Assembly: GCA_963827165.1 (NCBI GenBank)
Contig: CAWGZR010000012.1
Location: 103,089-167,088, forward strand
Reading direction: 5' to 3'
Length of the DNA stretch: 64,000 bases
From: Candidatus Bathyarchaeota archaeon
Lineage (GTDB): Archaea; Thermoproteota; Bathyarchaeia; Bathyarchaeales; Bathycorpusculaceae
Both the position numbers and the translations under genes were made by a program. This document shows positions 1 through 64,000 of the stretch, piece by piece. How positions within the stretch are numbered: the stretch's first letter is position 1; the number at the start of each line of letters is the position of its first letter. A model generated the notes under the pieces. The model saw only the letters and a program-made list of their open reading frames with translations. It was not told the origin of the DNA and did not search any database.

Positions 1-673
1 CAGCTCCTCTAAGCTCCGAAAGGGTGCCGAGAGAAACCAATTTTCCATCTTTAAGAATCGCTATTTTATCCGCAAGTTGTTCTGCCTCTTCAAGATAATG
101 GGTTGTAAGAAAAATGAACCGCTCCTTCCCCAACGCCCTAAGAATTTCCCATAGCTCCCGCCTCGAAATGGGATCTAAACCCGTTGTGGGTTCATCGAGA
201 AAAATGATTTCTGCTTCTGAAGCCATGACCATTGCTATGAGAACTTTTCTTTTTGTTCCACCCGAAAGCTTACTGGTTAAAACGTTCGCGTACTCTTGCA
301 ACCCGAGCTTCGCAAGCGACTCGTCGGCAAGCCTCTTTCCATCGCCGTATGTGTAGCCTCGCCAAAGAAGATATGAAAGGACAGCTTGTTTAGTTGTCAT
401 CCACCTTATCACTCGGGCTTCCTGCGGGACAATCGCAATTTTCTCCCTCAACTTATCCTCCTGCTTTGAAATGTCAAAGCCGTTGATGCTTGCAGTTCCC
501 GCGGTGGGTTCAAGTTCAGTGGATAGGATTCGGATAAGCGTGGTTTTTCCTGCGCCGTTTCTGCCGATTAAAGCGAAAATACCTTTAGTATCCACTGAAA
601 AGGTGACGTTTTCAAGAGCTTTTCTTTGGTCCCCGTAAACCTTCGTTAAACCGTTGCATTCAAGCTTGCCCAT
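1..673 (-). CDS. ABC transporter ATP-binding protein (runs off the window start)
   Basis: Translated by hand from ATG at 673: MGKLECNGLTKVYG... with Walker A GRNGAGKTT, signature LSGGTKRK, Walker B IIFLDEPTTGLDP and H-loop TTHYLEEAE. Not in the ORF track because it has no stop inside the window. Confidence 0.9.
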   Translation of the reverse strand, partial: MGKLECNGLTKVYGDQRKALENVTFSVDTKGIFALIGRNGAGKTTLIRILSTELEPTAGTASINGFDISKQEDKLREKIAIVPQEARVIRWMTTKQAVLSYLLWRGYTYGDGKRLADESLAKLGLQEYANVLTSKLSGGTKRKVLIAMVMASEAEIIFLDEPTTGLDPISRRELWEILRALGKERFIFLTTHYLEEAEQLADKIAILKDGKLVSLGTLSELRGA

Positions 674-860
674 GGAACTTGTTACCTGAAAATATGACAA
701 TATCATTTTTGCATATTTTAATTTGCTTGTGCCCTTGATGTACTTGGCTCTTTTCTGCAACTCATAATGACGGCATAGCTTTGGAGATTTTTTTTCGTGC
801 ATGCCTTAGAGAACCACTCTTGATCGGAAAGTCTAAAGCACCAAGGTTTGTTAACCTTCA

Positions 861-930
861 TTGACTTTTTGTGACTTTATTAGACTTTTTTTGACTTTTA
901 CAGACTAATTTTGACTTTTATTGACTCAAT
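861..930. repeat. Degenerate 10-bp tandem array, 7 units (NNGACTTTTW)
   Basis: ttgacttttt gtgactttat tagacttttt ttgactttta cagactaatt ttgactttta ttgactcaat; GACT recurs every 10 bp. Confidence 0.85.
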
Positions 931-1024
931 CTGCAAACGTCCCAAGTCCCAAACCAAGAAAGCAAATCAAAAAATAAACAACAAAAACTCATTAGCAACC
1001 AAAGATTGACTTCTTGCGAGTCGT

Positions 1025-2197
1025 CTAATGCTTGCTGTAATAGTCAGCCACAGCTTTAAAAGACTCCTTGGGCTGCCATGGCATTTCAGGGTACGTATCT
1101 CCGTGCTTATCTATGACGTTGGCGAACTTTGCTGACAGATCTGGAATTGACTCGATGCCTGTTAGTTCCTTTCCCTGTTTTGCGCTATCGGACAGAATCA
1201 TCTGGAATGTTTCTTTTTCAGGGTAGCTTTTGACGAGGCTAAAGCTGCCCAAGTCCATGTCAAATCTTGGGTCTTCATTGTAGACCGATGTCGGGGAAAC
1301 GAAGGTGAAAATGAATGTACCTTCCACTCCTGCAGCGTCGAACGCACTGAGTTGTTCAACGATCTCCTTTGACTGCAAACTTTCGTCTCTGATATAGTGG
1401 CCGTCTATCTTCGGAATTATCTTGAGCATTTCGGCAAACGGTAAAGGTACAACAATTTTTTCCCCAAGATAATCATTCATCATTCCAAATACCACAATGA
1501 AGCCGCTTCCGCCAAGCAAATCTGCCCCACGGTAAGTGCAGCAACCGAACTCCCCGATCACAAGCGGCTTGCCATACGAGAGGCAACCCTCGACCACTTT
1601 GTCAAAAATCTTCTTTATCCTGACGTCTCGGTAAAGATCAACACCCACAAAATCGAATTGACCCCATTCAACCCTTTCAAACGGCACTGAAAAATACGTC
1701 AATTCACCATTGAATATCTGTTTGACAGAAATGCATGCTTTGGACAAGAAGGAGTTAAGCGGTTCATTTTGCTTCCCCGCTTGAATGTTCTTCCAAAACG
1801 TTGGATTATTCATTCTTTGCATGAAGTTCTCGCCCTCGACGATTCCTTGCATGAACAGCGTCAACTCGGAACCAACACTGAAAATCACCCTCCCCCCGAA
1901 CTTGAGCCGCAATGCTTCCGCAACTTTCGCAGCTTGCAAAAGGTAGCCAAGTGTTTCTTCTTGACTTTTATCCCACATCTCTGGCGACAGCCAAACTTCC
2001 AACCCCTGAGCTAGCGCTTCCTCAGCGGCGATTTCAAGACGTTTCAGATCTAAGCCGCAGATTCTAACAGTATTGCAATGCAGATCGTTTTTGATTATGC
2101 CAAGTTCGCGCTTTACTTGCTTGAGGTCAAATTTGGGGCGCCACTGGCTTCCCATCATCACCCGGCCAACATCGTAGCAAACTCCTTTTCGATTCAT
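1025..2197 (-). CDS. Glycoside-hydrolase-like TIM-barrel protein of unknown function
   Basis: ORF 1025..2284; likely start is ATG 2197 (MNRKGVCYDVG), just after the tetR stop. Motifs LHCNTVRI, SVGSEL and VIGEFGC resemble clan GH-A catalytic Glu positions. Confidence 0.6.
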   Translation of the reverse strand: MNRKGVCYDVGRVMMGSQWRPKFDLKQVKRELGIIKNDLHCNTVRICGLDLKRLEIAAEEALAQGLEVWLSPEMWDKSQEETLGYLLQAAKVAEALRLKFGGRVIFSVGSELTLFMQGIVEGENFMQRMNNPTFWKNIQAGKQNEPLNSFLSKACISVKQIFNGELTYFSVPFERVEWGQFDFVGVDLYRDVRIKKIFDKVVEGCLSYGKPLVIGEFGCCTYRGADLLGGSGFIVVFGMMNDYLGEKIVVPLPFAEMLKIIPKIDGHYIRDESLQSKEIVEQLSAFDAAGVEGTFIFTFVSPTSVYNEDPRFDMDLGSFSLVKSYPEKETFQMILSDSAKQGKELTGIESIPDLSAKFANVIDKHGDTYPEMPWQPKESFKAVADYYSKH

Positions 2198-2198
2198 T

Positions 2199-2816
2199 TT
2201 AAACACGCTCCTCGCAATCGGGTTTGAGCATGCGCAGGATGATTTTTGTGTCAGGAAAGTGCGTTTTTGCATCTTTCGGGTCAAGCATGGTGGCTCTTTT
2301 CATTAGGCCGTTAAAACAAGCCAACAAAGCAACCATAAGCTCGTCGGGGTTATCGTGTGCGATTTCTCCTGTTGATTGTGCTTCAACAATGAGTTGACGC
2401 ATGGCGTCTTGGACAGCTTTGCCGTTTCTTTGAACCAACGCCTTAAGTTCCTTTGGCGCGGCTTCGTCTTCTAAGGCATTGGACATTATTTGGGTTATGC
2501 CTGGATTTTGGCGGTTGTTTTCTAAAATGTAGGTGATGAGGAGGGTTAGACGTTGGCTAGGTGTTCCTTTGATTTTGTTTATGCGTTCAATTGGTCCGCC
2601 CTCTGCTTCTGCAGCCTGCCTGACGAGGGTTGTGAAGATTTCTTCTTTGCTTTTGAAGTAGTGGTAGGCTAAGCCTTGGCTGATTTGGGCTTTGGCTGCT
2701 ATGTCCGCCATATTGGCTGTGTGTCCTTTTGTTGCGAAAACTTGGGTTGCGGCGTTTAGAATTTTTTTAGTTGTTTCTTCTCTGATTTGTTGGTTTGCTT
2801 GTTCGTTGCGGGGCAT
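2199..2816 (-). CDS. TetR/AcrR family transcriptional regulator
   Basis: N-terminal HTH ILNAATQVFATKGH..MADIAAKAQISQGLAYHYFKSKEEIF. Confidence 0.92.
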   Translation of the reverse strand: MPRNEQANQQIREETTKKILNAATQVFATKGHTANMADIAAKAQISQGLAYHYFKSKEEIFTTLVRQAAEAEGGPIERINKIKGTPSQRLTLLITYILENNRQNPGITQIMSNALEDEAAPKELKALVQRNGKAVQDAMRQLIVEAQSTGEIAHDNPDELMVALLACFNGLMKRATMLDPKDAKTHFPDTKIILRMLKPDCEERV

Positions 2817-2837
2817 GTTTCACCCTTCTATTGTTGA

Positions 2838-2853
2838 TTGAATATTTATTCAA
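2838..2853. promoter_or_regulatory. Probable TetR autoregulatory operator
   Basis: Inverted repeat TTGAATA-TT-TATTCAA about 20 nt upstream of the tetR start. Confidence 0.55.
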
Positions 2854-3106
2854 CTAATAAACCTGCTTCCACCAACGGCAAAAAGCGCATATTTGGATCC
2901 TGAAAGAAGCTTATTTGGCTCATCTAGAAAAGACCTCCATCCATTTGAAAAGAAGCTTTTTTTTTCACAAACTACCAAAAATGAGTGGAAAAGATGAAGC
3001 GAGGATAACCACCTTAAGCGTCAAAATTAATGAGAATTGGGCGCGGCATGGATACCGACCAGTTTATATCGGTTCTCCGTCTGGTAGTTGGGCGGAGACT
3101 CTTTAC

Positions 3107-4132
3107 ATGGCTGTTCATTTAGTTCCTTGGGACCCATCTCGTAACTTGTTGGATGAGGCAAACCGCCTCTATGATGAAGCAGGAACCTTTGACTGCATAC
3201 AGAAAGGCGACCTTGTAGCCATCAAACTGCATGTGGGTGAGCTCGGAAACCCGTATTACGTCCAACCATTTTTCGTCAACGATTTGGCGCGCAGGGTCAA
3301 GGAAGCAGGCGGAAAACCCTTCCTCACTGACTCTAGCACCCTCTACACTGGCCAACGCAGCAACGGTTATGACCACACAATTAACGCGTTGACAAACGGA
3401 TTCAACAAGGCACCATTCTTCCCCGCTGACGGACTGAAAAGCGAAAACTACCGAACAATCCCAACTAAAGGCATACTCAATGAGATCGAGGTGTCAGGCA
3501 TGATTGCAGAAGCTGATGCCATGGTAGTTGTTTCACACGATAAAGGTCATGAACTCAGCGGCTTCGGCGGAGCCATAAAAAACCTCGGCATGGGATGCAC
3601 ACCAGCAGCAGGGAAGTTGCGGCAGCACCGAGTTGTTGGGTTGTTGATAGATGAGTCTAAATGCGTTGGCTGCGGCAAATGTACAGTAATCTGCGCCCAG
3701 CACCTGCCCGAAATTATCGAAGGAAAAGCACATAACACTTCACCGCTTTGCATGCGTTGCCCGATGTGCAAGCACAGTTGCCCGATGGAAGCAATCAGCT
3801 TCATAGACCAAGACAATTTCTGCAAGGCTCTCGCTTCAGCCGCTTACGGAGTGCTATCTACCTTTAACCCGAAAAAAGTCTCCTTTGTCAGCTTCGCCAA
3901 AGACATAACTGCAAACTGTGATTGTTTACCGATGCCCGGCGAACCCGTCATGAAAGACATCGGAATATTCGCATCTAACTCAGTCGTGTCAATCGACGGC
4001 GCCTTCCTCGAATCGATCGATTACAAAATGTTTAACGACGCCTCACATGTCGACTGCATGTTGCAGGTTCAAGAAGCAAAAGCCATTGGATTAGAGGGCG
4101 AAGTCAAACCGAAGATAACAAGACTAGTCTAA
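3107..4132 (+). CDS. DUF362 domain / 4Fe-4S ferredoxin-containing protein
   Basis: VAIKLHVGE, SHDKGH..GFGGAIKNLGMGC, CVGCGKC...C and CMRCPMC..CP, CDC. TATA at 3063 and GGAG RBS favour ATG 3107 over the track start 2915. Confidence 0.85.
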   Translation: MAVHLVPWDPSRNLLDEANRLYDEAGTFDCIQKGDLVAIKLHVGELGNPYYVQPFFVNDLARRVKEAGGKPFLTDSSTLYTGQRSNGYDHTINALTNGFNKAPFFPADGLKSENYRTIPTKGILNEIEVSGMIAEADAMVVVSHDKGHELSGFGGAIKNLGMGCTPAAGKLRQHRVVGLLIDESKCVGCGKCTVICAQHLPEIIEGKAHNTSPLCMRCPMCKHSCPMEAISFIDQDNFCKALASAAYGVLSTFNPKKVSFVSFAKDITANCDCLPMPGEPVMKDIGIFASNSVVSIDGAFLESIDYKMFNDASHVDCMLQVQEAKAIGLEGEVKPKITRLV

Positions 4133-4138
4133 GCCTAT

Positions 4139-4921
4139 TCACTCTACCAATTGCTTTTGCTGCTGTGTTTTTCTCCGTCTTAAGAACAAGTAAACAGTGA
4201 TTACAGCTACAACAGCCACAACGGAGCCGATAATCAAATAACGGGAAATTCCAGCAACCTCAGTCCAATTCTTGCCCAGGTACCATCCCAAATAAACTAG
4301 GACCGCATTCCACACGAGGCAACCTGCCGTGGTGAATAGGAGGAATTTTTTCAAAGGCATTTTAGCCGCCCCGGCGGGGAAAGAAAAAGTTGTTCGAAAA
4401 CCAGGGACTAATCGACTGGCAAAGACAACTAGGCTGCCATGTTTGTCAAACCATTTCTCGGCGAGTTGCAGTTGGCCCGTTGACAAAATAAATTTTCCCA
4501 ATATCTTGTGTTTAACGAGGGATTGGACGCCTTTTAACCCAATGTAATAGTCAATTAATGCACCAAATATTCCTGCCACTGTCGCTACTGTCACCACTAT
4601 GTATGCGTTGAATTGCCCGGTGAAAGTCAGGTAGCCTGCGAAGGGAAGAATGACTTCGCTTGGGATGGGAAGTGAGCTTGTTTCAAGTAACATCAACGCG
4701 AAGATGCCTGGATACCCGAATGCACGCACTGTTGAAGTGACTCCGCGCACAATGGAAACAACGAAGCCGATAAGCGGTTCACTGGCTGGGGGATTACCTT
4801 CGAGAACTACGTCATCCAAAATATCTAGCAGAAAATAAAGAACAACGACGATAGCAATTGCTATGACGATTAACTGCGGCGCTTTCTTACGTAACTGCCC
4901 AAGTTTTAGAGATGACCCCAA
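4139..4921 (-). CDS. DedA/SNARE-associated family membrane protein
   Basis: LETSSLPIPSEVILPFAGYL, WFDKHG..VFASRLVPGFRTTFSFPAG. Confidence 0.9.
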   Translation of the reverse strand: MGSSLKLGQLRKKAPQLIVIAIAIVVVLYFLLDILDDVVLEGNPPASEPLIGFVVSIVRGVTSTVRAFGYPGIFALMLLETSSLPIPSEVILPFAGYLTFTGQFNAYIVVTVATVAGIFGALIDYYIGLKGVQSLVKHKILGKFILSTGQLQLAEKWFDKHGSLVVFASRLVPGFRTTFSFPAGAAKMPLKKFLLFTTAGCLVWNAVLVYLGWYLGKNWTEVAGISRYLIIGSVVAVVAVITVYLFLRRRKTQQQKQLVE

Positions 4922-5325
4922 GATAATCCGCTTAGCTTGATTTCTAACCTGAATACATTTTAGCCTATTTTAGCGTATTCCCGAAGCTTGAAAATTAGGT
5001 AGTGGAAAAAAAATAAATAATTTGTTCAGTTATTTGAGAAAAACCCTGCTATCAGATTCGAACCTATCGTCTTGGGGTCTAAGCTATGCCTGACCAGAAC
5101 GACTTTTTTAGTAGAAAAATTGCAATTTTCCGGAGCATTTCTTTTGGGATTGCTCAATTTTTGTCACAAGTTTGCCTGCGAAAGCTGACAGAAGAGGTTG
5201 TTCATATTTTGCACAGATATATGTTTGTGTTATGAACCGTTATAACTGTCATGTGTCAAGTATTGCTAAGTCAGATTCACTAAATCAGATTCAAGAAATA
5301 CGATTAATGTTGGAGCGCGAGGAAA

Positions 5326-5637
5326 ATGGAAAAAACACTCATGATGGACAAAGTCTCTGAAGAATATAACTTACTATTGAAACAAATGTACCTGAAGGTA
5401 GTCTCGGAGCCAAATCACGACTGCCTCAAAAAGGGGGTCATCAAATGCCCAGAATGTAACGAGGAAATCCTCATGATTCCCTCGCTTAGAGCCATGAACG
5501 AGGCAATAGAGACCCATGTCAAAGTACACAAAGAATGCCTCAAAACAAACCCCATAATCATGCATAGCAAATCAATAAACATTCGTCTCGTCCTCGCGCA
5601 ACAGGTCCTACTTCAAGCTTCAAGCAAATTCCAATAG
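5326..5637 (+). CDS. Small putative zinc-binding protein
   Basis: CPEC...AIETH..H pattern; GAGG RBS upstream. Confidence 0.6.
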   Translation: MEKTLMMDKVSEEYNLLLKQMYLKVVSEPNHDCLKKGVIKCPECNEEILMIPSLRAMNEAIETHVKVHKECLKTNPIIMHSKSINIRLVLAQQVLLQASSKFQ

Positions 5638-5711
5638 AGCCGCAACGACGCACCCCGCGTACTGAAAATAAGAATTTCGTTCTAAAATGGGTTCAACAGC
5701 TATTATTTCGC

Positions 5712-6455
5712 TTAAGGTGAGTGCTTAAGTTTGTTGATGGCGATTTGATAGGTGACTACCGCAGAATATACGCCGTAGGGGAGCAAGAGAAGTGGACGGC
5801 GTAAGGCAAATTTTAGATCGCTGACCATGAGCTCAACGTGTTTTTTGGCGGTCCAAACGCTGTCTGCCCGAAAATGGATGCAGTGAGGTTCATAGACTCC
5901 TAGCACTTTGTAGCCTTTGTTGTCAATCCACGATTTGATGAATGCGTCCTCGTAAGTGTGCAGCTGATACGGTATCTTAATATCTTCTACGGTTTTTCGC
6001 CGAATCAACATGTCGTGGGTTCCGCCTCGCCGCTCAAAAATCTTCATCGTAACCCTTTCAAACAACGGCAAAATCTTTTTTCCTTTAAGAACCGACCAGA
6101 TTTCAATTCCCCAGACAGCGCCCACATCTTCCCCGACGTGCTTTTCCGCTTCAGCAAACCAGTTCCTTGAAAGGACAACATCGCTGTCAACAAACATGAA
6201 CCAGTCGCCCTTCACCAGTCGAATCGCCGTCTGCCTAGCGGTGGCTCTTGTCCCTTTTTCCTGAATGAATAAAACGTTGCCGTACCTTTGCTGGAACTGC
6301 GCCACAATGGCTGGCGTCGAGTCCGTTGAAAATCCGTCAACGACAATCAGGTTCTTTACAGGTACGTTTAGGTAAACTGAATTGATGCATTCTCTAAGCT
6401 TTGCGGCGCTGTTATAGGTGAGGATTGCGACGTCAATGGGCTCCATCTCGGTCAA
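5712..6455 (-). CDS. Glycosyltransferase family 2
   Basis: VAILTYNS, VVDGFSTDST, FVDSD (DxD). Confidence 0.9.
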   Translation of the reverse strand: MTEMEPIDVAILTYNSAAKLRECINSVYLNVPVKNLIVVDGFSTDSTPAIVAQFQQRYGNVLFIQEKGTRATARQTAIRLVKGDWFMFVDSDVVLSRNWFAEAEKHVGEDVGAVWGIEIWSVLKGKKILPLFERVTMKIFERRGGTHDMLIRRKTVEDIKIPYQLHTYEDAFIKSWIDNKGYKVLGVYEPHCIHFRADSVWTAKKHVELMVSDLKFALRRPLLLLPYGVYSAVVTYQIAINKLKHSP

Positions 6456-6474
6456 CCCATTTCTAAGAGCATTC

Positions 6475-7644
6475 TTAGTACCCCATTAAGCCGCAACATC
6501 GGGAGCAGATCGGGAAAACGCCGTTTTCGCAGCTTCTTAAAGCGCGCCTGAACTTGCGGTATTTTTCGCCATTGTATACGTCAAGGATAGGCGACTCTTG
6601 AATGTTGCCTGTGACGAAATCTGGGAAATCCCTACATGTGACCACGTCGCCGTTCGGCATTACATCCAACTGGAACCATGGCGAAACACATTTTTTGTAG
6701 CCGAAGAAGTTTTCGGGTTGAGTGTAATAAGTTCGGATGTCCTCAAATTTGAGGTCGGGCACGAAAAGAACGTTTCCGAAGTGTTTGTTGCTTTTTATTT
6801 CCTTCACTTGCTTTTCGATTGCCTCTATATCCAAGGTTGAGGTGTCACGGACGTAACCTTTCCAGGCGAATGGTGTTATGCCCAGTTTTTCATTCGCTAT
6901 TTTCGTGTGTTTCTGCCCAATCCATTCTTGAGTGAACCACGAGTAATAGATTATGATGCCAGTGGGGTTTAGTTTTTCTGCTTCCCTTACGGTGTCGACT
7001 AAAGTGTATTGGTTGTTGCTGGAGATTGTGGTTAAGGTGAAGATCGAAGGTTTTCTTTTCTTTTTCTCTTTCTTTATCTTTTGAATAGTCGATAAGCCTT
7101 TGATTGCCGTGTCCATTGCGCCTGGGACTCCTCGGCATTTGTCGTGGATTTCTCTGGGGCCGTCGAAAGAGACGCATATCATGTCCCACCCGTTGTCAAC
7201 GATGGTTTCAGCGTTTCGTTCAAGCCCGACGCCGTTTGTGACTATCTGAACCGTCAGCCCCTTCTCTTTGATGTAATTTACAAAGGGAACCAGTGATTCG
7301 TAAAGAAACGGTTCTCCGCCTGTTATGTAAACGTGAACTTTTTTGGATGCAACTTCATCAATTACTTTCTTGTAAACATCAACCGGGACCTCACCGGTGA
7401 CTTTAGGTGTGTCGTCCCTTGCATTGTATCCGCTTTGGCCCCACTGAGCGCAGATCGCGCATCTGTGGTTGCAGCGATGCGTGATTCTCAGACTCAACAG
7501 CCAAAGCGAAGAACTGCTTCCATCCTCTTTTCCGTAGTCCAACTTCGACTTTACAAACTCTCGATAAGCACCTCTGCCAAAGCTCATAACCAGATGGGGG
7601 TTTGTGCAAACCGAGCCGACAAACTGTAGCGGAAGTCTTCTCAT
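6475..7644 (-). CDS. Radical SAM protein with SPASM/Twitch domain
   Basis: CNHRCAIC (CxxxCxxC), ITGGEPF, C-terminal CVSPW..GDVVTC..GN..CSRCC. Confidence 0.9.
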   Translation of the reverse strand: MRRLPLQFVGSVCTNPHLVMSFGRGAYREFVKSKLDYGKEDGSSSSLWLLSLRITHRCNHRCAICAQWGQSGYNARDDTPKVTGEVPVDVYKKVIDEVASKKVHVYITGGEPFLYESLVPFVNYIKEKGLTVQIVTNGVGLERNAETIVDNGWDMICVSFDGPREIHDKCRGVPGAMDTAIKGLSTIQKIKKEKKKRKPSIFTLTTISSNNQYTLVDTVREAEKLNPTGIIIYYSWFTQEWIGQKHTKIANEKLGITPFAWKGYVRDTSTLDIEAIEKQVKEIKSNKHFGNVLFVPDLKFEDIRTYYTQPENFFGYKKCVSPWFQLDVMPNGDVVTCRDFPDFVTGNIQESPILDVYNGEKYRKFRRALRSCENGVFPICSRCCGLMGY

Positions 7645-7735
7645 TAGTCCGTGCCTTAGTATGTTTTAGTAGTTAAATTTTACTATCATCCATGTCATTA
7701 GGCGACGGCCAACATTGGGGCATCGGTTGCTTCGT

Positions 7736-8599
7736 TTAGGTGAATTCTTTTCTTTCGAAGAATATCAATCCCAAAATTGCGGTGACGACAAGGTAAATGG
7801 CGATGATAACTAATCCTTCAGGTATTGTGGCGTTAAAACTGGTTATGGAGAAATTTCCTCTTGGGCCTAACGGCGCGCTGATGGGTCCGTGTTGCGGGAA
7901 CGGCGAGGTTAATACGTTTCCTATTATTCCTGCGCCATAGGTTATGATGAACGAAGGCTCAACTCCAAGCAGTGGTAAGACAAAGCTTGACAGCAAATTG
8001 AACACGAAGAAGAACAGGATAACCGTCGTTATAATTGATATTGCGCTGCTTTTGAACAAGGAGCTAAAGAAGAACGTAACGCTAAGGACCGCTGCTAGGT
8101 AGAGTAAGGCAAAAACCAGTGATTCGCCGAATTGATACGGGATGGTTGCGCCCCAAAGGGCTGCGCCGGTTCCGACGGTGAAGACAGCGAAGACTCCGAA
8201 CATTATGGCTGAGGCTATGAATGCACCTAACCATTTTCCAATGTAAATTGATGAGCGTCTTATTGGGTTTGGAACGCTGAAGTAACCGGTTTTGTTTTGG
8301 AATTCTCCCGATATGGCGTCGCCTCCGAAAAATATTCCAGACAAAATAATTATGAATGTTACCGCACTTCCCCAGTAACTGGAGTAAAAGTCTAAACTTG
8401 AAGTGTTGAATGCGCCTGGTCTAAAGTGAACTAGCGCGGTGAGAAGCGCCCCGATTATTATGGTGATTATGAATAAAACGAAGAACCTTCTTGACCTGAG
8501 ATAGTCTAAGAAAGTGTATTTAGTTACGATTCCAACCTGGGCCATGCTGCCGGGCACTGTATTGTTTGACATTGATTGGTTTTTGCTCATGTTTATCAC
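7736..8599 (-). CDS. ABC-2 type transporter permease
   Basis: About 6 TM segments, DAISGEFQNKTG..PIRRSSIYIGK; overlaps the stop of the ATPase gene. Confidence 0.88.
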   Translation of the reverse strand: MINMSKNQSMSNNTVPGSMAQVGIVTKYTFLDYLRSRRFFVLFIITIIIGALLTALVHFRPGAFNTSSLDFYSSYWGSAVTFIIILSGIFFGGDAISGEFQNKTGYFSVPNPIRRSSIYIGKWLGAFIASAIMFGVFAVFTVGTGAALWGATIPYQFGESLVFALLYLAAVLSVTFFFSSLFKSSAISIITTVILFFFVFNLLSSFVLPLLGVEPSFIITYGAGIIGNVLTSPFPQHGPISAPLGPRGNFSITSFNATIPEGLVIIAIYLVVTAILGLIFFERKEFT

Positions 8600-9549
8600 A
8601 ACGTTGCAGTTATTAGTTTCAGATAAGCATCTTCAAGCTCGGAAGACGATGGTCTGTAGCTTATTACACCAAGGTTTAACCCGACCAAATCGCTTAAAAG
8701 TTTTCCCTGTGCTTCCAAGTCGCCCGTGAACTTGATGGTAAGGTTCTTTTCGTCTTTTTTGTTTACACTTACTACTTGCGGAAGATGCTCAATCGACTTA
8801 GTCACTCTTTCGTCGATTGGACGTGGGAATCCAACCTCCACTATGTTTTGTCCGCCGCCGAACTTGGAAGTTATATTAGTAATCGAGTCATATACCAAAA
8901 GTTTACCATGATCGATCATGGCTACTTCATCGCACACGTCTGAAACCTCACTCAAAAGGTGAGAACTCATGAAAATCAAACGCTTCTCAGACTTCAACCC
9001 TTTAATTATGTCCCTGACCTCAGTCATTCCCCTTGGATCAAGCCCCGTGGTAGGCTCATCTAATAGAAGAATGCTCGGATGGCTAATCAACGCCGCAGCT
9101 ATGTTTATCCTCTGCTTCATTCCTTTGGACATCCTGCCGACTCTTTTATCCATCCACTCTTCCATTCTGACTTCCGCGACAGCAGTCTCAATGTTCTTCA
9201 TTTGCTGGTCAGCAGGAATCCCTCTGATTTCAGCAATCATCTTCAATGCTTCTCGAGGAGTCAGTGACGGGTAGATTTCGGGGGTTTCAATAAGCGCGGC
9301 AACCGAAGCCAATGCGGTTTTTTTGTTGGTGTGAACGTTTATGCCGTTTATTAGGGCCTCTCCGGAAGTGGGACGGATCAAGTCAGTGAACATTTTAAGT
9401 GTGGTTGTTTTTCCCGCGCCGTTCGGACCCAAAAAACCGACGCATTTTGAGCCTTCGATTTTAAGGTTCAAATCGCAAACAGCCAGAAATGAACCGTACT
9501 GTTTTGTAAGCTTTACGGCTTCAATCGTTGGAACATCTGTCAATGGCAT
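8596..9549 (-). CDS. ABC transporter ATP-binding protein
   Basis: GPNGAGKTT, MSKGMKQR, LLLDEPTTGLDP. Likely start is ATG 9549 after GGAG (track extends to 9639). Confidence 0.93.
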   Translation of the reverse strand: MPLTDVPTIEAVKLTKQYGSFLAVCDLNLKIEGSKCVGFLGPNGAGKTTTLKMFTDLIRPTSGEALINGINVHTNKKTALASVAALIETPEIYPSLTPREALKMIAEIRGIPADQQMKNIETAVAEVRMEEWMDKRVGRMSKGMKQRINIAAALISHPSILLLDEPTTGLDPRGMTEVRDIIKGLKSEKRLIFMSSHLLSEVSDVCDEVAMIDHGKLLVYDSITNITSKFGGGQNIVEVGFPRPIDERVTKSIEHLPQVVSVNKKDEKNLTIKFTGDLEAQGKLLSDLVGLNLGVISYRPSSSELEDAYLKLITATL

Positions 9550-9716
9550 AAAGTCATCTCCCGAGCAGAAGGATCTGCCTAACTTATAAATTCTAGCCAC
9601 AATTAAACCGAACTCTAACCCGGGTTTTCGGAAATTCAAACTCCGAAATGAATGTTTAAAAGATAAATATTGGGCAAAACAAAAAAAGATAAAGAAAGAA
9701 AAAGATGAGTAGTGGC

Positions 9717-10712
9717 TTATCTGTTGAATTTCAGTGGTCCCAGATGCTTTTCGTTTTTCCGTAGGAATGCGCTTTCTACGCCGGTGATTACAGCCATAAC
9801 TGAAACTGCGCCTTGCAGTTCTTTGTCGACTCTTGCGCCCCAGATGATCTTTGTTTTCGGTGGTAGTGAACGTTTCATTATCTCGGCGGCTCGGTTGACT
9901 TCGGTCAGAGTTAGGTCTTCTCCACCTGAGACATGTATGAGCAATCCTTTTGCCTTGGTTACGTCTTCGATGTCGAGTAGGCGTCCGTTTAACGCTTTTT
10001 CTACTGCCTGTTCAACTCTTGTTTCGCCTGTGCCTTCGCCGATGCCTATTGAAGCTAAGCCTGATCCTGTCATGATTGCTTTCAAATCCGCGTAATCCAT
10101 GTTTATGAGGCTTGCGGTTGTGATGGTTTCTGTTACTCCTTTTACGAATTTGCCGACTGTGGTGTTTGCTACGCCCAAGGCTTCTCTGAAAGGCAAGTTC
10201 CCAGCTACTTTTACCAGTCTGTTGTTGTCAATCACTACCACTGTATCGCATGATTCTTTGAGTCGATTCAAGCCTTTTTTCGCGGCGTTCATTCTTGCAG
10301 TTTCAACTTCGAACGGAAGAGTTACTACGCCTACAAGCAAAGGTGCCATCGCAGATCCAGCGGTCTTTCTATGTAGTGTCTCAGCTAAGCCTACGATTGA
10401 TCCTGTCCCTGTGCCTCCGCCTAAACCTGCCACCATGAAGATGATGTTGGCTCTTTGTAATTCATGGATGACTTCGCCTGCTGTTTCATACAGCGCTTTT
10501 TCGCCTACCTCTGGGTAGCCTCCACTGCCTAAGCCTCTGGTCAGTTTTTCACCGATTAAGATTCTCTTATCTGCTTTGATGGTCAACAAGTGTGTTGCAT
10601 CAGTGTTTACTGCGACTAGTTTACCGCCTGTGATTCCCTTTTCTTTGATCCATGTTATAACGTTGCATCCTGCCCCGCCAAGTCCGACGGCGACCAGTGT
10701 TGGTGCTGCCAT
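9717..10712 (-). CDS. ftsZ: Cell division GTPase FtsZ
   Basis: VGLGGAGCN, AVNTD, tubulin signature GGGTGTG, INMDYADL, IIWGARVD. The frame stays open upstream to an ATA at 10793. Confidence 0.93.
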   Translation of the reverse strand: MAAPTLVAVGLGGAGCNVITWIKEKGITGGKLVAVNTDATHLLTIKADKRILIGEKLTRGLGSGGYPEVGEKALYETAGEVIHELQRANIIFMVAGLGGGTGTGSIVGLAETLHRKTAGSAMAPLLVGVVTLPFEVETARMNAAKKGLNRLKESCDTVVVIDNNRLVKVAGNLPFREALGVANTTVGKFVKGVTETITTASLINMDYADLKAIMTGSGLASIGIGEGTGETRVEQAVEKALNGRLLDIEDVTKAKGLLIHVSGGEDLTLTEVNRAAEIMKRSLPPKTKIIWGARVDKELQGAVSVMAVITGVESAFLRKNEKHLGPLKFNR

Positions 10713-10962
10713 TTTCGCGAATTTCGCTATTTTTTCTTCTTGTGACTCTATATACGGCGTTTCCGCATATTCGAACGGTTGTTGAGCTTCTATCTTTATA
10801 CCCCCAATATTTTCCTATATCGTAAATCTCACGATATTAGAATATAAAGATTTTGAATTCTTATTCAAAATGAATATTTGTAGTACACGGCGACAGATAA
10901 CTTATCTCGTAATATACCTTATATATGACTTTTATCCACAACCAAGTTAGGGAGAAGACCAA

Positions 10963-11367
10963 ATGAAAAAACTAACACTCATGAAACGCTTCATGAAAAA
11001 CTTCGTAGGAAAAAACTTCCGCCTAATTATAAAAGACAAAGACGGTACATTCAAAGTCCACACCATAGAAATCATGCAGAAAACCGACGACACCTGCCCA
11101 GCAAAAGACATCCCAGTAGGCGACTACTTCCTTCACCTTCGCGCGACAAACCCACAGGGGAATGACGCATCAATAGTTTGCGATTGGACAGACGAGCTGC
11201 TGAAAAACCTCATGACCAACTACAAAGACGCAAAAGATGCAAACTACTCGGAGATAACAATGTTCAAAGACCCTCAATCGGAAGATTCGGACAAGTGGCT
11301 CTTAACATGGGGCGATGAGCCCAGAGAACCCGGACAAACCTACACCCCAATACGATACATCAGCTAA
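10963..11367 (+). CDS. Hypothetical protein divergent from ftsZ
   Basis: 134-aa ORF with TATA (about 10918) and GGAG RBS; no recognised motif. Confidence 0.7.
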   Translation: MKKLTLMKRFMKNFVGKNFRLIIKDKDGTFKVHTIEIMQKTDDTCPAKDIPVGDYFLHLRATNPQGNDASIVCDWTDELLKNLMTNYKDAKDANYSEITMFKDPQSEDSDKWLLTWGDEPREPGQTYTPIRYIS

Positions 11368-11573
11368 AGTTATGGCAACTCCAAACTCACCTCCGCCATC
11401 AAAATTATTCTCCTTATATCCCAACACTTAGTTTCGACAAAAGAGAACCTATTGATCAAACCGAATTCCATCAACAAAAGAAATACCAAAAAACGTGTTA
11501 ACTTGATTTTGAAATGAAAGCTTTTTCTAGTATCTTAGCCACCTTATAATAATCCCTGGCATGGAGAAAAAGA

Positions 11574-12569
11574 ATGACAAACGTCCAAATAGAAAACAAA
11601 GAGGTGTCTTGGGAAGTCCTTGATGTTCCTGAATATGGAACCATTACGGCACCAAAGGACGGAGAAGTTCATTCTGCCGTTGTCTTTGTAGCTGGCAGTG
11701 GCCCAACTGACCGAAATTGGTGCTCACCCCTGCTGCCTGGAACAAACGGCAGCGCCAAACTGTTGGCTGAAGCACTCGCAATTCGCGGTTTCGTTACTCT
11801 GCGGTATGACAAACTTGCATCAGGACCATACGTTACAGAAAACATTCCTAGGCTTATCGGCAAAATAAGCATGCAAAGTCACTTGAAAGAACTCTCAGGC
11901 GCAGTAGAAACAATCATGGCTGAAGAAAACGTTGACAAAGACGGTGTTTTTGTGTTAAGTAACAGCGAAGGCGCTATCCACGCGGTGAACTATCAGCTGC
12001 AGGCAAAGGTCAGCCGTTTTAGAGGTCTAGTGCTAACTGGAGCCCCCGGTAGGTCGGTCGGGGACTTAGGTCGCAGCCAAATCTTCAGTCAAATCAAGCA
12101 TTTGCCTAACGCCGAAATTCTCATGAAGCCTTATGACGATGCCATCGAGATGTTCTTGGCGGGTAAACCTATGGTTATTGATGCGTCTCTTCCGCAAGGA
12201 ATAAAGTTGTTGCTTCAAAGCTTGGAGACTCCAGCCAACTTGCCGTTCAGCCGTGAATTATGGAATTATACGCTCTCAGAGTACATCGAAAAAGTGGCTG
12301 ATCCGATGATAGTTGAAATCGGCAAAAAGGATATCCAGGTTGATTGGGAAGTAGATGGAAAGTTGCTGGAAGAGGCAACTGTCAAAAAAACCAATGCAAC
12401 TTTTATTTATCCGGAAAACGCAAATCATGTCCTTAAGCATGAGGATACTCCGCGAGAACAACTCAATGCGCTATACGTAGCTCAGCATTACAATGCGCCA
12501 GACGCGGTACTTGACCGAGAAGCTACAAACGCTATTTTCAATTGGCTGAATAGTCAGATACAGCAGTAA
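11574..12569 (+). CDS. Alpha/beta hydrolase
   Basis: GSGPTDRN, LRYDK, nucleophile elbow SNSEG, G.KDIQV, ANHVLK. Confidence 0.82.
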   Translation: MTNVQIENKEVSWEVLDVPEYGTITAPKDGEVHSAVVFVAGSGPTDRNWCSPLLPGTNGSAKLLAEALAIRGFVTLRYDKLASGPYVTENIPRLIGKISMQSHLKELSGAVETIMAEENVDKDGVFVLSNSEGAIHAVNYQLQAKVSRFRGLVLTGAPGRSVGDLGRSQIFSQIKHLPNAEILMKPYDDAIEMFLAGKPMVIDASLPQGIKLLLQSLETPANLPFSRELWNYTLSEYIEKVADPMIVEIGKKDIQVDWEVDGKLLEEATVKKTNATFIYPENANHVLKHEDTPREQLNALYVAQHYNAPDAVLDREATNAIFNWLNSQIQQ

Positions 12570-12610
12570 ACTCGGCTAAGATTATTTGGCTAATTCTTTT
12601 AAGAAAAATT

Positions 12611-12783
12611 TGGTGGGGCCGGCCGGATTTGAACCGACGACCTTTACCCAAGAACGGCGCGAAGCCGTTCTTTACGGGTTTCTCTAGACACGCTCCAGAA
12701 CTTCGTCATTCCTCTGGGCGAGGTCAGCAAACCCGTTGCTTGCTTCTGGAGCCCGTCGTCATACCTGTCTAGACTACGACCCC
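12611..12783 (-). tRNA. trnW: tRNA-Trp (CCA) with two introns: 37/38 (66 nt, 12680-12745) and 43/44 (30 nt, 12644-12673); 3' CCA encoded
   Basis: Acceptor stem GGGGTCG/CGGCCCC+ACCA, anticodon stem ACGGG/CCCGT with loop CT-CCA-G|A, T arm GTCGG-TTCAAAT-CCGGC. Removing both inserts gives a standard cloverleaf with variable loop AGGTC. Confidence 0.92.
12680..12745 (-). ncRNA. Intron-encoded C/D-box-like guide RNA
   Basis: Intron contains ACGGGTTT-G-CTGA (complementary to AAACCCGT, pointing at C39), a CCTC/GAGG stem, box ATGACGA and TTCTGGAGC complementary to the anticodon loop. This matches the known archaeal tRNA-Trp intron guides; the second D box is degenerate. Confidence 0.7.
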
Positions 12784-12855
12784 ACCGTGGTCTAGTCGAA
12801 GCAAATAAGTGAATTTGCAACAATAAAAGTTATTCGTTTTTCCAGAAGGTTCCCA

Positions 12856-14040
12856 CTAAGAATTTGCGTTTTGGGGAACAAACCGTCTTAGTCTTTCAAG
12901 CGAATGCAGTTTTTCTTTTTCCCCGATTTTGGCTTCCTGCACAGATTGTTTAAGGATTTGGATTGACTCGTCCATTGCTTTGCGGTCAACTGGGTATGGG
13001 ACGCCGTCTTTGCCGCCAAATGCGAAGCTGAATTTAACTGGATCTTCCCAACAGGGTTTTTCCCCGTAAACTAACTCAGCAACAAGTGCTAAGCCTCGGA
13101 CTGTGGCTGGCCCCACGCCTTTTACGCTTAGCAGCTCCTCGTAGTTTCTGGGTTGAAACTCGTAAACGCGGTTCAAAGTGTCCCAGTTTATGTTTCTGGG
13201 CATGTTCAGGCTATATAGGGTTTGCCGCCAAGGATCATCTGTCCGAGGCATCCAATTCTGCAATGACGATTGGTTGATTGGTTTTGCGGCTGCTTGGATA
13301 AGATTCATGAGTTTACGGGTGGGTTCTTTTGCTAAGTCAACGGAGGCTTTTCTGGCGCCTGCACTGGTTTTCGACACCATGTTTAAGGCTGTTTGGCGCT
13401 TGGCATCGCCGACTATTGCGTTTTCGGGCTCAACCACGAAGTCGGTCACGTTTTCCGAGAGCCAATGATAGCGTCTTGCCGAACTGTCCAACTCGCACAT
13501 GCCCTGCTGGATGACGGCCCATTTCGCTTCCCGAGTAACCAAGAAGGCGTGATGGTATAGCTGATACCCTGCTTGAATGGCAGTGTTATCAACTTTTGCA
13601 GCCATTTTACTGCTGTAAGTCAGCGCGTTGACGGTTTCTTCGGAAAAGCCAAATTTTTCGCCTGCCTCCGCTATGTCGTTTGGAGTTTTTTTGGAGGTTT
13701 TGCCTTTGCCGCCGCAGATTGCAACGCCGTGTTCTTCAGGGGTAATCGCAGTTTTGAGTATGCCTGTCACGACTGTAGTTACTCCGCTGCTGTGCCAGTC
13801 GTAGGCTAATACGCAGCCGAACGCTTGGAACCAGTACGGGTCAGAGAGACGTTCGATAAAAGTTGTTGCGCCGTACTCGTCAATCATGATGTCGGCTATT
13901 TCCTTGGCTAACTTACGCATACGCACTGTAAGCCAGGATGGCGCTTTTCCACCGTGAAGAGGAAGGTTCGCAAGTCCAGTTCTATACATCACGTCACAAG
14001 TCTCTGATGGATCGCCATATGATATATGGGTTTTTTCCAT
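12856..14040 (-). CDS. DUF763 family protein
   Basis: LPLHGGKAPSWL, DPYWFQAFGCVLAYDWHSSG, AKVDNTAIQ, HhH KGVGPATVR, FSFAFGGKDGVPYPVDR. True start may be ATG 13989. Confidence 0.9.
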   Translation of the reverse strand: MEKTHISYGDPSETCDVMYRTGLANLPLHGGKAPSWLTVRMRKLAKEIADIMIDEYGATTFIERLSDPYWFQAFGCVLAYDWHSSGVTTVVTGILKTAITPEEHGVAICGGKGKTSKKTPNDIAEAGEKFGFSEETVNALTYSSKMAAKVDNTAIQAGYQLYHHAFLVTREAKWAVIQQGMCELDSSARRYHWLSENVTDFVVEPENAIVGDAKRQTALNMVSKTSAGARKASVDLAKEPTRKLMNLIQAAAKPINQSSLQNWMPRTDDPWRQTLYSLNMPRNINWDTLNRVYEFQPRNYEELLSVKGVGPATVRGLALVAELVYGEKPCWEDPVKFSFAFGGKDGVPYPVDRKAMDESIQILKQSVQEAKIGEKEKLHSLERLRRFVPQNANS

Positions 14041-14098
14041 TAACCTAGCAAAACGAAAGAAAAATGGTTAGAGAAAGCCTCTCATTTTAGAAGGGTGG

Positions 14099-14404
14099 TT
14101 AGGTGTTCCCTGTTAATTGCAGGAGCTGCTTCTTTGTCAATCCTTCACCTGGCTCAGCATCAAGGCGCTTGTCTACTTCGCCCTTTTTGAAAAGCAACAC
14201 CGTCGGGTAGTAATCAATTTGGTATTTGTCGCATAAATCCGGTTTATCGTCGATCAAAACAGTCATGCATTCGTCCGGGTGGCGCTTTGCATATTCCTTG
14301 AATATCGGCAAAAATTGCTGTGAAAAATGGCACCACGAAGCATAAAAAAGCACGTATGCTTTGTCTTTTGACTTAACCGTTCGTTCAAAGCTGTTATCAG
14401 CCAT
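14099..14404 (-). CDS. Thioredoxin-fold protein with CxxS site
   Basis: FYASWCHFS, cis-Pro YPT, FKKGE. Confidence 0.85.
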   Translation of the reverse strand: MADNSFERTVKSKDKAYVLFYASWCHFSQQFLPIFKEYAKRHPDECMTVLIDDKPDLCDKYQIDYYPTVLLFKKGEVDKRLDAEPGEGLTKKQLLQLTGNT

Positions 14405-14410
14405 TCATTT

Positions 14411-15118
14411 TCACCTCTGTTCTCTGTCTTCCTCTTCTGGATAGTGGCTGCTGTCGCAAAAGGGCTTGTTTGTTGATTTTCCGCATCGGCAAAGGGTCAC
14501 CCGGTTTCTCACCTCATACAGTTTTCCGTCTGCGGAGTAAACAGGAATCCCACCACGAACCCAATAAGGCCCGCTTACATCTTTAGCAGGATCCTCAATC
14601 ACGCCGATGGATTTCTCAAGCTTTGGCTCCAACGCCACGTTTGTTTTTTTGTCGTAAGCAACAAGTCTGCCAGATGGGCAATCAGAACAGTTTTCGCTGA
14701 CGTTTTTCTTTGCCTCAGGAATATTCGTTTGATGGATAACATTCCAAACGTCTCCTCCTCTATGGCAGAAACGTGCCGAAGCGCAAAGAATAACAGCATC
14801 CCTGAGCAGCAATTCGGGTCCGTCAATTTTCTCCGCCATCTTTTCGAAAGGTTCATTGTCGCTTGCTTCAGCGCCGTCAAAATTGATTTTTAAGTGGCTG
14901 CTGTCGCAAAACGGCTTTTTCGCTGATTGCCCGCATCGGCATAAAAGGTAGTTTTGCGTCGTCTTTAGCCGCTCTCCGAAAATCCACTGAACAGGAGTGC
15001 CTGTACCATCGCATTCGATTATCGCGGGGAACAAAGCGTCTACTCCAGATACTAAGTAAGGTCCATTTTTCATTACCGTAATCTTCTTGTCAACGGACTT
15101 GTCTAAACCAGCTTCCAA
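14411..15118 (-). CDS. CDGSH iron-sulfur domain protein (two CDGSH plus a central Fe-S-like domain)
   Basis: Two LCRCG.S..KPFCDSSH motifs; central CASARFC...CPSGRL. Confidence 0.9.
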   Translation of the reverse strand: MEAGLDKSVDKKITVMKNGPYLVSGVDALFPAIIECDGTGTPVQWIFGERLKTTQNYLLCRCGQSAKKPFCDSSHLKINFDGAEASDNEPFEKMAEKIDGPELLLRDAVILCASARFCHRGGDVWNVIHQTNIPEAKKNVSENCSDCPSGRLVAYDKKTNVALEPKLEKSIGVIEDPAKDVSGPYWVRGGIPVYSADGKLYEVRNRVTLCRCGKSTNKPFCDSSHYPEEEDREQR

Positions 15119-15196
15119 ACTTCGCGCCTCACATTAATTTCACAAAACTCTTGTTTAATCAATAAAAATGTTAGTAATAAGCTTACGTTGATCTAA

Positions 15197-16684
15197 TTAT
15201 GAAAGTTCGCTTACTTCGGCATGTCTGATTTGTCGTTTAATCAATCCAGCAAAAACCTTGTAGGCTTGCTTTAACGGAATCCGGTACCCCTTATCCCTAA
15301 ATGACATGTCGAGCAGGTTGTCTACCCAGCGTAGACTGTGTTCAGCGCATAGAAACATCAGTTCCTCGTGAAGCTTGTTAACTTGAGTTTCTCTGAACCA
15401 CTCCTTGTTTTTTAGTCTGCCTAACGGAACAAAGAAAAGCGGCACGATAAGGCTTCGGCAATCTTTAACGTCCTCCAGCAACTCCATCGTTTTTATGACA
15501 TCATCCTCTGTTTCATCAGGAAGTCCAACGATAAGCGTTGCTACAGGAATCAAATTGTGGTCATGCATTATGCCAAAACCCTGGCGCGCGACCTGTGGCC
15601 ATTCTTCGGCTTTAAACGGAAAGGCTTTCGCAGGCATGATTTTCTTGGCAAGTTGCGCTGAACCTGTTTCGAGACCGATTTCGGCTCCCCACCAAGCTTG
15701 CTTCTGAAGAATAATGTCTGAGAGTTTGGCGACCAACTGGGGTTTTGACGCGACAGCAGCGAGGGAACAGTGGCTCCAGCTTATCGTGTTCACTTTGCTC
15801 ATAACTGTCTCGTGAAGCTTCAGGAGTTTTTCGTCGTTCGGCACTGCGTTTTGGGAACCGTATAACATGACGTCTTCTGAGTGCAGACAGATAACCCTCT
15901 GTTTGCCATCAAGATTAACTGCTAATTCCCGAATTATTTTGTCTATGGGATACCATCGTAGAGGTCTTAGTGTGACGTTGCAGAATTCGCAGCCTCTACA
16001 GCATCCGCGGCCCAGCTCGACTAACCCGTTTATAGACGGATGGACGATGTCTGGGATTTCCTCCATTTTTGGTGCGTCCTTCCCCGGGATTTCGAAGTGA
16101 GGTGGCAGCGGTTCGCCCTTTATAGCATCTTTGAAGAGTTTCCCTATTACGTTTTCGGCCTCTCCTTCTACAACGCAATCAACGATTTTTTTCTCAACTA
16201 ACTGTGGTCTGTAACGGAACTGCCATGCGCCAGGTCCGCCCACAATTATTTTTGCACCGTTTCGTTTTGCTTCTCTGATAAGCGGACTTGTAACTAACCC
16301 TTGAAAGTGTCTTGCCAAAAATGGTTCCTTTTGGAAAAGCGCAGCTAACGTGGTTGAAGCGGGACCGAATCCGAAGGGATCCATGGTGTGGATTCCGATG
16401 ACTTTCGCGCTTTTTACGTATTTTCGGAGGTGCTGCGGGCTGATGGTTAGAACGTTGAAGCCTTCTTTTAGTAGTTGAGCTTCGATTTTTCTTAAGCCAT
16501 AAGGCGCAGCAGTCGGTAGCCCTCTGTTGGCTTTTATGGGTGGAAAAAACAGGTAGCTGTATAGTACATCTGGAATGAAGTTGGATGGGGCGCATGTGCC
16601 GAATCCTAAAAACTGGTTTCCGTGGTAGTTGCTCATTAGAGTTCTGTCAGCAACTAAGACAACTTCTACACCGTTGTTTGCCAT
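15197..16684 (-). CDS. B12-binding-domain radical SAM protein
   Basis: APYGLRKIEA, IIVGGPGAWQ, ELGRGCCRGCEFC, IGLETGS, IVGLPDET. Confidence 0.85.
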   Translation of the reverse strand: MANNGVEVVLVADRTLMSNYHGNQFLGFGTCAPSNFIPDVLYSYLFFPPIKANRGLPTAAPYGLRKIEAQLLKEGFNVLTISPQHLRKYVKSAKVIGIHTMDPFGFGPASTTLAALFQKEPFLARHFQGLVTSPLIREAKRNGAKIIVGGPGAWQFRYRPQLVEKKIVDCVVEGEAENVIGKLFKDAIKGEPLPPHFEIPGKDAPKMEEIPDIVHPSINGLVELGRGCCRGCEFCNVTLRPLRWYPIDKIIRELAVNLDGKQRVICLHSEDVMLYGSQNAVPNDEKLLKLHETVMSKVNTISWSHCSLAAVASKPQLVAKLSDIILQKQAWWGAEIGLETGSAQLAKKIMPAKAFPFKAEEWPQVARQGFGIMHDHNLIPVATLIVGLPDETEDDVIKTMELLEDVKDCRSLIVPLFFVPLGRLKNKEWFRETQVNKLHEELMFLCAEHSLRWVDNLLDMSFRDKGYRIPLKQAYKVFAGLIKRQIRHAEVSELS

Positions 16685-17050
16685 GCGAAACCATCAGTTT
16701 AAACCAATTTAGGGATTGAATAGGTTATTCTACTTAGCATGTGGAGTAATTAAGTTATTCTGTTGTATAGAATAAGCCTTGAAGCTGCATAATACTGTTT
16801 AGTTTCTATCGTGGAAGAATAGTTGGTTTGCGGCTCCTTGTAGATGATGTTTCGGATTTTTGTGGCAGCATGTTCTTTCCCATTATGATGTCCCTTTAAC
16901 GAGCTAGACAATCGTTAAGGGTTTATACGTCGATTGTCGATTTGGGGTTGCTGCAACTACAACCAATGTTTACATTATTTCAGTTTTTATGCGGTGATGT
17001 TTATATATTTCTTGATTTAATAAACAAACGTCAAATATACCGTTTGGGGC

Positions 17051-17533
17051 GTGAGAAATTTGGGTACAAAACCCAAAAAAACTCCGAAGAAAATGTTGGA
17101 CTCCGTCGATGATCAAATTATACGCGCATTGGAAGACGATTCCCGTCTGAGCCTACGCAAGTTAGCACAAAGAGTCGGTTTAACCCCAAACATTCTGCAC
17201 AAACACCTTGAAACGCTCGAGCATGACGGCATAATCCTTGGATATGTGCCCGTAGTTGACTCAGCAAAAATGGGTTTAGCTCTCACAGCCATAATCATGA
17301 TCCAGATCGAGGGAGGACACATCCGAGAAGTAGAAGAAGAAATAGCAAAAGAAACCAATGTCTCCTCCGTATACGACATAACAGGGGAGTACGACGCCGT
17401 CGTTTTCGCCAAGTTCCAAGACAACCCAAGCCTCAACGCTTTTCTAAAAAAACTCCTCGGCGACCGATTCATAAAAAGAACAACAACCCTTGTTGCACTC
17501 AACGCCGTTAAAGAATGCAGCAAAGTGATTTAG
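17051..17533 (+). CDS. Lrp/AsnC family transcriptional regulator (full length, HTH + RAM domain)
   Basis: LDSVDDQIIRALEDDSRLSLRKLAQRVGLT; YDITGEYD. Confidence 0.92.
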   Translation: MRNLGTKPKKTPKKMLDSVDDQIIRALEDDSRLSLRKLAQRVGLTPNILHKHLETLEHDGIILGYVPVVDSAKMGLALTAIIMIQIEGGHIREVEEEIAKETNVSSVYDITGEYDAVVFAKFQDNPSLNAFLKKLLGDRFIKRTTTLVALNAVKECSKVI

Positions 17534-17673
17534 TCTTTCGGTCTTTTAATTTTCTTATGTAGGTTTTTTCGTCGTTTGCTTCGGCCATAACATTTGTTAT
17601 GCTTCTAGGTTTTTTGAAATTGTAAAGTTTAATACGTCTTGGCTTTTATTGTCTTAAGGGAGACGGGTTTGGG

Positions 17674-18345
17674 TTGAAGAGCATCAAGGGCATCTTGGTT
17701 GTTGGCGAAAAAAATATTTTTGGCGAGTTAGCCCAGTTGGTTGACATAGCCATGGAAGCTAACGCTCTTTTGGGAAAAATGTTCAAAATGAGCCCCACGG
17801 ACAACGAGTTGACTGAAGCTCTGCGTGGAATCCAGGCGCTTCAGAAAAAAGCGGGTGACGTTGGCTTCAAAATGAACGAGGGCATCACAGGTGGCGCGGT
17901 CAGCCCCAATGTTATCGATAGCCTGCTCAGGTGCGACATAATAATCGGCGATGTAGTTCACACCTGTCTTCACATCAGCCGGGAACTTGCAAGAATGGCT
18001 GAAGCCTATTCCGCCGGGCTTGAAATGCACCACGCCGACTGGGACTCTGTGTTTAAGAATATGCTCGAACTTATAGAAAAATCACTTTCAAAGCTCAGGC
18101 AGGCCCTTTTCTCTTCGGATATGGCTGAGATTTTCAGTCTGCACAAGGAAATACAAGTTTTAGAGGAGCAGGGCGACGATGTTAAGGACCTCGGCTTTGA
18201 TAGGTTGTACAGCATTGCCCCGCAACTCCATTACCTTGAATTTTACCACTACCAAAAAATGCTTCATAACTGCGAAGACATTTTAAACGACTGCTCAGAC
18301 TTCGCCTCTCTGATAGTGTCTGTGGTTACATCAATCCTTAAGTGA
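17674..18345 (+). CDS. DUF47/PhoU-like phosphate transport accessory protein
   Basis: All-helical, LEEQGDDVK; directly upstream of a PiT transporter. Confidence 0.8.
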   Translation: MKSIKGILVVGEKNIFGELAQLVDIAMEANALLGKMFKMSPTDNELTEALRGIQALQKKAGDVGFKMNEGITGGAVSPNVIDSLLRCDIIIGDVVHTCLHISRELARMAEAYSAGLEMHHADWDSVFKNMLELIEKSLSKLRQALFSSDMAEIFSLHKEIQVLEEQGDDVKDLGFDRLYSIAPQLHYLEFYHYQKMLHNCEDILNDCSDFASLIVSVVTSILK

Positions 18346-18352
18346 CGCTCCG

Positions 18353-19318
18353 ATGATTTGGCTTTCTTTTGCAGTTGTCATCTTGACCTTCGTTGCCGTG
18401 ATGCTTGTTGCAGGAAACAACCTGTCTGCATGCGTAGGCCCCGCCATAGGCTCGAGAATCATAACTAAAAGGTTCGGGATGCTGCTTGGCGCCGTAGGGT
18501 TTTCCATAGGACTTTTAGCTCAGGGTGCTGGAATGATAAAAACAGTCGCTAGGCTTTTGCCGAGCGGTGCCATGCAGTTTCGCGCTGAAGCCTTGTTAGT
18601 TGCCATATTAATCTTTGTTATCGCCGACTTGATTAGGGCGCCGATGTCTGTTAGCATGTCTCTCGTCGGAGTGCTTGCAGGCCTGTCGGTTGCCGAGGAC
18701 ACATTTAGAAGCGGCGCTTACGTGTCTGAGGTTGCCCTAATGTGGGTTGCGGCCCCCATAATCGCTATAGCATTCTCGTTTTACGTCCTCCGCTTTATCA
18801 ATAGACGCAAACCGAAGAACTTTTGGCATAGGCTGCAAATCTACAAGATTCTACTCATTGCTTTGGCGCTTTCCACCTCGTATGTATTGGGAGCAAACAC
18901 CATTGGCTTGATAGTTGCCACGGGAGGCTTTGACTTGCCAATTGTAGCTTTGGCTGTCGTAGCAATTTTCATCGGTGCTTTCTTCTTGAGTGCGGGTGAG
19001 ATTCGCAGAGTTTCGGAGGAGCTTTTTCTCATGCGGTACCCCAATGCAACTGTGACTCTTTTGACTTCCACGGTTCTTGTAGAAGCGGCTACCCTGCTGA
19101 GAATTCCGCTGTCAAATACCCAAGCGCTTTCGGCGTCGGTTCTCGGTGCGGGGATTTCGTATAAGTCGAAGTTTGTTTCTGTTAAGCCTTTTCTTATTAT
19201 AGTTTTGAGCTGGGTGATAGCGCCGTTGCTTAGCTTTTCGATTGGGTTGTTGCTGGGCAGAACTCTAGACGCTGTGTTGATTTGTTGGGCGATTACTTTT
19301 GACATGTTTAGCGTTTAG
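18353..19318 (+). CDS. Inorganic phosphate transporter, PiT family
   Basis: AGNNLSACVGPAIGS and LGANTIG repeats, IPLSNTQ, multiple TM helices. Confidence 0.85.
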   Translation: MIWLSFAVVILTFVAVMLVAGNNLSACVGPAIGSRIITKRFGMLLGAVGFSIGLLAQGAGMIKTVARLLPSGAMQFRAEALLVAILIFVIADLIRAPMSVSMSLVGVLAGLSVAEDTFRSGAYVSEVALMWVAAPIIAIAFSFYVLRFINRRKPKNFWHRLQIYKILLIALALSTSYVLGANTIGLIVATGGFDLPIVALAVVAIFIGAFFLSAGEIRRVSEELFLMRYPNATVTLLTSTVLVEAATLLRIPLSNTQALSASVLGAGISYKSKFVSVKPFLIIVLSWVIAPLLSFSIGLLLGRTLDAVLICWAITFDMFSV

Positions 19319-19345
19319 ACATTTTATTGTGTATTATTTTAGTTT

Positions 19346-19384
19346 TTCATAAAAGTTATGAACAAATATTAACTAAGCTTATAT
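19346..19384 (+). promoter_or_regulatory. Island operator + TATA (copy 1)
   Basis: TTCATAA-AAG-TTATGAA, 15 nt, then CTTATAT. Confidence 0.85.
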
Positions 19385-19426
19385 TTGGTTGAACGCCTTA
19401 TTGCTACACTTGAATTGGTGTTACAA

Positions 19427-19537
19427 TTGAAGAAAGCGACCAAAGAAACTGAACGAAACTTTGAAGAGCAAGTTATCTTGGACTCTCGAAGACAACCTCA
19501 TAGCATCTTTCGAAAAAGAATTTTCAAGAAAAAATAA
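19427..19537 (+). CDS. 36-aa microprotein, homolog of the APC leader peptide at 31515
   Basis: TTG start after GGTG: MKKATKETERNFEEQVILDSRRQPHSIFRKRIFKKK. Confidence 0.65.
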   Translation: MKKATKETERNFEEQVILDSRRQPHSIFRKRIFKKK

Positions 19538-19660
19538 GCAAACAGAGTGCACTCCTAATTTATAAGCTCGCAGTTTTGCTTTTGGAAAGTTGAGGCATTC
19601 AGAGATTTTTTTTGTTTGTGTTTTGGGTTCTTTTTTTGGTTTGAGGCTTGGATTGGTTGC

Positions 19661-19760
19661 AACTGTATGCTATAATATGCCATAATATGCTATAAAGCGC
19701 TAAAATATGCTATTTTAAGCTAAAAAACGCTAGAATATGCTAGAAAAGGATAGAAAAGAC
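19661..19760. repeat. Degenerate 10-bp tandem array (TATAATATGC-like, about 9-10 units)
   Basis: tataatatgc cataatatgc tataaagcgc taaaatatgc tattttaagc taaaaaacgc tagaatatgc. Confidence 0.8.
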
Positions 19761-19880
19761 AATGTGAGTCAACAGAGGGGAAGAGGAAATTCGAGCTTTG
19801 GGATGTTTTGGGTTTTTTCGCGTTTTTTTTTCCGCTAGTGTTTTGAGTTGCTTTCATGCTGGGAAGCTTGAATCACTTGT

Positions 19881-19970
19881 AGGTTGCGTCCTAAAACGTC
19901 GCCAAACGTCAGGTACCGTCATAAAACGTCACTAAACGTCAACAAAAATTAACATGCGACCACAGACGTC
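19881..19970. repeat. Degenerate 10-bp tandem array (NNNAAACGTC)
   Basis: aggttgcgtc ctaaaacgtc gccaaacgtc aggtaccgtc ataaaacgtc actaaacgtc ... cacagacgtc; CGTC in 10-bp phase. Confidence 0.8.
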
Positions 19971-20040
19971 AATTAACAGCGTTATAGTGTTTAGAATTGG
20001 ACGATTCAAAAAAAAAGGTAGAAAGACCCAAAGAAGGGGG

Positions 20041-21603
20041 TCAGTCTTTTTTCCAGAACATTAGAGTTCCGGATTTGGCAGCCTTCTTAGGCTCGCTCTC
20101 GTCCTCATCTTTGCCTGGGAACGGGAACAAACCGGAAGACTTTGATTTTGAGTTAACCCGGAAATAGATTAACCCTATTGCTAGCCAAATTGCAGTGCCT
20201 GCTATAGCAAAGATTCCTTCTTGCGCCGAAGCCCCTCCGCCAGCAAAGCTTAGGTACACAATAGTGGCCATCATAACTGCGTTAGCCGCGAATCCTGCGA
20301 TTGGAATTACTCTGCGTTTCAATATAGACGCTCTCTCTTTAGTGAAGGCGATCAATGCAACAATGTTTGTTAGTGCATACAGCAGGAAGGTGCCAAAGTT
20401 AGACAGCAAAGTAATGGATGTTAAGTTCGTGATCGTCAGTACTCCGAAAGATCCTATGGCGGCTGCGACAGCGGTCATTACCCAGATTCCAATGGCTGGA
20501 GTCGAGTACTTTGGGTTTAGCTTGCTAAGGTGATAAGGCACTTCAGTATCTCGGCTTATAGCGTAAGTTACTCTAACACCGGTGTTCATGCATGCAAGCG
20601 TAGTTCCTAATATTGCGGCGGCAACAATGGCGGCTATTATTAACTCGAGTGTGAACCCGTTGCCTCCGAGGAATACGTTCCCAAGGTTTCGAACCATATC
20701 TCCGATGGGAGCGCTTGAAACTGCAGCAGCACCAAATCCTGAGAACACCTTGCCGTTTTGCGTTACTGTATAGCTACTGTTCATCCATGCCTCAGCTCCG
20801 AAATATTCGAACAGATACGCGAAGGCTCCTTGAATAACCAATGATAAGATGATTGCTTTTGGAACGACCTTGGGGTCTTTGGCTTCTCCGGTATAAGCAG
20901 TCGCGGATTCGAACCCGACTAGCACTAAGATAGCAATGGTCGCTTGAAATAGCACGAAGCTGATGTCATGAGGTGTAACTATTCCGCCAAGGCTAATGAA
21001 CGTGAAACTTACATGTTGAGGGTTCGTAAGACGGAACGCCAATGCCATTCCAGTGATGACCACCAGCATCCCGATTTGAACAATGTTCAGAAGAAGGTTC
21101 GTTCTTGTTGATCCTTGAATCCCGCGATAGGCTATTGCGCCTGTAACAACCGCAAATACGCAAGCAATGGCAATTTCCCCTAAGGGTGAGACGCCGAAAC
21201 CGAGTACAGATAGGATCCATGTGAGCAGGATGGACATTGCTGCGACCATGACCCCTGGATAGACCCAGTAATAGAGGTGAGAAATCCACCCGACACCGAA
21301 CTTTGCGTTTCTAGCCGAAGTGTTGCTGGCTCCGTTGTCTAGTAAGGCTCTTTGAGCGAAATAGTACGAACTGCCTGGACCGGCGTCGGGGTATCGTCGT
21401 GCTAGCCACGAATAAGAAGCGGCAGTTAGGAACGCCAAGATTAATGCTATTGTGAGGCCAAAAAATATGTCGTTGGCAGTTGAAGCGCCAGATGGCGAGG
21501 TCTGGGCTGCGTTTATCTGAAAAGTGAGCCATAAGAATGCTCCTGGAGCTATTAAGGCCATGGCGTTTATTGTGATGCCGCCTAGGCCTAGAGTTTTTTG
21601 CAA
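20041..21603 (-). CDS. APC family amino acid permease (paralog of 31623..33134)
   Basis: About 12 TM; INAMALIAPG, YPDAGPGSSY, LVGFESA..GEAK.P, RVTYAISRD. Frame open to an ATA at 21648. Confidence 0.92.
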   Translation of the reverse strand: MQKTLGLGGITINAMALIAPGAFLWLTFQINAAQTSPSGASTANDIFFGLTIALILAFLTAASYSWLARRYPDAGPGSSYYFAQRALLDNGASNTSARNAKFGVGWISHLYYWVYPGVMVAAMSILLTWILSVLGFGVSPLGEIAIACVFAVVTGAIAYRGIQGSTRTNLLLNIVQIGMLVVITGMALAFRLTNPQHVSFTFISLGGIVTPHDISFVLFQATIAILVLVGFESATAYTGEAKDPKVVPKAIILSLVIQGAFAYLFEYFGAEAWMNSSYTVTQNGKVFSGFGAAAVSSAPIGDMVRNLGNVFLGGNGFTLELIIAAIVAAAILGTTLACMNTGVRVTYAISRDTEVPYHLSKLNPKYSTPAIGIWVMTAVAAAIGSFGVLTITNLTSITLLSNFGTFLLYALTNIVALIAFTKERASILKRRVIPIAGFAANAVMMATIVYLSFAGGGASAQEGIFAIAGTAIWLAIGLIYFRVNSKSKSSGLFPFPGKDEDESEPKKAAKSGTLMFWKKD

Positions 21604-21637
21604 TGCCGGTGACTTTTGCGTCTGTTCACCTGTGGAG

Positions 21638-21772
21638 TCAGTAGGTATCTAATTTCCCCCCTTTAAGTGGCAAGCTGAAAATAGCGGAAAATAGTTTTTC
21701 GATTTTGACAACTAATGTTTTGTGCTTTCTGCTTGTCTCTTTTACATTTGGAGATTCCATTTCCTTTTTCAT
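21638..21772 (-). CDS. 44-aa leader microprotein upstream of the APC permease
   Basis: ATG after GGTG: MKKEMESPNVKETSRKHKTLVVKIEKLFSAIFSLPLKGGKLDTY; sits between the operator promoter and the permease. Confidence 0.5.
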   Translation of the reverse strand: MKKEMESPNVKETSRKHKTLVVKIEKLFSAIFSLPLKGGKLDTY

Positions 21773-21814
21773 CTAGAAACACCGAACTTTTAGTAGATAT
21801 GGCAAATCTAGTGA

Positions 21815-21853
21815 ATATAAACTTGGTTAAGATTTGTTCATAATAATTATGAA
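21815..21853 (-). promoter_or_regulatory. Island operator + TATA (copy 2, drives leader and APC permease)
   Basis: Minus strand TTCATAA-TTA-TTATGAA-CAAATCTTAACCAAG-TTTATAT. Confidence 0.85.
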
Positions 21854-22111
21854 TAACTGTAAGTATTTTCATTATATTAATAAATTAATGCATAAAAAGT
21901 CATTGAAAGATGTTTCTGTTGAACAAAATAAAGAAATTTCTTGCGGGCAAGGCAAGAGGGCAAAACATTACGGGCTTCCTTTGAGAAAAACCTTCAAACG
22001 ACCTCAAATTCTGAAATCCATTGCCTCGCCTCCGATTACACAAACATTTCGAACAGCAATCAAGATTCTCTTTTTTATGCTCCTTCGCAGTCATGTTTTA
22101 ATATTTTCAAT

Positions 22112-22130
22112 AAAAAAAGCGCCATTGGCG
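22112..22130 (-). terminator. Possible terminator after the microprotein gene 22159..22254
   Basis: Minus strand CGCC-AAT-GGCG-C-TTTTTTT. Confidence 0.45.
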
Positions 22131-22158
22131 ATATTTATGGGGTGCGAATTTTACGGCA

Positions 22159-22254
22159 TCACTTGATTTTTAGCTGTAACCGAATTTGGTAGCCAATCGT
22201 CGCTATTGACCCCATTATGACACATGTCCAGACTACATCCACTAATCCAAACAT
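22159..22254 (-). CDS. 31-aa single-TM microprotein, MFG family copy A
   Basis: MFGLVDVVWTCVIMGSIATIGYQIRLQLKIK; RBS GGTGG; homologous to copies at 22670, 28770 and 44034. Confidence 0.8.
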   Translation of the reverse strand: MFGLVDVVWTCVIMGSIATIGYQIRLQLKIK

Positions 22255-22306
22255 TTTTCCACCAGATTCCAATTTTATTGAACGATTTCTAAGGAGAAAG
22301 CATCCT

Positions 22307-22345
22307 ATATAAACGTAATTGTGAACCGTTCATAACTTTTATGAA
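22307..22345 (-). promoter_or_regulatory. Island operator + TATA (copy 3)
   Basis: Minus strand TTCATAA-AAG-TTATGAA-CGGTTCACAATTACG-TTTATAT. Confidence 0.85.
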
Positions 22346-22588
22346 AAATAAAAAAGCTGTGCAATTGGAGAGAATGAAATTAGACGTTTGGCTGTGTAAT
22401 TTCTATTTGCTTGGACACTTGGTCCGGTCCAATTCGTTCTCGGTTCGGGCACTTCAATTTTCATCCTCAAAACCCGAAGTGGCCACCTCTCATAAAATAA
22501 ATGTGCTTTTTAGTTGTATCAAACAAGCTCACGCCAATTATTTATTTCACACGAATTTTCTTTTGTCATTTTGACGCTTGTCGATGTT

Positions 22589-22627
22589 TTATGAAATGTT
22601 ATGAACAAATCACAACTTTATTTATAT
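22589..22627 (+). promoter_or_regulatory. Island operator (direct-repeat form) + TATA (copy 4)
   Basis: TTATGAA-ATG-TTATGAA-CAAATCACAACTTTA-TTTATAT. Confidence 0.85.
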
Positions 22628-22669
22628 TTAGCTGAGCAGATAACTAACTTACGTAAAAACGGTGAAAAT

Positions 22670-22768
22670 ATGTTTGGACTATTAGATTTAGCTTCAATCG
22701 GTTTAATCTTTGCTTCATTCGCTATTATAATGTACAACATCAGATTAGAGCTCAAAATCAAAGCATAA
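22670..22768 (+). CDS. 32-aa single-TM microprotein, MFG family copy B
   Basis: MFGLLDLASIGLIFASFAIIMYNIRLELKIKA; RBS GGTGA. Confidence 0.85.
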   Translation: MFGLLDLASIGLIFASFAIIMYNIRLELKIKA

Positions 22769-22805
22769 TACACGAAATATGTTTTGTGCACTTTAAATCA
22801 CAAAG

Positions 22806-23003
22806 ATGAGAAATATGGAATTCAAAAACATACACGAAGCATTGAAATATATTAATCACCGAGCGAAAGCCTATCCGAGTGAAATAGACTACTATTCATC
22901 GGAAGAATACAGAAAAGTTTATCCTGAACTTTGTCGCGTAAATCGCTTATTGCAAGCTGCTTATAATGTTCGTCATGAAAGTGGCAGCGTGCCCTTGCGC
23001 TAA
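22806..23003 (+). CDS. Small hypothetical protein
   Basis: 65-aa ORF directly after the microprotein, protein-like composition; no recognised family. Confidence 0.45.
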   Translation: MRNMEFKNIHEALKYINHRAKAYPSEIDYYSSEEYRKVYPELCRVNRLLQAAYNVRHESGSVPLR

Positions 23004-23293
23004 GATTCTAAAGCACATGTTTCTAGCCGACGGCTTTAAAGAGAAAGGAGAAATAGTAACATTAAATGCCATACTCTCACTACACTAATCTGGAAGAACC
23101 GATAAGCTGGAAAATGAAACGCATTTTCTCGAAAAGTTTTCTGAAGGACATAATATCAAGAAAAGGCAGCGCCAAGGAATGCGATAAAGCCGTCGCCTCA
23201 TTCGTCTTGATGTGCAAAGTCAACCGACCAAAAAATTACTTAAGGATTTAAGAGGATCGCGCATTAGACAATAGTTCGGTTGGCGGAGTATAT

Positions 23294-26074
23294 TTGGAAA
23301 AAGCTGCTTCTTTACAAATTTACGAGGTCTTCGACGATCTAGGGACGTCACCAAATGGTTTGTCAAGCGAAGAGGCAAAAATTCGCCTGACTAAAAACGG
23401 CTACAACCAACTTTCCGAAAAAAAACAATTACCCTTTATTCATAAATTTATTAGAAATCTTCGGGACTTATTCGGCATTTTATTGCTCGTTGCAAGCATA
23501 TTATCTTACATAAGCGGCAGCCCGGAACTCGCATTAATCATACTGGCTGTTGTTTTCGTAAACATTTTTGTAAGTTTGTTCCAAGAGTCCCGTGCAGAAA
23601 AAGCGATGGCAACTCTGAGAAGCTGGATGCCTGAGTTTGCCAAAGTAATTCGAGACGGAGAGCTTAAGAAAATCTCAGTCAGAGAAATCGTTCCCGGAGA
23701 CATTATATCTCTTGATGAAGGCGACCGTGTGCCGGCAGACGCACGCTTAATCGAGGCTTTTGACTTGTGGACCAATAATGTCCCCTTGACCGGCGAATCG
23801 GAGCCGCAGCCGCGTGTTGCTGAATCGGTGCAAGTTGTAGAGAAAGCCTACTTGTACGCGCCTAACCTCGTGTTCATGAGCACAAGTGTCGCCAAAGGTC
23901 AAGGGAAAGCAATTGTTTACTCAACAGGAATGAATACCCAGTTTGGAAAAATCGCTAATTTAACTCAGACAATCCATGAAGAGGAAAGCCCGCTTCAGAA
24001 AGAAATCGCTTTAACAGCAAAGTATGACTTCATAATTGCTATTGGCGTTGGCGCATCATTTTTTGTCGCTAGTTTTCTGTTTCTACACGCAACTTTGGCG
24101 ACAAGCATTTTCTTTATGATTGGTGTAATGGTTGCTTGTGTTCCTGAAGGGTTACAAGTCACTGTGTCGAGCGCCTTAGCTATCAACGTTCTAAAGATGG
24201 TCAAGCAGAACGTTTTAGTAAAACGGTTATCAGCCGTCCAAACCTTAGGCAGCGTTACCGTAATCTGCACAGACAAAACAGGCACGATAACAAAAGGCGA
24301 AATGACTGTAAACAAACTATGGGTTTACAACTACGTTGTGGATGTTTCCGGTTTAGGTTATACGCCTGAAGGAGACTTCACAACAAACGGTCAGCCATTG
24401 CAAGAAGGGCAAACGGATTCACTAGAGAGGCTCATGGAGATTGCCGCGCTCTGCAACGGTGCAAAGTTGGATCCACCTTCGGATAGAAACAAAAATTGGG
24501 GTGTGATAGGTGATCCTACCGACGGGGCTTTGCTCGTTGCGGCACTTAAGTCGAATGTGAACGTCCAGGATGCTCTGGACAAGAAACCCATTGTGCATCT
24601 TTTGCCGTTCAGTTTTGAGCGAAAACGAATGAGTACCGTGCATAAATTGAACGGTGATTTCTATATTTATACGAAAGGTGCTCCCCGAAACATCTTAGAT
24701 ATATGCAACAGAGTGCTTGTGGGCGGCGAAATTAAAGAATTAGACGAAGAAAACATGATGCTTGTTGAATCAAGGATTCGCGAGTTTGCGAATCAAGGCT
24801 TGCGAGTCATAGCTGTAGCGTATAAGGTGATACCCAAAAACCAATACAGCAAAGACGAAGCAGAGGAAGACCTAATTTTTGTCGGCTTAACTGCGATGCG
24901 CGATCCTCCCAGAGTGGAAGTTAAAGAAGCCGTTTTAGAGGCAAAGCAAGCAGGAGTGAAAACCGTAATAATCACAGGTGACTATGGACCAACCGCTCAA
25001 GCTATTGCCCAAGAAGTTGCAATTGCCTCGAGGGACTGTTGCCAGACTATTCGGGGCGTAGACTTGGAAGATTTAAGCGACCAATCAATCATAGATGAAG
25101 TTCGCAAAGGCAACGTGATTTTTGCTCGTGTTTCGCCTGAACAGAAACTTCGCATAGTTACAGTGCTCAAAAAGAGCGGAGAAATCGTCGCAGTAACTGG
25201 TGACGGAGCAAATGATGCGCCTTCGCTTAAGGAAGCTGACATCGGAGTTGCTATGGGTGCTTCAGGCACAGATGTTGCTCGTGAAGCCGCCGATATAGTT
25301 TTGCTCAATGATAGTTTTGCTTCCATCGTCAAAGCAATTGAATCAGGACGAGCTATTTATGAAAATATTCGCAAGTTTATTGTTTATGTATTTTCGCATA
25401 ACTGGGCTGAACTGATTCCTTTCATACTTTACGCAGTGTTAGGTATTCCTTTGCCATTGCTTGTGTCGCAAGTGTTAGCTATTGACCTTGCAATTGACGT
25501 TATTCCTTCTTTGGCTTTAAGTCGTGAACCTCCTGAAGAAGGGATTATGCTGGAGCCACCCCGAAGCATTAAGGAGAGACTGTTCACCCGTAAGGTGCTA
25601 CTCCGTTCAGTGTTCATTGGGGTTATCATTGCCACAGGCGCTATGATTGGGTGTCTTAATGCTTGGACTGCGGGTGGCTGGCACTTTGGAATGGCCTTAA
25701 CAAGTACAAGTTCATTTTATACTAGCGGAGTTTACGCAAAAGGTGTAACTATGACTTTTGCTGGCATAGTGGTAGCTCAAGCGGGCAACGTTTTGGCATG
25801 TCGGACCAGCAAGCAATCAATTTTTAAAACAAGCTTGAAAACAAACAAGTGGATAATCTTTGGCATCGCCGCGCAAATTGGAATTCTCGCACTACTTATC
25901 TATGTTCCGTTTATGCAGCACATCTTTTCAACAACAGCCTTATCCCTAAGCAATTGGGCATTTTTAGTGTTACTGGCTGTAATCGTTGTTTTTGCAGAGG
26001 AAGTCAGAAAGTTCTTCAGTCGCAAATTCAGTAGAACCAGTGTTGAAATGCTTAAACTGCACGACCACACTTAA
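23294..26074 (+). CDS. P-type cation-transporting ATPase (type II)
   Basis: LTGES, VPEGL, phosphorylation motif CTDKTGT, KGAP, DPPR, TGDGANDAPSL; about 10 TM. Confidence 0.95.
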   Translation: MEKAASLQIYEVFDDLGTSPNGLSSEEAKIRLTKNGYNQLSEKKQLPFIHKFIRNLRDLFGILLLVASILSYISGSPELALIILAVVFVNIFVSLFQESRAEKAMATLRSWMPEFAKVIRDGELKKISVREIVPGDIISLDEGDRVPADARLIEAFDLWTNNVPLTGESEPQPRVAESVQVVEKAYLYAPNLVFMSTSVAKGQGKAIVYSTGMNTQFGKIANLTQTIHEEESPLQKEIALTAKYDFIIAIGVGASFFVASFLFLHATLATSIFFMIGVMVACVPEGLQVTVSSALAINVLKMVKQNVLVKRLSAVQTLGSVTVICTDKTGTITKGEMTVNKLWVYNYVVDVSGLGYTPEGDFTTNGQPLQEGQTDSLERLMEIAALCNGAKLDPPSDRNKNWGVIGDPTDGALLVAALKSNVNVQDALDKKPIVHLLPFSFERKRMSTVHKLNGDFYIYTKGAPRNILDICNRVLVGGEIKELDEENMMLVESRIREFANQGLRVIAVAYKVIPKNQYSKDEAEEDLIFVGLTAMRDPPRVEVKEAVLEAKQAGVKTVIITGDYGPTAQAIAQEVAIASRDCCQTIRGVDLEDLSDQSIIDEVRKGNVIFARVSPEQKLRIVTVLKKSGEIVAVTGDGANDAPSLKEADIGVAMGASGTDVAREAADIVLLNDSFASIVKAIESGRAIYENIRKFIVYVFSHNWAELIPFILYAVLGIPLPLLVSQVLAIDLAIDVIPSLALSREPPEEGIMLEPPRSIKERLFTRKVLLRSVFIGVIIATGAMIGCLNAWTAGGWHFGMALTSTSSFYTSGVYAKGVTMTFAGIVVAQAGNVLACRTSKQSIFKTSLKTNKWIIFGIAAQIGILALLIYVPFMQHIFSTTALSLSNWAFLVLLAVIVVFAEEVRKFFSRKFSRTSVEMLKLHDHT

Positions 26075-26229
26075 ACAAATGAACATAGCCCATGCAGTTT
26101 AAGCCAATTAGCGGTTGATTGGAGCTGAAGCAGCAACTCCTGTGTGAGACTCTGATGTGTTCGATCGCGCGGTCAAACTGAAAACAGATGTCCATGTTTT
26201 TGGCGTATTTTGTCATAAGTTTTTCATTT

Positions 26230-26268
26230 TTCATAAGTATTATGAACAAATCTCAATTACGTTTAAAA
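26230..26268 (+). promoter_or_regulatory. Island operator + TATA (copy 5)
   Basis: TTCATAA-GTA-TTATGAA-CAAATCTCAATTACG-TTTAAAA. Confidence 0.85.
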
Positions 26269-26306
26269 TTAAGTCATGGGCTGGCCATAGATTAAATGGT
26301 GAAAAA

Positions 26307-26432
26307 ATGTTTGAAGCAATCAAAATGACGTTTATCTCAGGTAATTTTGCTTTCAGATTTTCTCTACTTGAAATAAGACTCAACTCAAAAACAAAATATA
26401 CTAAAATAAATGGTGGCACAAAATGGACTTAA
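26307..26432 (+). CDS. 41-aa diverged MFG-family microprotein overlapping the synthase start
   Basis: GGTGAAAAA-ATG: MFEAIKMTFISGNFAFRFSLLEIRLNSKTKYTKINGGTKWT; shares MF...FA.F....IRL..K.K. Confidence 0.5.
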   Translation: MFEAIKMTFISGNFAFRFSLLEIRLNSKTKYTKINGGTKWT

Positions 26433-27655
26433 ACGACTTCTATTTTAAACTGCCACTGCAAACCGAGCCAATAATAGATGATACGACATTACGCGATGGC
26501 ATTCAAATGCCTGGCCTAGCAGTTGGGCCCAAAGAGTCCGCAAAAATAGCTCAACTCTTAGAAGAAATTGGTGTCGAAAGAATCGAATTATTCCACTATC
26601 AAGAACCCGACAAGAAAGCTGTTAAACTCATTTTGGATCTGAATCTTGACCTGCGTGTCGCGGGCTGGTGTCGAGCTTTAATGGAAGATATTGATAGCGC
26701 TGTAGCATGCGGGTTTAAGGAAATCGGAATTTCTCACCCTGTGTCTGATTTGCATTTTAAGGCGAAGTGGCCAAAGAAAAATAGAGCGCAAATCTTAGCT
26801 GACATGGTTGACGTTGTCGAGTATGCGGCTAAAACATGTGGCTTGCGAACGTTTGTTCACGGCGAAGACAGCACGAGGGCTGATTGGAACTTCGAGAAAG
26901 AATTTATAAATTCCGTAGCTGGCGCCGGAGCCGAATGTTACCGAATCTGTGATACTGTCGGTATTGGATTATCTGACCCAACTGCGTCCCTACCCAACGG
27001 AATACCTGCTAAAGTAGTGGCTATCAAGAAAGAAACAAAAATGGGTGCAATTGAAATCCATGCACATGACGATTTTGGAAATGCCGTTGAAAACACCATG
27101 GCGGCAATTAAGGCAGCTTCAGGAGTATGGGACAAAGTTTACGCCAGCACAACCTACCTTGGCATCGGCGAACGTGCAGGCAACGCAGAAACAGAAAAAG
27201 TCCTATTGAACTTATACTTGCATCACGGTGTCAAAAAATACGAGGGCAAAACACAGACATTAAAGCGAACCGCCGCGCATATCGGTAAAGCAACTGGCTA
27301 CGTTGTTCCGCCTAACAAGGCAATTGTCGGCGACTACGGTTTTGCGCATGAATCAGGAATTCATACGCATGGCGTTTTAAGTGATCCTTGGACTTACGAG
27401 CCATACCCTCCCGAATTAGTCGGAAACGAACGACTCTTAACAATTGGCAAGCAGTCGGGCAAAGGCATAATCAAACATAAAATAAACGAGTTAGCAGGTC
27501 ATGAACCAGACGACCAAACAGTAACTGTAGTGGTCGACAAAATAAAGGAGATTTATGCAAATGGCAGACGCGCATCGCTTAAAGAGGAAGAATTCAGAAC
27601 AATCCTTCGTATACTAAAAATTCAACCAGAAAATAACCACTTCGCATTTCTTTAA
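26423..27655 (+). CDS. LeuA/homocitrate synthase family (DRE-TIM) acetyl-CoA condensing enzyme
   Basis: DTTLRDG, CDTVG, HAHDDFG.A, GIGERAGNA, KAIVG..FAHESGIH; no C-terminal LeuA regulatory domain. Confidence 0.88.
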   Translation: MDLNDFYFKLPLQTEPIIDDTTLRDGIQMPGLAVGPKESAKIAQLLEEIGVERIELFHYQEPDKKAVKLILDLNLDLRVAGWCRALMEDIDSAVACGFKEIGISHPVSDLHFKAKWPKKNRAQILADMVDVVEYAAKTCGLRTFVHGEDSTRADWNFEKEFINSVAGAGAECYRICDTVGIGLSDPTASLPNGIPAKVVAIKKETKMGAIEIHAHDDFGNAVENTMAAIKAASGVWDKVYASTTYLGIGERAGNAETEKVLLNLYLHHGVKKYEGKTQTLKRTAAHIGKATGYVVPPNKAIVGDYGFAHESGIHTHGVLSDPWTYEPYPPELVGNERLLTIGKQSGKGIIKHKINELAGHEPDDQTVTVVVDKIKEIYANGRRASLKEEEFRTILRILKIQPENNHFAFL

Positions 27656-27724
27656 TTTTTTCTTGAATAAATGATAAAAAAAATTAGCCTCGATCAATAA
27701 TGCTCTAACCAGAAATAATTTAAA

Positions 27725-27773
27725 TTCATAATTATTCTTAACACGTGAGAACTTATCTCAAATCGCTTTATAT
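27725..27773 (+). promoter_or_regulatory. Island operator, three-heptamer form + TATA (copy 6)
   Basis: TTCATAA-TTA-TTCTTAA-CAC-GTGAGAA-CTTATCTCAAATCGC-TTTATAT. Confidence 0.65.
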
Positions 27774-27818
27774 TTTATTCGTGCTCTCCATTTTCAAGCA
27801 AATAAAAGAGCCTAAGGT

Positions 27819-28163
27819 GTGGGATTTCCAAATCAAACATACCCTTTAGCAATTAAAGCATTTGCGGCGAACAATAACAAAAAACAGGTTGAAAATGCAG
27901 TCACTAACGAAATGATGGCAAAAGCCCAAATTAAGTTCCCTCTACAAACGCCTTCATCAAAAGAGGAGTTTTATTATAGGCAGATATTTGACGGCTATTT
28001 CACATGTCCAAATGCCGCATTAACTGTTCCTGCAGGTCCAACAATTGCCCGCTCTACCCCAACAGCCTTTAGATGGAGCAAAGAATTTGCCAAAATGGCT
28101 GATCCATCAGGCAGATCTATCAAAGTTCACAAACGACCCTTAAATGGACGCAATGTGCAATAA
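27819..28163 (+). pseudogene. Duplicated C-terminal fragment of asnB
   Basis: ENAVTNEMM..KFPLQTPSSKEEFYYRQIFD..FRWSKEFAKMADPSGRS nearly matches the last ~90 aa of 36338..38014; catalytic domains are absent. Confidence 0.85.
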
Positions 28164-28368
28164 TCCAAATTCTCATTCCCACAATTCACAACTGAAATAA
28201 CTTTTCTTTCTTCGTATCAATTTTAATTAGACACTGTGAAAACTCTTCGCAACAGTATTTATTTCTGTTTTTTCTGGGTCATCCATTAATTTTAGTTTCT
28301 TTTTTCAGGTGTTTGTAAAAAAAAATAAAGTTTGAAAAGTTTTGTTCTCTAGGCGTTTGCTCTTAAAA

Positions 28369-28602
28369 CTACATCGGTGATAGTACGATGGATGTTTCTG
28401 TCCGGGTTACGTTTGGATCTTTTTCGATTATTTTGTAAACTACTTTGTTTATATCTTCGAGGCATGGCGCTTCTAATATTACGATGGCATCGTACCTGCC
28501 GAAGATAGCGTCGGCAACTAAGGTTTCTTTGACTTCTCTTAATCTTTTGACTACTTCTAATGATGTGCCTAGTTTTGTGCTTAAGAGTATATAGGCTTTC
28601 AT
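28369..28602 (-). CDS. Stand-alone Lrp/AsnC ligand-binding (RAM) domain protein
   Basis: MKAYILL...IFGRYDAIV...TETSIVL; no HTH; closely similar to 43627..43863. Confidence 0.85.
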   Translation of the reverse strand: MKAYILLSTKLGTSLEVVKRLREVKETLVADAIFGRYDAIVILEAPCLEDINKVVYKIIEKDPNVTRTETSIVLSPM

Positions 28603-28687
28603 TTTTGTTCCTCTGTGTTTTTCTTCTTGATTTATGGAGAATATACTTCTTTGACATATAAGTCTTGTTTAGACATCTGTTTAACTT

Positions 28688-28726
28688 TTATGAAAAGTTA
28701 TGAACAAATCACAACTTCATTTATAT
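28688..28726 (+). promoter_or_regulatory. Island operator (direct-repeat form) + TATA (copy 7)
   Basis: TTATGAA-AAG-TTATGAA-CAAATCACAACTTCA-TTTATAT. Confidence 0.85.
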
Positions 28727-28769
28727 TTGGCTGGGCGACTATCTAAGCAAGAACTAAAACGGTGAAAAT

Positions 28770-28868
28770 ATGTTTGGGATAATTGATTTGGCTTCAATAG
28801 CTTTAATCTTCGGTTCATTTGCCTTTGTAATGTACAATATCCGGGTAGAACTCAAAATCAAAGCATAA
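28770..28868 (+). CDS. 32-aa single-TM microprotein, MFG family copy C
   Basis: MFGIIDLASIALIFGSFAFVMYNIRVELKIKA; RBS GGTGA. Confidence 0.85.
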   Translation: MFGIIDLASIALIFGSFAFVMYNIRVELKIKA

Positions 28869-29044
28869 CACCAAAAATTAACTAGAGCAATAGAGCCTTA
28901 TCTTTGAATCTGAACACGCAAAATACCCAGAGTGCCTTTTTCCGGCTCATTAGACTGATGGCCAAGTTTCTCTAATTTTTGGGATGAGGTATCTAATTAG
29001 ATTCTTTTCTTCTATCTATCAATTAGTAAATATATGTCTAACTT

Positions 29045-29083
29045 TTCATAATATTTATGAACATATCTTAAATATATTTTAAT
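29045..29083 (+). promoter_or_regulatory. Island operator + TATA (copy 8)
   Basis: TTCATAA-TAT-TTATGAA-CATATCTTAAATATA-TTTTAAT. Confidence 0.8.
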
Positions 29084-29203
29084 TCTTGTATACATAATTT
29101 TTAATAAAATTCAAGTTGTTGAAAATATGAAAAAAGTCAATCCAAAAAAGAAGGAATTCATGAGAGAGGAAATTGTGTGCTTCAAACGTGTGTAGGTGAA
29201 AAA

Positions 29204-29302
29204 ATGAGGAAAACAGCCCGCATACCTTATGTTGCATTTTGCACAAGTGCGTTTTCGATAGCTTTTGCTTATTACGCAATAAAATATCGAAAGTTCACAT
29301 AG
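29204..29302 (+). CDS. 32-aa single-TM microprotein
   Basis: GGTGA RBS; MRKTARIPYVAFCTSAFSIAFAYYAIKYRKFT. Confidence 0.5.
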   Translation: MRKTARIPYVAFCTSAFSIAFAYYAIKYRKFT

Positions 29303-29393
29303 GAACCGTTACCAAGAAGTTCAGGGTTATGATCAAGTCAACTTGAGCTAAATTTCGCGGTACAAAAAATGGAAAAAGAGGTGATAATGAAAA

Positions 29394-29573
29394 ATGATTT
29401 CAAGAGATTGCGATGGATGTCCCATATTAAGGGAGTGTGCTAAACGTTACCAAAAAGCCTTCAAGGGTGACAAGGTCTATTGCCCGGATGGAACTGCGCA
29501 TTTAATTGATGATTCCTCCACCCCTCAAGGCGTGGATTCATGCCCTGTTTGTTTGGAACTGTTCCAAAAATAA
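29394..29573 (+). CDS. 59-aa Cys-rich putative metal-binding microprotein
   Basis: GAGGTGA RBS; MISRDCDGCPILRECAKRYQKAFKGDKVYCPDGTAHLIDDSSTPQGVDSCPVCLELFQK. Confidence 0.6.
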   Translation: MISRDCDGCPILRECAKRYQKAFKGDKVYCPDGTAHLIDDSSTPQGVDSCPVCLELFQK

Positions 29574-29847
29574 TTAAGCATCGAATATACTTCATATTGA
29601 AATTCAAATCAACTTGAACACAGCGTTAAATGCCTTTTAGCAAATTCATGCCCCACCAATTACTATATAGGTGCTTCAAGAAACTAAAGGATATACCATT
29701 TGGTATTTTTTTTCTAAGATTGTGTTGCGTTGAAATCGCAAACAAAAGTTAAAACCTTCTACCTCCAGTTTGCATGTTTCCTCTTCAGCGTTAACGAAGT
29801 TTGCTATGAATTCTCGCCATTGAAACTCACCTATGTCTCAGAAGCGC

Positions 29848-30345
29848 TTAGCTTTTTTCTTTAACTTCCTTTATGATAGCGTCTAACTCATTGGTGAATG
29901 AAACATCATACATTTTCTTGTTATCATCAAAAACATCTAAAAAGACATCATTGGTCGCCAGGTCTTTAACCCATTTGCTGTAATAATCGATCCAGTCCTT
30001 TTCAGGTACGCCAAACCAAACTCTTTCCAACAGTGCTAGAGTTGAACTGAAAAAGCTAAAGGCCTTTTTTTCGGCTTCACTATATTTGTCCCATTTTTTC
30101 GGTTTTCCGTTACCTCTGTAATATATTTCTAAGATTTCTGGGTGGTCAATTAACATGGATGAGGTGGCGGAGAAATCACTCATTAGTTTTTCATAAGTAT
30201 TGTATTTTGTTGCTTTTCGTTGGAGGTACACCTGAATTGCCACAACGACTAGGGAGATTACTATAGCAATGTCAGTCGCAAGAGTAACTGTCGCTTGTAC
30301 GTCAGAGGATATTAATGGCATCTCTTTAAAACCCCGAAGTCGCAT
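29848..30345 (-). CDS. Hypothetical protein with N-terminal TM helix
   Basis: 165-aa ORF, hydrophobic IAIVISLVVVAIQVYL followed by a helical domain. Confidence 0.7.
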   Translation of the reverse strand: MRLRGFKEMPLISSDVQATVTLATDIAIVISLVVVAIQVYLQRKATKYNTYEKLMSDFSATSSMLIDHPEILEIYYRGNGKPKKWDKYSEAEKKAFSFFSSTLALLERVWFGVPEKDWIDYYSKWVKDLATNDVFLDVFDDNKKMYDVSFTNELDAIIKEVKEKS

Positions 30346-30734
30346 TAAGGCTTTTTAACCTTTGATTTTATTTTAGTCATGTTTTGGCTTTTAACGAGTT
30401 GTGCGCTATTGGTACGTCAATGGTCTTCTTAATTTTGAGGTTTATAGCTTGTGCGCGAATTAGCTGGCCTTCTTGCATGCAGTGCACGTCTTGTAAGCGA
30501 TGCAATCCTCCGAGCAGGAGATGGCTGTTTTGGTTTGGCAATCCAAAATTATTGTACTAAGCCACCTTGCCAAATATTGCTCTTAGCGCTTGTTGCGCGC
30601 ATGAATTGCCATACCCCGTAAACATGATGGGTAAGGTAAACAAGCTTAAATACGCGAATAATGGGATTTCCAAATCCAACATGCCATATCATCCTATTTT
30701 TGTTTTGCTCTGAAACCAAATGTTAAGGATAAAG

Positions 30735-30783
30735 ATATAAAACGATTTGAGATATATTCAGAAATATTAAGAATAGTTATGAA
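30735..30783 (-). promoter_or_regulatory. Island operator, three-heptamer form + TATA (copy 9)
   Basis: Minus strand TTCATAA-CTA-TTCTTAA-TAT-TTCTGAA-TATATCTCAAATCGT-TTTATAT; parallels 27725. Confidence 0.65.
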
Positions 30784-31431
30784 CTAAAAGTTATTTCTCA
30801 CTCCTCTCATTACATGAGATTATCTTTTTATCAAATTTCATCACCAAGTTTTTTCGGTCAAGGCAGTATTGCTTAAAAAAGAGTTCACAGGTGATTTCAC
30901 CAAAGTCACCCAAACCACCTCCCCTCAACCACTTTTCCACGCTTTTATACGATGTCGGTTCGTTTTTCTCATAAAAAAGGGAGAACCCGAGGTGATATCA
31001 TCCATTGGGTCTTCGGTAAATCTCAACGACTGCAAACCGATCTTAATTCATGAAAAGATTGTTTAAGATTCGACTCACCAAGAACCCGCCCCGGTACTGT
31101 GGTAAAGCCAGGTAGAGTCACAGGCTCCCGTTATCCCAAGTTTTTTCACGTCGTTTCTCTCACTTTGTTATGTATCTATTTTGGATGTTCATTTTAGGCA
31201 ATCGCCCGAGAAGAGACGTCTTCTTTTGTCTATAGTGACACCCTAAACGCAGTAAAGGAATACGGCAAAATAATTTAGTCTTAAATAGAGGTTGTTTTTT
31301 CCGAATTGCTGCATTTCAGATTAGGGAAACAAGAACAAAGTAGTTAGCATAGGGTTAATAAATGGTGGTTGAGTATCGAAAATTTTTGTATGTCCATGAT
31401 TACAGATTATTTTTGTAAATTATTTCGGTTT

Positions 31432-31470
31432 TTCATAAAAGTTATGAACAAGTATTAACTATGTTTATAT
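31432..31470 (+). promoter_or_regulatory. Island operator + TATA (copy 10)
   Basis: TTCATAA-AAG-TTATGAA-CAAGTATTAACTATG-TTTATAT. Confidence 0.85.
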
Positions 31471-31514
31471 TTAATTGAACATATTAATTGATAAAAATTA
31501 AATTGGTGTTACTA

Positions 31515-31622
31515 TTGAAAAAAGTATCAAAAATTACGTGCAACATTGAAGAACTGATCATCCTAGACACTCGAGGACAACCGCACAGCATTTTCCAAAA
31601 AAGAGTCACGGGGGCAAAGTAG
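31515..31622 (+). CDS. 35-aa leader microprotein abutting the APC permease start
   Basis: TTG after GGTG: MKKVSKITCNIEELIILDTRGQPHSIFQKRVTGAK; its TAG is followed directly by the permease ATG; homolog at 19427. Confidence 0.7.
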   Translation: MKKVSKITCNIEELIILDTRGQPHSIFQKRVTGAK

Positions 31623-33134
31623 ATGGCCACTAACCAACAAAATGCATCCACAACTGAAATGAAGAAGACCTTAAGCCTCGGAGGACTAACTATCAACGCC
31701 ATGGCGTTAATTGCCCCAGGCGCATTTCTCTGGCTTACGTTCCAATTACAAGCAGCTCAAGTAGACCCCTCAGGAGTCTCAACAGCTCCAGACATATGGA
31801 CCGGTTTGGCCTTAGCATTATTATTGTCTTTCTTGACCGCCGCAGCCTATTCATTCCTATCCAATCGTTACCCAGATGCTGGTGCAGGCAGCTCATACTA
31901 CTTCGCCCAACGTGCTTTGCTTGACAGAGGCAGCAGCAACAAATCCGCTCGAAACGCAAAATTCATTGTAGGCTGGCTTTCGCACCTCTACTATTGGGTT
32001 TATCCAGGTGTCATGGTCGGAATGATGGGCTTCTTCGTAACATATATTCTTTCGACAGTGGGCATAGCTATATCCCCGATAACCGAAGTTGCAATCGTGG
32101 TTGCATTTGCTGTTCTCGTAGGTTTCATAGCTTTCCGAGGAATAAACGGCTCAACAAAAACAAACCTCCTGATCAACATAGCGCAAATCGGCATGCTTGT
32201 CGGCGTAACTGGTCTTGCATTAGCATATCGCTTCATAAACCCTGATCATCTAACGTACACCTTCTCAAACCCTGTTGGCCCTCTAATACCGAGCAGCGCA
32301 AGCCACATGCTCTTCCAGGCAACAATTGCAATACTTGTCCTAGTCGGCTTCGAATCCGTAACTGCATTTACTGGTGAAGCGAAAAACCCAAAAGATGTCC
32401 CAAAAGCCATTATCCTATCACTTGTCATTCAAGGCGCCTTCTGCTATTTGCTAGGGTTCTACGGTGTACAAGCATGGATGAACTCTCACTACAGCTTTGC
32501 AGCGGCAGCAGCTTCCAACGCTCCAATTGGTGACATGATAATTCAATCGGTTAACGGATTGTTCGGAGGCGGCGGCTTCATCGTTATGCTTGTCGTCGCT
32601 GCAATCGTTGCAACCGCAATACTTGGGACAACACTGTCGTGCATGAACACAGGTGTAAGAGTAACATATGCTATCAGCCGCGACACTGAGGTCCCAGAAC
32701 CACTCGGAAAACTCAACCCACGATACGGAACTCCCGCTATTGGCGTATGGGTAATGACCATCGTTACAGCTGGAATAGGTGCCTTTGGAGTCCTGTCTCT
32801 AACAAATCTCACTGCTATGACGTTGCTATCTAACTTCGGAACATTCCTACTGTACGGTGTAACTTGCATAATAGCAGTCTATGCTTTGGCACGAGAAAAA
32901 CGCTCAATCCTCACCAAATACATCATACCCATTGTAGGCTTTGGAGCAAACGTTGTCATGCTAATCACTGTAGTCTGGCTCGGTGTGATAGGTGGAGGCA
33001 GCACGCAAACAGCAGCACTAATGGCATTAATAATAACGGCAATCTGGATGGCAGCAGGAATCGGATACTTTGTACTGAACTCACGAAGTAAAGAATCAAG
33101 GATCCTACCCTTTCCCGGCGGCAAAGCGAAATAA
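31623..33134 (+). CDS. APC family amino acid permease
   Basis: About 12 TM; same motifs as 20041..21603. Confidence 0.92.
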   Translation: MATNQQNASTTEMKKTLSLGGLTINAMALIAPGAFLWLTFQLQAAQVDPSGVSTAPDIWTGLALALLLSFLTAAAYSFLSNRYPDAGAGSSYYFAQRALLDRGSSNKSARNAKFIVGWLSHLYYWVYPGVMVGMMGFFVTYILSTVGIAISPITEVAIVVAFAVLVGFIAFRGINGSTKTNLLINIAQIGMLVGVTGLALAYRFINPDHLTYTFSNPVGPLIPSSASHMLFQATIAILVLVGFESVTAFTGEAKNPKDVPKAIILSLVIQGAFCYLLGFYGVQAWMNSHYSFAAAAASNAPIGDMIIQSVNGLFGGGGFIVMLVVAAIVATAILGTTLSCMNTGVRVTYAISRDTEVPEPLGKLNPRYGTPAIGVWVMTIVTAGIGAFGVLSLTNLTAMTLLSNFGTFLLYGVTCIIAVYALAREKRSILTKYIIPIVGFGANVVMLITVVWLGVIGGGSTQTAALMALIITAIWMAAGIGYFVLNSRSKESRILPFPGGKAK

Positions 33135-33297
33135 AGATAAAGACAATGCATAAAAAAGCTAGTCCAATAAACAATTGGCTAGCCTCATTTCCAAAACATT
33201 TTTATTTGTTCCTTTAAGTTCATTTTGCTCTAACATCCATCTAACTAAGAGGTAAATAGACGAATAATCGTTCGATTAACCAAGGTTTGGTTAAGAT

Positions 33298-33610
33298 ATG
33301 TTTGCCTTATTCTTAATACCATTAATTTTTGGAGTTGCTGCCATATCGACTGCAGCATATATAATTCGCTGGATCTTAAAACATGATGCTGGCTCTGAAG
33401 AAATACAAAAGGTCGGCGGCTACATAATTAATGGAACCCGAACATACCTTAACATGCTAACAAAGACAGTCCTTCTTGTAACACCAATCTTCGCAGTTTT
33501 GATGTATTTTCTGTACCAAGATTGGAGAGTCTCAGTTGTTTTCTTTTTCGGCATAGTTCTCTCCTAAGAAGCAGGATACATCGGCATGAATGTTGCCGTA
33601 AGAACAAAAT
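33298..33610 (+). pseudogene. N-terminal fragment of a membrane-bound H+/Na+-translocating pyrophosphatase (hppA-like)
   Basis: DAGSEEIQKVGGYIINGTRTYL... then TAA at 33565, with in-frame continuation EAGYIGMNVAVRT (HppA motif AGYIGM..AVR.N); rest of gene absent. Confidence 0.75.
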
Positions 33611-33697
33611 GCGAGCACCACAAACATCAATCAAAGTTAGACGCTATTAAGTCAAACATCCAATTTTATAACTCTGGAGTTAACATATTTCCATATT

Positions 33698-33736
33698 ATC
33701 ATAAGTTTTATGAACAAATCTTAACTACGTTTAAAT
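33698..33736 (+). promoter_or_regulatory. Island operator + TATA (copy 11, glnA promoter)
   Basis: ATCATAA-GTT-TTATGAA-CAAATCTTAACTACG-TTTAAAT. Confidence 0.85.
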
Positions 33737-33790
33737 TTGTTCAAGGTTAGTTCTGGTAAACAAAGGTAATTAAATAAACGGTGAAATAAT

Positions 33791-35257
33791 ATGGAAAAAA
33801 ACGATTCGGTAAAAAAAGCAACAGAGACCCTAAAAACCAACAACGTAAGGTGGGTGCATTCCGCCTTCGTTGACATAAGAGGAATACTACAAGACATGGT
33901 CCTCCCCGCAAGGGATTATCTCAGCGGCGAAGCATTCACTGCCGGAATAGGTTTTGACGGTTCATCTGTTAGAGGCTTCAAATCCATTGAAGAATCAGAC
34001 ATGATTTACATGCCTGACCCAAAAACACTATCTATAATGCCTTGGGTAACTGACGAAAAACAAAAAAGCGCCATAATCCTCGGTGACGTCTACGAAGCTT
34101 ACGGCGGTAAAGAGCCATCAGTTGTCGATCCAAGAAGCTTTGTTGCAAAAAGAGCTGTCGCAGAAGCCAAAGCGATGGGTTACACAGGATTCTTTGCTCC
34201 TGAACTCGAATTCTTCGTTTTCTCCTCAATTGACCCTACTAAACTCACATGGGATCTTTGGGCCGCTCCAAAAAGCGGTGAAGGCGACGCTTGGGGAGCA
34301 CCAAGAGTCGTACCAAACTCGCCAGAAATCACTCCAGGCGGATTCGTAATGCGACCCAAAGAAGCATACTACCGAACCCCGCCAGAAGACACTACTGTTG
34401 AGTTCAGAAACGAAGTTTGTCAAGTTCTCGACGACAACTTTGGCTTAACTATTGAGAAACATCACCACGAAGTAGCGACGGTTGGTCAAGTGGAAATTGA
34501 CTATAAATACGGTGAACTTGTGGATACCGCGGACAGGGCGCTTTACTATAAATTCGTGGCCAAGAACATAGCTCACAATCGCGGATTAATAGCTACGTTC
34601 ATGCCTAAGCCAATCTACTTAGACAACGCCAGTGGTATGCACGTTCACCAATCGATTTGGTCAGGTGGAAAAACTGCTATGTATGATGAAGCTGATGACT
34701 ACGCTGAACTGAGCCAAATCGGCAGATACTATATTGGTGGATTGCTTGAACACGCCCGAGCCTTAACAGCCGTTTGTTGTCCAACCGTAAGCTCCTACAA
34801 ACGTTTAGTGCCTGGTTTCGAAGCTCCAATCTACGTGCTATGGTCTCGACGCAACCGCTCAGCTTTAGTCCGTGTACCATTATATTACAAAGGACCAGAA
34901 TTTGCTGCTCAAAAACGTGTCGAATATCGAGGTGCCGATCCATCATCCAACCCGTACTTGGCGTTTGCGTGTCTTTTGGCAGCTGGGCTTGATGGTGTTA
35001 AAAAGAAAATTGATCCTGGAGACCCTGTGGACGAAGACGTTTACAAACTCTCTGCTGAAAAACGTAAACAACTTGGCATAAAAGAGTTGCCTACAACGTT
35101 AAAAGAGGCGTTAGAGGAACTCAAAACCGATGAAGTGCTGCAGCGAACCCTTGGAAGCCACATATTTGACGCCTTTGTAGATATCAAAACCAACGACTGG
35201 AACCAGTACTGCCTCTACGTTTCACCATGGGAGATAATGAAATACCTTGATTACTAA
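33791..35257 (+). CDS. glnA: Glutamine synthetase type I
   Basis: FDGSSVRGF, PELEFF, HHHEVA..GQ.EI, ATFMPKP, SGMHVHQS, SYKRLVPGFEAP, NRSALVRVP, NPYLA. Confidence 0.97.
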   Translation: MEKNDSVKKATETLKTNNVRWVHSAFVDIRGILQDMVLPARDYLSGEAFTAGIGFDGSSVRGFKSIEESDMIYMPDPKTLSIMPWVTDEKQKSAIILGDVYEAYGGKEPSVVDPRSFVAKRAVAEAKAMGYTGFFAPELEFFVFSSIDPTKLTWDLWAAPKSGEGDAWGAPRVVPNSPEITPGGFVMRPKEAYYRTPPEDTTVEFRNEVCQVLDDNFGLTIEKHHHEVATVGQVEIDYKYGELVDTADRALYYKFVAKNIAHNRGLIATFMPKPIYLDNASGMHVHQSIWSGGKTAMYDEADDYAELSQIGRYYIGGLLEHARALTAVCCPTVSSYKRLVPGFEAPIYVLWSRRNRSALVRVPLYYKGPEFAAQKRVEYRGADPSSNPYLAFACLLAAGLDGVKKKIDPGDPVDEDVYKLSAEKRKQLGIKELPTTLKEALEELKTDEVLQRTLGSHIFDAFVDIKTNDWNQYCLYVSPWEIMKYLDY

Positions 35258-35290
35258 GCAAGCTATAAGCCAAAAAGACAGGGACTAAAT

Positions 35291-36271
35291 ATGGCACCCA
35301 ACAAATCAGAATATGAAAAGTTACTTCCAGAAATCCGAACGCTAACCGACGAAGTCGTCAAACAAAACATGGCTGACGGAATCCTGTTCTCAGCTGGAGT
35401 GGACACAAGCATAATTGCCTACTATGCAGTCAAATATAAGCCCAAAATCCCCGCTTTGACCCTGTCTTTTAAGCATGGCCAACCCAAAGACACCGAATAC
35501 GTTAAAAAAATGGTGGATTTCCTTCACCTTCAACATGAATTCCACACTTTTGACCGCGAAGACGTAGTGACTTCAGCAGAGAAAATCGTTGAGGTCCTTA
35601 AGATTTTTGATCCCATGGAGATAAGGAACGCTGTCTCAGTTTACATTGGCTTAACAATCGCAAAGATAGAGGGCATTAAAAGTGTTTTCACCGGAGATGG
35701 AGTAGACGAGCTTTTTGGTTATCCTTGGATGTGGCGTCTGTCTGAAACTGAACTTACGAAAAAATTCAAAGACATGTGGGGCGAAATGGGTTTCTCATCA
35801 ATTCCCATGGGCAAATCAATAGGCGTTGAAGTGAAGCCGCCTTTTCTAGACCCTTTGTTCATGGATTACGCCAAGAAACTGCCAAATAATTTGAAGATCA
35901 ACGAAGAAAACGGCGTGAAATACAGCAAATGGATCCTTCGCAAAGCATATGAAGATTTAATTCCAAAAGATGTAATTTGGCGACCAAAAGCTCCGTTGGA
36001 GCAAGGAACCGGCACTACTGTTCTTACAGATTACTTTGGCAAGGAAATTTCAGACAAAGAGTTTGCCGAGCGGAGGAAACAAGTCCTTTTGGATGACGAC
36101 GTTTTCATCACAAGCAAAGAGCAACTTTTTTACTATGATTTATTTAGGAAACACTTCGCAAAGCCCTCAAGCGTCTATAATGAAAGAATAGGCCAGCAAT
36201 GTCCGCAATGTAAAAGTTACGTGAAAACCGAGCTTGGATTCTGCAAAGTATGCGGAAACTATCCCATCTGA
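35291..36271 (+). CDS. Asparagine synthase C-terminal-domain protein (no glutaminase domain), C-terminal zinc ribbon
   Basis: PP-loop-like LFSAGVDTS, TGDGVDELFGY, PFLD, KWILRKA, WRPK; CPQC...CKVC. Confidence 0.85.
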   Translation: MAPNKSEYEKLLPEIRTLTDEVVKQNMADGILFSAGVDTSIIAYYAVKYKPKIPALTLSFKHGQPKDTEYVKKMVDFLHLQHEFHTFDREDVVTSAEKIVEVLKIFDPMEIRNAVSVYIGLTIAKIEGIKSVFTGDGVDELFGYPWMWRLSETELTKKFKDMWGEMGFSSIPMGKSIGVEVKPPFLDPLFMDYAKKLPNNLKINEENGVKYSKWILRKAYEDLIPKDVIWRPKAPLEQGTGTTVLTDYFGKEISDKEFAERRKQVLLDDDVFITSKEQLFYYDLFRKHFAKPSSVYNERIGQQCPQCKSYVKTELGFCKVCGNYPI

Positions 36272-36337
36272 AATTTCCTTTTCTTAAAATGTGTCTTAAA
36301 ATACATGTTTTTGGTTAACTCTTAGGTTCGTGAAAGT

Positions 36338-38014
36338 ATGTGTGGAATAGTGGGGATTTTTAACGTTTCTGAGCCGATGGATCAAGCAAGGGACAAATCG
36401 TTGCGGATGGCAACTAAAATCCGACATCGGGGACCTGATTGGAGCGGTATTTACAGCGACGATAAAGCGATTCTTGCGCATGAACGGCTCTCCATCGTTG
36501 ACGTTGAACACGGAGCGCAACCATTGTTTGACAAACTAAACGGCAACGTGTTGGCGGTGAACGGAGAAATATACAACCATATGCTTCTTCACGGGGAACT
36601 TAAGAAAGAGCACCAGTGGCAGACAAAATCCGACTGCGAAGTAATCCTATACCTTTACGATGAGTATGGAGCCGACTTCTTAAATATGTTAAATGGCATG
36701 TTCGCCTTCGTTTTGTACGATAAGGCAAAAGGATCGTTTTTCGTCGCAAGAGACCACATAGGCATCATCCCTCTCTATGTCGGTTGGGATGACAAAGGAA
36801 CCTTTTATGTAGCCAGTGAAATGAAAGCCCTAAACGACTACTGCACCACCATTAAAGAGTTCCCGCCTGGACAATATCTTTTGGGCAACGGCGGGGAAGA
36901 CTTTGTCAAATGGTATAAGCCTGAATGGGCAGAGAAAATTCCAACCAAAAAACTAGTTCTCTCGGACCTGAAAAAAGCCTTGGAGAAATCCGTAAGGGGC
37001 GAAATGATGTCTGACGTTCCTTACGGTGTTCTTATTTCTGGCGGGCTGGATTCTTCGCTGATTGCCGCTATCGCCTCGAAGTATAGAAAGAAAAGGGTCG
37101 AGTCTGGCGGCAAAGAGGAAGCATGGTGGCCAAGATTACACTCGTTCGCGGTAGGTTTAGCTGATTCGCCTGATTTGAAATACGCTAAAAAAGTGGCGGA
37201 TTACATTGGAACAGTGCATCATGAGATAATTTTTACTATACAGGAAGGCTTTGACGCTATACCTGACGTTATTTATCATTTGGAAACTTTTGATGTTACA
37301 ACCATTCGAGCTGCAACGCCCATGTATTTGATGGCGAGAAAAATAAAATCCATGGGGATAAAAATGGTTCTCTCTGGTGAAGGCGCAGACGAAGTCTTCG
37401 GCGGATACCTCTACTTCCACAAGGCACCAAACAGGCAAGAATTCTACGAAGAAACCGTACGCAAGCTCTTTATGCTAAGCAAATACGATTGCTTGCGAGC
37501 AAACAAATCAACCGCTGCGTGGGGAGTTGAAACCCGTGTGCCTTTTTTGGACAAGGAATTTTTGGATTTTGCCATGGGCTTTGAACCTGAAGAGAAAATG
37601 TGTTCGGGCGATAAAATCGAAAAATACGTGCTGCGAAAGGCATTTGAAGGTTACATTCCTGATGAGATTCTTTGGAGACAAAAAGAACAGTTCAGCGACG
37701 GCGTCGGCTACGGTTGGATCGATTACCTCAAAAAACACGCTGAAAGCGCCGTGACAGATGAGATGATGACGAATGCCAAAACAAAGTTTCCCCTTCAGAC
37801 CCCGTCGTCAAAGGAGGAGTACTATTACAGGCAGATCTTTGACAGCTACTTCACTTGCCCCACTGCCGCATTAACCGTGCCCGTAGGTCCAACGATTGCA
37901 TGTTCCACTCCAACAGCGTTTAGATGGAGCAAGGAATTTGCCAAAATGGCAGACCCTTCTGGCAGATCCGTAAAAGAACATGAACATGCATTGAACAAAA
38001 ACGAAAAAACTTGA
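36338..38014 (+). CDS. asnB: Asparagine synthetase B (glutamine-hydrolysing)
   Basis: MCGI, HRGPD, HERLSIVD, NGEIYN, SGGLDSS, SGEGADE, WRQKEQFSDG, DPSGR. Confidence 0.97.
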   Translation: MCGIVGIFNVSEPMDQARDKSLRMATKIRHRGPDWSGIYSDDKAILAHERLSIVDVEHGAQPLFDKLNGNVLAVNGEIYNHMLLHGELKKEHQWQTKSDCEVILYLYDEYGADFLNMLNGMFAFVLYDKAKGSFFVARDHIGIIPLYVGWDDKGTFYVASEMKALNDYCTTIKEFPPGQYLLGNGGEDFVKWYKPEWAEKIPTKKLVLSDLKKALEKSVRGEMMSDVPYGVLISGGLDSSLIAAIASKYRKKRVESGGKEEAWWPRLHSFAVGLADSPDLKYAKKVADYIGTVHHEIIFTIQEGFDAIPDVIYHLETFDVTTIRAATPMYLMARKIKSMGIKMVLSGEGADEVFGGYLYFHKAPNRQEFYEETVRKLFMLSKYDCLRANKSTAAWGVETRVPFLDKEFLDFAMGFEPEEKMCSGDKIEKYVLRKAFEGYIPDEILWRQKEQFSDGVGYGWIDYLKKHAESAVTDEMMTNAKTKFPLQTPSSKEEYYYRQIFDSYFTCPTAALTVPVGPTIACSTPTAFRWSKEFAKMADPSGRSVKEHEHALNKNEKT

Positions 38015-38121
38015 TTCAGTTGTTTTTGTTTTTCCATCTTAAAGCCCAACTAACTATAAGGTACAAGAATTTTAGTTGTGCTTCCAATTTTTCTGATTTT
38101 TCCTATAAAATAGTTCAGATT

Positions 38122-38160
38122 TTAATAAAAAGTGTGAACAAATCACAATCAACCTTATAT
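38122..38160 (+). promoter_or_regulatory. Island operator (degenerate) + TATA (copy 12)
   Basis: TTAATAA-AAA-GTGTGAA-CAAATCACAATCAAC-CTTATAT. Confidence 0.65.
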
Positions 38161-38388
38161 AATTGGGTTCATACCCTATGTAAAAAGGAGAAAAAGAAGG
38201 CTCTAAATGCAATACATAAAATCAGAAATCTCTGATTGTGTTAAAGAAGCGAGTTGTTTTTCAGCCTTCTTTATCAAACTAGGCGCAATCTTGAAAGAGG
38301 TTCCCTAGTCTCCGCTCGGAATCGATAATTATGTTAAACCTAAATTGTGTTTCTATGTGTTCTGTTGCGTTGTTGGAGGCGGCATAAA

Positions 38389-38676
38389 ATGAGCCGTTTC
38401 TTAGCATCCGTCAATATTTTCGCGGATTCAACCCAAATTGACGCGGTTCTCTTAGCGTTATCCAAACTTCAAAACATCGAGGAAGTCTACGAGGTTGCAG
38501 GAGAGTACGATATCGTGACTCTTGTTTCCACCTCAACCCTTGAAGAGTTTCGAGACATCCTGCAGAAGCAAATAATGAAAATTAAGGGTGTAAAAAGCAC
38601 TATAGTTACCGTTATACTGCATCCTTGCAAAGGTCCAAGGTGCCAAGAAAAAGCTAAAATTGTAACAACCATTTAG
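38389..38676 (+). CDS. Stand-alone Lrp/AsnC ligand-binding domain protein
   Basis: GGAGG RBS, ATG 38389; YEVAGEYDIV..EEFRDIL..IMKIKGVKST; no HTH. Confidence 0.85.
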   Translation: MSRFLASVNIFADSTQIDAVLLALSKLQNIEEVYEVAGEYDIVTLVSTSTLEEFRDILQKQIMKIKGVKSTIVTVILHPCKGPRCQEKAKIVTTI

Positions 38677-38728
38677 TTGGAGACAGGAGCAATAGTGAAT
38701 ACAGATGTCACTTGGAGTTTCGGATTAA

Positions 38729-40393
38729 TTGATCGATGCAGTTCAAGCGCTGACGGTTATTCTTATAATTGGAATAACCATACTTCTCGCGTGGCTAATA
38801 TCTCCATACATCACCGGAGTCTTTAAGAGAAAATCAAGCCGCTTAGACAAAATTTTCAACCCCATCGAGAATTTCATCTACAAAATCACAGGCGTAAACA
38901 CAGAGCAGGCGATGGGTTGGAAACAGTACTTCCTCTCAGGCTTGCTGCTAAACGCCGTCATGATGGTTATCGGCTTTTTAATAATGGTTTTTCAAGGCAA
39001 TTTACCGCTCAACCCAATGCATTTCCCCGGTGTACGCCCCGACTTAGCCTTCATGCAAGTAGTCTCGTTTACCACAAATACCGATCTACAGCACTATAGC
39101 GGCGAAGCGACCTTCTCGTACCTCAGTCAAACGGGGGTTTTGCAGTGGTTAATGTTTACATCTGCAATAACTGGGCTTTGCATGGGAATAGCCTTCATAC
39201 GCGGACTGATTGTCGACGCTAAAGACATGGGAAACTTCTACGTTGATTTCACTAGATCCATTACAAGAATTTTCCTGCCTCTTTCCATAATAGCTGCAAT
39301 TATTTTTCTCGCCTTGGGTGTACCTCAAACCTTCAATGGATACACCGCAGTAAAAACCGTGGAAGGTGCCGCACAAACATTGCTCGTGGGGCCAGTTGCT
39401 TCTCTTGATGCTATACTGCAAATAGGAACCAATGGAGGCGGATTCTATGGGGCGAACGCTGCCTATCCGTTCATGAATCCATCGCCGATTAGTAACATTG
39501 TGTTGATTTCTCTTATGCTCCTGCTTCCAACAGCATTAATTTTCGTTTTCGGCCAAATGATCGGCAAGAAAACCGAGTCAAGGCCGCTTCTTTGGGCTGC
39601 GTATATTCTCTTCGGAGTAAATTTGGCTATAGCATTTATTCCAGCGCTGCCTTTGGTGGCTCCAGGCATAGAAGTCCGATTTGGCGGATTCATGTCCAGT
39701 TTTTATACCGTTACAACGACTGTTGCCACAACCGGCTCTCTAAACTCGGCTTTGTTGGGAAATCATCCTCTGACGATTCTATCTGGGTTCCTTGGAATGT
39801 TTATCCAGTCAATTCCAGGCGGGAAAGGCGTTGGCATGATGTACATGGTTATGTTCATCATAATAACAGTCTTCATTGTCGGTCTCATGTCGGGTCGAAC
39901 ACCTGAATATTTGAACATGAAAATCACTGGACGCGATGTCAAACTCGTAATGATAGCGTTTCTTATCCACCCTATCATCATACTCGTACCTACTGTAGTC
40001 GCATATGCGGGTGGTTTTGCAAGTGCCGCAAATGTAAGCGGAAGCTCTGTTGGCTATACCCAAGTTCTGTGGGAATTCACCAGCGCCGCCGCAAACAACG
40101 GCTCAGACTTCTTAGGGTCCTCAGGGAACACGCCGTTCTTCAACATAGCAACCGCCATCGTGATGCTGATAGGACGCTTTGCGCCCATAGCCATATTGCT
40201 GGCGCTTTCAGGGTCAATGATCGGGCGAAAACGCGGCGGCACAACTTCAGGTCTAAAAACTGACACTTTGATATTCACCATAGTCTTGATTGTTGCCATT
40301 ATCATACTTGTGGTATTGACTTTCTTCCCGTTCCTTGCAATCGGACCAATATCATCATTCTTCAAAGGTTGGGTGAACGGATTTGGCCACTGA
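38729..40393 (+). CDS. kdpA: K+-transporting ATPase subunit A
   Basis: SFTTNTD.Q.YSGE, GNFYVD, GTNGGGF, GLMSGRTPEYL, SAAANNGS.F. Confidence 0.95.
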   Translation: MIDAVQALTVILIIGITILLAWLISPYITGVFKRKSSRLDKIFNPIENFIYKITGVNTEQAMGWKQYFLSGLLLNAVMMVIGFLIMVFQGNLPLNPMHFPGVRPDLAFMQVVSFTTNTDLQHYSGEATFSYLSQTGVLQWLMFTSAITGLCMGIAFIRGLIVDAKDMGNFYVDFTRSITRIFLPLSIIAAIIFLALGVPQTFNGYTAVKTVEGAAQTLLVGPVASLDAILQIGTNGGGFYGANAAYPFMNPSPISNIVLISLMLLLPTALIFVFGQMIGKKTESRPLLWAAYILFGVNLAIAFIPALPLVAPGIEVRFGGFMSSFYTVTTTVATTGSLNSALLGNHPLTILSGFLGMFIQSIPGGKGVGMMYMVMFIIITVFIVGLMSGRTPEYLNMKITGRDVKLVMIAFLIHPIIILVPTVVAYAGGFASAANVSGSSVGYTQVLWEFTSAAANNGSDFLGSSGNTPFFNIATAIVMLIGRFAPIAILLALSGSMIGRKRGGTTSGLKTDTLIFTIVLIVAIIILVVLTFFPFLAIGPISSFFKGWVNGFGH

Positions 40394-42563
40394 AAACACC
40401 GTTGAGTCAAAGAAGACGAAAGATTCCTCGCCCTCAGGAATGCGCTCGGCGCTCTCTGGGAAAGTATTAGTTGACTCTGTAGTTCGCCTCAATCCTAAAT
40501 CTTTGCTTAAGAATCCAGTGATGTTTATCGTTGAAGTTACATTCTATATTGTGGCAGCGATGGCTATAGTTCCCAAGGCATTCATACCGGTCGCTACCCC
40601 TCACCTGCAGATCTTCTACATTGAAGTGGCCGCCATACTTCTACTGACCGTCTGGTTTAGCACACTCTCCGATTCGCTTGCAGAGCAGCAGGCAAAAAGC
40701 ACCGCAGGCAGTCTCAGAAAACTGGAGACAGAAGTGCCCAGCAAAAAAATAGTCACTCAGGAATGGACTAGAAAAATTACCACAGTGAAATCAACTGATC
40801 TGCGAAAAGAAGACTTGGTCCTTATCGAAACCGGCGACGTAATTCCCTTAGATGCTGACGTTATCGAAGGGATCGCGATGGTTGATGAGTCGCTTGTCAC
40901 AGGTGAGTCAGCTCCCGTCAGGAAAGCGCCTGGCGATTCACTTATCGGAGGTTCAAGGGTTGTCAGCGACTCTTTGACTGCGAAAGTTACAACCAACCCT
41001 GGAGAAACCTTCATCGACCAAATGATAAAGATGGTTGAATCGTCTAAGCGGCCTAAGACACCAAATGAAGTTGCGATAACAACTGTTCTTATCGGTTTAA
41101 CCGCAATATTCAGCATAATCATAATTGCACTGCTCGGCACTTCAGTTACACTTAACCTTGGCGCCGACTTATCCGTGCTAATCGCGCTATACGTTTGTCT
41201 TCTGCCTACAACCATAGGCGCCTTGCTACCAGCCATCGGCCTCTCTGGCATAACCCGACTATACAAAAACAAAATCATCGCAAAATCCGGCAGAGCGATA
41301 GAAACCGCCGGAGACGCAGACGTTGTACTTTTAGATAAGACAGGCACTATTACCGTGGGGAACCGGCAGGCAATAGAGTTCATTGGGTTCGACGAATACA
41401 CAGAAGAAGATGTTGGGGAAGCTGCGTTTCTGTCCTCCTGGCATGATGATACCCCTGAAGGACGAAGTATACTGCGACTTGGCTACGAAAAAGGGTTCGT
41501 TCCAAAAGAGCTGAACTTGCTTGCAACCTCGGAAGTAGAGGCATTCTCGGCGGTCACCCGAACAAGTGGCGTCAAAATAACTCAAGTAGGTTTAACCTTG
41601 CCAAAAGGCGACAAGTCAGGAAGAGAGCGCATGCGTATCCGAAGAAAATCATCCGTGGCTGTTGGGGAAACCGCGGCTGACCTCGCGGAATCCGAAATTA
41701 ACATTGTTAAGGGCGCTCCTGAATCGATTAAGAGCTTGGCGACAATTGTTCCCAAGAACTATGATCTGGTGGTTGAGGGGATTTCTGCAGTTGGAGAAAC
41801 TCCCATAGCCGTCATGCGCAATGGAGTCGCCATAGGTATAATCAGGCTTAAAGATGTGCTTAAGGCAGGCATTAAAGAAAAGATTCAAGCGCTTAAAGTC
41901 ATGGGAATCCGGCCCGTCATGATTACTGGGGATCAGCCGCTTACCGCAAAAAGCATTGCCGCTGAGGTGGGAATCGACGAGTTTGTTGCACAAGCAAAAC
42001 CTGAAGACAAATACAAAATTGCTAAGAAAGAGCAAGCTGAAAACAGAATTGTGGCGATGATTGGGGACGGCACCAATGATGCACCAGCACTTTCCGCTGC
42101 TGACGTCGGGTTAGCAATGAACTCAGGCACTGAAGCAGCCAAGGAAGCCGCAAACATGGTGGATTTAGAGTCAAACCCCGCCAAAATAATCGATGTTGTC
42201 ATGTTAGGAAAACAGCTGTTAATGACAAGGGGCGCAGTTACGGCTTTCAGTATCGCTAACGACGTGTCAAAATACTTTGCGATCATGCCCGTCATCTTTG
42301 CAACCGCCATTCCCGCGCTAAGTAGTCTAAACATCTTACAATTGCACAGTATGCAAAGTGCTGTCCTGTCAGCTCTTATCTTCAACGCAATTGTCATTCC
42401 GCTCCTGATTCCTCTTGCTATGCGCGGTATCGCCTTCAAACCAACCACGACAATGGCGCTCTTTCTGAAAAACACCTTAATTTACGGGGTAGGCGGAGTA
42501 ATCGTGCCCTTCATCGGCATTAAACTAATCGACCTACTTCTTAGCGGAGTGTTTCATATCTAG
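40383..42563 (+). CDS. kdpB: K+-transporting ATPase subunit B
   Basis: KNPVMF, TGESAPV, KTPNE, LPTTIG, LDKTGT, GDGTNDAPAL, FSIANDVSKYF. Confidence 0.96.
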   Translation: MATENTVESKKTKDSSPSGMRSALSGKVLVDSVVRLNPKSLLKNPVMFIVEVTFYIVAAMAIVPKAFIPVATPHLQIFYIEVAAILLLTVWFSTLSDSLAEQQAKSTAGSLRKLETEVPSKKIVTQEWTRKITTVKSTDLRKEDLVLIETGDVIPLDADVIEGIAMVDESLVTGESAPVRKAPGDSLIGGSRVVSDSLTAKVTTNPGETFIDQMIKMVESSKRPKTPNEVAITTVLIGLTAIFSIIIIALLGTSVTLNLGADLSVLIALYVCLLPTTIGALLPAIGLSGITRLYKNKIIAKSGRAIETAGDADVVLLDKTGTITVGNRQAIEFIGFDEYTEEDVGEAAFLSSWHDDTPEGRSILRLGYEKGFVPKELNLLATSEVEAFSAVTRTSGVKITQVGLTLPKGDKSGRERMRIRRKSSVAVGETAADLAESEINIVKGAPESIKSLATIVPKNYDLVVEGISAVGETPIAVMRNGVAIGIIRLKDVLKAGIKEKIQALKVMGIRPVMITGDQPLTAKSIAAEVGIDEFVAQAKPEDKYKIAKKEQAENRIVAMIGDGTNDAPALSAADVGLAMNSGTEAAKEAANMVDLESNPAKIIDVVMLGKQLLMTRGAVTAFSIANDVSKYFAIMPVIFATAIPALSSLNILQLHSMQSAVLSALIFNAIVIPLLIPLAMRGIAFKPTTTMALFLKNTLIYGVGGVIVPFIGIKLIDLLLSGVFHI

Positions 42564-42575
42564 GAGAACACTGTA

Positions 42576-43061
42576 ATGACTGAAGAACAAAAAGAAAACT
42601 GGAAAAAATGGAACTTCAAACCAATTATAGGGTTAGCATTAGTTTCACTGCTGATTTGCGGGCTGCTATATCCCTTCTTCATCACAGGTATCGGCCAAGT
42701 TTTCTTCCCAAACCAAGCTAACGGCGATCTTGCCAAACTTCCTAATGGACAAGTCGTCGGGTCAACCCTTATAATGCAAAACTTCAACCTGACCATTTTC
42801 TTCCAAACAAGAAACGAAACCGCCGACCCATCCGCCTCAGGCGTAGACCCGGACATTACACTTCAGATGGCGTATTCGCAGGTGCCTGGAATCAGCAACG
42901 CTACAGGGATTCCTACGAGCGACTTAACTAACATCGTTAATCATAACCAACAGGGGACATTTTGGATTTTCGGCAGCCCATATGTTGATGTCTTGCAGCT
43001 TAACTTACAGCTCATTAAAGACTATCCCTCGATCTACAGTAATTTCACTTTGAACGGTTAA
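42576..43061 (+). CDS. kdpC: K+-transporting ATPase subunit C
   Basis: N-terminal TM, FP.QANG, GS.LI.Q.F, SASGVDPDI, V.VL.LN. Confidence 0.9.
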   Translation: MTEEQKENWKKWNFKPIIGLALVSLLICGLLYPFFITGIGQVFFPNQANGDLAKLPNGQVVGSTLIMQNFNLTIFFQTRNETADPSASGVDPDITLQMAYSQVPGISNATGIPTSDLTNIVNHNQQGTFWIFGSPYVDVLQLNLQLIKDYPSIYSNFTLNG

Positions 43062-43239
43062 GGCATGTGTTGGGCTCGGGTTGCTTGCTACAGGTATGTT
43101 GGCGGTAGCTTATTTTACATATGTCCAACTTCCAATTATAAAGCTGTGCAATTGTCACGCAAATAATGAAAGTATTATCTGCATGGCAAGAAAACTATAA
43201 ATATCCGTCACTCATGTTCAAGTAGACAAGACGACCCAT

Positions 43240-43524
43240 ATGCCAAAACTACTAGCATTCGTGGACATATTTGTAGAGTCTCCAGAAATGGACAGCGTAT
43301 TAGCAGCGCTTGCCCAATTAGACCATCTTGAAGAACTGTATGAAGTGACCGGGGAATTCGACATCGTTACATTGGTGTCATCCGAAGATATAGAAGAGTT
43401 CCGCGACGTTCTCAAGAACAAAATCATGAAAATAAAAGGCGTAAAAAGCACCGTAAGCTCGATCGTCCTTAAAGCCCACAAAGGACCAAAATGCATGGAC
43501 GATAACGTTCAAACGCCAACATGA
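43240..43524 (+). CDS. Stand-alone Lrp/AsnC ligand-binding domain protein
   Basis: YEVTGEFDIV..EEFRDVLKNKIMKIKGVKSTVSSIVL..HKGPKC; paralog of 38389 and 45525. Confidence 0.88.
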   Translation: MPKLLAFVDIFVESPEMDSVLAALAQLDHLEELYEVTGEFDIVTLVSSEDIEEFRDVLKNKIMKIKGVKSTVSSIVLKAHKGPKCMDDNVQTPT

Positions 43525-43626
43525 CCCAACCTTAAAACAGCTAAATTTTCTTTATGCCCCTTATTCTTGTTAACCCATTAATTTTATACTAAAAAAAGGA
43601 AAAATTGGGCTTTTGCCTTTGGGAGT

Positions 43627-43863
43627 TTACATGGGGTTGAGTACAATTGATGTTTCCGTTCGGATAACGTTAGGGTCTTTTTCAATTATTTTGTAAACAA
43701 CTTGATTGATTTCTTCAAGTGATGGTGCTTCCAATATTACGATCGCGTCGTATCGGCCGAATATGGCGTCTGCTGTGATTGTTTCTTTGACTTTTTCCTT
43801 AAACTTTTTGACTACTTCCAAAGATGTACCCGGTTTGGTACTTAGAAGAATGTATGCTTTCAT
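43627..43863 (-). CDS. Stand-alone Lrp/AsnC ligand-binding domain protein
   Basis: MKAYILLSTKPGTSLEVV...; closely similar to 28369..28602; start ATG 43863. Confidence 0.85.
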   Translation of the reverse strand: MKAYILLSTKPGTSLEVVKKFKEKVKETITADAIFGRYDAIVILEAPSLEEINQVVYKIIEKDPNVIRTETSIVLNPM

Positions 43864-43951
43864 TTTCTTTCCTTCTGTTTTTTGGGTTAAAGCATTAATG
43901 GTTAGCATTCCATATAAATTTTCCGTTCGATTTTAGACGTATGTTTAGTCT

Positions 43952-43990
43952 TTATGAAAAATTATGAACAAATCACAACCATATTTATAT
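43952..43990 (+). promoter_or_regulatory. Island operator (direct-repeat form) + TATA (copy 13)
   Basis: TTATGAA-AAA-TTATGAA-CAAATCACAACCATA-TTTATAT. Confidence 0.85.
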
Positions 43991-44033
43991 TATGCTGAGC
44001 AAGTAACTAATTATAAAATGGAACGGTGAAAAT

Positions 44034-44138
44034 ATGTTTGGAATAATCGATATAGCCTCAATAGCAGCAATATTTGCCTCATTTGCAGTAGTAGCGTATA
44101 ACATCAGGGTAGAACTCAAGAACAACCCCCTTAAATAA
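44034..44138 (+). CDS. 34-aa single-TM microprotein, MFG family copy D
   Basis: MFGIIDIASIAAIFASFAVVAYNIRVELKNNPLK; RBS GGTGA. Confidence 0.85.
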   Translation: MFGIIDIASIAAIFASFAVVAYNIRVELKNNPLK

Positions 44139-44192
44139 GAAACGCAAACTCGCATGTCTCTTTAGACTTAACCCTTTTTTGAATTAAACCCT

Positions 44193-45131
44193 TTATTTTA
44201 TAGCCCTTCGGCATCCCGGACAGAAAGCTGCGTCTTCTAGAACTGGTGCCTTACAGAATTTGCAAGCGTTTTTGGGGAAAGTTATGAACCCAGTTTTTGT
44301 GGCTCCGTAGGTGCCGTTAGCTTCTGCTTCTTTTCTTTTTTTGCGTGTCCTCTCTATTCTTCGACCGAAAAACATTGCAACCTCGAAAACCGCGACGAAG
44401 GGCGCCATGATTATCGCCCCTGTAACTGGCGTCGGGTCGGGGCCAAATATCCAAAATATCAAGAGTATGGCAAGGTAAACGAACATTTTGTTGCGTCCGC
44501 TAACGTACTTTGTGGGTAGCACTCCAACATGGATGAGCATTACCACGAAGATGGGGATGGTGTAGAAAACGCCGCATAGGACAAATATCGTGTAAATCCA
44601 ATTGTAGAAGTCTTTAATGACGATAAGCGGTGTTGCGCCCCCTTGGATTGTAAAGTAAATCAGGATTCTAAATGAGATCGGGATGACAAAAAAGAAAGCC
44701 ATAGCTACTCCTAAAGTCACTAGTCCCAGGAACGAGCCCAAGTAATATCCGAGAACCTTCTTTTCGTTATCGTATAATGCAGGTTTGACGAAGGCTATAA
44801 TTTCGTAAAAAATCACTGGGGAAGCCAACAAAACCCCAACGATTACGGAAAGGTAAGCCATCGCGAAAACCGTGTCCGCCATTCCACCCGCGATCAACGT
44901 TGCCTGTCTGGGAAGAAACTCTTCTCTGAGACGCACCATTAAAGGTGCAATCATTGGTTGATATGTGCCTACGGGATTTGTGATTCCAGCCAAACTGGTG
45001 GGTATCCATCCAATCCCTATGCCGATTATCAGGGCGACAAGTACAACTTTTAGGCGGCTCACTAACTCATCGATATGTCCCCAGAAACTCATAGCCCAAC
45101 TTTTAAGTGATTCAGGTTGCTCAGAACTCAT
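44193..45131 (-). CDS. tatC: Twin-arginine translocase subunit TatC with C-terminal zinc ribbon
   Basis: MSFWGHIDELVSRL, SPVIFYEIIAFVKPALY..EK, PDPTP; CKFC...CPGC tail. Confidence 0.9.
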   Translation of the reverse strand: MSSEQPESLKSWAMSFWGHIDELVSRLKVVLVALIIGIGIGWIPTSLAGITNPVGTYQPMIAPLMVRLREEFLPRQATLIAGGMADTVFAMAYLSVIVGVLLASPVIFYEIIAFVKPALYDNEKKVLGYYLGSFLGLVTLGVAMAFFFVIPISFRILIYFTIQGGATPLIVIKDFYNWIYTIFVLCGVFYTIPIFVVMLIHVGVLPTKYVSGRNKMFVYLAILLIFWIFGPDPTPVTGAIIMAPFVAVFEVAMFFGRRIERTRKKRKEAEANGTYGATKTGFITFPKNACKFCKAPVLEDAAFCPGCRRAIK

Positions 45132-45524
45132 AATTTTTCAAACCTAATTTATTGGCAAGTGAGCCGTCTTGAAAATCCCGCATGGCGGCTATCCGACCGG
45201 CGATTTAATCTATTTCAAATCACTGGCGCAGGCGAGGGATCCTATTGACCACCAATGCCCACGAGCATTCCTTTATTGATTGTTCGTAAAATCCATAAGC
45301 AATCGAGCGCTTAAAACGATTTGTTGTTGTATAAGAGCAATCACTTCAATTCTAGGATCGGACGAAAGGGCTTGGGCACAGACTCAGAGTTCCGTCCATC
45401 CTTAATACAACCCCAACATTGTTCATGCACTTCTAATCTTGGGATGTCATGAACCTAAAGCATATATTCTTCGAATAAGAAGGAGAAACAAAGCAAATAA
45501 CCAAATAAAATAACGGCGGAACAT

Positions 45525-45788
45525 ATGACACATCTTCACGCTTTCGTTGACATTTATGTTGAATCACAAATGCTAGATCAGGTAGTTGATGCTCTCTCAA
45601 AAATGGAGAACGTGGAAGAACTTCATGAAGTAACGGGTGAAATGGACATAGTCGTCTTGGTTTCAGCCGCCGATATCGAAGAGTTCAGAGACATCATAAA
45701 GAACAAGATCATGAAGATCCACGGAGTAAAAACCACCGTTACTTCAATCGTTTTGGAGGCTCACAAAGGCCCCAAATGCAGAGATTGA
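45525..45788 (+). CDS. Stand-alone Lrp/AsnC ligand-binding domain protein
   Basis: HEVTGEMDIV..EEFRDIIKNKIMKIHGVKTTVTSIVL..HKGPKC. Confidence 0.88.
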   Translation: MTHLHAFVDIYVESQMLDQVVDALSKMENVEELHEVTGEMDIVVLVSAADIEEFRDIIKNKIMKIHGVKTTVTSIVLEAHKGPKCRD

Positions 45789-45897
45789 CTCTCCTATTCA
45801 ACTTTAGAGGGAAGGTCATGTATCAACTAAGATAACAAAAAAGGTTGAGCTTCGCCTTATTGCGAATTGGCGAAACCTCGCTGTTATTTTCTTAGGG

Positions 45898-46353
45898 TTA
45901 AGCGCCGTCTTCTTGGAGGATTTGTTTGGTTCTTGTTTCTATGAATGAAACTATTTTGGTTTCGCAGAAATCTTTATTTTCTTGTTGCAGGATGAGAAGT
46001 TCACGGATTTTCTTTAGAAGTTCTTCGACGTCAACGGGTTTTACGAGGAAAGCGTCAGCGTGTTGGTTGACTGCTTCTATCGCGTTGTTCATTGAAGGGT
46101 AGCCTGTAAGCATTATCTTCGCCATTTTCGGCGTTGTTTCTTTGAGCTGTGTTATGAGTATTGTTCCTTCGATGTCTGGTAGGCGCCAATCCACTATTGC
46201 TAGGTTGTAAAAGTTGGAGTAAGATTTTTCGACGGCTTCTTTCCCTGTCTCAGCGGTGTCAACGATATAGCCTTCTTCTTGAAGAACAATCGCTAATGTT
46301 TGACGGATGTTTTTGTCATCGTCAATTAATAGTATTCTTTCGTTTGCAACCAT
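45898..46353 (-). CDS. Single-domain response regulator (receiver)
   Basis: ILLIDDD, IVDWRLPD, MLTG, FLVKP; start ATG 46353. Confidence 0.92.
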   Translation of the reverse strand: MVANERILLIDDDKNIRQTLAIVLQEEGYIVDTAETGKEAVEKSYSNFYNLAIVDWRLPDIEGTILITQLKETTPKMAKIMLTGYPSMNNAIEAVNQHADAFLVKPVDVEELLKKIRELLILQQENKDFCETKIVSFIETRTKQILQEDGA

Positions 46354-46593
46354 TGTTAAACCTTCAATCTGAAATGGCAAAATCAATATATATCATGTGT
46401 GAAGCCCAGCTACAGACTCAAAATCCACAATTCGTAAGACAAACAAAAAATGGAACTTGACTGCGTATCTAACCTGAAAATACTTCGTTAAATATACGCG
46501 GGATTCTTTTTACGATTGTGATTGCTAGTGATTAATCACAATTGCTTATGTTATGGGTCACGATTGAAATGATGGTTTCTGATTGAGACGGAG

Positions 46594-46908
46594 GTGAACT
46601 TTTTGATGGAAATGGCAAAAGACCCATTAGTTATCGCATCCAATGTTTACAAGGTTCTTAATGAAAACGAGAAGGTTCGCGTTTTAGAGGTGATTTTTAA
46701 GCCAGGCGATTTTGCAAAGATGCATCATCACCCCGACCACGTGGTCTACGCTAAAAGCGGCGGCAAAATGAATTTTCTTTCCGGAGGCAAAACGCAAGAT
46801 ATGGATATTGAAACTGGTTCAGTAATTTTCCTTGACGCACAAGATCACGAAGCGAAGAACATTGGGAGCACAACGATAGACCTGATCGTGTTTGAACTGA
46901 AAAAGTAA
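46594..46908 (+). CDS. Cupin domain protein
   Basis: ENEKVRVL...PG....MHHHPDHVVY.....HEAKNIG. Confidence 0.85.
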   Translation: MNFLMEMAKDPLVIASNVYKVLNENEKVRVLEVIFKPGDFAKMHHHPDHVVYAKSGGKMNFLSGGKTQDMDIETGSVIFLDAQDHEAKNIGSTTIDLIVFELKK

Positions 46909-47296
46909 CTATCTTCAATTGTGGCGGAATCAGCTTTTTCCCGTTCAGTGCAAAAGGTACAAAATAGAAAATGCTTCAGTGGAACGTGTATAATTTCGCG
47001 CAAAAAAATAACTTGGAGATAATCACATTTAATACCCCTTGCAGCCCCCGATTACTGGTGCAAAGGCAATCGAAGAGTCCTTCCGAACGTCGAAATTTGA
47101 TAATTTTAACTGAGATTATGATGCTTAACTAAATCTGTCCTCAAGGTGGACGAAATGCTTTTTTGAAATTCGGGGTTGTTTCCATGGGATTTGGTTTTTT
47201 AGGATGAAAACCCCTATAAGCGCATTATGACGAATGTCATATTAGGTATGTCGTAATTAGATACACCTAACTTGAAGGGCAGACGCAGCCATCACT

Positions 47297-47340
47297 TTTC
47301 AAAACTGTTTCAAAACCGTTTCAGCCAACTATCAAATCAC
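47297..47340 (+). promoter_or_regulatory. Four 11-bp direct repeats upstream of TATA
   Basis: TTTCAAAACTG TTTCAAAACCG TTTCAGCCAAC TATCAAATCAC, then TTTAAGTA at about 47350. Confidence 0.55.
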
Positions 47341-47378
47341 TCAAAGCCCTTTAAGTAAACATAAAGGAGAAGTAAAAA

Positions 47379-48116
47379 ATGAACACAAAGAAAATAATAC
47401 TCATAATAACCGTCGCGGTAATCGCAGCAGCGTTAGTAACCGCTTCAGCATTCGTATTCCTGTTCATACCTATGACAACAAACTCGAACGCAACGCCGCC
47501 CTCCACGGCAGGAATAGGAACCCAAGCCACTCCCACAGCACCATCAACAACCACAACTGCGATAACAATCGATAATGCAACCACTATCGCCCAAAATTAT
47601 GTGATACAACTAGGCAACTCAAATCTTTCAGTCGCAGAAGTTGATCAATACTCAACTTGCTACTATGCACGAGTAGTAGAGACAAACACAGGCGCTGGCG
47701 CATTCGAGCTAACCATAAACAACGTCACAGGAGCAGTTACAGCCGAACAGGGCGCAATGATGGAATGGAACACCAAATATGGAATCTCAAGCGGCACCGG
47801 CATGATGGGTTACCTAACCACAGGAACAAATGGAGGAATTATGGGCTCAGGCGGTATGATGACTTGGCTTAGAGGAACACCGACAACAACTATGGCAGTT
47901 ACAATGGATCAAGCTAAAACTACGGCACAACAATACCTAACCACAAACTACCCAGGAACCACAGTGGGAAAAGCAACAACGTTTTATGGATATTACATGA
48001 TGCAAGTGCTCAAAGGAACCAACAACTATGGCATGATGACTGTTAACGGTCAAACCGGACAAGTCTTATACTGCTCATGGCTCGGCACATTCATGCAGCG
48101 AATGGTTTTCGGTTAA
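47379..48116 (+). CDS. Membrane-anchored extracellular protein with two PepSY-like repeats and a Gly/Met-rich linker
   Basis: N-terminal TM, Thr-rich linker, A.TIAQNY...ELTINNVTGAV and AKTTAQQYL...MTVNGQTGQV; GMMG repeats. Confidence 0.65.
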   Translation: MNTKKIILIITVAVIAAALVTASAFVFLFIPMTTNSNATPPSTAGIGTQATPTAPSTTTTAITIDNATTIAQNYVIQLGNSNLSVAEVDQYSTCYYARVVETNTGAGAFELTINNVTGAVTAEQGAMMEWNTKYGISSGTGMMGYLTTGTNGGIMGSGGMMTWLRGTPTTTMAVTMDQAKTTAQQYLTTNYPGTTVGKATTFYGYYMMQVLKGTNNYGMMTVNGQTGQVLYCSWLGTFMQRMVFG

Positions 48117-48219
48117 ACAGTAAGGTGGTTTTTAACCATACCTTTAGTTTTTTGAATACTTTTTGAATTTTTGAGTTGAAGGCGAAGCCTTAATTTAATG
48201 TTCGAAAATCTATTTAGTT

Positions 48220-48885
48220 ATGCAAAGACTGCGCATTTTTCTCATTATATTAATTGTTGCCGTTGGCATCCTTCTTAGTATAGTTGCAATAAGCCTGTAT
48301 TTGTCCGCCACCTCTTCAGCCTATTATCAATCAAGTTGGATAGGGCAGATGGGGCAGAGCATGGGCATTGGCAGGTCAACTAATAATGGAAACAGTGGAG
48401 GCATGGGCGGAATGATGGGTGGAAACGGTAACACTGCTTCAACAAATAATCTTTGGATAATCCCTGCAGTGTTAATTGCTCTCGCAATTATTGGAATAAT
48501 AGGCTTTGGTTTCTACATGCTTTATCCCGAGATCAGAAACGTTAGAAAAACCTGTGAACCGACGAAAAACGAACCTTCCATTTCAGCCCCATTAAAAACT
48601 CCTGCAATAGACTTCCCTATTTCAAATTCCGCACCAAACTCCTGCGAGGTAATTTTAAAAACCATGACACCCGAAGAACAAAAAGTCCTCAACACATTGA
48701 TTGCTCATCAAGGTAAGTACCTGCAAAAGTACGTGGTCAAAGAAGCTGAGCTAAGTCGGCTCAAAACTCACCGGATTGTCGCTCGATTTGCAGAACGCGG
48801 AATAGTAACAGTCAAACCAGTGGGGAACACAAACGAGGTCACGATCTCAGATTGGGTTAAGGGAGCAAAGACGCCCACTGCTTGA
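48220..48885 (+). CDS. Two-TM membrane protein with C-terminal winged HTH (membrane-bound regulator)
   Basis: TM-GGMGGMMG loop-TM, then MTPEEQKVL...LQ..V...ELSRLKTHRIVARFAERGIV...GNTNEV. Confidence 0.75.
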   Translation: MQRLRIFLIILIVAVGILLSIVAISLYLSATSSAYYQSSWIGQMGQSMGIGRSTNNGNSGGMGGMMGGNGNTASTNNLWIIPAVLIALAIIGIIGFGFYMLYPEIRNVRKTCEPTKNEPSISAPLKTPAIDFPISNSAPNSCEVILKTMTPEEQKVLNTLIAHQGKYLQKYVVKEAELSRLKTHRIVARFAERGIVTVKPVGNTNEVTISDWVKGAKTPTA

Positions 48886-48893
48886 ACACCAGT

Positions 48894-50960
48894 CTACCGT
48901 TTTTCTCTTAGTGGGGGCAACCGAATTATGAAAGTTGTACCTTTTCCTTCGGTGCTCTCAAATGTGACGGTGCCGCCTAATGCTTCAGTCATGCGTTTAA
49001 CTACAGGTAAGCCGAAGCCTTGGCCTTTAGATTTTGTCGTCATCATTGGCGTGAACAGCTTGGGCTTAACGTTTTCAGGAATTCCAACTCCCGTGTCTTT
49101 AACTGTTATCAAAGTGTCCTGAGTCTGCGTGTCGACGTAACCGCGAATTATTAGTTCACCGCCATTTGGCATAGCTTGGACTGCATTCAAAGTCAAGTTA
49201 GCTGCTATTCGCTTAAGATAATCGGGGTCAGCCATAACCTTGTCGGCTTTATCCTCCACTTCAACAGTAACCTTGACGTTTTCAGATACTCCATTCTTAG
49301 CTAATACGTCATTAAACACCGACTTCACGCTTGTTTGTTGAGAACGCGGATTAAGCGGCCTAGCATAATCCTGAAGATCAGCAACAATCTTGTTGATGTA
49401 ATCAACGTTTTTCTCTATTTCTGCAATAGATTCCAAAGCCCTGTTTTTTCCATCACAGTTCGGGCTTTCAACCAACTCTGTTTTTGCCAAATAAAGGTCG
49501 CCTGTGATGGCTTGCAATGGGTTTCGTATGTCGTGTCCGACCATGCCCGCAGTTGCACCGATGGCGGCTAGACGTTCAGCATCTTTCAACTGTGCAGCTC
49601 TTTTTTCTGCGAGCTCCTCCATTTGATTGGCGTATTCTTCAACCCGGACAGCAGACTCCTCGAGCTTAACCTGCAGCTCTACTCTATCAGTAATATCCAC
49701 ATTGGACTCCATCGTCTCTACAATATTGCCGTCTGCATCAAACTTGGCCGACCAATAACTCTGCAAAACCACTTTGCCCCCGTTTTTGCAAGTGTGAACA
49801 ATTTCGCCAGACCATTTACCCTCAAGTTTAAGTTGGTTTTGAATCTCTTCAAGCGGAACTGGAAATTCAGTTTTTAGCAAGACGTTGATGTCTTGTCCGA
49901 TGGCTTCTTGTTTGTTTAAGCCGTACAGTTTCTCTGCGCCTTTACTCCAGAAATTAATAATACCCTCAAACGTTCTAACGATTATGGCGTCTGGACTTAG
50001 GTCGATAAGTGAAGCTTGCTTTCGCAATGTTTTCTCAGCTTGTTCTCTTTCGTTTCGAAGCCTCAGCATTCCGACACCGTAAGAGAAGTCACTTGCAAGT
50101 TCTGATAGAAGCTTCATTTCTTCATCGGCGAAGGGGTCTGGTTCTTTGCTGTATATGTTTAATGCCCCGAATGTTTTGCCTTCAAATGTAGTTAATGGAA
50201 GAACAAGTGATGCAGTGTAGCCTCTTTTAAGAGCTGCTGATCGCCAGGGTTCAAAGTTGGGGTCTATTTGCATGTTTTTGCAGATGTAGGGTTTTCCTGT
50301 CCGAATTACGGTACCCGTGGGTCCATGGCCTCTTTTTGATTTTTCATCCCAAGTTACATTTAGTGCGTCGATGTAGTCTTTGTCGAAACCGGCGAAAGCT
50401 ACTGGACACACGGTTTTATCTTTATCATGTTCGGCGAATCCAACCCACACGAGCGCGTAGCCGCAGTCGTTGATGATGATGTTGCAGACTTCCTGAGTGA
50501 AGGTTGACTCGTCAGCGGCGTGCATGAGGGCTTGGTTGCTGTTGCTGACGGCTTTGAGGTGGCGATTAAGTTTCCGCAGAGCTTCTTCCGCTTTTTTGCG
50601 CTCAGTAATATCGTGCGCGATAACTTGTGCCCCATGAAATCTTCCGTTCTGGCTCGTTAGCTTCATGTTGAGAGTAACCCAAAATTGACGCCCATCTTTG
50701 CGCACTGCTTTATACTCAACATTCTCGTCTATCTTTTCTCCAGCTAAAGCTTTTCTAATTCGCTCCTTAAACCGTTCTAGGCTCTCGGCATCCAAAGCGT
50801 CAAAGGGGTTCATGGCAAGCAGTTCTTCCCTGCTGTAACCTGACATGATGCACATTGCTTCATTCACGTTTTTGAAGCGAGGACCATTAAAGTCAATTTC
50901 GTAAATGGCTGCAGGCGCATATTGCAATAGCTGCCGATATCTTTCTTCGCTAGCCCTCAA
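48894..50960 (-). CDS. PAS/GAF sensor histidine kinase (C-terminal part of a frameshifted gene)
   Basis: PAS-GAF-PAS, H-box GHDIRNPL, NAVQAM, DTGVGI, GQGFGL. Confidence 0.9.
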   Translation of the reverse strand: MRASEERYRQLLQYAPAAIYEIDFNGPRFKNVNEAMCIMSGYSREELLAMNPFDALDAESLERFKERIRKALAGEKIDENVEYKAVRKDGRQFWVTLNMKLTSQNGRFHGAQVIAHDITERKKAEEALRKLNRHLKAVSNSNQALMHAADESTFTQEVCNIIINDCGYALVWVGFAEHDKDKTVCPVAFAGFDKDYIDALNVTWDEKSKRGHGPTGTVIRTGKPYICKNMQIDPNFEPWRSAALKRGYTASLVLPLTTFEGKTFGALNIYSKEPDPFADEEMKLLSELASDFSYGVGMLRLRNEREQAEKTLRKQASLIDLSPDAIIVRTFEGIINFWSKGAEKLYGLNKQEAIGQDINVLLKTEFPVPLEEIQNQLKLEGKWSGEIVHTCKNGGKVVLQSYWSAKFDADGNIVETMESNVDITDRVELQVKLEESAVRVEEYANQMEELAEKRAAQLKDAERLAAIGATAGMVGHDIRNPLQAITGDLYLAKTELVESPNCDGKNRALESIAEIEKNVDYINKIVADLQDYARPLNPRSQQTSVKSVFNDVLAKNGVSENVKVTVEVEDKADKVMADPDYLKRIAANLTLNAVQAMPNGGELIIRGYVDTQTQDTLITVKDTGVGIPENVKPKLFTPMMTTKSKGQGFGLPVVKRMTEALGGTVTFESTEGKGTTFIIRLPPLREKR

Positions 50961-50976
50961 AGCCTCTTCCGCTCTC

Positions 50977-51768
50977 TTACGTTCCGTGATGTTTCTTAGC
51001 TACATGCACTGACCCAATAATTTTCCCCTGTTCGTCTTTAAGAGGTGTTGTGCTCACTAAGAAATCTCCTCCGAGGCGGGGTTCATGCACTTCAGCTTGA
51101 TGCTCTTCTCCGTCTTTCACAGTTTGTGAATGCGGACAAAAGGCGGGCGGATTATCTAAGTCATGAACACACTGATAACAGAATAGTCCAATAGCTTTTT
51201 CTGGAGCTACACCCAACTGTTGAGCCATTGCATGGTTAACCCGCACAATTCGGTGTTGATTATCAAGGATCGCTATGAAGTCGGGTACACTGTCGAAAGT
51301 GCGTTCCCAATCATTTTTTGTTTGCCAAAGCTCTTGTTCAGCTTTCTTGCGTTCTGTAATATTCTCAAAAAGAGCCACAAAATAGCCCTTCTCCGGAGAA
51401 TAGGCAATCACTCGGTACCATATACCCAGAGGCGCCGCGTAATTCTCAAATTGAACTGGCTCCCCGGTTAACGCCACTTTCCCGTAAACCCCAATCCAGT
51501 CAGCAGGATCTTTCTCTATCCCTGGAAGAACATCCGTGACTTTCTTGCCTATGATTTTCTCTCTTTTGAGGCCAGTCATTTTTTCAAAAGCATGATTAAC
51601 TTCGAGAAAAACGTAATCAACAGGCTTACCCGCCTTATCAACAGCAATCCTATGATAAGAAAAGCCATCTAGCATTTTATCGAAAAACATATCAAACTGT
51701 TTCCGATCGCCGCCCAGAGCCTTTGCCCATCCGCCAGCTAGATCGCCTTTTGACATAAGCAGCTTCAA
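50977..51768 (-). CDS. Two-PAS protein, N-terminal part of the same kinase (+1 frameshift near 50996)
   Basis: Ends VHVA-KKHHGT*; removing one A gives VHVARNITERKRAEEALRASEE, in frame with 48894..50960. Confidence 0.8.
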   Translation of the reverse strand: MKLLMSKGDLAGGWAKALGGDRKQFDMFFDKMLDGFSYHRIAVDKAGKPVDYVFLEVNHAFEKMTGLKREKIIGKKVTDVLPGIEKDPADWIGVYGKVALTGEPVQFENYAAPLGIWYRVIAYSPEKGYFVALFENITERKKAEQELWQTKNDWERTFDSVPDFIAILDNQHRIVRVNHAMAQQLGVAPEKAIGLFCYQCVHDLDNPPAFCPHSQTVKDGEEHQAEVHEPRLGGDFLVSTTPLKDEQGKIIGSVHVAKKHHGT

Positions 51769-51837
51769 CCGTTAAATTAACAAGGATACATTGACCGGAA
51801 TATAAAAATACACTTTAATTGGATCTTTAGAATTTTC

Positions 51838-52599
51838 TCAGGCCTCATTATTGACTTTTCTTGAGCTTAACAGTGCAATTAAGAAGTAAACCGTTGCAAC
51901 ATAAAGGCCAAGTCTACCCGTCCAAACTACAATATCGCTGAATCGAATCTGCAGTGTGATTCCGAACGTGCCAATTGCGTCCAGCACCAAGGCTAACGTG
52001 TACCAATACAACACGTTTGATTTTGACCTCAAATGTTGGCGTAGAAAAAGCATGCTGCCCAATGAAAAGAGGAGAACCGCGGTCGAGAAAACTATTTGAT
52101 CAGTTAAAGTCACACCTTTTCCGTTGACGAAAAACGTTGGAAAAACCTTAAGCACAGTCAACAAAGATAATAATCCGCTTAAGAAAACTGCGGCTACGCA
52201 GGCTAACGCCAACCTGATGTTTCGATGCTCAGAGCCGATGGCTACGGAACGGAAAGAAGCCTGATATGAAGCGAAGAGCTGCAAAGCCGAAAACAAGAGC
52301 AAATCAAGTCCATTTAGGGTTACTCCCCAATTGGCTGAATAGTTTGAGAGCCACCCTATTATTACGCTTACAATGGAAATGTAGACAAACGCCATCGTGA
52401 TAATCAGAAGCGTTAGGGAACCTGTAAGCAAGTAACCTTTCGCCGAAAGATAAGCCACAACAGAGCAAATAACTGCCACGAGTACGACATTGAGTCCTAT
52501 CCTCAGATAAAGTGGGTTAAAAACGTAATGACCTCTCAAGCCCAAAGCAAGCTCGACAACCAATAGCAACGCGATGGCAAAAATGGGAATAAGACCCAC
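51838..52599 (-). CDS. Multi-TM membrane protein, possibly a MASE-type sensor
   Basis: About 8 hydrophobic helices, upstream of the kinase. Confidence 0.65.
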   Translation of the reverse strand: MGLIPIFAIALLLVVELALGLRGHYVFNPLYLRIGLNVVLVAVICSVVAYLSAKGYLLTGSLTLLIITMAFVYISIVSVIIGWLSNYSANWGVTLNGLDLLLFSALQLFASYQASFRSVAIGSEHRNIRLALACVAAVFLSGLLSLLTVLKVFPTFFVNGKGVTLTDQIVFSTAVLLFSLGSMLFLRQHLRSKSNVLYWYTLALVLDAIGTFGITLQIRFSDIVVWTGRLGLYVATVYFLIALLSSRKVNNEA

Positions 52600-52719
52600 A
52601 TACTTGTTAAAGTTTTTTCAGCCTCAAGTTCTGTACGCACAGAATAAAAAGCAATTACTCACCAATTCCATATTAGCCTTTCCTTTAAGCATGCATTTGC
52701 TCAGCTGCTAGTTAAAAAA

Positions 52720-53172
52720 TTAATTTTTTTCTGCAGTTCCCCAAATCTCAACTGCGAAGCTGGTTAGCGCCCAATGCCAACCCCTCTTCTCTACAACATG
52801 TTTGCCAAACTCTTTTTCTATTCGCTTATTCGTACGCAAAATTTTGCGGCTAACCTGGTGACGTTTAACCCTAAAAACCTCAAGCTTTAGGGCCAAATCT
52901 TTTGGCAACAAGCCAAATGATCCGGCTTCAAAGAGCAAGCTTAGAATTTCCCGATCAACCTCATCCTGGCAAGCAATCCGCTCAATTAACGATTGGTCAA
53001 AATTGAAGGAATCCTTAAGGCCAGCAAAGATTGTTCGTAGCATAAGCTTGACCTCTTCAACCTCTGCTAGGGTTTGCTTGAGGAGCTGCTGGTTATACTT
53101 CAAACGACCTATCTTGTCGCTTTGACTACGCTTCTTTTTCAAGTTCTGAACAGGTTTTTCAGAGGTTTCCAT
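52720..53172 (-). CDS. Hypothetical winged-helix protein
   Basis: DEVDREILSLL...GLLPKDLA..L...RHQVSRKI...VVEKRGWHWALT; likely start ATG 53172. Confidence 0.6.
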   Translation of the reverse strand: METSEKPVQNLKKKRSQSDKIGRLKYNQQLLKQTLAEVEEVKLMLRTIFAGLKDSFNFDQSLIERIACQDEVDREILSLLFEAGSFGLLPKDLALKLEVFRVKRHQVSRKILRTNKRIEKEFGKHVVEKRGWHWALTSFAVEIWGTAEKN

Positions 53173-53358
53173 ATCAGAGTGCACACCCCAATAATTCTTG
53201 TCCATCAACACGTGGAAAAATTGATAGCGGGTAATCAGGACCAACCAGTGACAGAAAAGTTACTTGTGAAAAGCATGGACTTTTCCCATGCCCCATACAC
53301 TGTGCTGAAATGGCTTTTGAACATTATTTAGCTGCCATTAGCGCAGAAATAACCGACA

Positions 53359-53736
53359 TCAAACAGTGTACTCCCCAAGTTTTCTTTGTCCCTCAGCCTG
53401 CCTTTTTGCGTCAGCATCAATATTGTCTACTCGCCCAAGGGCTTCGACCGGCTTTTCAAATTTAATCTCAAGCCGATCCACTTTTTTGTCGATACGCTTG
53501 ACTTTCTCTGGCATCTGCATGTAATCAATTGCAGCGTCTTTGCCGATGTTCTCAAGTTCGCTCTCGCCCCAACTGTGATCAATCTTGCGACGCCCAGCTC
53601 TTACACTAAAATATCTGCCAAACAATTTTGCAACAGGATCCTCAACAGCCATTTCGCCGCCGACAACCGCTCCCTCAGCCAAGACAACTCCGTATTTCTT
53701 AGACAAAGTCACTGCAATACGATTACTCGGGTTCAC
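53359..53736 (-). pseudogene. Probable C-terminal fragment of a larger conserved archaeal protein
   Basis: AVEDPVAKLFGRYF..IDHSW.ELE..YMQMPE plus a coiled coil; starts abruptly with no clear RBS. Family recognition is from memory only. Confidence 0.4.
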
Positions 53737-54024
53737 GGGACTGGCTTACGATGTTTCAGGTGCTTTGCAAGAAACCGTTTTGATTGCCCGTTTTTTGCCT
53801 CAGCGGAAGCCATCCAAGAATGGCTCAACAGCCGTAGCGATTTCAAAGCTTCAGCCTATTCCGCCACTTCTATCGCCAAATGCTTTGCAAAGCCCGACAG
53901 CTCAACCGTCTTAAAATTCAAGTATTGCTTGAAGAAATACAATTTATCATGGGGATTGAAAAAGGCGGAACGTGGCTACCGCTTGGTGGAAGTAACCTCA
54001 ATCAAGCTCGCGTTGATTTAGTTT

Positions 54025-54711
54025 TTATGTTTTGGTTAGTATGTCGGCGAGTAATCTGCGTTCTGCTTTTCTTCTATGCTCTATCAGGGTTGAATCTCGC
54101 ACGCCAAGTTTTTTTGCGAGGTCTTGTGAGCTGATTCTTCTTGGCAGATCATAGTAACCATGGTCAAAGGCTGACGTTATAACCGTTCGCTGTTTCTCGG
54201 TTAGATTTTCAAGTGGCGAATGTACGCCGAATTTAATATTGGTTGATGAAACCACAGTGAAGTCCACATTCATTTTTTCGATGTACTTGATGAAAGCTCT
54301 GAGCTGCTTTGTGTCTCCGACGACGCCTACCTTGATTTTTCCATCTCTTATAACGCAGGGATCTGACATGTAGATTCCCGTCCTGAGAATCTCTTGGTCG
54401 CTTCGTTGAGCCCGCTCTTTGATAAAAATTACATAAACGCCAGGCCTTTCCTCTTCCAACACAACAACTTTTATGCGTTTAGCGTCAAAGAAGTCTTCGA
54501 TTCTCGTTGAGAGATTCTTGAATTCAATCCTACATATGGTTGCTAGTTGTTTGGTATCAAATCTTAGAAACTGCAGGATCTCAAAGGCTTTTATTAAGCT
54601 GATTTGGAAGTCAATGTTTTCTTGTTGCTCTAGCTGTATTTTTGAGAATTGTTCAAGCGCGCCTTCTAAGATTAGTTTACGCATGCAGGTATCTTGCGCA
54701 GCAAGTTCCAT
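54025..54711 (-). CDS. HTH-10 (bacterio-opsin activator-like) transcriptional regulator
   Basis: LTEKQR.V...AFD.GYYDLPRRISSQDLAKKLGV..STL.EHRRKAERRL; divergent from the ABC exporter. Confidence 0.88.
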   Translation of the reverse strand: MELAAQDTCMRKLILEGALEQFSKIQLEQQENIDFQISLIKAFEILQFLRFDTKQLATICRIEFKNLSTRIEDFFDAKRIKVVVLEEERPGVYVIFIKERAQRSDQEILRTGIYMSDPCVIRDGKIKVGVVGDTKQLRAFIKYIEKMNVDFTVVSSTNIKFGVHSPLENLTEKQRTVITSAFDHGYYDLPRRISSQDLAKKLGVRDSTLIEHRRKAERRLLADILTKT

Positions 54712-54811
54712 AATAACTTAGCGCAGATGCCTAGCTTAAGCGGTACAATCTATATCCGATTGTTTGTCTGTTTAGGATTTTCAAATCAGAAGAATAGAGG
54801 GATGTAACATC

Positions 54812-55801
54812 ATGGAAGATATGATTTCAGTTAAAAACCTCGTTATGATTTACGGTGACGGAACTAAAGCTCTTAACGGGATCTCATTCAGGGTTCAGAG
54901 AGGCGAGTTCTTCGGTTTTCTAGGGCCCAACGGCGCTGGAAAAAGCACAACCATCAAGGTTCTTACTACTCTTCTTCGCAAAACGTCGGGAGAAGTGTCC
55001 GTTTCTGGTTTCGACGTGAATGAGTCGCCTCGAGAAATCAGAAAAGTAATCGGTGTGCTTACGCAGGAAACGATTGTTGATGTTGATTTGACGGGGAAAG
55101 AAAACCTTCGTCTCCAGGGAAGGCTGCAGCAGATGCGGGGCAACGCACTCACAAGCCGAGTAAAAGAGCTGCTCAAGATGGTCCAGCTTGAAGAGTTCGC
55201 TGACAAACCTGCAGGTCGATATTCCGGAGGCATGAAGAAAAGACTAGATCTCGCCTGCGCCCTGATTCACAAGCCTAAACTGCTTTTCCTCGACGAACCA
55301 ACTACTGGCCTCGATCCACAGTCGCGGGCGTCAATCTGGGAATACCTTGACGCTTTAAACAGAGACGAGGGCATAACCGTTTTCCTCACAACCCAGTACC
55401 TTGAAGAAGCAGATAGACTTTGCCGGGAGCTCTCAATAATCGATCACGGCGAAATTATTGCCGAGGGCACACCGGCAAAGTTGAAACAGGCAATTGGGCA
55501 TGACACCATAACTCTCATCCTAAACAAAGACCCAGCCCTCAAGGCGAAGGCAAGAGAAGTCTTGCAGGGAATCCCAGACGTCGTCGATGTTCTTGATTCA
55601 AACGGTGGGATGGTCGTCCACGCCAAGAACGCAAACGAGATAATAACTCAAATCATCACTGTATTGGAGCGCAGCGGCATCCGACCGACGTCTCTTAACA
55701 TGTCTTCGCCTACTTTAGATGACGTTTTTCTCCACCACACAGGACGAAGGATACGGCCCGAAGAACTTGGAAAGAAAACAACTGAAGCATTTTTGATGTG
55801 A
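54812..55801 (+). CDS. DrrA-like ABC exporter ATP-binding protein
   Basis: GPNGAGKST, YSGGMKKRL, FLDEPTTGLDP, TTQYLEEAD, PTLDDVFL..TG. Confidence 0.93.
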   Translation: MEDMISVKNLVMIYGDGTKALNGISFRVQRGEFFGFLGPNGAGKSTTIKVLTTLLRKTSGEVSVSGFDVNESPREIRKVIGVLTQETIVDVDLTGKENLRLQGRLQQMRGNALTSRVKELLKMVQLEEFADKPAGRYSGGMKKRLDLACALIHKPKLLFLDEPTTGLDPQSRASIWEYLDALNRDEGITVFLTTQYLEEADRLCRELSIIDHGEIIAEGTPAKLKQAIGHDTITLILNKDPALKAKAREVLQGIPDVVDVLDSNGGMVVHAKNANEIITQIITVLERSGIRPTSLNMSSPTLDDVFLHHTGRRIRPEELGKKTTEAFLM

Positions 55802-56577
55802 GGCAAAAAAAGATGACTTTACTCTACGACACACAATCAATGTTCACTCGTGCCATAACGAAAATCGTACGCAACCCAACTCTCTTGTTCGTCAACCTCT
55901 TTACACCTCTGCTGTTTCTGCTCCTCTTCTCACAGCTGCTGCAGAAGCTTGGCATCTTTCTTGGGCCAACAGGCAACTACTTAACTTACCTCACACCGGG
56001 CATTCTGGTACTCAACGCTGTGACAGGCTCATTCCAGTCAGGCATGTCGATTGTTAACGATCTAAACTCTGGATTCCTACAGAAAACCCTCTTAACCCCA
56101 GTCAATAGGGGCGCCATCTTGCTTGGCCGTTTAGCGGCTGACATAGTGGTTTTGCTTCTGCAGTCAGCAATCATTATTGGCGTGGCTGCATTGCTTGGGC
56201 TCGGAGTAGCAACAGGGTTCGCGGGGCTACTGCTTGTCTTTGTTACGGTTGCATTCTTCGGGTTAGCTTGGTCGGGGCTGCTTCTAACTGTTGGTTTAGC
56301 GACCAGAAAAGCGGAAACCGTTTCCGCAGTTGGTAACTTGCTCGTTTTCCCATTATTATTCATCAGCAGCGCACTTTTCCCAACTATTATCATGCCGCAG
56401 TGGGCTCGTGACGTCTCCAACTACAATCCTCTCACCTACGCAGCTAACGTCATCAGAGATCTAATCCAGGGAGGCTTAACACGGAATACCTTTGCCGTCT
56501 CATATGCTATCATCGGATTCCTGGCACTCATAACATTCGCAGCGACGCTTCTTCAATTTAGAAGAGTCATCAGTTAA
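55798..56577 (+). CDS. ABC-2 (DrrB-like) permease
   Basis: YL.YL.PG, D.NSGF..LLTPV.R..ILLG, NPLTYA. Confidence 0.9.
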   Translation: MRQKKMTLLYDTQSMFTRAITKIVRNPTLLFVNLFTPLLFLLLFSQLLQKLGIFLGPTGNYLTYLTPGILVLNAVTGSFQSGMSIVNDLNSGFLQKTLLTPVNRGAILLGRLAADIVVLLLQSAIIIGVAALLGLGVATGFAGLLLVFVTVAFFGLAWSGLLLTVGLATRKAETVSAVGNLLVFPLLFISSALFPTIIMPQWARDVSNYNPLTYAANVIRDLIQGGLTRNTFAVSYAIIGFLALITFAATLLQFRRVIS

Positions 56578-56714
56578 ACTAAATTCTTTTCTTTTTTACT
56601 TTCACAATACTCTCCACTGCCGGAGAAAGTAGTTTGACCATTTGTTTTATAAGTAATTTGAGCGGTACTTGTCCCCCAGCTGATTTAACATGAAACTGAA
56701 TTCAGATAGATTGT

Positions 56715-56999
56715 TTGGAGGCAAAACAAGTTATGGGTAAGACTGTGCCCTCCTATCGAATTGCTTTGGAAGATGAAATACACAAATGGAACGGCTTTCG
56801 AAATGCCTTGGCCAACGAAGAAGAAAAAACGGCATTTGATGATTTGATGGACATGTGTAGAAATCTTGCTTCCGCGGGCAGCTGCGCATGTAACCCAATA
56901 ATCTTCGAACCCATGGCCATGACCATACTGTTAGCTCAACAAAAAAAGATTCTGAAGCTCGAGTCCCAATTGAACAGATTGCAGGGCGAGGGGCGTTGA
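56715..56999 (+). CDS. Small helical protein resembling the PolB2-operon-associated family (arCOG07300-like)
   Basis: MGKTVPSYRIALEDEI..W.GFR.AL..EE..AFDDLMDMCR..ASA.S....P..FEPM.M.ILL; recognised from memory; no polB2 nearby. Confidence 0.55.
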   Translation: MEAKQVMGKTVPSYRIALEDEIHKWNGFRNALANEEEKTAFDDLMDMCRNLASAGSCACNPIIFEPMAMTILLAQQKKILKLESQLNRLQGEGR

Positions 57000-57280
57000 G
57001 GTGGATGAATAGAGGAATTAAGTTATCTAAAATAAATGCGAAGCTCAATCACTCAATGGACGTTACGCAGTTTTCAGAGCCGTTACAGCAGAGCGGGTTT
57101 GTAAAGATAGTATTCGACCCATTGCAAGACGAGGAGCCGCTTGTGAATCTACCAGAGAAAGGCAAACAAGAAGTAATCGAACTCCTGCTCTCAGGAGAAA
57201 TCAGGATACTAAAATCGATAGATCCAAAACCAAAACATATGGCTTGTGAAAACATAATAAAAATTAAGCTGTCGACTTAA
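56996..57280 (+). CDS. Hypothetical protein
   Basis: 94-aa ORF overlapping the preceding stop. Confidence 0.35.
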   Translation: MRWMNRGIKLSKINAKLNHSMDVTQFSEPLQQSGFVKIVFDPLQDEEPLVNLPEKGKQEVIELLLSGEIRILKSIDPKPKHMACENIIKIKLST

Positions 57281-58067
57281 ATAAAACGGTGCCTTAAAGG
57301 CAAACACATTTATGGCTATATCATAGTCACTTGCCAATTTAAAAGAAATTTCTGATAAAACTTGAGCCTTATTTTGAGAGGATTTTCAAGAAGCTATTTC
57401 TGAAGGCGGCATCAAAATTGCACTAACGTACACCATTTTAAAAAGAAGACCAACGGCGAAGCCATAGTCATCAACTTCCCTTCTGGCAGACCAGCTAAGC
57501 AGCTGATCAAAGCGAAGGTCTCAGAGCAATGAACGCAAAAAACTACCAGTTTTTTGCGCGTTAGGAGTGGCGCCGTCGAAAGGACGCGCAACTGAGAAGG
57601 CTCAAAACCTACCAGTTTTTTTTATTTTCAATCATTTTTTGAGTCATTTAGCGGCAGTTGGCCGCATTCTTTCTGAAATTGCAGTTGAGGGCTTATTATG
57701 AAGGGTTTGAAAATCAACCCTTCTGTTGGCTGTCGTAACCGATGCTTGAGGATTGCTTTGCTCTGCCGCATAGGCTTTGATCTTGACCTACAGTGCTGGA
57801 GAAACGGCTTTGAAGTCGAGAAATTTGCGGATTTCTGGCTAACTCTTGAAGCTCTATCTTAGGAGGCTTTTTGTCTGAGAGTTGAGGAAGTGGATTTAGT
57901 TTTTCTCAGGTACGAGGAGTTTTGGAGTTTTTGTTTTCTAAAGTGTTATGATTTCAATTTGGGCTGCGCAAAATGTTGCCTTCTCAGGAAACGTTTAGGT
58001 ATTCCTCCTTTTGGCAAGTCTTACTTGGCCAAGTTAAAGGGCGAAGTAAACATACAGAAGTTTAGTT

Positions 58068-59108
58068 TTGGCTGAAAAAGAAAAACGACCACCTCAAGTT
58101 TCGGGCGCCAACGCGACCAACACTTCTGCCAACGTGTACTATGTTGTCTTGGATTTCTTGGAACAGAAACCATCAAGTGATGCCTACTGGTGCCCCAAGC
58201 TGATAGCAGAGGAACTAGACCTTAACTTCAATACCGTTCGCTGGGCGCTAAGGCAGTTGCTTAGGGATAACAAGGTTTTTTGGATCCCAAAAGGTAAGAT
58301 TCATCTTTATGCTTCTTCGCGCCGGTTTAACGATGACTTTAGCCGGTTGATGAAGCTTCATCACCCTAAAAACAGATGTGAGATTCATGGTTTAACATTG
58401 AAAATTACCGCTGAGAATTTGGGCAAGAAAGCATTCGCCAACGCGATACCAGTAGGTGGTGTTGTGAGAGACGGTTGGAAGGGCATTAGCGGAGATGGGA
58501 CTGGTGAGACGCGTTTTCAGTTGAGTGCCAAGTCTCTTGTGGTTTACGGGAGTTTTACTAATTTGAGTTTGGATTTTGACCGGTTTTTGGTTTGGTTGGC
58601 TAGGGTTGATGGTTTTTTGGTTGCTCGGAAGTGGCCTCGGATTGAGGGTCAGTTGAAGTTTTGGGTTGTTTGTCAGTTTGGTCTTAATAAGGATTTTCGG
58701 CGTTTTCGTGCTGATGGTCTTGTGAAGGCTTTTAGTTTGCAGAGTTTTCGGGATTGGTTTGCCTGTGTCTACGATAAGGAATTGCCGGGTGGCGAGCACA
58801 TGTTGCGTGCAGAGGTTCATAGTAATCATGAGGAGCGCAGTTTGGATCAGATGATTGCTTTGATGAATGGGGATTTGAGTGTTGTTGAAGCGAATAACTT
58901 GCTTCGGACTGTAACTGAGGCAACCAATAACAACACTATAGCTTTGGGTGAAGTTATCAAGCGTATAGGACAATTAAGCGAGGCTGTTGTGGCTACACGA
59001 AGCGAGAGTGTCGAGTTGGCGAACGCCTTGCGTGAGTTACTTGGTTTGGGAAGCAATAGCCGTTTGGATTCGCTAAAACATAACGGAGACGCAAAGTATG
59101 TTTCATAG
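58068..59108 (+). CDS. Hypothetical protein with N-terminal winged HTH and C-terminal coiled coil, possibly from a mobile element
   Basis: PKLIAEELDLNFNTVRWALRQL..; strongly G/T-skewed codon usage unlike its neighbours. Confidence 0.6.
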   Translation: MAEKEKRPPQVSGANATNTSANVYYVVLDFLEQKPSSDAYWCPKLIAEELDLNFNTVRWALRQLLRDNKVFWIPKGKIHLYASSRRFNDDFSRLMKLHHPKNRCEIHGLTLKITAENLGKKAFANAIPVGGVVRDGWKGISGDGTGETRFQLSAKSLVVYGSFTNLSLDFDRFLVWLARVDGFLVARKWPRIEGQLKFWVVCQFGLNKDFRRFRADGLVKAFSLQSFRDWFACVYDKELPGGEHMLRAEVHSNHEERSLDQMIALMNGDLSVVEANNLLRTVTEATNNNTIALGEVIKRIGQLSEAVVATRSESVELANALRELLGLGSNSRLDSLKHNGDAKYVS

Positions 59109-59203
59109 TTTCCATGCCGCGTTTCATGTATTTGTCTCGGTTGCAGATTTTTTGGCAGTGGAAACCTGCAAAGAACACAACAAAAAAGGAATGTTAAAAC
59201 ATA

Positions 59204-59434
59204 ATGATAATTGAAATCGATGACGAAGTCTGGTCCTTGTACAAAAAATCATGGGCTCTTATTGGTGCAAAAGAGCATGAGGCCTTAGTTAGAATGCTGG
59301 AAGATACTATCTCAACAAGTTCAGCAAACGTTATTGAAGGTGCAGAAATGCAACTGATAGACGACACGCCTGAGGCATATGTCCAGAGACAGATTGGCAC
59401 AGAAAAGGAGAAAAGAGATAAAACGAACAAATAG
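59204..59434 (+). CDS. Small acidic hypothetical protein (possible RHH-like N-terminus)
   Basis: MIIEIDDEVWSLYKK...; AGGA RBS. Confidence 0.45.
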   Translation: MIIEIDDEVWSLYKKSWALIGAKEHEALVRMLEDTISTSSANVIEGAEMQLIDDTPEAYVQRQIGTEKEKRDKTNK

Positions 59435-59650
59435 CCAGAGAAGCAGAATTATCTTTTCAACCTTCTTTTTCTTTCTTGGTTTGGTTGTTTATTTTGGTCG
59501 GTTTATTCTGGTTCGGTTTCTTTTTGGTTTTGCATATTATCGCCTCCGTTCAGATTTGGCGGACGGCGAATGCAGACAAATATTTAAACTCAGCCTCAAA
59601 AGCAGAATCGGATAGCGAGACTAAAAAAATAATTTTAAAATTAAATTATT

Positions 59651-59763
59651 GGGGTTTGCTGAGGCTCTGGAAACTAAGGAAGAAAATTTCTTTAGGAGAA
59701 TAAAGAAAATGCAAATCCTTCAATTGCAGCTATTTCGAATGTAACCAGAGCCTTCTCAGCCCC
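59651..59763. repeat. Inverted-repeat-bounded ~110-bp element, copy 1 (MITE-like or structured RNA)
   Basis: GGGGTTTGCTGAGGCTCTGG...CCAGAGCCTTCTCAGCCCC; related copies at 63838-63939 and 63982-end. Confidence 0.6.
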
Positions 59764-59843
59764 ATTTTTTTCATCTCTTGTCATTTTTTCATGGTTTTAA
59801 AAGGCCAAAAAAAAGAAAAGGGAATATAGTTTCGATTTTCAGT

Positions 59844-62468
59844 TTATGGGTGTTTTCTTGTGACGAGTACTGCGAGTACTGCGCCGATGACGATTATGAT
59901 GATAGCGACTGCTACGATTCCGTATTCGACGGTTGTGTTTGAGGCTAAGCCAGAGAGCGGTGTTGCTGTTGGCGCTTGTGTTGGTGCTGCAGCGCTGGCA
60001 AAAAAAGCGGTCTGAGCAGAAGAGCCATAGTATGATTGCGTACCTGCAAACGTAGCGGTGACAGTATAGTTGCCTGCAATGTCAGGCTTCCAATTGAAGC
60101 TGAAGAAGCCGCTGGCAGTAGTTGTAGTAGTGCCGATTGCTCTGTAGTTGCCGTTGCTGTCTAAGACTGATAATATAACTGGAACTCCAGTTATGTTGGT
60201 TGGCATCGACTGCTGCATATAAACAGCTTGCATGAACCCACTCATGCTTGCATCGGATACACATGGTAACCCGTTGGGGAAGTTTGCTGCCACTGCTTCT
60301 TGCTGTGCGCCTGCAGAGATGTCAGTTACAGTGCCAGTTATTGTTATTGGAGTGTCTGTTGTCACGCCAATATTTGGTGCATTAACAGTTGTTTTGGTTG
60401 GACCCATGCCGTATGCATAAATTTGGTTGTCATAAGCATTTAGTGTAGCCATAACTCCGTCTGCGATTGCGGGTGCGCTGGTAGTGTCAAATGCGTCAAT
60501 GCTCCATATTACACTGCCATCTGTAGTGTTTAGGCATAGTTGCTGTGCTTTGTGGAATAATGGTGGACTGTACATGTGTCCTTCTGGAAGGTATAGTTTG
60601 CCGTCAGCGACTGTTCCCACTGTGAAAGTCCAGATAGATTCTTGGCCGTATGGCGATTCATAGCCGCCGCTTGGTGTATGGTATTGCCAGTTAAGGTTAC
60701 CAGATTGCAGATCGTATGCATACACGTCTCCACCGTAACAGTATAGATAGATTGTACCGTTGGCTACAACAGCGTTTGCGCCTAGAGAACTAAAGGGATT
60801 TGCATTCGGAAGTGTGTGTGTCCAAATTTGTTTTCCTGTTGTTAAGCTATAAGCATATACGGTTTGCGTTGATAGTACGACCATTACATAGACACCACTG
60901 CCTGTTCCTACCCATGGTTGAGGGTCAGCGTTTAACAGTGAGTAGGGTGCATAGGTTCTGTTTTCTATCCATAGCTGTGAACCGTCAATTGCACTATAGC
61001 CTGCTTCAATTTGATATCCCGTTTCATAGCCCGCTACGCTACTCCCTGCGGTAGTACCGGGGCCTGCTACTAAGAGTAACGTATCACCGCTTGTCGCCTT
61101 GATTGAAAGAGAACCGTCGATTGGAACGCCGCTAATGTTGGTTGCTAATGGCTTCGTCCATTGAATCCCATAGGAAAAGTTAACGGATGCGTCTTGTCCT
61201 GGTCTCCATGCCCAGCTATTTGCATCGGGGAACGGTGAGAATATAGTAAATGGTGTTCCTCCGAGGTTAATGCATCTTGTTGAGTTCCACATGTTCAATG
61301 TGTTACTTGCCTGGTCTACATAGTAGATGATCAGGTTTCCGTTGGCATCTTGTGTCATGGCCGTATAAATTGGGGTCGCGGGTACGCCTGTGACTTGCAG
61401 AATGTAGTTGCCTGTCATTGCATCCCACATCGAAAGTGTGCCATAAGGACCGATTAAACTGAATGGACTATATGGAATGCTCCATAGGTATGCGAGGGCT
61501 CCGTATTGATTAGGTGTATCATAATAGAGTATTTGACCGCATCTTAGAATCTCAGTAGTGTTTTTTGTCCAAATTACTTCGCCCGTCTTCAGGTTTACTG
61601 CTGTCCACCCAGCTGGGTTGGTGCCTGCACCTGGATAGTTGGTGTAGTATAGTATTCCGTTCATTATGATTGGTGCAAATTTGGGTTCATACTGGGAGGT
61701 TGAATAGTAATTGCTTTGTTCAGAACCATTACCGTAAGAGCCGCCAATCGTTCCACCGAAGGCTACGGGTTTTGTCCAGAGAATGTGCGCGCTATTTGGG
61801 GCAGTAGTATATGGATTATAGTTGCCAGATGCGTCGTACGTGCCAGAACTTGCGAATGTGGAAATCCCTAGACCAAGCCAGCTACCGCCTATTGAATACC
61901 AGTTATTGTTTTCAGCGTAAATTGGCCTTGTCCAGTACTCTGTTGGAAGCGGCGTTTGTGAAGAGTAAGGTATAGGATTTTGTTGCACGGTCAGATGGAA
62001 AACATTGCTGCTGCTTGGCTCGAAGTAGTCACCAATGTACGCATTTGTGGGGTTTGCGCCGTTTGCGCCTGCCAATGTTTGTCCGCCGAAGAACATTTGG
62101 AATGAATAGTTACCTACGATAGTTGGTGTATAGGAAGTGTGTGATCCACCTGTATCATCAGAAGTGAAGGGACCTAAGGTTTCAGTGGCTCCACCAGGTT
62201 TAGTGACTATAATTGTCAGATTTTCCCATCTGTCACCAGCAGCTGCGCTGGCTGTCGGTGGTGGCTGATTAATCCAGAAGTTGACGTTGACATATTGACC
62301 GACACCTATGGGGTTGGGTGAAACGGCGCAAAAAGCGTAGGTTGGTATGTTAATTGGTGGTATATGTGAGCTAGCTGTTGGTAGAAGTATTGGAGCGCAT
62401 AGCACGATTGTGAGAATTGCGATTGCCAAAGTAAATATTGATGTCTTATAGGTTTTATTTATTTTCAT
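59844..62468 (-). CDS. Large secreted, membrane-anchored PQQ-like beta-propeller repeat protein
   Basis: Signal peptide, repeated A.DL.TG..W blades, Ig-like domains, Thr/Pro linker, C-terminal TM followed by RKHP. Confidence 0.85.
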   Translation of the reverse strand: MKINKTYKTSIFTLAIAILTIVLCAPILLPTASSHIPPINIPTYAFCAVSPNPIGVGQYVNVNFWINQPPPTASAAAGDRWENLTIIVTKPGGATETLGPFTSDDTGGSHTSYTPTIVGNYSFQMFFGGQTLAGANGANPTNAYIGDYFEPSSSNVFHLTVQQNPIPYSSQTPLPTEYWTRPIYAENNNWYSIGGSWLGLGISTFASSGTYDASGNYNPYTTAPNSAHILWTKPVAFGGTIGGSYGNGSEQSNYYSTSQYEPKFAPIIMNGILYYTNYPGAGTNPAGWTAVNLKTGEVIWTKNTTEILRCGQILYYDTPNQYGALAYLWSIPYSPFSLIGPYGTLSMWDAMTGNYILQVTGVPATPIYTAMTQDANGNLIIYYVDQASNTLNMWNSTRCINLGGTPFTIFSPFPDANSWAWRPGQDASVNFSYGIQWTKPLATNISGVPIDGSLSIKATSGDTLLLVAGPGTTAGSSVAGYETGYQIEAGYSAIDGSQLWIENRTYAPYSLLNADPQPWVGTGSGVYVMVVLSTQTVYAYSLTTGKQIWTHTLPNANPFSSLGANAVVANGTIYLYCYGGDVYAYDLQSGNLNWQYHTPSGGYESPYGQESIWTFTVGTVADGKLYLPEGHMYSPPLFHKAQQLCLNTTDGSVIWSIDAFDTTSAPAIADGVMATLNAYDNQIYAYGMGPTKTTVNAPNIGVTTDTPITITGTVTDISAGAQQEAVAANFPNGLPCVSDASMSGFMQAVYMQQSMPTNITGVPVILSVLDSNGNYRAIGTTTTTASGFFSFNWKPDIAGNYTVTATFAGTQSYYGSSAQTAFFASAAAPTQAPTATPLSGLASNTTVEYGIVAVAIIIIVIGAVLAVLVTRKHP

Positions 62469-62611
62469 TTTTATTCTCCTTTTATGCTGTTCGTTTTATG
62501 CAGCATCGACCGTTTAATTCCTTGTAAACACAAAAAAACATGGCACTTCCGAGTTCTATGGAAAAAAATAAAAAGAGTTCGTTGCATAAGTAAAGAGCAA
62601 GCGGAAGGACA

Positions 62612-63421
62612 TTGGCTGATAGGGCATATTTCTTGGAAAAAGAAGATCAAATACTAATCAGATTAGGTCTAAGTAAAGTCCAAGCAAAAATATACTCTAC
62701 TCTATTAAGGATGAAGAGTGGATCAAGCGCTACCATCGCACAAGCCAGCACTATTACACGTCAGCAGATATATCGTGAAATGCCGATCATGGTGGATCTA
62801 GGGCTCGTGGAAAAAATTGTTGGCTCACCAACTAAATATCAAGCGACCCCAATCGAAACCTCCCTAAAAATTCTGCAATCAAAAAAAGCGGCTGAGCTTT
62901 CAGATCTTGATCAAGCGACTAAATTATTTCTGGAAAACTATGCTTCTATTAAAAGAAATCAGACACTTGAAGAAACAAGTCATTTTGTCTATGCTTCCGA
63001 AAAAGAAATCGCTCTCAATAAATATGAAAAAGAATTAGCAAACGCACAAATTAGCGTAGAGGCAATCGGACCAGCTTTAGATACTGAAATCGGAATAGCA
63101 TCAAGGTACAAAGGATTTTTTTTGGAAAAACTTAAACAAGGAGTCCAGCTTCGAATTATTACAGAGAAGCTTCGGAAGGACAGGGAAATCCTAAATTCTA
63201 TAAGGCAATTTCAAAGAAGTCCGTTGTTTGAAATAAGGGAACTCCCAGAAAAGCCACCTGTTCAATTGGTAATGTATGACCGAAAAAGAGTAAATATAGT
63301 GGTGCCTGACGCCTATCATAATTATGCAGATTTATGGACTGACAATGCAAGCCTTAGGGTATTGGCGATAAATTATTTTGAATACATGTGGGAGAAAGCA
63401 AGTGTTTTGCATGTTCCCTAA
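62612..63421 (+). CDS. TrmB family transcriptional regulator
   Basis: LGLSKVQAKIY..LL......IA....ITRQQIY.....LGLVEK..GSPTKYQA.P; C-terminal effector domain ending YFEYMWEKA. Confidence 0.85.
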   Translation: MADRAYFLEKEDQILIRLGLSKVQAKIYSTLLRMKSGSSATIAQASTITRQQIYREMPIMVDLGLVEKIVGSPTKYQATPIETSLKILQSKKAAELSDLDQATKLFLENYASIKRNQTLEETSHFVYASEKEIALNKYEKELANAQISVEAIGPALDTEIGIASRYKGFFLEKLKQGVQLRIITEKLRKDREILNSIRQFQRSPLFEIRELPEKPPVQLVMYDRKRVNIVVPDAYHNYADLWTDNASLRVLAINYFEYMWEKASVLHVP

Positions 63422-63837
63422 AGTGATGCGCTGGCGAGTAAGCATTATTTAGGGTTCGAATACCTTTTGCATGGCCCATGAATCTCTACATCTTAGAAAA
63501 AAGAATTTACTATGTTTGACTGATTTCTCTTTTATGAAATAAGACCAATTTGGATGAATTAGCCCCTTTATCTAGCTGAAAGCTCAAGAATCAACTGCAA
63601 TAGGTTACTTCAAACTCCGTAAATATGCAGTTATAGTTCAAGGGCACTTTCGAATTTATAGGACTTTTATCCGCGGTCTACGGGCAATTAGTTTTTCTCT
63701 GTTGTGGTGACTAGGTGTATATCTTAGCCTTTGCCGCCAGTTCCCTTTGGTTTCATTACCATCAGTCCCTAAATCAATCTTGAATGACATTAAAATAACT
63801 AGAATGCTCTAAAATTGGAAAAAATTGTTTCTCAGAT

Positions 63838-63939
63838 GGGTTTGCTGGGGCTCTGGCATGGAAAACTTTTGGAGCAAGGAATGCAAAACACGAAACTATG
63901 GTTATTCCATGAATTCCAACCAGAGTCTACTCAGACCCC
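63838..63939. repeat. Inverted-repeat-bounded element, copy 2
   Basis: GGGTTTGCTGGGGCTCTGG...ATGCAAA...AACCAGAGTCTACTCAGACCCC. Confidence 0.55.
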
Positions 63940-63981
63940 ATTCTATTCTCCAATTCATCTGCCATTTTTTTGTGAATTAAA

Positions 63982-64000
63982 GGGTTTGCTGAGGCTCTGG
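63982..64000. repeat. Left end of a third copy, cut by the window edge
   Basis: GGGTTTGCTGAGGCTCTGG, identical to 59652-59670. Confidence 0.55.

Follow-up and report, generated by a model that had tools for sequence, protein, structure and literature searches.

Organization of the locus

The 64-kb stretch of DNA analysed here (the window) contains one Lrp gene, five genes that encode only a RAM domain, and 13 promoters sharing the layout H1 TTCATAA-3-H2 TTATGAA-3-H3 ATCWYAA-5-TATA, with the heptamers in 10-bp phase. The relevant features are:

17051..17533, plus: candidate full-length Lrp/AsnC regulator (Pfam HTH_24 + AsnC_trans_reg)
19346..19385, plus: promoter module TTCATAA-aag-TTATGAA-caa-ATATTAA-ctaag-TATA CTTATATT (40-nt PWM score 53.3)
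19427..19537, plus: orphan leader-type ORF of 36 aa with a TTG start, paralogous to the 31515 leader
20041..21772, minus: 44-aa leader ORF (21638-21772), then APC amino-acid permease (20041-21603; Pfam AA_permease_2 2.6e-21)
21814..21853, minus: promoter module, exact palindrome, H3 ATCTTAA, TATA TTTATATT (pattern search, PWM)
22159..22254, minus: hydrophobic MFG-family microprotein, 31 aa (MFGLVDVV...)
22306..22345, minus: promoter module, exact palindrome, H3 TTCACAA, TATA TTTATATA (pattern search, PWM)
22589..22628, plus: promoter module, flipped H1, TTATGAA-atg-TTATGAA-caa-ATCACAA-cttta-TTTATATT
22670..22768, plus: 32-aa MFG-family microprotein
23294..26074, plus: type II P-type cation ATPase (Pfam, NCBIfam)
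26230..26269, plus: promoter module, exact palindrome, H3 ATCTCAA, TATA TTTAAAAT (pattern search, PWM)
26307..27655, plus: 41-aa ORF (26307-26432) that runs into the 5' end of a LeuA/homocitrate-synthase-family gene (26423-27655; Pfam HMGL-like + HCS_D2)
27725..27774, plus: promoter module with four phased heptamers, TTCATAA-tta-TTCTTAA-cac-GTGAGAA-ctt-ATCTCAA-atcgc-TTTATATT (score 37.4)
27819..28163, plus: 114-aa protein resembling the C-terminal end of AsnB only (NCBIfam NF006949 9e-20)
28369..28602, minus: gene for a stand-alone RAM-domain protein of 77 aa; its start codon lies 52 nt past the divergent TATA box
28655..28694, minus: divergent promoter sharing H1 with the 28688 module, TTCATAA-aag-TTAAACA-gat-GTCTAAA-caaga-CTTATATG
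28688..28727, plus: promoter module, flipped H1
28770..28868, plus: 32-aa MFG-family microprotein
29045..29084, plus: promoter module, exact palindrome, H3 ATCTTAA, TATA TTTTAATT (pattern search, PWM)
29127..29302, plus: 22-aa leader ORF (29127-29195) and 32-aa membrane microprotein (29204-29302)
29848..30682, minus: 41-aa ORF (30557-30682) and 165-aa conserved protein (29848-30345)
30734..30783, minus: promoter module with four phased heptamers, paralogue of the 27725 module (score 39.4)
31432..31471, plus: promoter module, exact palindrome, H3 GTATTAA (pattern search, PWM)
31515..33134, plus: 35-aa leader ORF (31515-31622) and APC permease (31623-33134; Pfam AA_permease_2 6e-24)
33698..33737, plus: glnA promoter module ATCATAA-gtt-TTATGAA-caa-ATCTTAA-ctacg-TTTAAATT
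33791..38014, plus: glnA (33791-35257), Asn-synthase-domain protein (35291-36271), asnB (36338-38014) (NCBIfam, Pfam)
38122..38161, plus: degenerate module of the RAM-kdp operon, TTAATAA-aaa-GTGTGAA-caa-ATCACAA-tcaac-CTTATATA (score 44.0)
38207..43061, plus: 33-aa ORF (38207-38308), RAM-only gene (38389-38676), kdpA, kdpB, kdpC
43240..43524, plus: RAM-only gene 3' of kdpC (Pfam AsnC_trans_reg 5.4e-17)
43627..43863, minus: 78-aa RAM-only gene (MKAYILL...), paralogue of 28369-28602 (Pfam AsnC_trans_reg 1.9e-10)
43911..43958, minus: divergent promoter variant with shared H1, TTCATAA-aga-CTAAACA-tac-GTCTAAA, TATA TTTATATG
43952..43991, plus: promoter module, flipped H1
44034..44138, plus: 34-aa MFG-family microprotein
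45525..45788: further RAM-only gene (Pfam AsnC_trans_reg 3e-20)

Both glnA (TIGR00653 GlnA, 575 bits) and asnB (NF006949 AsnB, 858 bits) exceed the model cut-offs. Every NCBIfam match of the LeuA/homocitrate-synthase-family gene falls below cut-off, and the 114-aa protein, which aligns to residues 466-551 of the 554-residue AsnB model, does so by far. Since the P-type ATPase has no separate TATA-like box within 130 nt, we infer that it is probably co-transcribed with the microprotein at 22670-22768.

A three-heptamer module at a fixed distance from TATA

A reading of the sequence alone had described 13 two-heptamer operators followed by exactly 15 nt and a TATA-like box. All 13 sites were recovered, and H2 is followed by exactly 15 nt and YTTWWAW in every one; the operator, however, consists of three heptamers, as the 15 nt are not a plain spacer and contain H3, which is as conserved as H1 and H2. 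The pattern of H3 is (A/G/T)T(C/A)NNAA, with T at position 2 and AA at positions 6-7 in 13/13 sites and C at position 3 in 11/13, and it ends exactly 5 nt from a near-consensus TATA box. Given the 10-bp phase and alternating orientation of H1-H3, all three face the same side of the helix. The ends of each heptamer are self-complementary (TTnnnAA), and H1 is found in both orientations. Downstream, a start codon preceded by an RBS lies 34-53 nt past TATA, an arrangement that the window promoters share with 47 of 63 sites (mode 42-43) among the matches listed from other genomes.

The exact palindrome TTCATAA-N3-TTATGAA occurs at six sites (19346, 21837, 22329, 26230, 29045 and 31432) and, with one mismatch, at 33698; the exact direct repeat TTATGAA-N3-TTATGAA occurs at three (22589, 28688 and 43952). 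In the register originally proposed, the remaining sites are degenerate (by manual count, two mismatches at 30757 on the minus strand, three at 38122 and four at 27735), with a perfect TTCATAA one helical turn farther upstream at both 27735 (27725-27731) and 30757 (30777-30783). With up to two mismatches, the palindrome matches the window 10 times against 0.57 expected and the direct repeat 11 times against 1.17, four of the latter matches (5230, 12121, 29091 on the minus strand, and 63322; two mismatches each) lying off the 13 sites; a 26-nt degenerate pattern gives 9 matches against 0.00, and none of the shuffles for these three patterns reached the observed counts. With a 17-nt PWM, scores of at least 13 came only from the 13 sites, from mirrored or shifted registers of these sites and from one overlapping match on the minus strand at 29091, the top match elsewhere in the window being 11.8 at 57936; a 40-nt PWM at a score of at least 20 found no window site beyond the 13. 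The 7641 nt of ORF-free DNA within 19319-44192 (GC 0.35) hold 13 sites and the 7315 nt outside it (GC 0.38) hold none. Several of the promoters are paralogous (22589/28688/43952; 19346/31432; 27735/30757), so that the 13 represent about nine independent gene families.

Palindromic and direct-repeat operators had been presented as two forms; both are present exactly, but direct-repeat sites are bidirectional promoters, whose flipped H1 stands in the normal orientation for a RAM-only gene transcribed divergently. The divergent promoter at 28655-28694 is kept in six other loci (L035, L053, L087, L094, L108 and L109), and the RAM protein that it precedes is 97% identical to L053:1682-1912 (Pfam AsnC_trans_reg 7.4e-10). 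In the variant at 43911-43958, a form also present in L039, L055 and L102, the TATA box lies 8 nt farther out than in the canonical module.

Conservation across archaeal genomes

Genomes were scanned with a pattern that omitted the TATA box and required an exact H2, yielding the loci with L-numbers, for which flanks of about 300 nt only are available in 44 of the 124 matches listed; because of the exact-H2 requirement and the restriction to the matches listed, membership is incomplete and biased, and counts are lower bounds. Among the matches listed, YTTWWAW recurs at exactly +15 in 51 of 56 archaeal loci and in 1 of 70 bacterial ones (0/47 in Chryseobacterium/Kaistella, 1/23 in other bacteria). 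The 51 loci derive from at least 42 assemblies, nearly all Bathyarchaeia, with one Freyarchaeia chromosome. Two of the five archaeal misses, L011 and L046, have near-miss TATA boxes; the other three (L012, L059 and L063), from other lineages, are probably chance matches. This recurrence of a spacing absent from the search pattern supports the proposal of one regulon with a common operator at a fixed distance from TATA.

The proposed restriction of the motif to one island is borne out within the window, which has no strong site elsewhere, but not beyond it: a single contig carries both L026 and L124, separated by about 512 kb, and a regulon spread across genomes is well supported. Flanks of modules that precede unrelated genes have zero information content, which argues that these copies are not a matter of simple common descent. 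No published description of the motif was found in the literature searched, in keeping with its having been called undescribed.

The module marks a predicted nitrogen regulon

The families behind the module are unrelated: glnA-asnB, amt, APC permeases with leader peptides, CitMHS, RAM-kdpABC, a LeuA-family gene and membrane microproteins. Among the matches listed, it precedes glnA in L022, L045 and L124, amt in L014, L020, L023 and L070 (and, by N-terminal likeness, L121), asnB in L046, and APC permeases in L016, L043, L045, L058 and L068, with four more recognized by their N-terminus (L086, L088, L100 and L119). Nitrogen regulons typically comprise glnA, amt, asnB and amino-acid permeases, and the nitrogen theme first seen in the window thus extends to other genomes. 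That module-bearing promoters form a nitrogen regulon of Bathyarchaeia is, as a prediction from gene content, well supported, and the module is most likely the binding site of one nitrogen regulator. A single sequence-specific transcription factor would bind the heptamer array, with the H2/H3 junction (tGAAC-AA-ATC) as its invariant core, and occupancy of the array quite probably reports nitrogen or amino-acid status. Taken whole, a cis-regulatory signature of the nitrogen-assimilation regulon is the best explanation, and one that we hold slightly more likely than not.

Activation or repression

By analogy with EarA, TFB-RF1 or the ara-box factor, we lean slightly towards a factor that touches the pre-initiation complex and activates, a contact suggested by the rigid, stereospecific distance to TATA/BRE. 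Activator control, as originally put forward, is a positional argument only: H3 ends 5 nt from TATA, at the BRE, where a repressor fits equally. Near-consensus TATA boxes argue against activation through TBP recruitment, and A at -6 (13/13 sites) and -3 (9/13, read off the site alignment) means that the BRE need not be weak; a TFB-blocking repressor fits as well. Such a factor, for which the case is appreciable yet distinctly smaller, would act on H2-H3 of the same operator and, like NrpR, occlude BRE/TFB at strong promoters, leaving when 2-oxoglutarate rises or glutamine falls. Near-consensus TATA boxes at module promoters, which most other window genes lack, speak for it, as do the overlap of H3 with the 6-7-nt BRE position given in PMC5512572 and the precedent of NrpR, the best-known archaeal nitrogen regulator and, per PMC4902934, a repressor released by 2-oxoglutarate. 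Against it, the exact spacing in 51 of the 56 archaeal matches listed is stricter than steric blocking needs, and activators usually occupy sites upstream of the BRE (PMC5512572).

Candidate regulators

As had been noted, neither the NrpR consensus GGAA-N6-TTCC nor the TnrA/GlnR consensus has a match in the window (0 each); the former result rules out NrpR itself as the factor.

That the binding factor belongs to the Lrp/FFRP family has, on sequence grounds, a little under an even chance. Lrp/RAM-family genes are enriched beside sites: an AsnC_trans_reg-domain gene is present in 9 of 26 four-kb loci (Pfam), with Lrp fragments in three more (L058, L068 and L070), and among the matches listed Lrp genes adjoin sites in seven loci. 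In L014, L023, L070, L082 and L121, the amt module is preceded at about 90-170 nt by the end of an Lrp gene, which is either full-length or, at the edge of the locus, represented by its 3' end. The island's five stand-alone RAM-domain proteins would serve as ligand-sensing modulators, three of them under module-type promoters of their own, which would provide feedback. The Lrp at 17051, proposed earlier as regulator, stands as a fair candidate and is matched by syntenic fragments in L058 and L068 (81-84% identity), but is not a specific one: the five amt-linked Lrps share just 36-40% identity with it in the aligned parts, and a ribbon-helix-helix (RHH) gene adjoins sites in seven other loci. 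Its top NCBIfam match is the haloarchaeal Lrp NF041396 (116 bits; cut-off 190), and neither the Lrp nor the RHH candidate genes are preceded by an operator. The literature offers precedents: a Halobacterium Lrp induces neighbouring glnA (PMC2894021), the glutamine-responsive Sa-Lrp binds the control regions of glnA, gltB and gdhA (PMC3584215), and the RAM-only protein DM1 responds to 2-oxoglutarate (PMC2995911). Whereas natural Lrp sites, as characterized in PMC2995911, are degenerate and two or three helical turns apart centre to centre, the module elements hardly vary and are spaced by one turn.

A conserved archaeal RHH (CopG-like) protein, about 182 aa long, is an unlikely binder in place of Lrp, as is any other unlinked factor. 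Arrays of RHH dimers fit well with short repeats that are in phase and tolerated in both directions, and with the self-complementary heptamer ends and the two orientations of H1; the RHH proteins MetJ, Arc, omega and NikR bind phased short repeats, and NikR half-sites are TATGA/TCATA-like. An RHH_1 gene ends just 5' of the module in L024, L028, L029, L031, L095, L110 and L118, its products being 63-88% identical over the aligned parts, but all seven loci are of one synteny type, which reduces them to a single independent association. Moreover, the family has no known function, its gene lacks an upstream operator, and the 64-kb window contains no homologue (best tblastn E = 0.10).

Potassium-linked genes and the signal sensed

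The K+ part of the proposed regulon holds up: the kdp link is kept in L043 and probably L068, where modules resembling that at 38122 are found (L068:3811; L043:1287, minus strand). Genes for Kdp, the P-type ATPase and Mrp/Nuo-like proteins (L024, L029) are not classical nitrogen genes and count against the nitrogen reading. A regulon sensing osmotic or K+ stress, with Kdp for K+ uptake, cation ATPases, and glutamine/glutamate plus imported amino acids as compatible solutes, would account for kdpABC, the type II P-type ATPase and two APC permeases under window modules, the recurrent kdp module and the Mrp/Nuo-like genes downstream; it is nonetheless improbable, as ammonium transporters in at least four loci, asnB in L046 and the otherwise standard content of a nitrogen regulon point to nitrogen. 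Least probable by far is that the module has no dedicated regulator and is a lineage-typical strong core-promoter extension or a cassette copied with duplicated genes: three groups of window promoters are clearly paralogous, but unrelated families follow the module, conservation stops beyond 40 nt, other window promoters (including that of a tRNA) lack it, and membership follows a single functional theme.

Small ORFs associated with the module

Pairs of leader and microprotein like that at 29127-29302 are found in L026 and L111, and a leader without partner in L011 and L089. The stop codon of the leader ORF at 31515-31622 abuts the ATG of its APC permease, and the orphan ORF at 19427-19537 is convergent on the permease gene 20041-21603, a layout repeated in L044. 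The 165-aa protein at 29848-30345 is 26% identical to a DUF4760 protein in L035 and 85% identical to L046:1401-1907, which adjoins glnA.

Three phased heptamers locked to the TATA box

Thirteen promoters between positions 19319 and 44192 of the window (the island) carry copies of a 40-nt module, in which an array of three heptamers, H1, H2 and H3, stands in fixed register with a TATA-like box. Pattern searches recovered all 13 copies (sites, named here by coordinate) where the sequence-only reading had placed them, and in 13/13, all aligned in register, the second heptamer is followed by 15 nt and then by YTTWWAW. The exact palindrome TTCATAA-N3-TTATGAA is present at 6/13 (19346, 21837, 22329, 26230, 29045 and 31432) and, with one mismatch, at 33698; 22589, 28688 and 43952 have the exact direct repeat TTATGAA-N3-TTATGAA, and the other sites are degenerate, with four (27735), two (30757, minus strand) and three (38122) mismatches in the register first proposed.

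The 15-nt distance is, by column-by-column information content, not a plain spacer: it encloses a third heptamer. The layout is H1 TTCATAA-3-H2 TTATGAA-3-H3 ATCWYAA-5-TATA, with a conserved C and two further bases between H2 and H3. Across the 13 sites H3 appears as ATCACAA, ATCTCAA, ATCTTAA, ATATTAA, GTATTAA or TTCACAA, with position 2 always T and positions 6-7 always AA (13/13). The heptamers follow one another with a 10-bp phase and alternating orientation, forming two overlapping palindromes to which H2 is common (H1-H2, TCATA-N5-TATGA; H2-H3, TATGA-N5-TCATA). The 3-nt centre between H1 and H2 holds at least two A/T in 12/13 sites and only A/T in 5/13. The degenerate promoters (that of kdp, 27735 and 30757) keep the H2/H3 junction (GAA-N3-ATC) together with H3, and at 27735 and 30757 a fourth heptamer, a perfect TTCATAA, lies one turn further upstream.

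These patterns are far more frequent in the window than dinucleotide shuffles predict, with 11 matches to the direct repeat (1.17 expected; four of the 11 are two-mismatch matches away from the 13 sites) and 10 to the palindrome (0.57 expected), while a 26-nt degenerate pattern gave nine matches against 0.00 expected. With a 17-nt position weight matrix derived from the sites, scores of at least 13 are confined to the sites, their mirror or shifted registers and one overlapping match at 29091, the best score elsewhere in the window being 11.8. Similar density in unrelated AT-rich intergenic DNA had been named as grounds for rejecting the motif; ORF-free DNA amounts to 7641 nt within the island and 7315 nt outside, with similar A+T richness, and all 13 sites fall within the island, none in the 7315 nt outside. 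Within the window the motif thus withstands that ground for rejection.

Genes under the module in the window

The genes and reading frames behind the 13 sites include enzymes, transporters and many very small proteins, among them a family of microproteins beginning MFG and stand-alone AsnC_trans_reg-domain (RAM-only) proteins.

Genes and reading frames under the module in the window
Two APC permeases, both preceded by a leader ORF of 35-44 aa
19427-19537, orphan leader ORF, a copy of one permease leader
22159-22254(-), MFG microprotein (MFG copies are hydrophobic, 31-34 aa)
22670-22768, MFG microprotein
28770-28868, MFG microprotein
44034-44138, MFG microprotein
27819-28163, stand-alone gene like the AsnB C-terminus, 114 aa, with its own module promoter
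29127-29302, 22-aa leader and 32-aa membrane microprotein
LeuA/homocitrate-synthase-family gene, module-driven
165-aa protein, distantly like DUF4760
glnA, Asn-synthase-domain gene and asnB, module-driven
RAM-only gene followed by kdpABC, module-driven

Because several of the promoters are paralogous (22589/28688/43952; 19346/31432; 27735/30757), the 13 represent about nine independent gene families. The MFG family has the motif MFG(I/L)(I/L/V)D...SIRxELK, and one window copy has a type II P-type ATPase downstream of it; the likeness of the 114-aa protein is restricted to the last ~85 residues of AsnB.

The permease leaders (35-45 aa) are conserved between the window (31515-31622 and 19427-19537) and loci found by a scan of other genomes (numbered L001-L124; here L044, L058, L068, L016, L092, L086, L088, L100 and L119), with C-termini reading ...GQPHSIFQKRI... 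or the variants ...PHSVYQNRI... and ...GHHSTYQKRI.... The start codon of the permease abuts or overlaps the stop codon of its leader, an arrangement that points to coupled translation or to a leader peptide with a sensing role. Pairs of leader and microprotein also occur behind the module in related genomes: a second leader of 20-22 aa, ending E(T/I)(L/V)(Y/C)F(P/K)(H/R)(I/V), is found in the window (29127-29302) and at L011, L026, L089 and L111, and is followed in the window, L026 and L111 by a single-helix microprotein rich in tyrosine (32-53 aa), the leader alone being seen at L011 and L089. In the island Rfam detected neither a riboswitch nor a leader of known type, and its one match in the whole window was a tRNA (12614-12783(-), 170 nt, presumably with an intron); ARAGORN returned no tRNA in the window.

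The module-driven orphan leader (19346-19537) and a permease gene that itself bears a module, 20041-21603(-), are convergent, the leader running towards the permease 3' end. A second species shows the same layout (L043/L044), and the orphan leader may act in antisense or by interference. An 89-aa ORF (33298-33567), which closely precedes the glnA promoter, matches only the first 76 of the 645 positions of an H+-pyrophosphatase model and is probably a gene fragment.

Divergent RAM-only promoters

The direct-repeat sites had been read as a second operator form. Their sequence stands; the form itself arises from bidirectional promoters. On the opposite strand of the sites with a flipped H1 lies a conserved divergent promoter, TTCATAA-3-YTAAACA-3-GTCTAAA, which has H1 in common with the module, so that H1 appears flipped because it is the normally oriented H1 of a RAM gene promoter. 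In one subfamily (window 28655-28694, L035, L053, L087, L094, L108 and L109) the array is followed by 5 nt and then CTTATATG or TTTATATG; in the other (window 43911-43958, L039, L055 and L102) the TATA box is displaced outwards by 8 nt. Within the flank read, a start encoding MKAY..., the N-terminal residues of the RAM-only protein, follows the divergent promoter in the window and in 9/10 loci, L035 having none. The window protein (77-78 aa) is 97% identical to its L053 counterpart.

RAM gene and microprotein gene thereby form a compact bidirectional unit with five phased heptamers, and the RAM-only genes of the window rise to five, the fifth being 28369-28602, with two more module-type promoters. 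An ORF of 102 aa at 28349-28657(-) was rejected as lying in the wrong frame, the real gene being the 77-aa RAM ORF 28369-28602(-). At 22589 and L124 the flipped H1 is kept and the divergent TATA box is lost. L094 (CAVVRN010000002.1:64001-64491, contig coordinates beginning at 64001) is another MFG-microprotein module with a divergent RAM-type promoter.

The module in other genomes

A collection of species-representative genomes was scanned with TMWKAANNNTTATGAACAWRTMNNAA, a pattern that has no TATA box and needs an exact H2, and yielded at least 124 loci, 44 of which were listed with short flanks. Among the 126 matches listed, 47 come from Chryseobacterium/Kaistella, 23 from scattered bacteria and 56 from archaea, and YTTWWAW stands at exactly +15 in 51/56, 0/47 and 1/23 of the archaeal, Chryseobacterium/Kaistella and other bacterial matches, respectively; the spacing proposed from the window alone is thus borne out in its relatives. 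The five archaeal misses comprise near-miss boxes (L011 and L046) and matches in other lineages that are likely due to chance (L012, L059 and L063). The Chryseobacterium/Kaistella matches (L001-L010 and 37 further loci) are one conserved site with conserved downstream sequence and no TATA-like box, which resembles the beginning of a conserved gene unrelated to the module.

The 51 genuine loci are spread over 42 assemblies among the matches listed, hence over at least 42, and nearly all are labelled Bathyarchaeia/Bathyarchaeota, or Thermoproteota or "uncultured archaeon" with the same synteny; several Bathyarchaeia loci are 79-87% identical to the window at the nucleotide level over 1.4-2.2 kb, which places the window in that lineage. 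A full three-heptamer module with TATA box is also present in an Asgard genome, at 2000-2039 of L022 (CP147778.1, a complete Freyarchaeia chromosome), 38 nt ahead of a glnA whose product is 51% identical to the window GlnA. This level of identity rules out a recent transfer, and the module may predate Bathyarchaeia or extend beyond them.

Downstream genes were identified from ORFs, from Pfam searches of the 129 ORFs of 26 four-kb loci and from additional sites detected with a 40-nt weight matrix.

Genes behind the module in other genomes
glnA: L022, L045, L124
Ammonium transporters (amt): L014, L020, L023, L070; L121 by its N-terminus
asnB: L046
APC permeases with the same leader families: L016, L043, L045, L058, L068; by N-terminus L086, L088, L100, L119
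CitMHS transporter: L070
RAM-kdpA: L043; a kdp-type module at L068:3811
MFG microprotein: at least 10 loci
Microproteins followed by Mrp/Nuo-type subunits: L024, L029

Judged from this gene content, the module probably marks a nitrogen-assimilation regulon. An osmotic or K+ (osmostress) regulon, the first alternative considered, would account for kdp, glnA and the ATPase in the window, but was demoted because amt and asnB are under the module elsewhere. At L035, NifH-family and radical-SAM genes (2631-4024) lie ~590 nt downstream of an MFG-type module. The confinement of the motif to a 25-kb island does not extend to other genomes, as L026 and L124 lie ~512 kb apart on one contig; with sites so dispersed, the island is a local concentration and not the entire regulon.

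Position relative to the core promoter

In the window, a start codon preceded by a ribosome-binding site lies 37-53 nt past the TATA box at 10/13 sites, and hand inspection found comparable ORFs at the others; in archaeal loci such a start lies 34-53 nt downstream in 47/63 module sites among the matches listed, most commonly at 42-43 nt. All other genes of the window are without the module, most of them also without a comparable TATA box, and the tRNA promoter of the window lacks the module too. The distance from the end of H3 to the TATA-like box is 5 nt in 13/13 window sites and in 51/56 archaeal matches listed. In UAS-type activation a weak BRE makes the promoter depend on its activator; the 5 nt between H3 and the TATA box are poorly conserved, yet A occupies -6 in 13/13 and -3 in 9/13.

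The module occupies the place immediately upstream of BRE/TATA where the elements of UAS-type activation are bound, and the transcription factor acting there is, by a modest preference drawn from this geometry, predicted to be an activator. Repression is a less probable but serious alternative, with which the TATA boxes, already near consensus, and the extension of H3 to the BRE position would agree. EarA is reported to serve a promoter whose TATA box matches the consensus, with recruitment of TFB as the proposed mode of action (PMC5512572, PMC5937170).

Candidate binding proteins

Genes for Lrp-type regulators adjoin the sites in the window (a full-length Lrp/AsnC gene, 17051-17533(+)) and at several loci. 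At L014, L023, L070, L082 and L121 an Lrp gene, either full-length or cut by the locus edge to its 3' end, stops ~90-170 nt upstream of the amt module, as part of a conserved cluster of Lrp, module-amt and a second module (that of CitMHS at L070) seen at L014, L023 and L070 and also at L082/L083 and L121/L122. The window order Lrp-PhoU-PHO4-module recurs at L058 and L068, where the fragments are 81-84% identical. Overall, Pfam places an AsnC_trans_reg-domain gene in 9/26 four-kb loci, and three more have Lrp fragments. Both the window Lrp and that of L014 match best the haloarchaeal Lrp model NF041396, below its cut-off (116 versus 190 bits). The amt-linked Lrps are only 36-40% identical to the window Lrp over the aligned parts, which counts against an Lrp as the binder. 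As in Lrp/FFRP operators, H1-H2 is a (semi-)palindrome of two half-sites (7-3-7) with an A/T-rich centre, where the family has sites of about 13-17 bp; the degenerate sites two or three turns apart that also characterise this family contrast with heptamers that are nearly invariant and 10 bp apart. An Lrp/FFRP protein is therefore best described as a candidate binder by association.

The rival candidate is a conserved 182-aa ribbon-helix-helix (RHH, CopG-like) protein without known function, for which an atlas look-up returned only uncharacterised archaeal CopG-like clusters. Its gene lies directly upstream of the module in seven loci of one synteny type, but the window has no homologue. Upstream of the Lrp genes (window, L014 and L023) and of the RHH genes (L024, L028, L029 and L031) there are no paired heptamers, and only scattered single heptamers with one mismatch are seen. 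Autoregulation thus finds no support, a further point against the Lrp candidate.

Pairing of amtB with glnK is widespread, so that amt genes without a neighbouring P-II/GlnK gene are unusual; none was found beside amt or among the 129 ORFs of the four-kb loci, four of which have amt. It is conceivable, though rather unlikely to hold as a whole, that an FFRP-type regulator reads the BRE/TATA-locked three-heptad element, that RAM-only sensors replace PII/NrpR and that leaders and microproteins act post-transcriptionally. The activity of the regulator would then be set by tiny RAM-domain sensors encoded inside the regulon, while leader peptides and single-helix microproteins would regulate permeases, Kdp and the P-type ATPase after transcription. 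Such a scheme would apply to Bathyarchaeia and to one or more Asgard (Freyarchaeia) genomes, and its logic would be undescribed in any archaeon.

Comparison with known systems

Few uncultured archaea of sediments, peat and soils are as abundant as Bathyarchaeia. We know of nothing on their gene regulation, and archaeal nitrogen control beyond methanogens and haloarchaea is, to our knowledge, largely open. Among listings of the openly accessible literature, no description of the motif or of Bathyarchaeia promoter elements was found. An archaeal nitrogen regulon with a promoter-proximal operator is a known kind of system; new are the element itself, its TATA-locked three-heptad geometry, the lineage, and the presence of RAM-only genes and microproteins inside the regulon. 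The module provides a precise sequence handle across at least 42 assemblies that could flag genes under nitrogen control in any MAG of Bathyarchaeia, including microproteins and leader peptides that lack annotation, a 40-bp bait for culture-free identification of the regulator (DNA affinity, DAP-seq) and a natural setting in which to test whether activation at an archaeal core promoter is stereospecific, and it would link K+ uptake (kdp) and RAM-only sensor proteins with nitrogen status.

In the 7-bp repeats of the bacterial pho box, which have a 10-11-bp period and a fixed distance from a core promoter element, the activator PhoB substitutes for a missing core contact; the likeness is one of architecture only, since that system uses sigma-70 machinery, direct repeats only and a response regulator.

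NrpR of methanogens (Methanococcus maripaludis, Methanosarcina mazei) is reported to act through one promoter operator for glnA and nitrogen genes, with 2-oxoglutarate as signal (PMC4902934). The module resembles it as a common promoter operator of an archaeal regulon with glnA and other nitrogen genes, but NrpR is a euryarchaeal repressor, whereas in Bathyarchaeia the site keeps a constant distance upstream of the TATA box. In agreement with the sequence-only reading, its NrpR consensus GGAA-N6-TTCC has 0 matches in the 64 kb on both strands and the GlnR/TnrA operator TGTNA-N7-TNACA has 0 in the window; no NrpR-type domain was reported among 57 window ORFs scanned against Pfam. A nitrogen-regulated small protein of methanogens, sP26, is reported to act on glutamine synthetase (bioRxiv 10.1101/2020.05.06.080432).

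The Lrp of Halobacterium salinarum (OE3923F) is reported to induce the neighbouring glnA (PMC2894021), Sulfolobus acidocaldarius Sa-Lrp to respond to glutamine and bind the control regions of glnA, gltB and gdhA (PMC3584215), and Lrp sites to be clustered and degenerate, at centre-to-centre distances of two or three helical turns (PMC2995911). An Lrp gene beside nitrogen genes is what these systems and the module have in common; their sites are poorly defined and degenerate, whereas the module is nearly invariant, with three phased heptamers fixed to the TATA box. Short repeats directly upstream of BRE are also recognised by EarA, TFB-RF1, the Sulfolobus ara-box factor and Ptr2, which serve single operons or small sets, in contrast to the at least nine gene families, at least 42 assemblies and base-exact spacing of the module.

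Follow-up and report, generated by a model that had tools for sequence, protein, structure and literature searches.

Operator-linked microproteins with a predicted single helix, often encoded beside kdpABC, in a lineage of Bathyarchaeia

The window analyzed here, a stretch of 64,000 nucleotides from the metagenome-assembled genome of a soil archaeon of the Bathyarchaeia, contains four very short genes, called copies A to D. Copy A (22159-22254, minus strand) encodes 31 amino acids and belongs to a subtype marked by W9-T10-C11. Copies B (22670-22768) and C (28770-28868) each encode 32 residues, and copy D (44034-44138) encodes 34; all three lie on the plus strand. The translations of these ORFs, and that of a fifth candidate, E, are exactly those of the initial annotation. 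Each copy follows a promoter that carries the operator TTATGAACAAATCACAA, which, with at most three mismatches allowed, occurs 10 times in the window against an expectation of 0.47; none of 100 shuffled sequences reached 10. The promoter of A (22306-22335, minus) has its operator at 22319-22335, with three mismatches, and the TATA element TTTATATA at 22306-22313. The operators of B (22599-22615, in a promoter spanning 22599-22628), C (28698-28714, in 28698-28727) and D (43962-43978, in 43962-43991) are exact and on the plus strand, with TATA elements at 22621-22628, 28720-28727 and 43984-43991, respectively. Consistent with the initial annotation, TTTATA(T/A) stands 5 nt past the operator in every case and GGTG(A/G)AAA precedes the ATG, which is 49-58 nt past the start of the TATA element (counted for copies A and B).

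The operator is also found ahead of glnA, RAM-kdpABC, an APC permease gene, the nifH cluster and an Lrp gene, and 85 of the 120 congeneric genomes contain its pattern. Full-length Lrp genes occur within the island and also next to the nif-like cluster; the Lrp-type proteins include one encoded at 17051-17533. A second, unrelated family of 32-residue membrane peptides (F2) lies under the same operator. Among the contigs of a peat metatranscriptome (run X11, available as contigs only, which cannot reveal small transcripts), copies C and D are uncovered, and identical or near-identical pieces of kdpB, of the RAM gene at 43240-43524 and of glnA are present.

It had been suggested that each microprotein gene is the first in its own transcript. 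This is only partly borne out: a coupled ORF comes after copy B alone, and A, C and D look like the sole genes of their transcripts. Three of the four copies are thus stand-alone genes and do not head a transporter operon. Runs of five to seven T residues occur 36-68 nt beyond the stop codons of A, C and D: in A, a palindrome and a T7 run are found about 40 nt beyond the stop, and in C a T5 run occupies 28937-28941. The next operator promoter after A is at 21827-21843 and that after C at 29055-29071, whereas D converges on tatC (44193-45131, minus). Because what comes after the T-runs is another promoter or a gene in convergent orientation, we rejected the notion that A, C and D are leader peptides or attenuator uORFs. 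A leader position ahead of a structural gene is occupied by E only, and by B in a looser sense.

Copies A to D are a genuine protein-coding family of single-helix peptides, 31-34 residues in length. A tblastn search of the 3.13-Mb genome with these four sequences returned these four loci only (E values of 4e-4 to 3e-12); the next-best match had an E value of 0.70. Copy A scores 4e-18 against the family HMM. A profile search located homologues in 47 of the 120 genomes of the same Bathyarchaeia genus, with 83 intact, full-length copies free of stop codons and two broken ones; 22 of the 47 positive genomes have a single copy. Homologues are present in the sister genus as well, and the rest of the class Bathyarchaeia yielded no convincing homologue. 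Judged by these searches, the microprotein is confined to one family of Bathyarchaeia. Among 1.84 billion representative proteins, 37 homologue clusters were found; the core is about 30-38 residues long, and the longer calls (up to 69 residues) mostly carry an upstream start.

As previously supposed, A to D correspond to no described family; this statement stems mainly from the fact that neither Pfam nor NCBIfam has a model for them and that public collections give them no name. Pfam searches with A to E gave nothing above cut-off: the only matches were Ost4 (E 0.026; 14.8 bits, where 25 are required) and DUF3778 (E 0.28, below its curated cut-off), both to copy C alone. The ORFs had no match in NCBIfam, and the family profile found only chance-level matches among PDB sequences (E 0.49 or worse). 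Look-alikes of copy D in the ESM Atlas had a top score of 0.82 and belonged to no family. Literature searches on small proteins of Bathyarchaeia and on archaeal KdpF turned up nothing about the microprotein family, although peptide families are not text-searchable.

The claim that the peptides are under selection was upheld, and the selection is purifying and acts on the reading frame. Over 52 distinct coding sequences the pooled pN/pS is 0.41 and the median dN/dS 0.26, whereas four control frames gave pN/pS of 1.06-1.23. In 20 orthologues adjacent to kdp, pN/pS falls to 0.27, the identities at the three codon positions are 0.80, 0.91 and 0.65, and that of the 3' flank is 0.30. The promoter and 5' region are more conserved than the ORF itself, with identities of 0.84-0.91. 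Among the copies in the window, dS is 1.0-3.0 and dN 0.12-0.47, in keeping with the earlier remark that many of their differences are synonymous or conservative.

The fifth proposed member, E (41 residues; operator 26240-26256, ORF 26307-26432, plus), did not survive this analysis, and the family was reduced to four. E scores 0.8 bits against the family HMM, its best 19-residue hydrophobic window has a GRAVY of 0.94 as against 1.88-2.25 in A to D, and it has no homologue in the 119 other genomes of the genus; on these grounds it was rejected. What it has in common with A to D is at the level of DNA: the promoter, the ribosome-binding site and the ATGTTTG start. The ORF overlaps the start of a homocitrate-synthase-like gene at 26423. 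E is a decayed copy or a leader ORF.

From the hydrophobicity of A to D, we infer that the microprotein inserts into the membrane as a single-pass protein. AlphaFold2, given copy D with 21 orthologues, predicted one helix over residues 2-30 with a mean pLDDT of 90. The conserved residues are D6, S9, I13, S16, R25, E27 and K29. In an alignment of 85 sequences, D6, S9, I13, S16, V20, I24 and E27 all occupy the 60-140 degree sector of the helical wheel, and positions 14, 17, 19 and 21 are variable. We read this conserved face as a putative surface for specific helix-helix packing. The N-terminus would lie on the outer side, leaving the basic R-x-E-L-K tail at the C-terminus in the cytoplasm.

Copy D lies beside the kdp locus (38132-43524, plus), which was delineated with Pfam, the operator search and synteny. 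This locus starts with an operator promoter (38132-38148) and a RAM gene (38347-38676), followed by kdpA (38729-40393), kdpB (40383-42563), kdpC (42576-43061) and another RAM gene (43240-43524). Beyond it is a gene of 78 codons for a stand-alone RAM protein, RAM2 (43627-43863, minus), divergent from D across a common control region of 170 nt; a palindrome-like motif, TTAGAC-N4-GT(C/T)TA(A/G), lies between RAM2 and the microprotein gene. This is the commonest layout of the family: kdpABC, RAM, then the divergent pair of RAM2 and the microprotein; the single-copy genomes that we examined have the same order. Overall, 54 of the 83 microprotein copies are within 8 kb of kdpA, and 41 of the 47 positive genomes have such a copy. 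The microprotein and kdpA co-occur in 45 of the 120 genomes, with the microprotein only in two, kdpA only in six and neither in 67, but co-occurrence among kin is not independent evidence. Both genomes with the microprotein only are incomplete (85% and 69%). The association is narrower than the regulon, since the operator pattern is present in 85 of the 120 genomes. It extends to the sister genus, where one copy (in genome G458) is 1.1 kb from kdpA. The microprotein is not part of the kdp operon itself; it has its own promoter and is located either after kdpC-RAM-RAM2 or upstream and divergent.

The association has exceptions. Genome G352, at 92% completeness, carries the microprotein in the absence of kdpA, and in G029 the two are on different contigs; neither kdpA nor RAM2 is nearby for 21 of the 83 copies. 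A second kdp clade, represented by five genomes with KdpA 65-66% identical, is without the microprotein and the RAM2 neighbour, and G111 also has no microprotein. Thus, Kdp has no general need for the microprotein. A predicted complex of KdpA with copy D scored 0.00 against a mark of 0.32, in a run made without controls, and so bears on binding neither way. The idea that Kdp substitutes for a missing ammonium transporter was rejected because two amtB genes are on the same contig.

The contexts of copies B and A differ from that of D. Copy B is the first cistron of a module with orf65 (22815-23003, plus), which starts 46 nt after B and encodes a conserved, soluble protein of 62 residues. In 11 of 54 loci, this gene is located after a B-type copy. 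Its homologues form 64 clusters, none with a Pfam domain; of the names that sources assign to them, nearly all read "hypothetical protein", one "asparagine synthetase A" and one "DUF2344 family". That copy B precedes a type II P-ATPase, as first reported, is correct in this genome, but the link is not conserved: it is found in three of 11 B-type modules, and the remainder are followed by unrelated genes, such as those for ribosomal proteins S13 and S4. Orthologues of the copy A subtype stand ahead of an APC permease gene in four of five loci.

In agreement with the observation that kdpABC here has no kdpF, none was detectable throughout the genus: the KdpF model, PF09604, reached its cut-off in none of the 120 genomes, and the weaker matches all lay away from the contig position of kdpA. 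PF09604 did not match A to E, even at E values up to 10, or anything else in the genome, and no KdpF chain was among the PDB sequences that the family profile recovered. RAM and kdpA are separated by 52 nt, in which there is a 7-codon uORF only and no room for kdpF. The absence of kdpF is not specific to the lineage, as a search of 401 genomes across the phylum also failed to detect PF09604. The published description of KdpF is of a 29-residue "lipid-like single spanner" that stabilizes KdpABC (PMC6255902, PMC12648545). The microprotein resembles it in being a single transmembrane helix of about 30 residues that is tied genetically to kdpABC and co-regulated with it, and it occurs where no other KdpF is detectable. 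The two differ in that they have no sequence match, in that KdpF is the first cistron of kdpFABC whereas the microprotein has its own promoter, and in that the latter is multi-copy, with paralogues away from kdp.

We tentatively propose that the microprotein packs its helix against transporters, above all Kdp, as an accessory or regulatory subunit that would be KdpF-like and yet non-homologous; this is the reading that we favor, as possible rather than probable. The microprotein genes would be transcribed from their own operator promoters as part of a regulon comprising glnA, asnB-like genes, amino-acid permeases, kdp and the nitrogenase-like cluster. Since these promoters carry the operator of the regulon, the peptide would be made together with the products of those genes; the signal is most likely nitrogen or nutrient limitation. 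The helix would then dock, via its conserved face, to the membrane-embedded portion of a transport complex. The first candidate is the Kdp K+ pump, on which the peptide may act as the unrelated KdpF does. Duplicated copies might subsequently have been recruited beside an APC permease, or joined to orf65.

There are precedents for such a function. Sarcolipin and phospholamban, the regulins of muscle, are small membrane regulators of P-type ATPases. In bacteria, MgtS, MgtR and AcrZ are small membrane regulators of transporters (PMC12648545). All of these are peptides of about 30-50 residues with one helix, which alter the stability or activity of a pump by binding to its membrane domain. No homology to them is to be expected; the microproteins, in contrast, are archaeal and under a nitrogen-type regulon, and their adjacency to a P-ATPase is limited to the three B-type modules noted above. 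Within the archaea, small proteins of Methanosarcina mazei show nitrogen-dependent expression, and one, for example, is described as mediating the inhibition of AmtB (PMC10714827, PMC11456600). As far as these accounts go, they are comparable in that they act on proteins of nitrogen-related transport and assimilation. The microprotein differs from them as a membrane helix of one Bathyarchaeia family. The M. mazei proteins are soluble and are not known to be related to it in sequence.

Another possibility is that the partner is RAM2, with the cytoplasmic R-x-E-L-K tail recruiting or sequestering this protein at the membrane and thereby linking transporters, or the operator's Lrp-type regulator, to an amino-acid signal, by a logic like that of GlnK and AmtB. 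RAM2 genes lie within 400 nt of 38 of the 83 copies; in every case the two genes are divergent, 168-190 nt apart, and share the control region between them. The pair also occurs away from kdp in eight cases. Among these is copy C, next to which lies a RAM2 paralogue (28369-28602, minus; 77 residues, a stand-alone RAM/AsnC ligand-binding domain) that is 81% identical to the RAM2 beside D; a longer ORF that overlaps it (28349-28657) is unrelated. Further, RAM2 is highly conserved (mean identity 87%), the two genes occur together in 45 genomes (the microprotein only in two, RAM2 only in four), and full-length Lrp genes are present both in the island and by the nif-like cluster. However, 45 of the 83 copies have no adjoining RAM2, there is no microprotein gene within 400 nt of 19 of the 57 RAM2 genes, and the tail has just 8-10 residues or so. 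Divergent pairing would also suit a regulator and its target, with no binding implied. We regard this alternative as unlikely.

We are similarly doubtful that the partner is not a neighbor at all, i.e., that the microprotein belongs to the nitrogen regulon but acts on some other membrane complex or on the lipid bilayer, with kdp adjacency marking merely its ancestral birthplace. The 21 copies in unrelated contexts, the B-type modules beside ribosomal and other genes, and the autonomous promoters would all be accommodated, and the F2 family suggests that several small membrane proteins belong to the regulon. But adjacency to kdp recurs at either end of the operon and in two genera, and ancestry alone accounts poorly for this, given that dS between paralogues exceeds 1.

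It is very unlikely that the microprotein is an autonomous membrane-active peptide, whether a toxin of type I or an oligomeric cation pore lined by D6, S9 and S16, which would lower the membrane potential or conduct ions upon nitrogen exhaustion. Type I toxins such as TisB, Hok, Ibs and Ldr are indeed short, hydrophobic peptides, often multi-copy and encoded at stand-alone loci, and the polar stripe on one face of the helix could befit a pore. Nevertheless, no conserved antitoxin RNA came to light, although an unconserved antisense RNA may exist: the 3' flanks show no conserved sequence, and Rfam has no match between 19000 and 46000. Stable synteny beside kdp across many species, a single copy in nearly half of the positive genomes and the promoter of a metabolic regulon also speak against this role. 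That the peptide has no function, and that the conserved unit is a promoter/leader module, a small RNA or a translated leader regulating what lies downstream, is hardly credible: although the promoter and 5' region are more conserved than the ORF and E exemplifies how the module may act as a leader ORF ahead of a structural gene, selection is frame-specific with third positions the most variable, length is conserved with no stop in 83 copies, A, C and D have no downstream gene to regulate, and conservation tracks one face of the helix.

A bolder version of our preferred reading, which we consider distinctly unlikely, would make the microprotein a lineage-specific "plug-in" helix. It would have replaced KdpF, its paralogues would dock on Kdp, the APC permease and the P-type ATPase, and together with the divergently encoded RAM2 it might constitute a sensor of amino acids, tethered to the membrane, through which these transporters are gated post-translationally when nitrogen is limiting. 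By analogy, PII/AmtB-like logic would be achieved with a 32-residue helix and a 78-residue RAM domain.

Archaeal small membrane proteins have hardly been explored, and those of the Bathyarchaeia, an uncultured and globally abundant group, not at all. The present family is amenable to testing: it has purifying selection, a mapped helix face, a defined promoter and operator, and a reproducible set of genomic partners in kdpABC, the stand-alone RAM protein and the APC permease. If the microprotein is a subunit of Kdp, the role of KdpF has been filled independently in archaea, and the K+ pump is under control common to nitrogen assimilation and the nitrogenase-like cluster. If it acts with the RAM protein, it would represent a new coupling of metabolite sensing to the membrane. 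Public protein collections lack copies A, B and C; with three of the four genes here missing, gene callers appear to overlook most copies; the exact sequence of copy D is present in those collections, unnamed.

The translations proposed for five short ORFs in the initial annotation were reproduced exactly, and four of them form a family. A (22159-22254, minus strand), B (22670-22768), C (28770-28868) and D (44034-44138, the last three on the plus strand) encode peptides of 31-34 aa that match one another alone in the 3.13-Mb genome (tblastn E-values 4e-4 to 3e-12; next match, 0.70); all four family loci of this genome thus lie inside the window. The fifth proposed member, ORF E (26307-26432, plus strand), does not belong with them. 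Its peptide scores 0.8 bits with the family HMM, its GRAVY of 0.94 (against 1.88-2.25 for A-D) is insufficient for a membrane helix, and none of the 119 other congeneric genomes has a homologue. The stop of ORF E overlaps the start of a homocitrate-synthase-like gene at 26423, and it has only the DNA scaffold (operator, TATA box and RBS) in common with A-D. We therefore treat it as a decayed copy or a leader ORF, and the family in the window as having four members. Pfam and NCBIfam hold no model for this family, public protein collections offer no name except “hypothetical protein” and lack A, B and C entirely, and a literature search found nothing relevant to it. Single-helix microproteins attached to transporters are a kind already known in bacteria and animals; the novelty lies in this particular family and its archaeal lineage, in the way its several stand-alone copies are placed under a nitrogen-type operator, and in the pairing with a stand-alone RAM gene.

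Searches with a profile built from the four copies, and later from 26 sequences, found 83 full-length copies without internal stops and two broken ones, together spread over 47 of 120 congeneric genomes. The sole broken copies seen are one that is 5'-truncated (G016:C6:564942-565007) and one that is frameshifted (G028:C5); the latter belongs to a decaying duplicate locus with fragments of kdp genes and a truncated copy of RAM2, the stand-alone RAM/AsnC ligand-binding gene. Two of 12 genomes of the sister genus also carry the microprotein. In 297 genomes from other families of the class, there were only three weak matches (E-values 0.001-0.007), one of which has a stop and another of which lies inside a 554-aa frame. 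Among 1.84 billion cluster representatives, 37 clusters match the family, with a common core of ~30-38 aa; longer calls (up to 69 aa) mostly use an upstream start, with translation passing through the RBS. Thirty of 31 loci are titled as Bathyarchaeota or Bathyarchaeia MAGs, from soil and peat. One 6.5-kb contig (L060) is titled Candidatus Acidoferrum and has the kdpA...RAM-microprotein layout of the Bathyarchaeia loci; the public record is probably misbinned or mislabelled.

The proposal that selection acts on the peptide was borne out by this near-absence of broken copies and by substitution patterns. For 52 distinct coding sequences, the proposed frame gave a pooled pN/pS of 0.41 and a median dN/dS of 0.26, whereas four control frames gave a pN/pS of 1.06-1.23; the codon-aligned antisense frame gave 0.49, as expected. 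In 20 kdp-adjacent orthologues pN/pS is 0.27, and nucleotide identity at codon positions 1, 2 and 3 is 0.80, 0.91 and 0.65, falling to 0.30 just past the stop. The paralogues A-D are old (dS 1.0-3.0) and conserved (dN 0.12-0.47).

From residue 2 on, the peptide has a 19-residue stretch with a GRAVY of 1.9-2.25, followed by three basic residues, and AlphaFold2 with 21 orthologues predicts one helix over residues 2-30 (mean pLDDT 90). Positively charged residues flanking a membrane helix tend to stay inside, and by this rule the N-terminus would face out and the C-terminus in. Variability across 85 sequences is lowest at M1, D6, S9, I13, G/A15-S16, R25, E27 and K29. On a helical wheel, D6, S9, I13, S16, V20, I24 and E27 fall within 60-140 degrees, while positions 14, 17, 19 and 21, on the opposite side, vary freely among hydrophobic residues. 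We infer that the conserved face is a specific helix-packing surface.

The operator, TATA box and RBS described before each ORF were recovered in a DNA alignment of loci A-E: a 17-nt operator, TTATGAACAAATCACAA, a TATA box 5 nt on, a poorly conserved spacer, GGTG(A/G)AAA and ATG. With up to three mismatches, the operator occurs 10 times in the window (0.47 expected), a count reached in none of 100 shuffles. All homologues examined have the operator, TATA box, a conserved GCTG(G/A)GCAA-N-TAAC and then GGTGAAAAT-ATG; the GCTG(G/A)GCAA-N-TAAC element is specific to microprotein promoters. An imperfect palindrome-like motif, TTAGAC-N4-GT(C/T)TA(A/G), is conserved between the RAM2 TATA box and the microprotein operator (43940-43956 in the window, and the same position before other copies).

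Each gene was said to come first in its own transcript. The individual promoter stands, but only B has a coupled ORF behind it. A is followed by a palindrome with T7 and an operator promoter (21827-21843) serving an APC permease, C by T5 and another operator promoter at 29055, and D by T6, converging on tatC (44193-45131, minus strand); three of the four copies are thus stand-alone genes. A run of at least five T lies within 120 nt of 28 of the 42 copies with no orf65 behind them, compared with 27% of random windows. The conserved 62-aa orf65 (22815-23003, plus strand) starts 46 nt after the stop of B. Such ORFs follow 11 of 54 family members, all B-type genes, at 27-48 nt. None of the 64 homologue clusters of orf65 has a Pfam domain; nearly all of the names found in the sources are “hypothetical protein”, with one “asparagine synthetase A” and one “DUF2344 family”. 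B had also been tied to a type II P-ATPase. This association is not conserved, as it is seen in only three of 11 B-type modules, with genes for ribosomal proteins and other unrelated genes elsewhere.

The same operator precedes an APC permease (21843), the homocitrate-synthase-like gene (26240), glnA (33708) and the RAM-kdpABC operon (38132). On another contig of this genome (C4:126001-138000), it lies ahead of a nitrogenase-like cluster made up of nifH, a radical-SAM gene, a homocitrate synthase and two nitrogenase component-1 genes, and it also stands before an Lrp-type regulator and before a CobB/CobQ-like amidotransferase gene. The regulon would thus respond to nitrogen or nutrient limitation, governed by Lrp/RAM-type proteins. 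Of the 120 genomes of the genus, 85 contain the exact pattern TATGAACAAATCNNAA (the reversed control gave 4 matches) and 47 the microprotein, so the regulon is older and wider than the family. In genomes without the microprotein, TATGAACAAATCNNAA often forms pairs ~1.7-1.8 kb apart.

What, then, might the microprotein do? We suggest that it would be a small membrane subunit, made with the regulon, that uses one face of its helix to pack onto a partner, with Kdp as the first candidate. Among 54 loci with flanks, the commonest layout is RAM, kdpA, kdpB, kdpC, RAM, RAM2 on the other strand, and the microprotein. Copy D represents it (kdp locus, 38132-43524), as do the single-copy genomes examined, in the kdpC-RAM-RAM2/microprotein part; the kdp operon is flanked by two stand-alone RAM genes besides RAM2. 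Within 8 kb of kdpA lie 54 of 83 copies in the genus, and 41 of 47 positive genomes have one within 9.7 kb. Both genes occur in 45 of 120 genomes, the microprotein only in 2 (85% and 69% complete), kdpA only in 6 and neither in 67. Five of the six kdpA-only genomes have another kdp clade (KdpA 65-66% identical, layout RAM-RAM-kdpABC), and the 9-17 kb examined there contain neither RAM2 nor the operator; the sixth (G111, KdpA 82% identical) lacks both in the region examined. The 24 copies near kdpA without adjacent RAM2, most ~0.9-1.2 kb away, are of the W-T-C subtype (the kind of A, which precedes an APC permease in four of five loci) and a third subtype beginning M-I-A/G-I-M/L-D. Those with flanks lie upstream of the kdp operon and divergent from it (L033, L036, L084, L014) or downstream of kdpC (L040). 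In the sister genus, G458 has a copy 1.1 kb from kdpA, and G352 (92% complete) has a RAM2-microprotein pair beside an APC permease, without kdpA.

The kdpABC genes were said to lack kdpF, and no canonical KdpF was detected: PF09604 reaches its cut-off in none of the 120 genomes of the genus, with no weak match at a kdp locus, and is likewise not detected among 401 genomes of the phylum. KdpF, described in excerpts of PMC6255902 and PMC12648545 as a 29-aa “lipid-like single spanner” stabilising KdpABC, provides the established model of a subunit like this, but neither sequence nor operon position places the microprotein in its family. Kdp is the strongest candidate for the partner on three grounds: the microprotein lies repeatedly at one end or the other of the kdp operon in two genera, its co-occurrence with one kdp clade is nearly complete, and no KdpF was detected. 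The exceptions (G352, G029, 21 unlinked copies and the second kdp clade) mean that the tie is not obligatory, and we hold the Kdp-associated reading tentatively, as somewhat short of an even chance.

Another possible partner is the divergently encoded RAM2 (43627-43863, minus strand, next to D), a 78-aa stand-alone RAM domain with a mean identity of 87% across species. Where it adjoins the microprotein it is always divergent, within 400 nt of 38 of 83 copies (at 168-190 nt); 30 copies have both this neighbour and kdpA within 8 kb, and 21 have neither. We consider RAM2 an unlikely partner, and are similarly doubtful of one encoded outside the neighbourhood. That the helix acts autonomously, as a toxin-like or pore-forming peptide, seems quite improbable. 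The frame-specific selection contradicts a non-functional peptide within a leader or RNA module, as do the stand-alone genes, and this reading is very improbable indeed.

Some minor features accompany these loci. The real RAM2 gene next to C is the 77-aa frame at 28369-28602 (minus strand), not the longer ORF at 28349-28657. A seven-codon uORF (MSLGVSD, 38705-38731) has a stop that abuts the TTG start of kdpA, and in the second kdp clade of this genus kdpA is likewise preceded by an M-x-S-L-G-(F/V) start; this junction may provide translational coupling to a weak start codon. An unrelated family of 32-37-aa membrane peptides, F2, often lies directly behind a copy of the first family, as just downstream of members at L034, L077 and L069. 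In the window, its ORF (29204-29302, plus strand, ending ...YYAIKYRKFT) has its own operator promoter (29055-29071) and a 22-codon ORF (29128-29196) ahead of it; F2 also occurs at C5:54112-54372 of this genome. Finally, in DNA contigs from two soil runs of two studies, 26280 is joined to 33776, with 7495 nt skipped and 24 other letters between. Related populations therefore lack the segment with ORF E, the homocitrate-synthase-like gene, copy C, F2 and one APC permease. Operator promoters are present at each of the two breakpoints, a position that points to recombination between these repeats.
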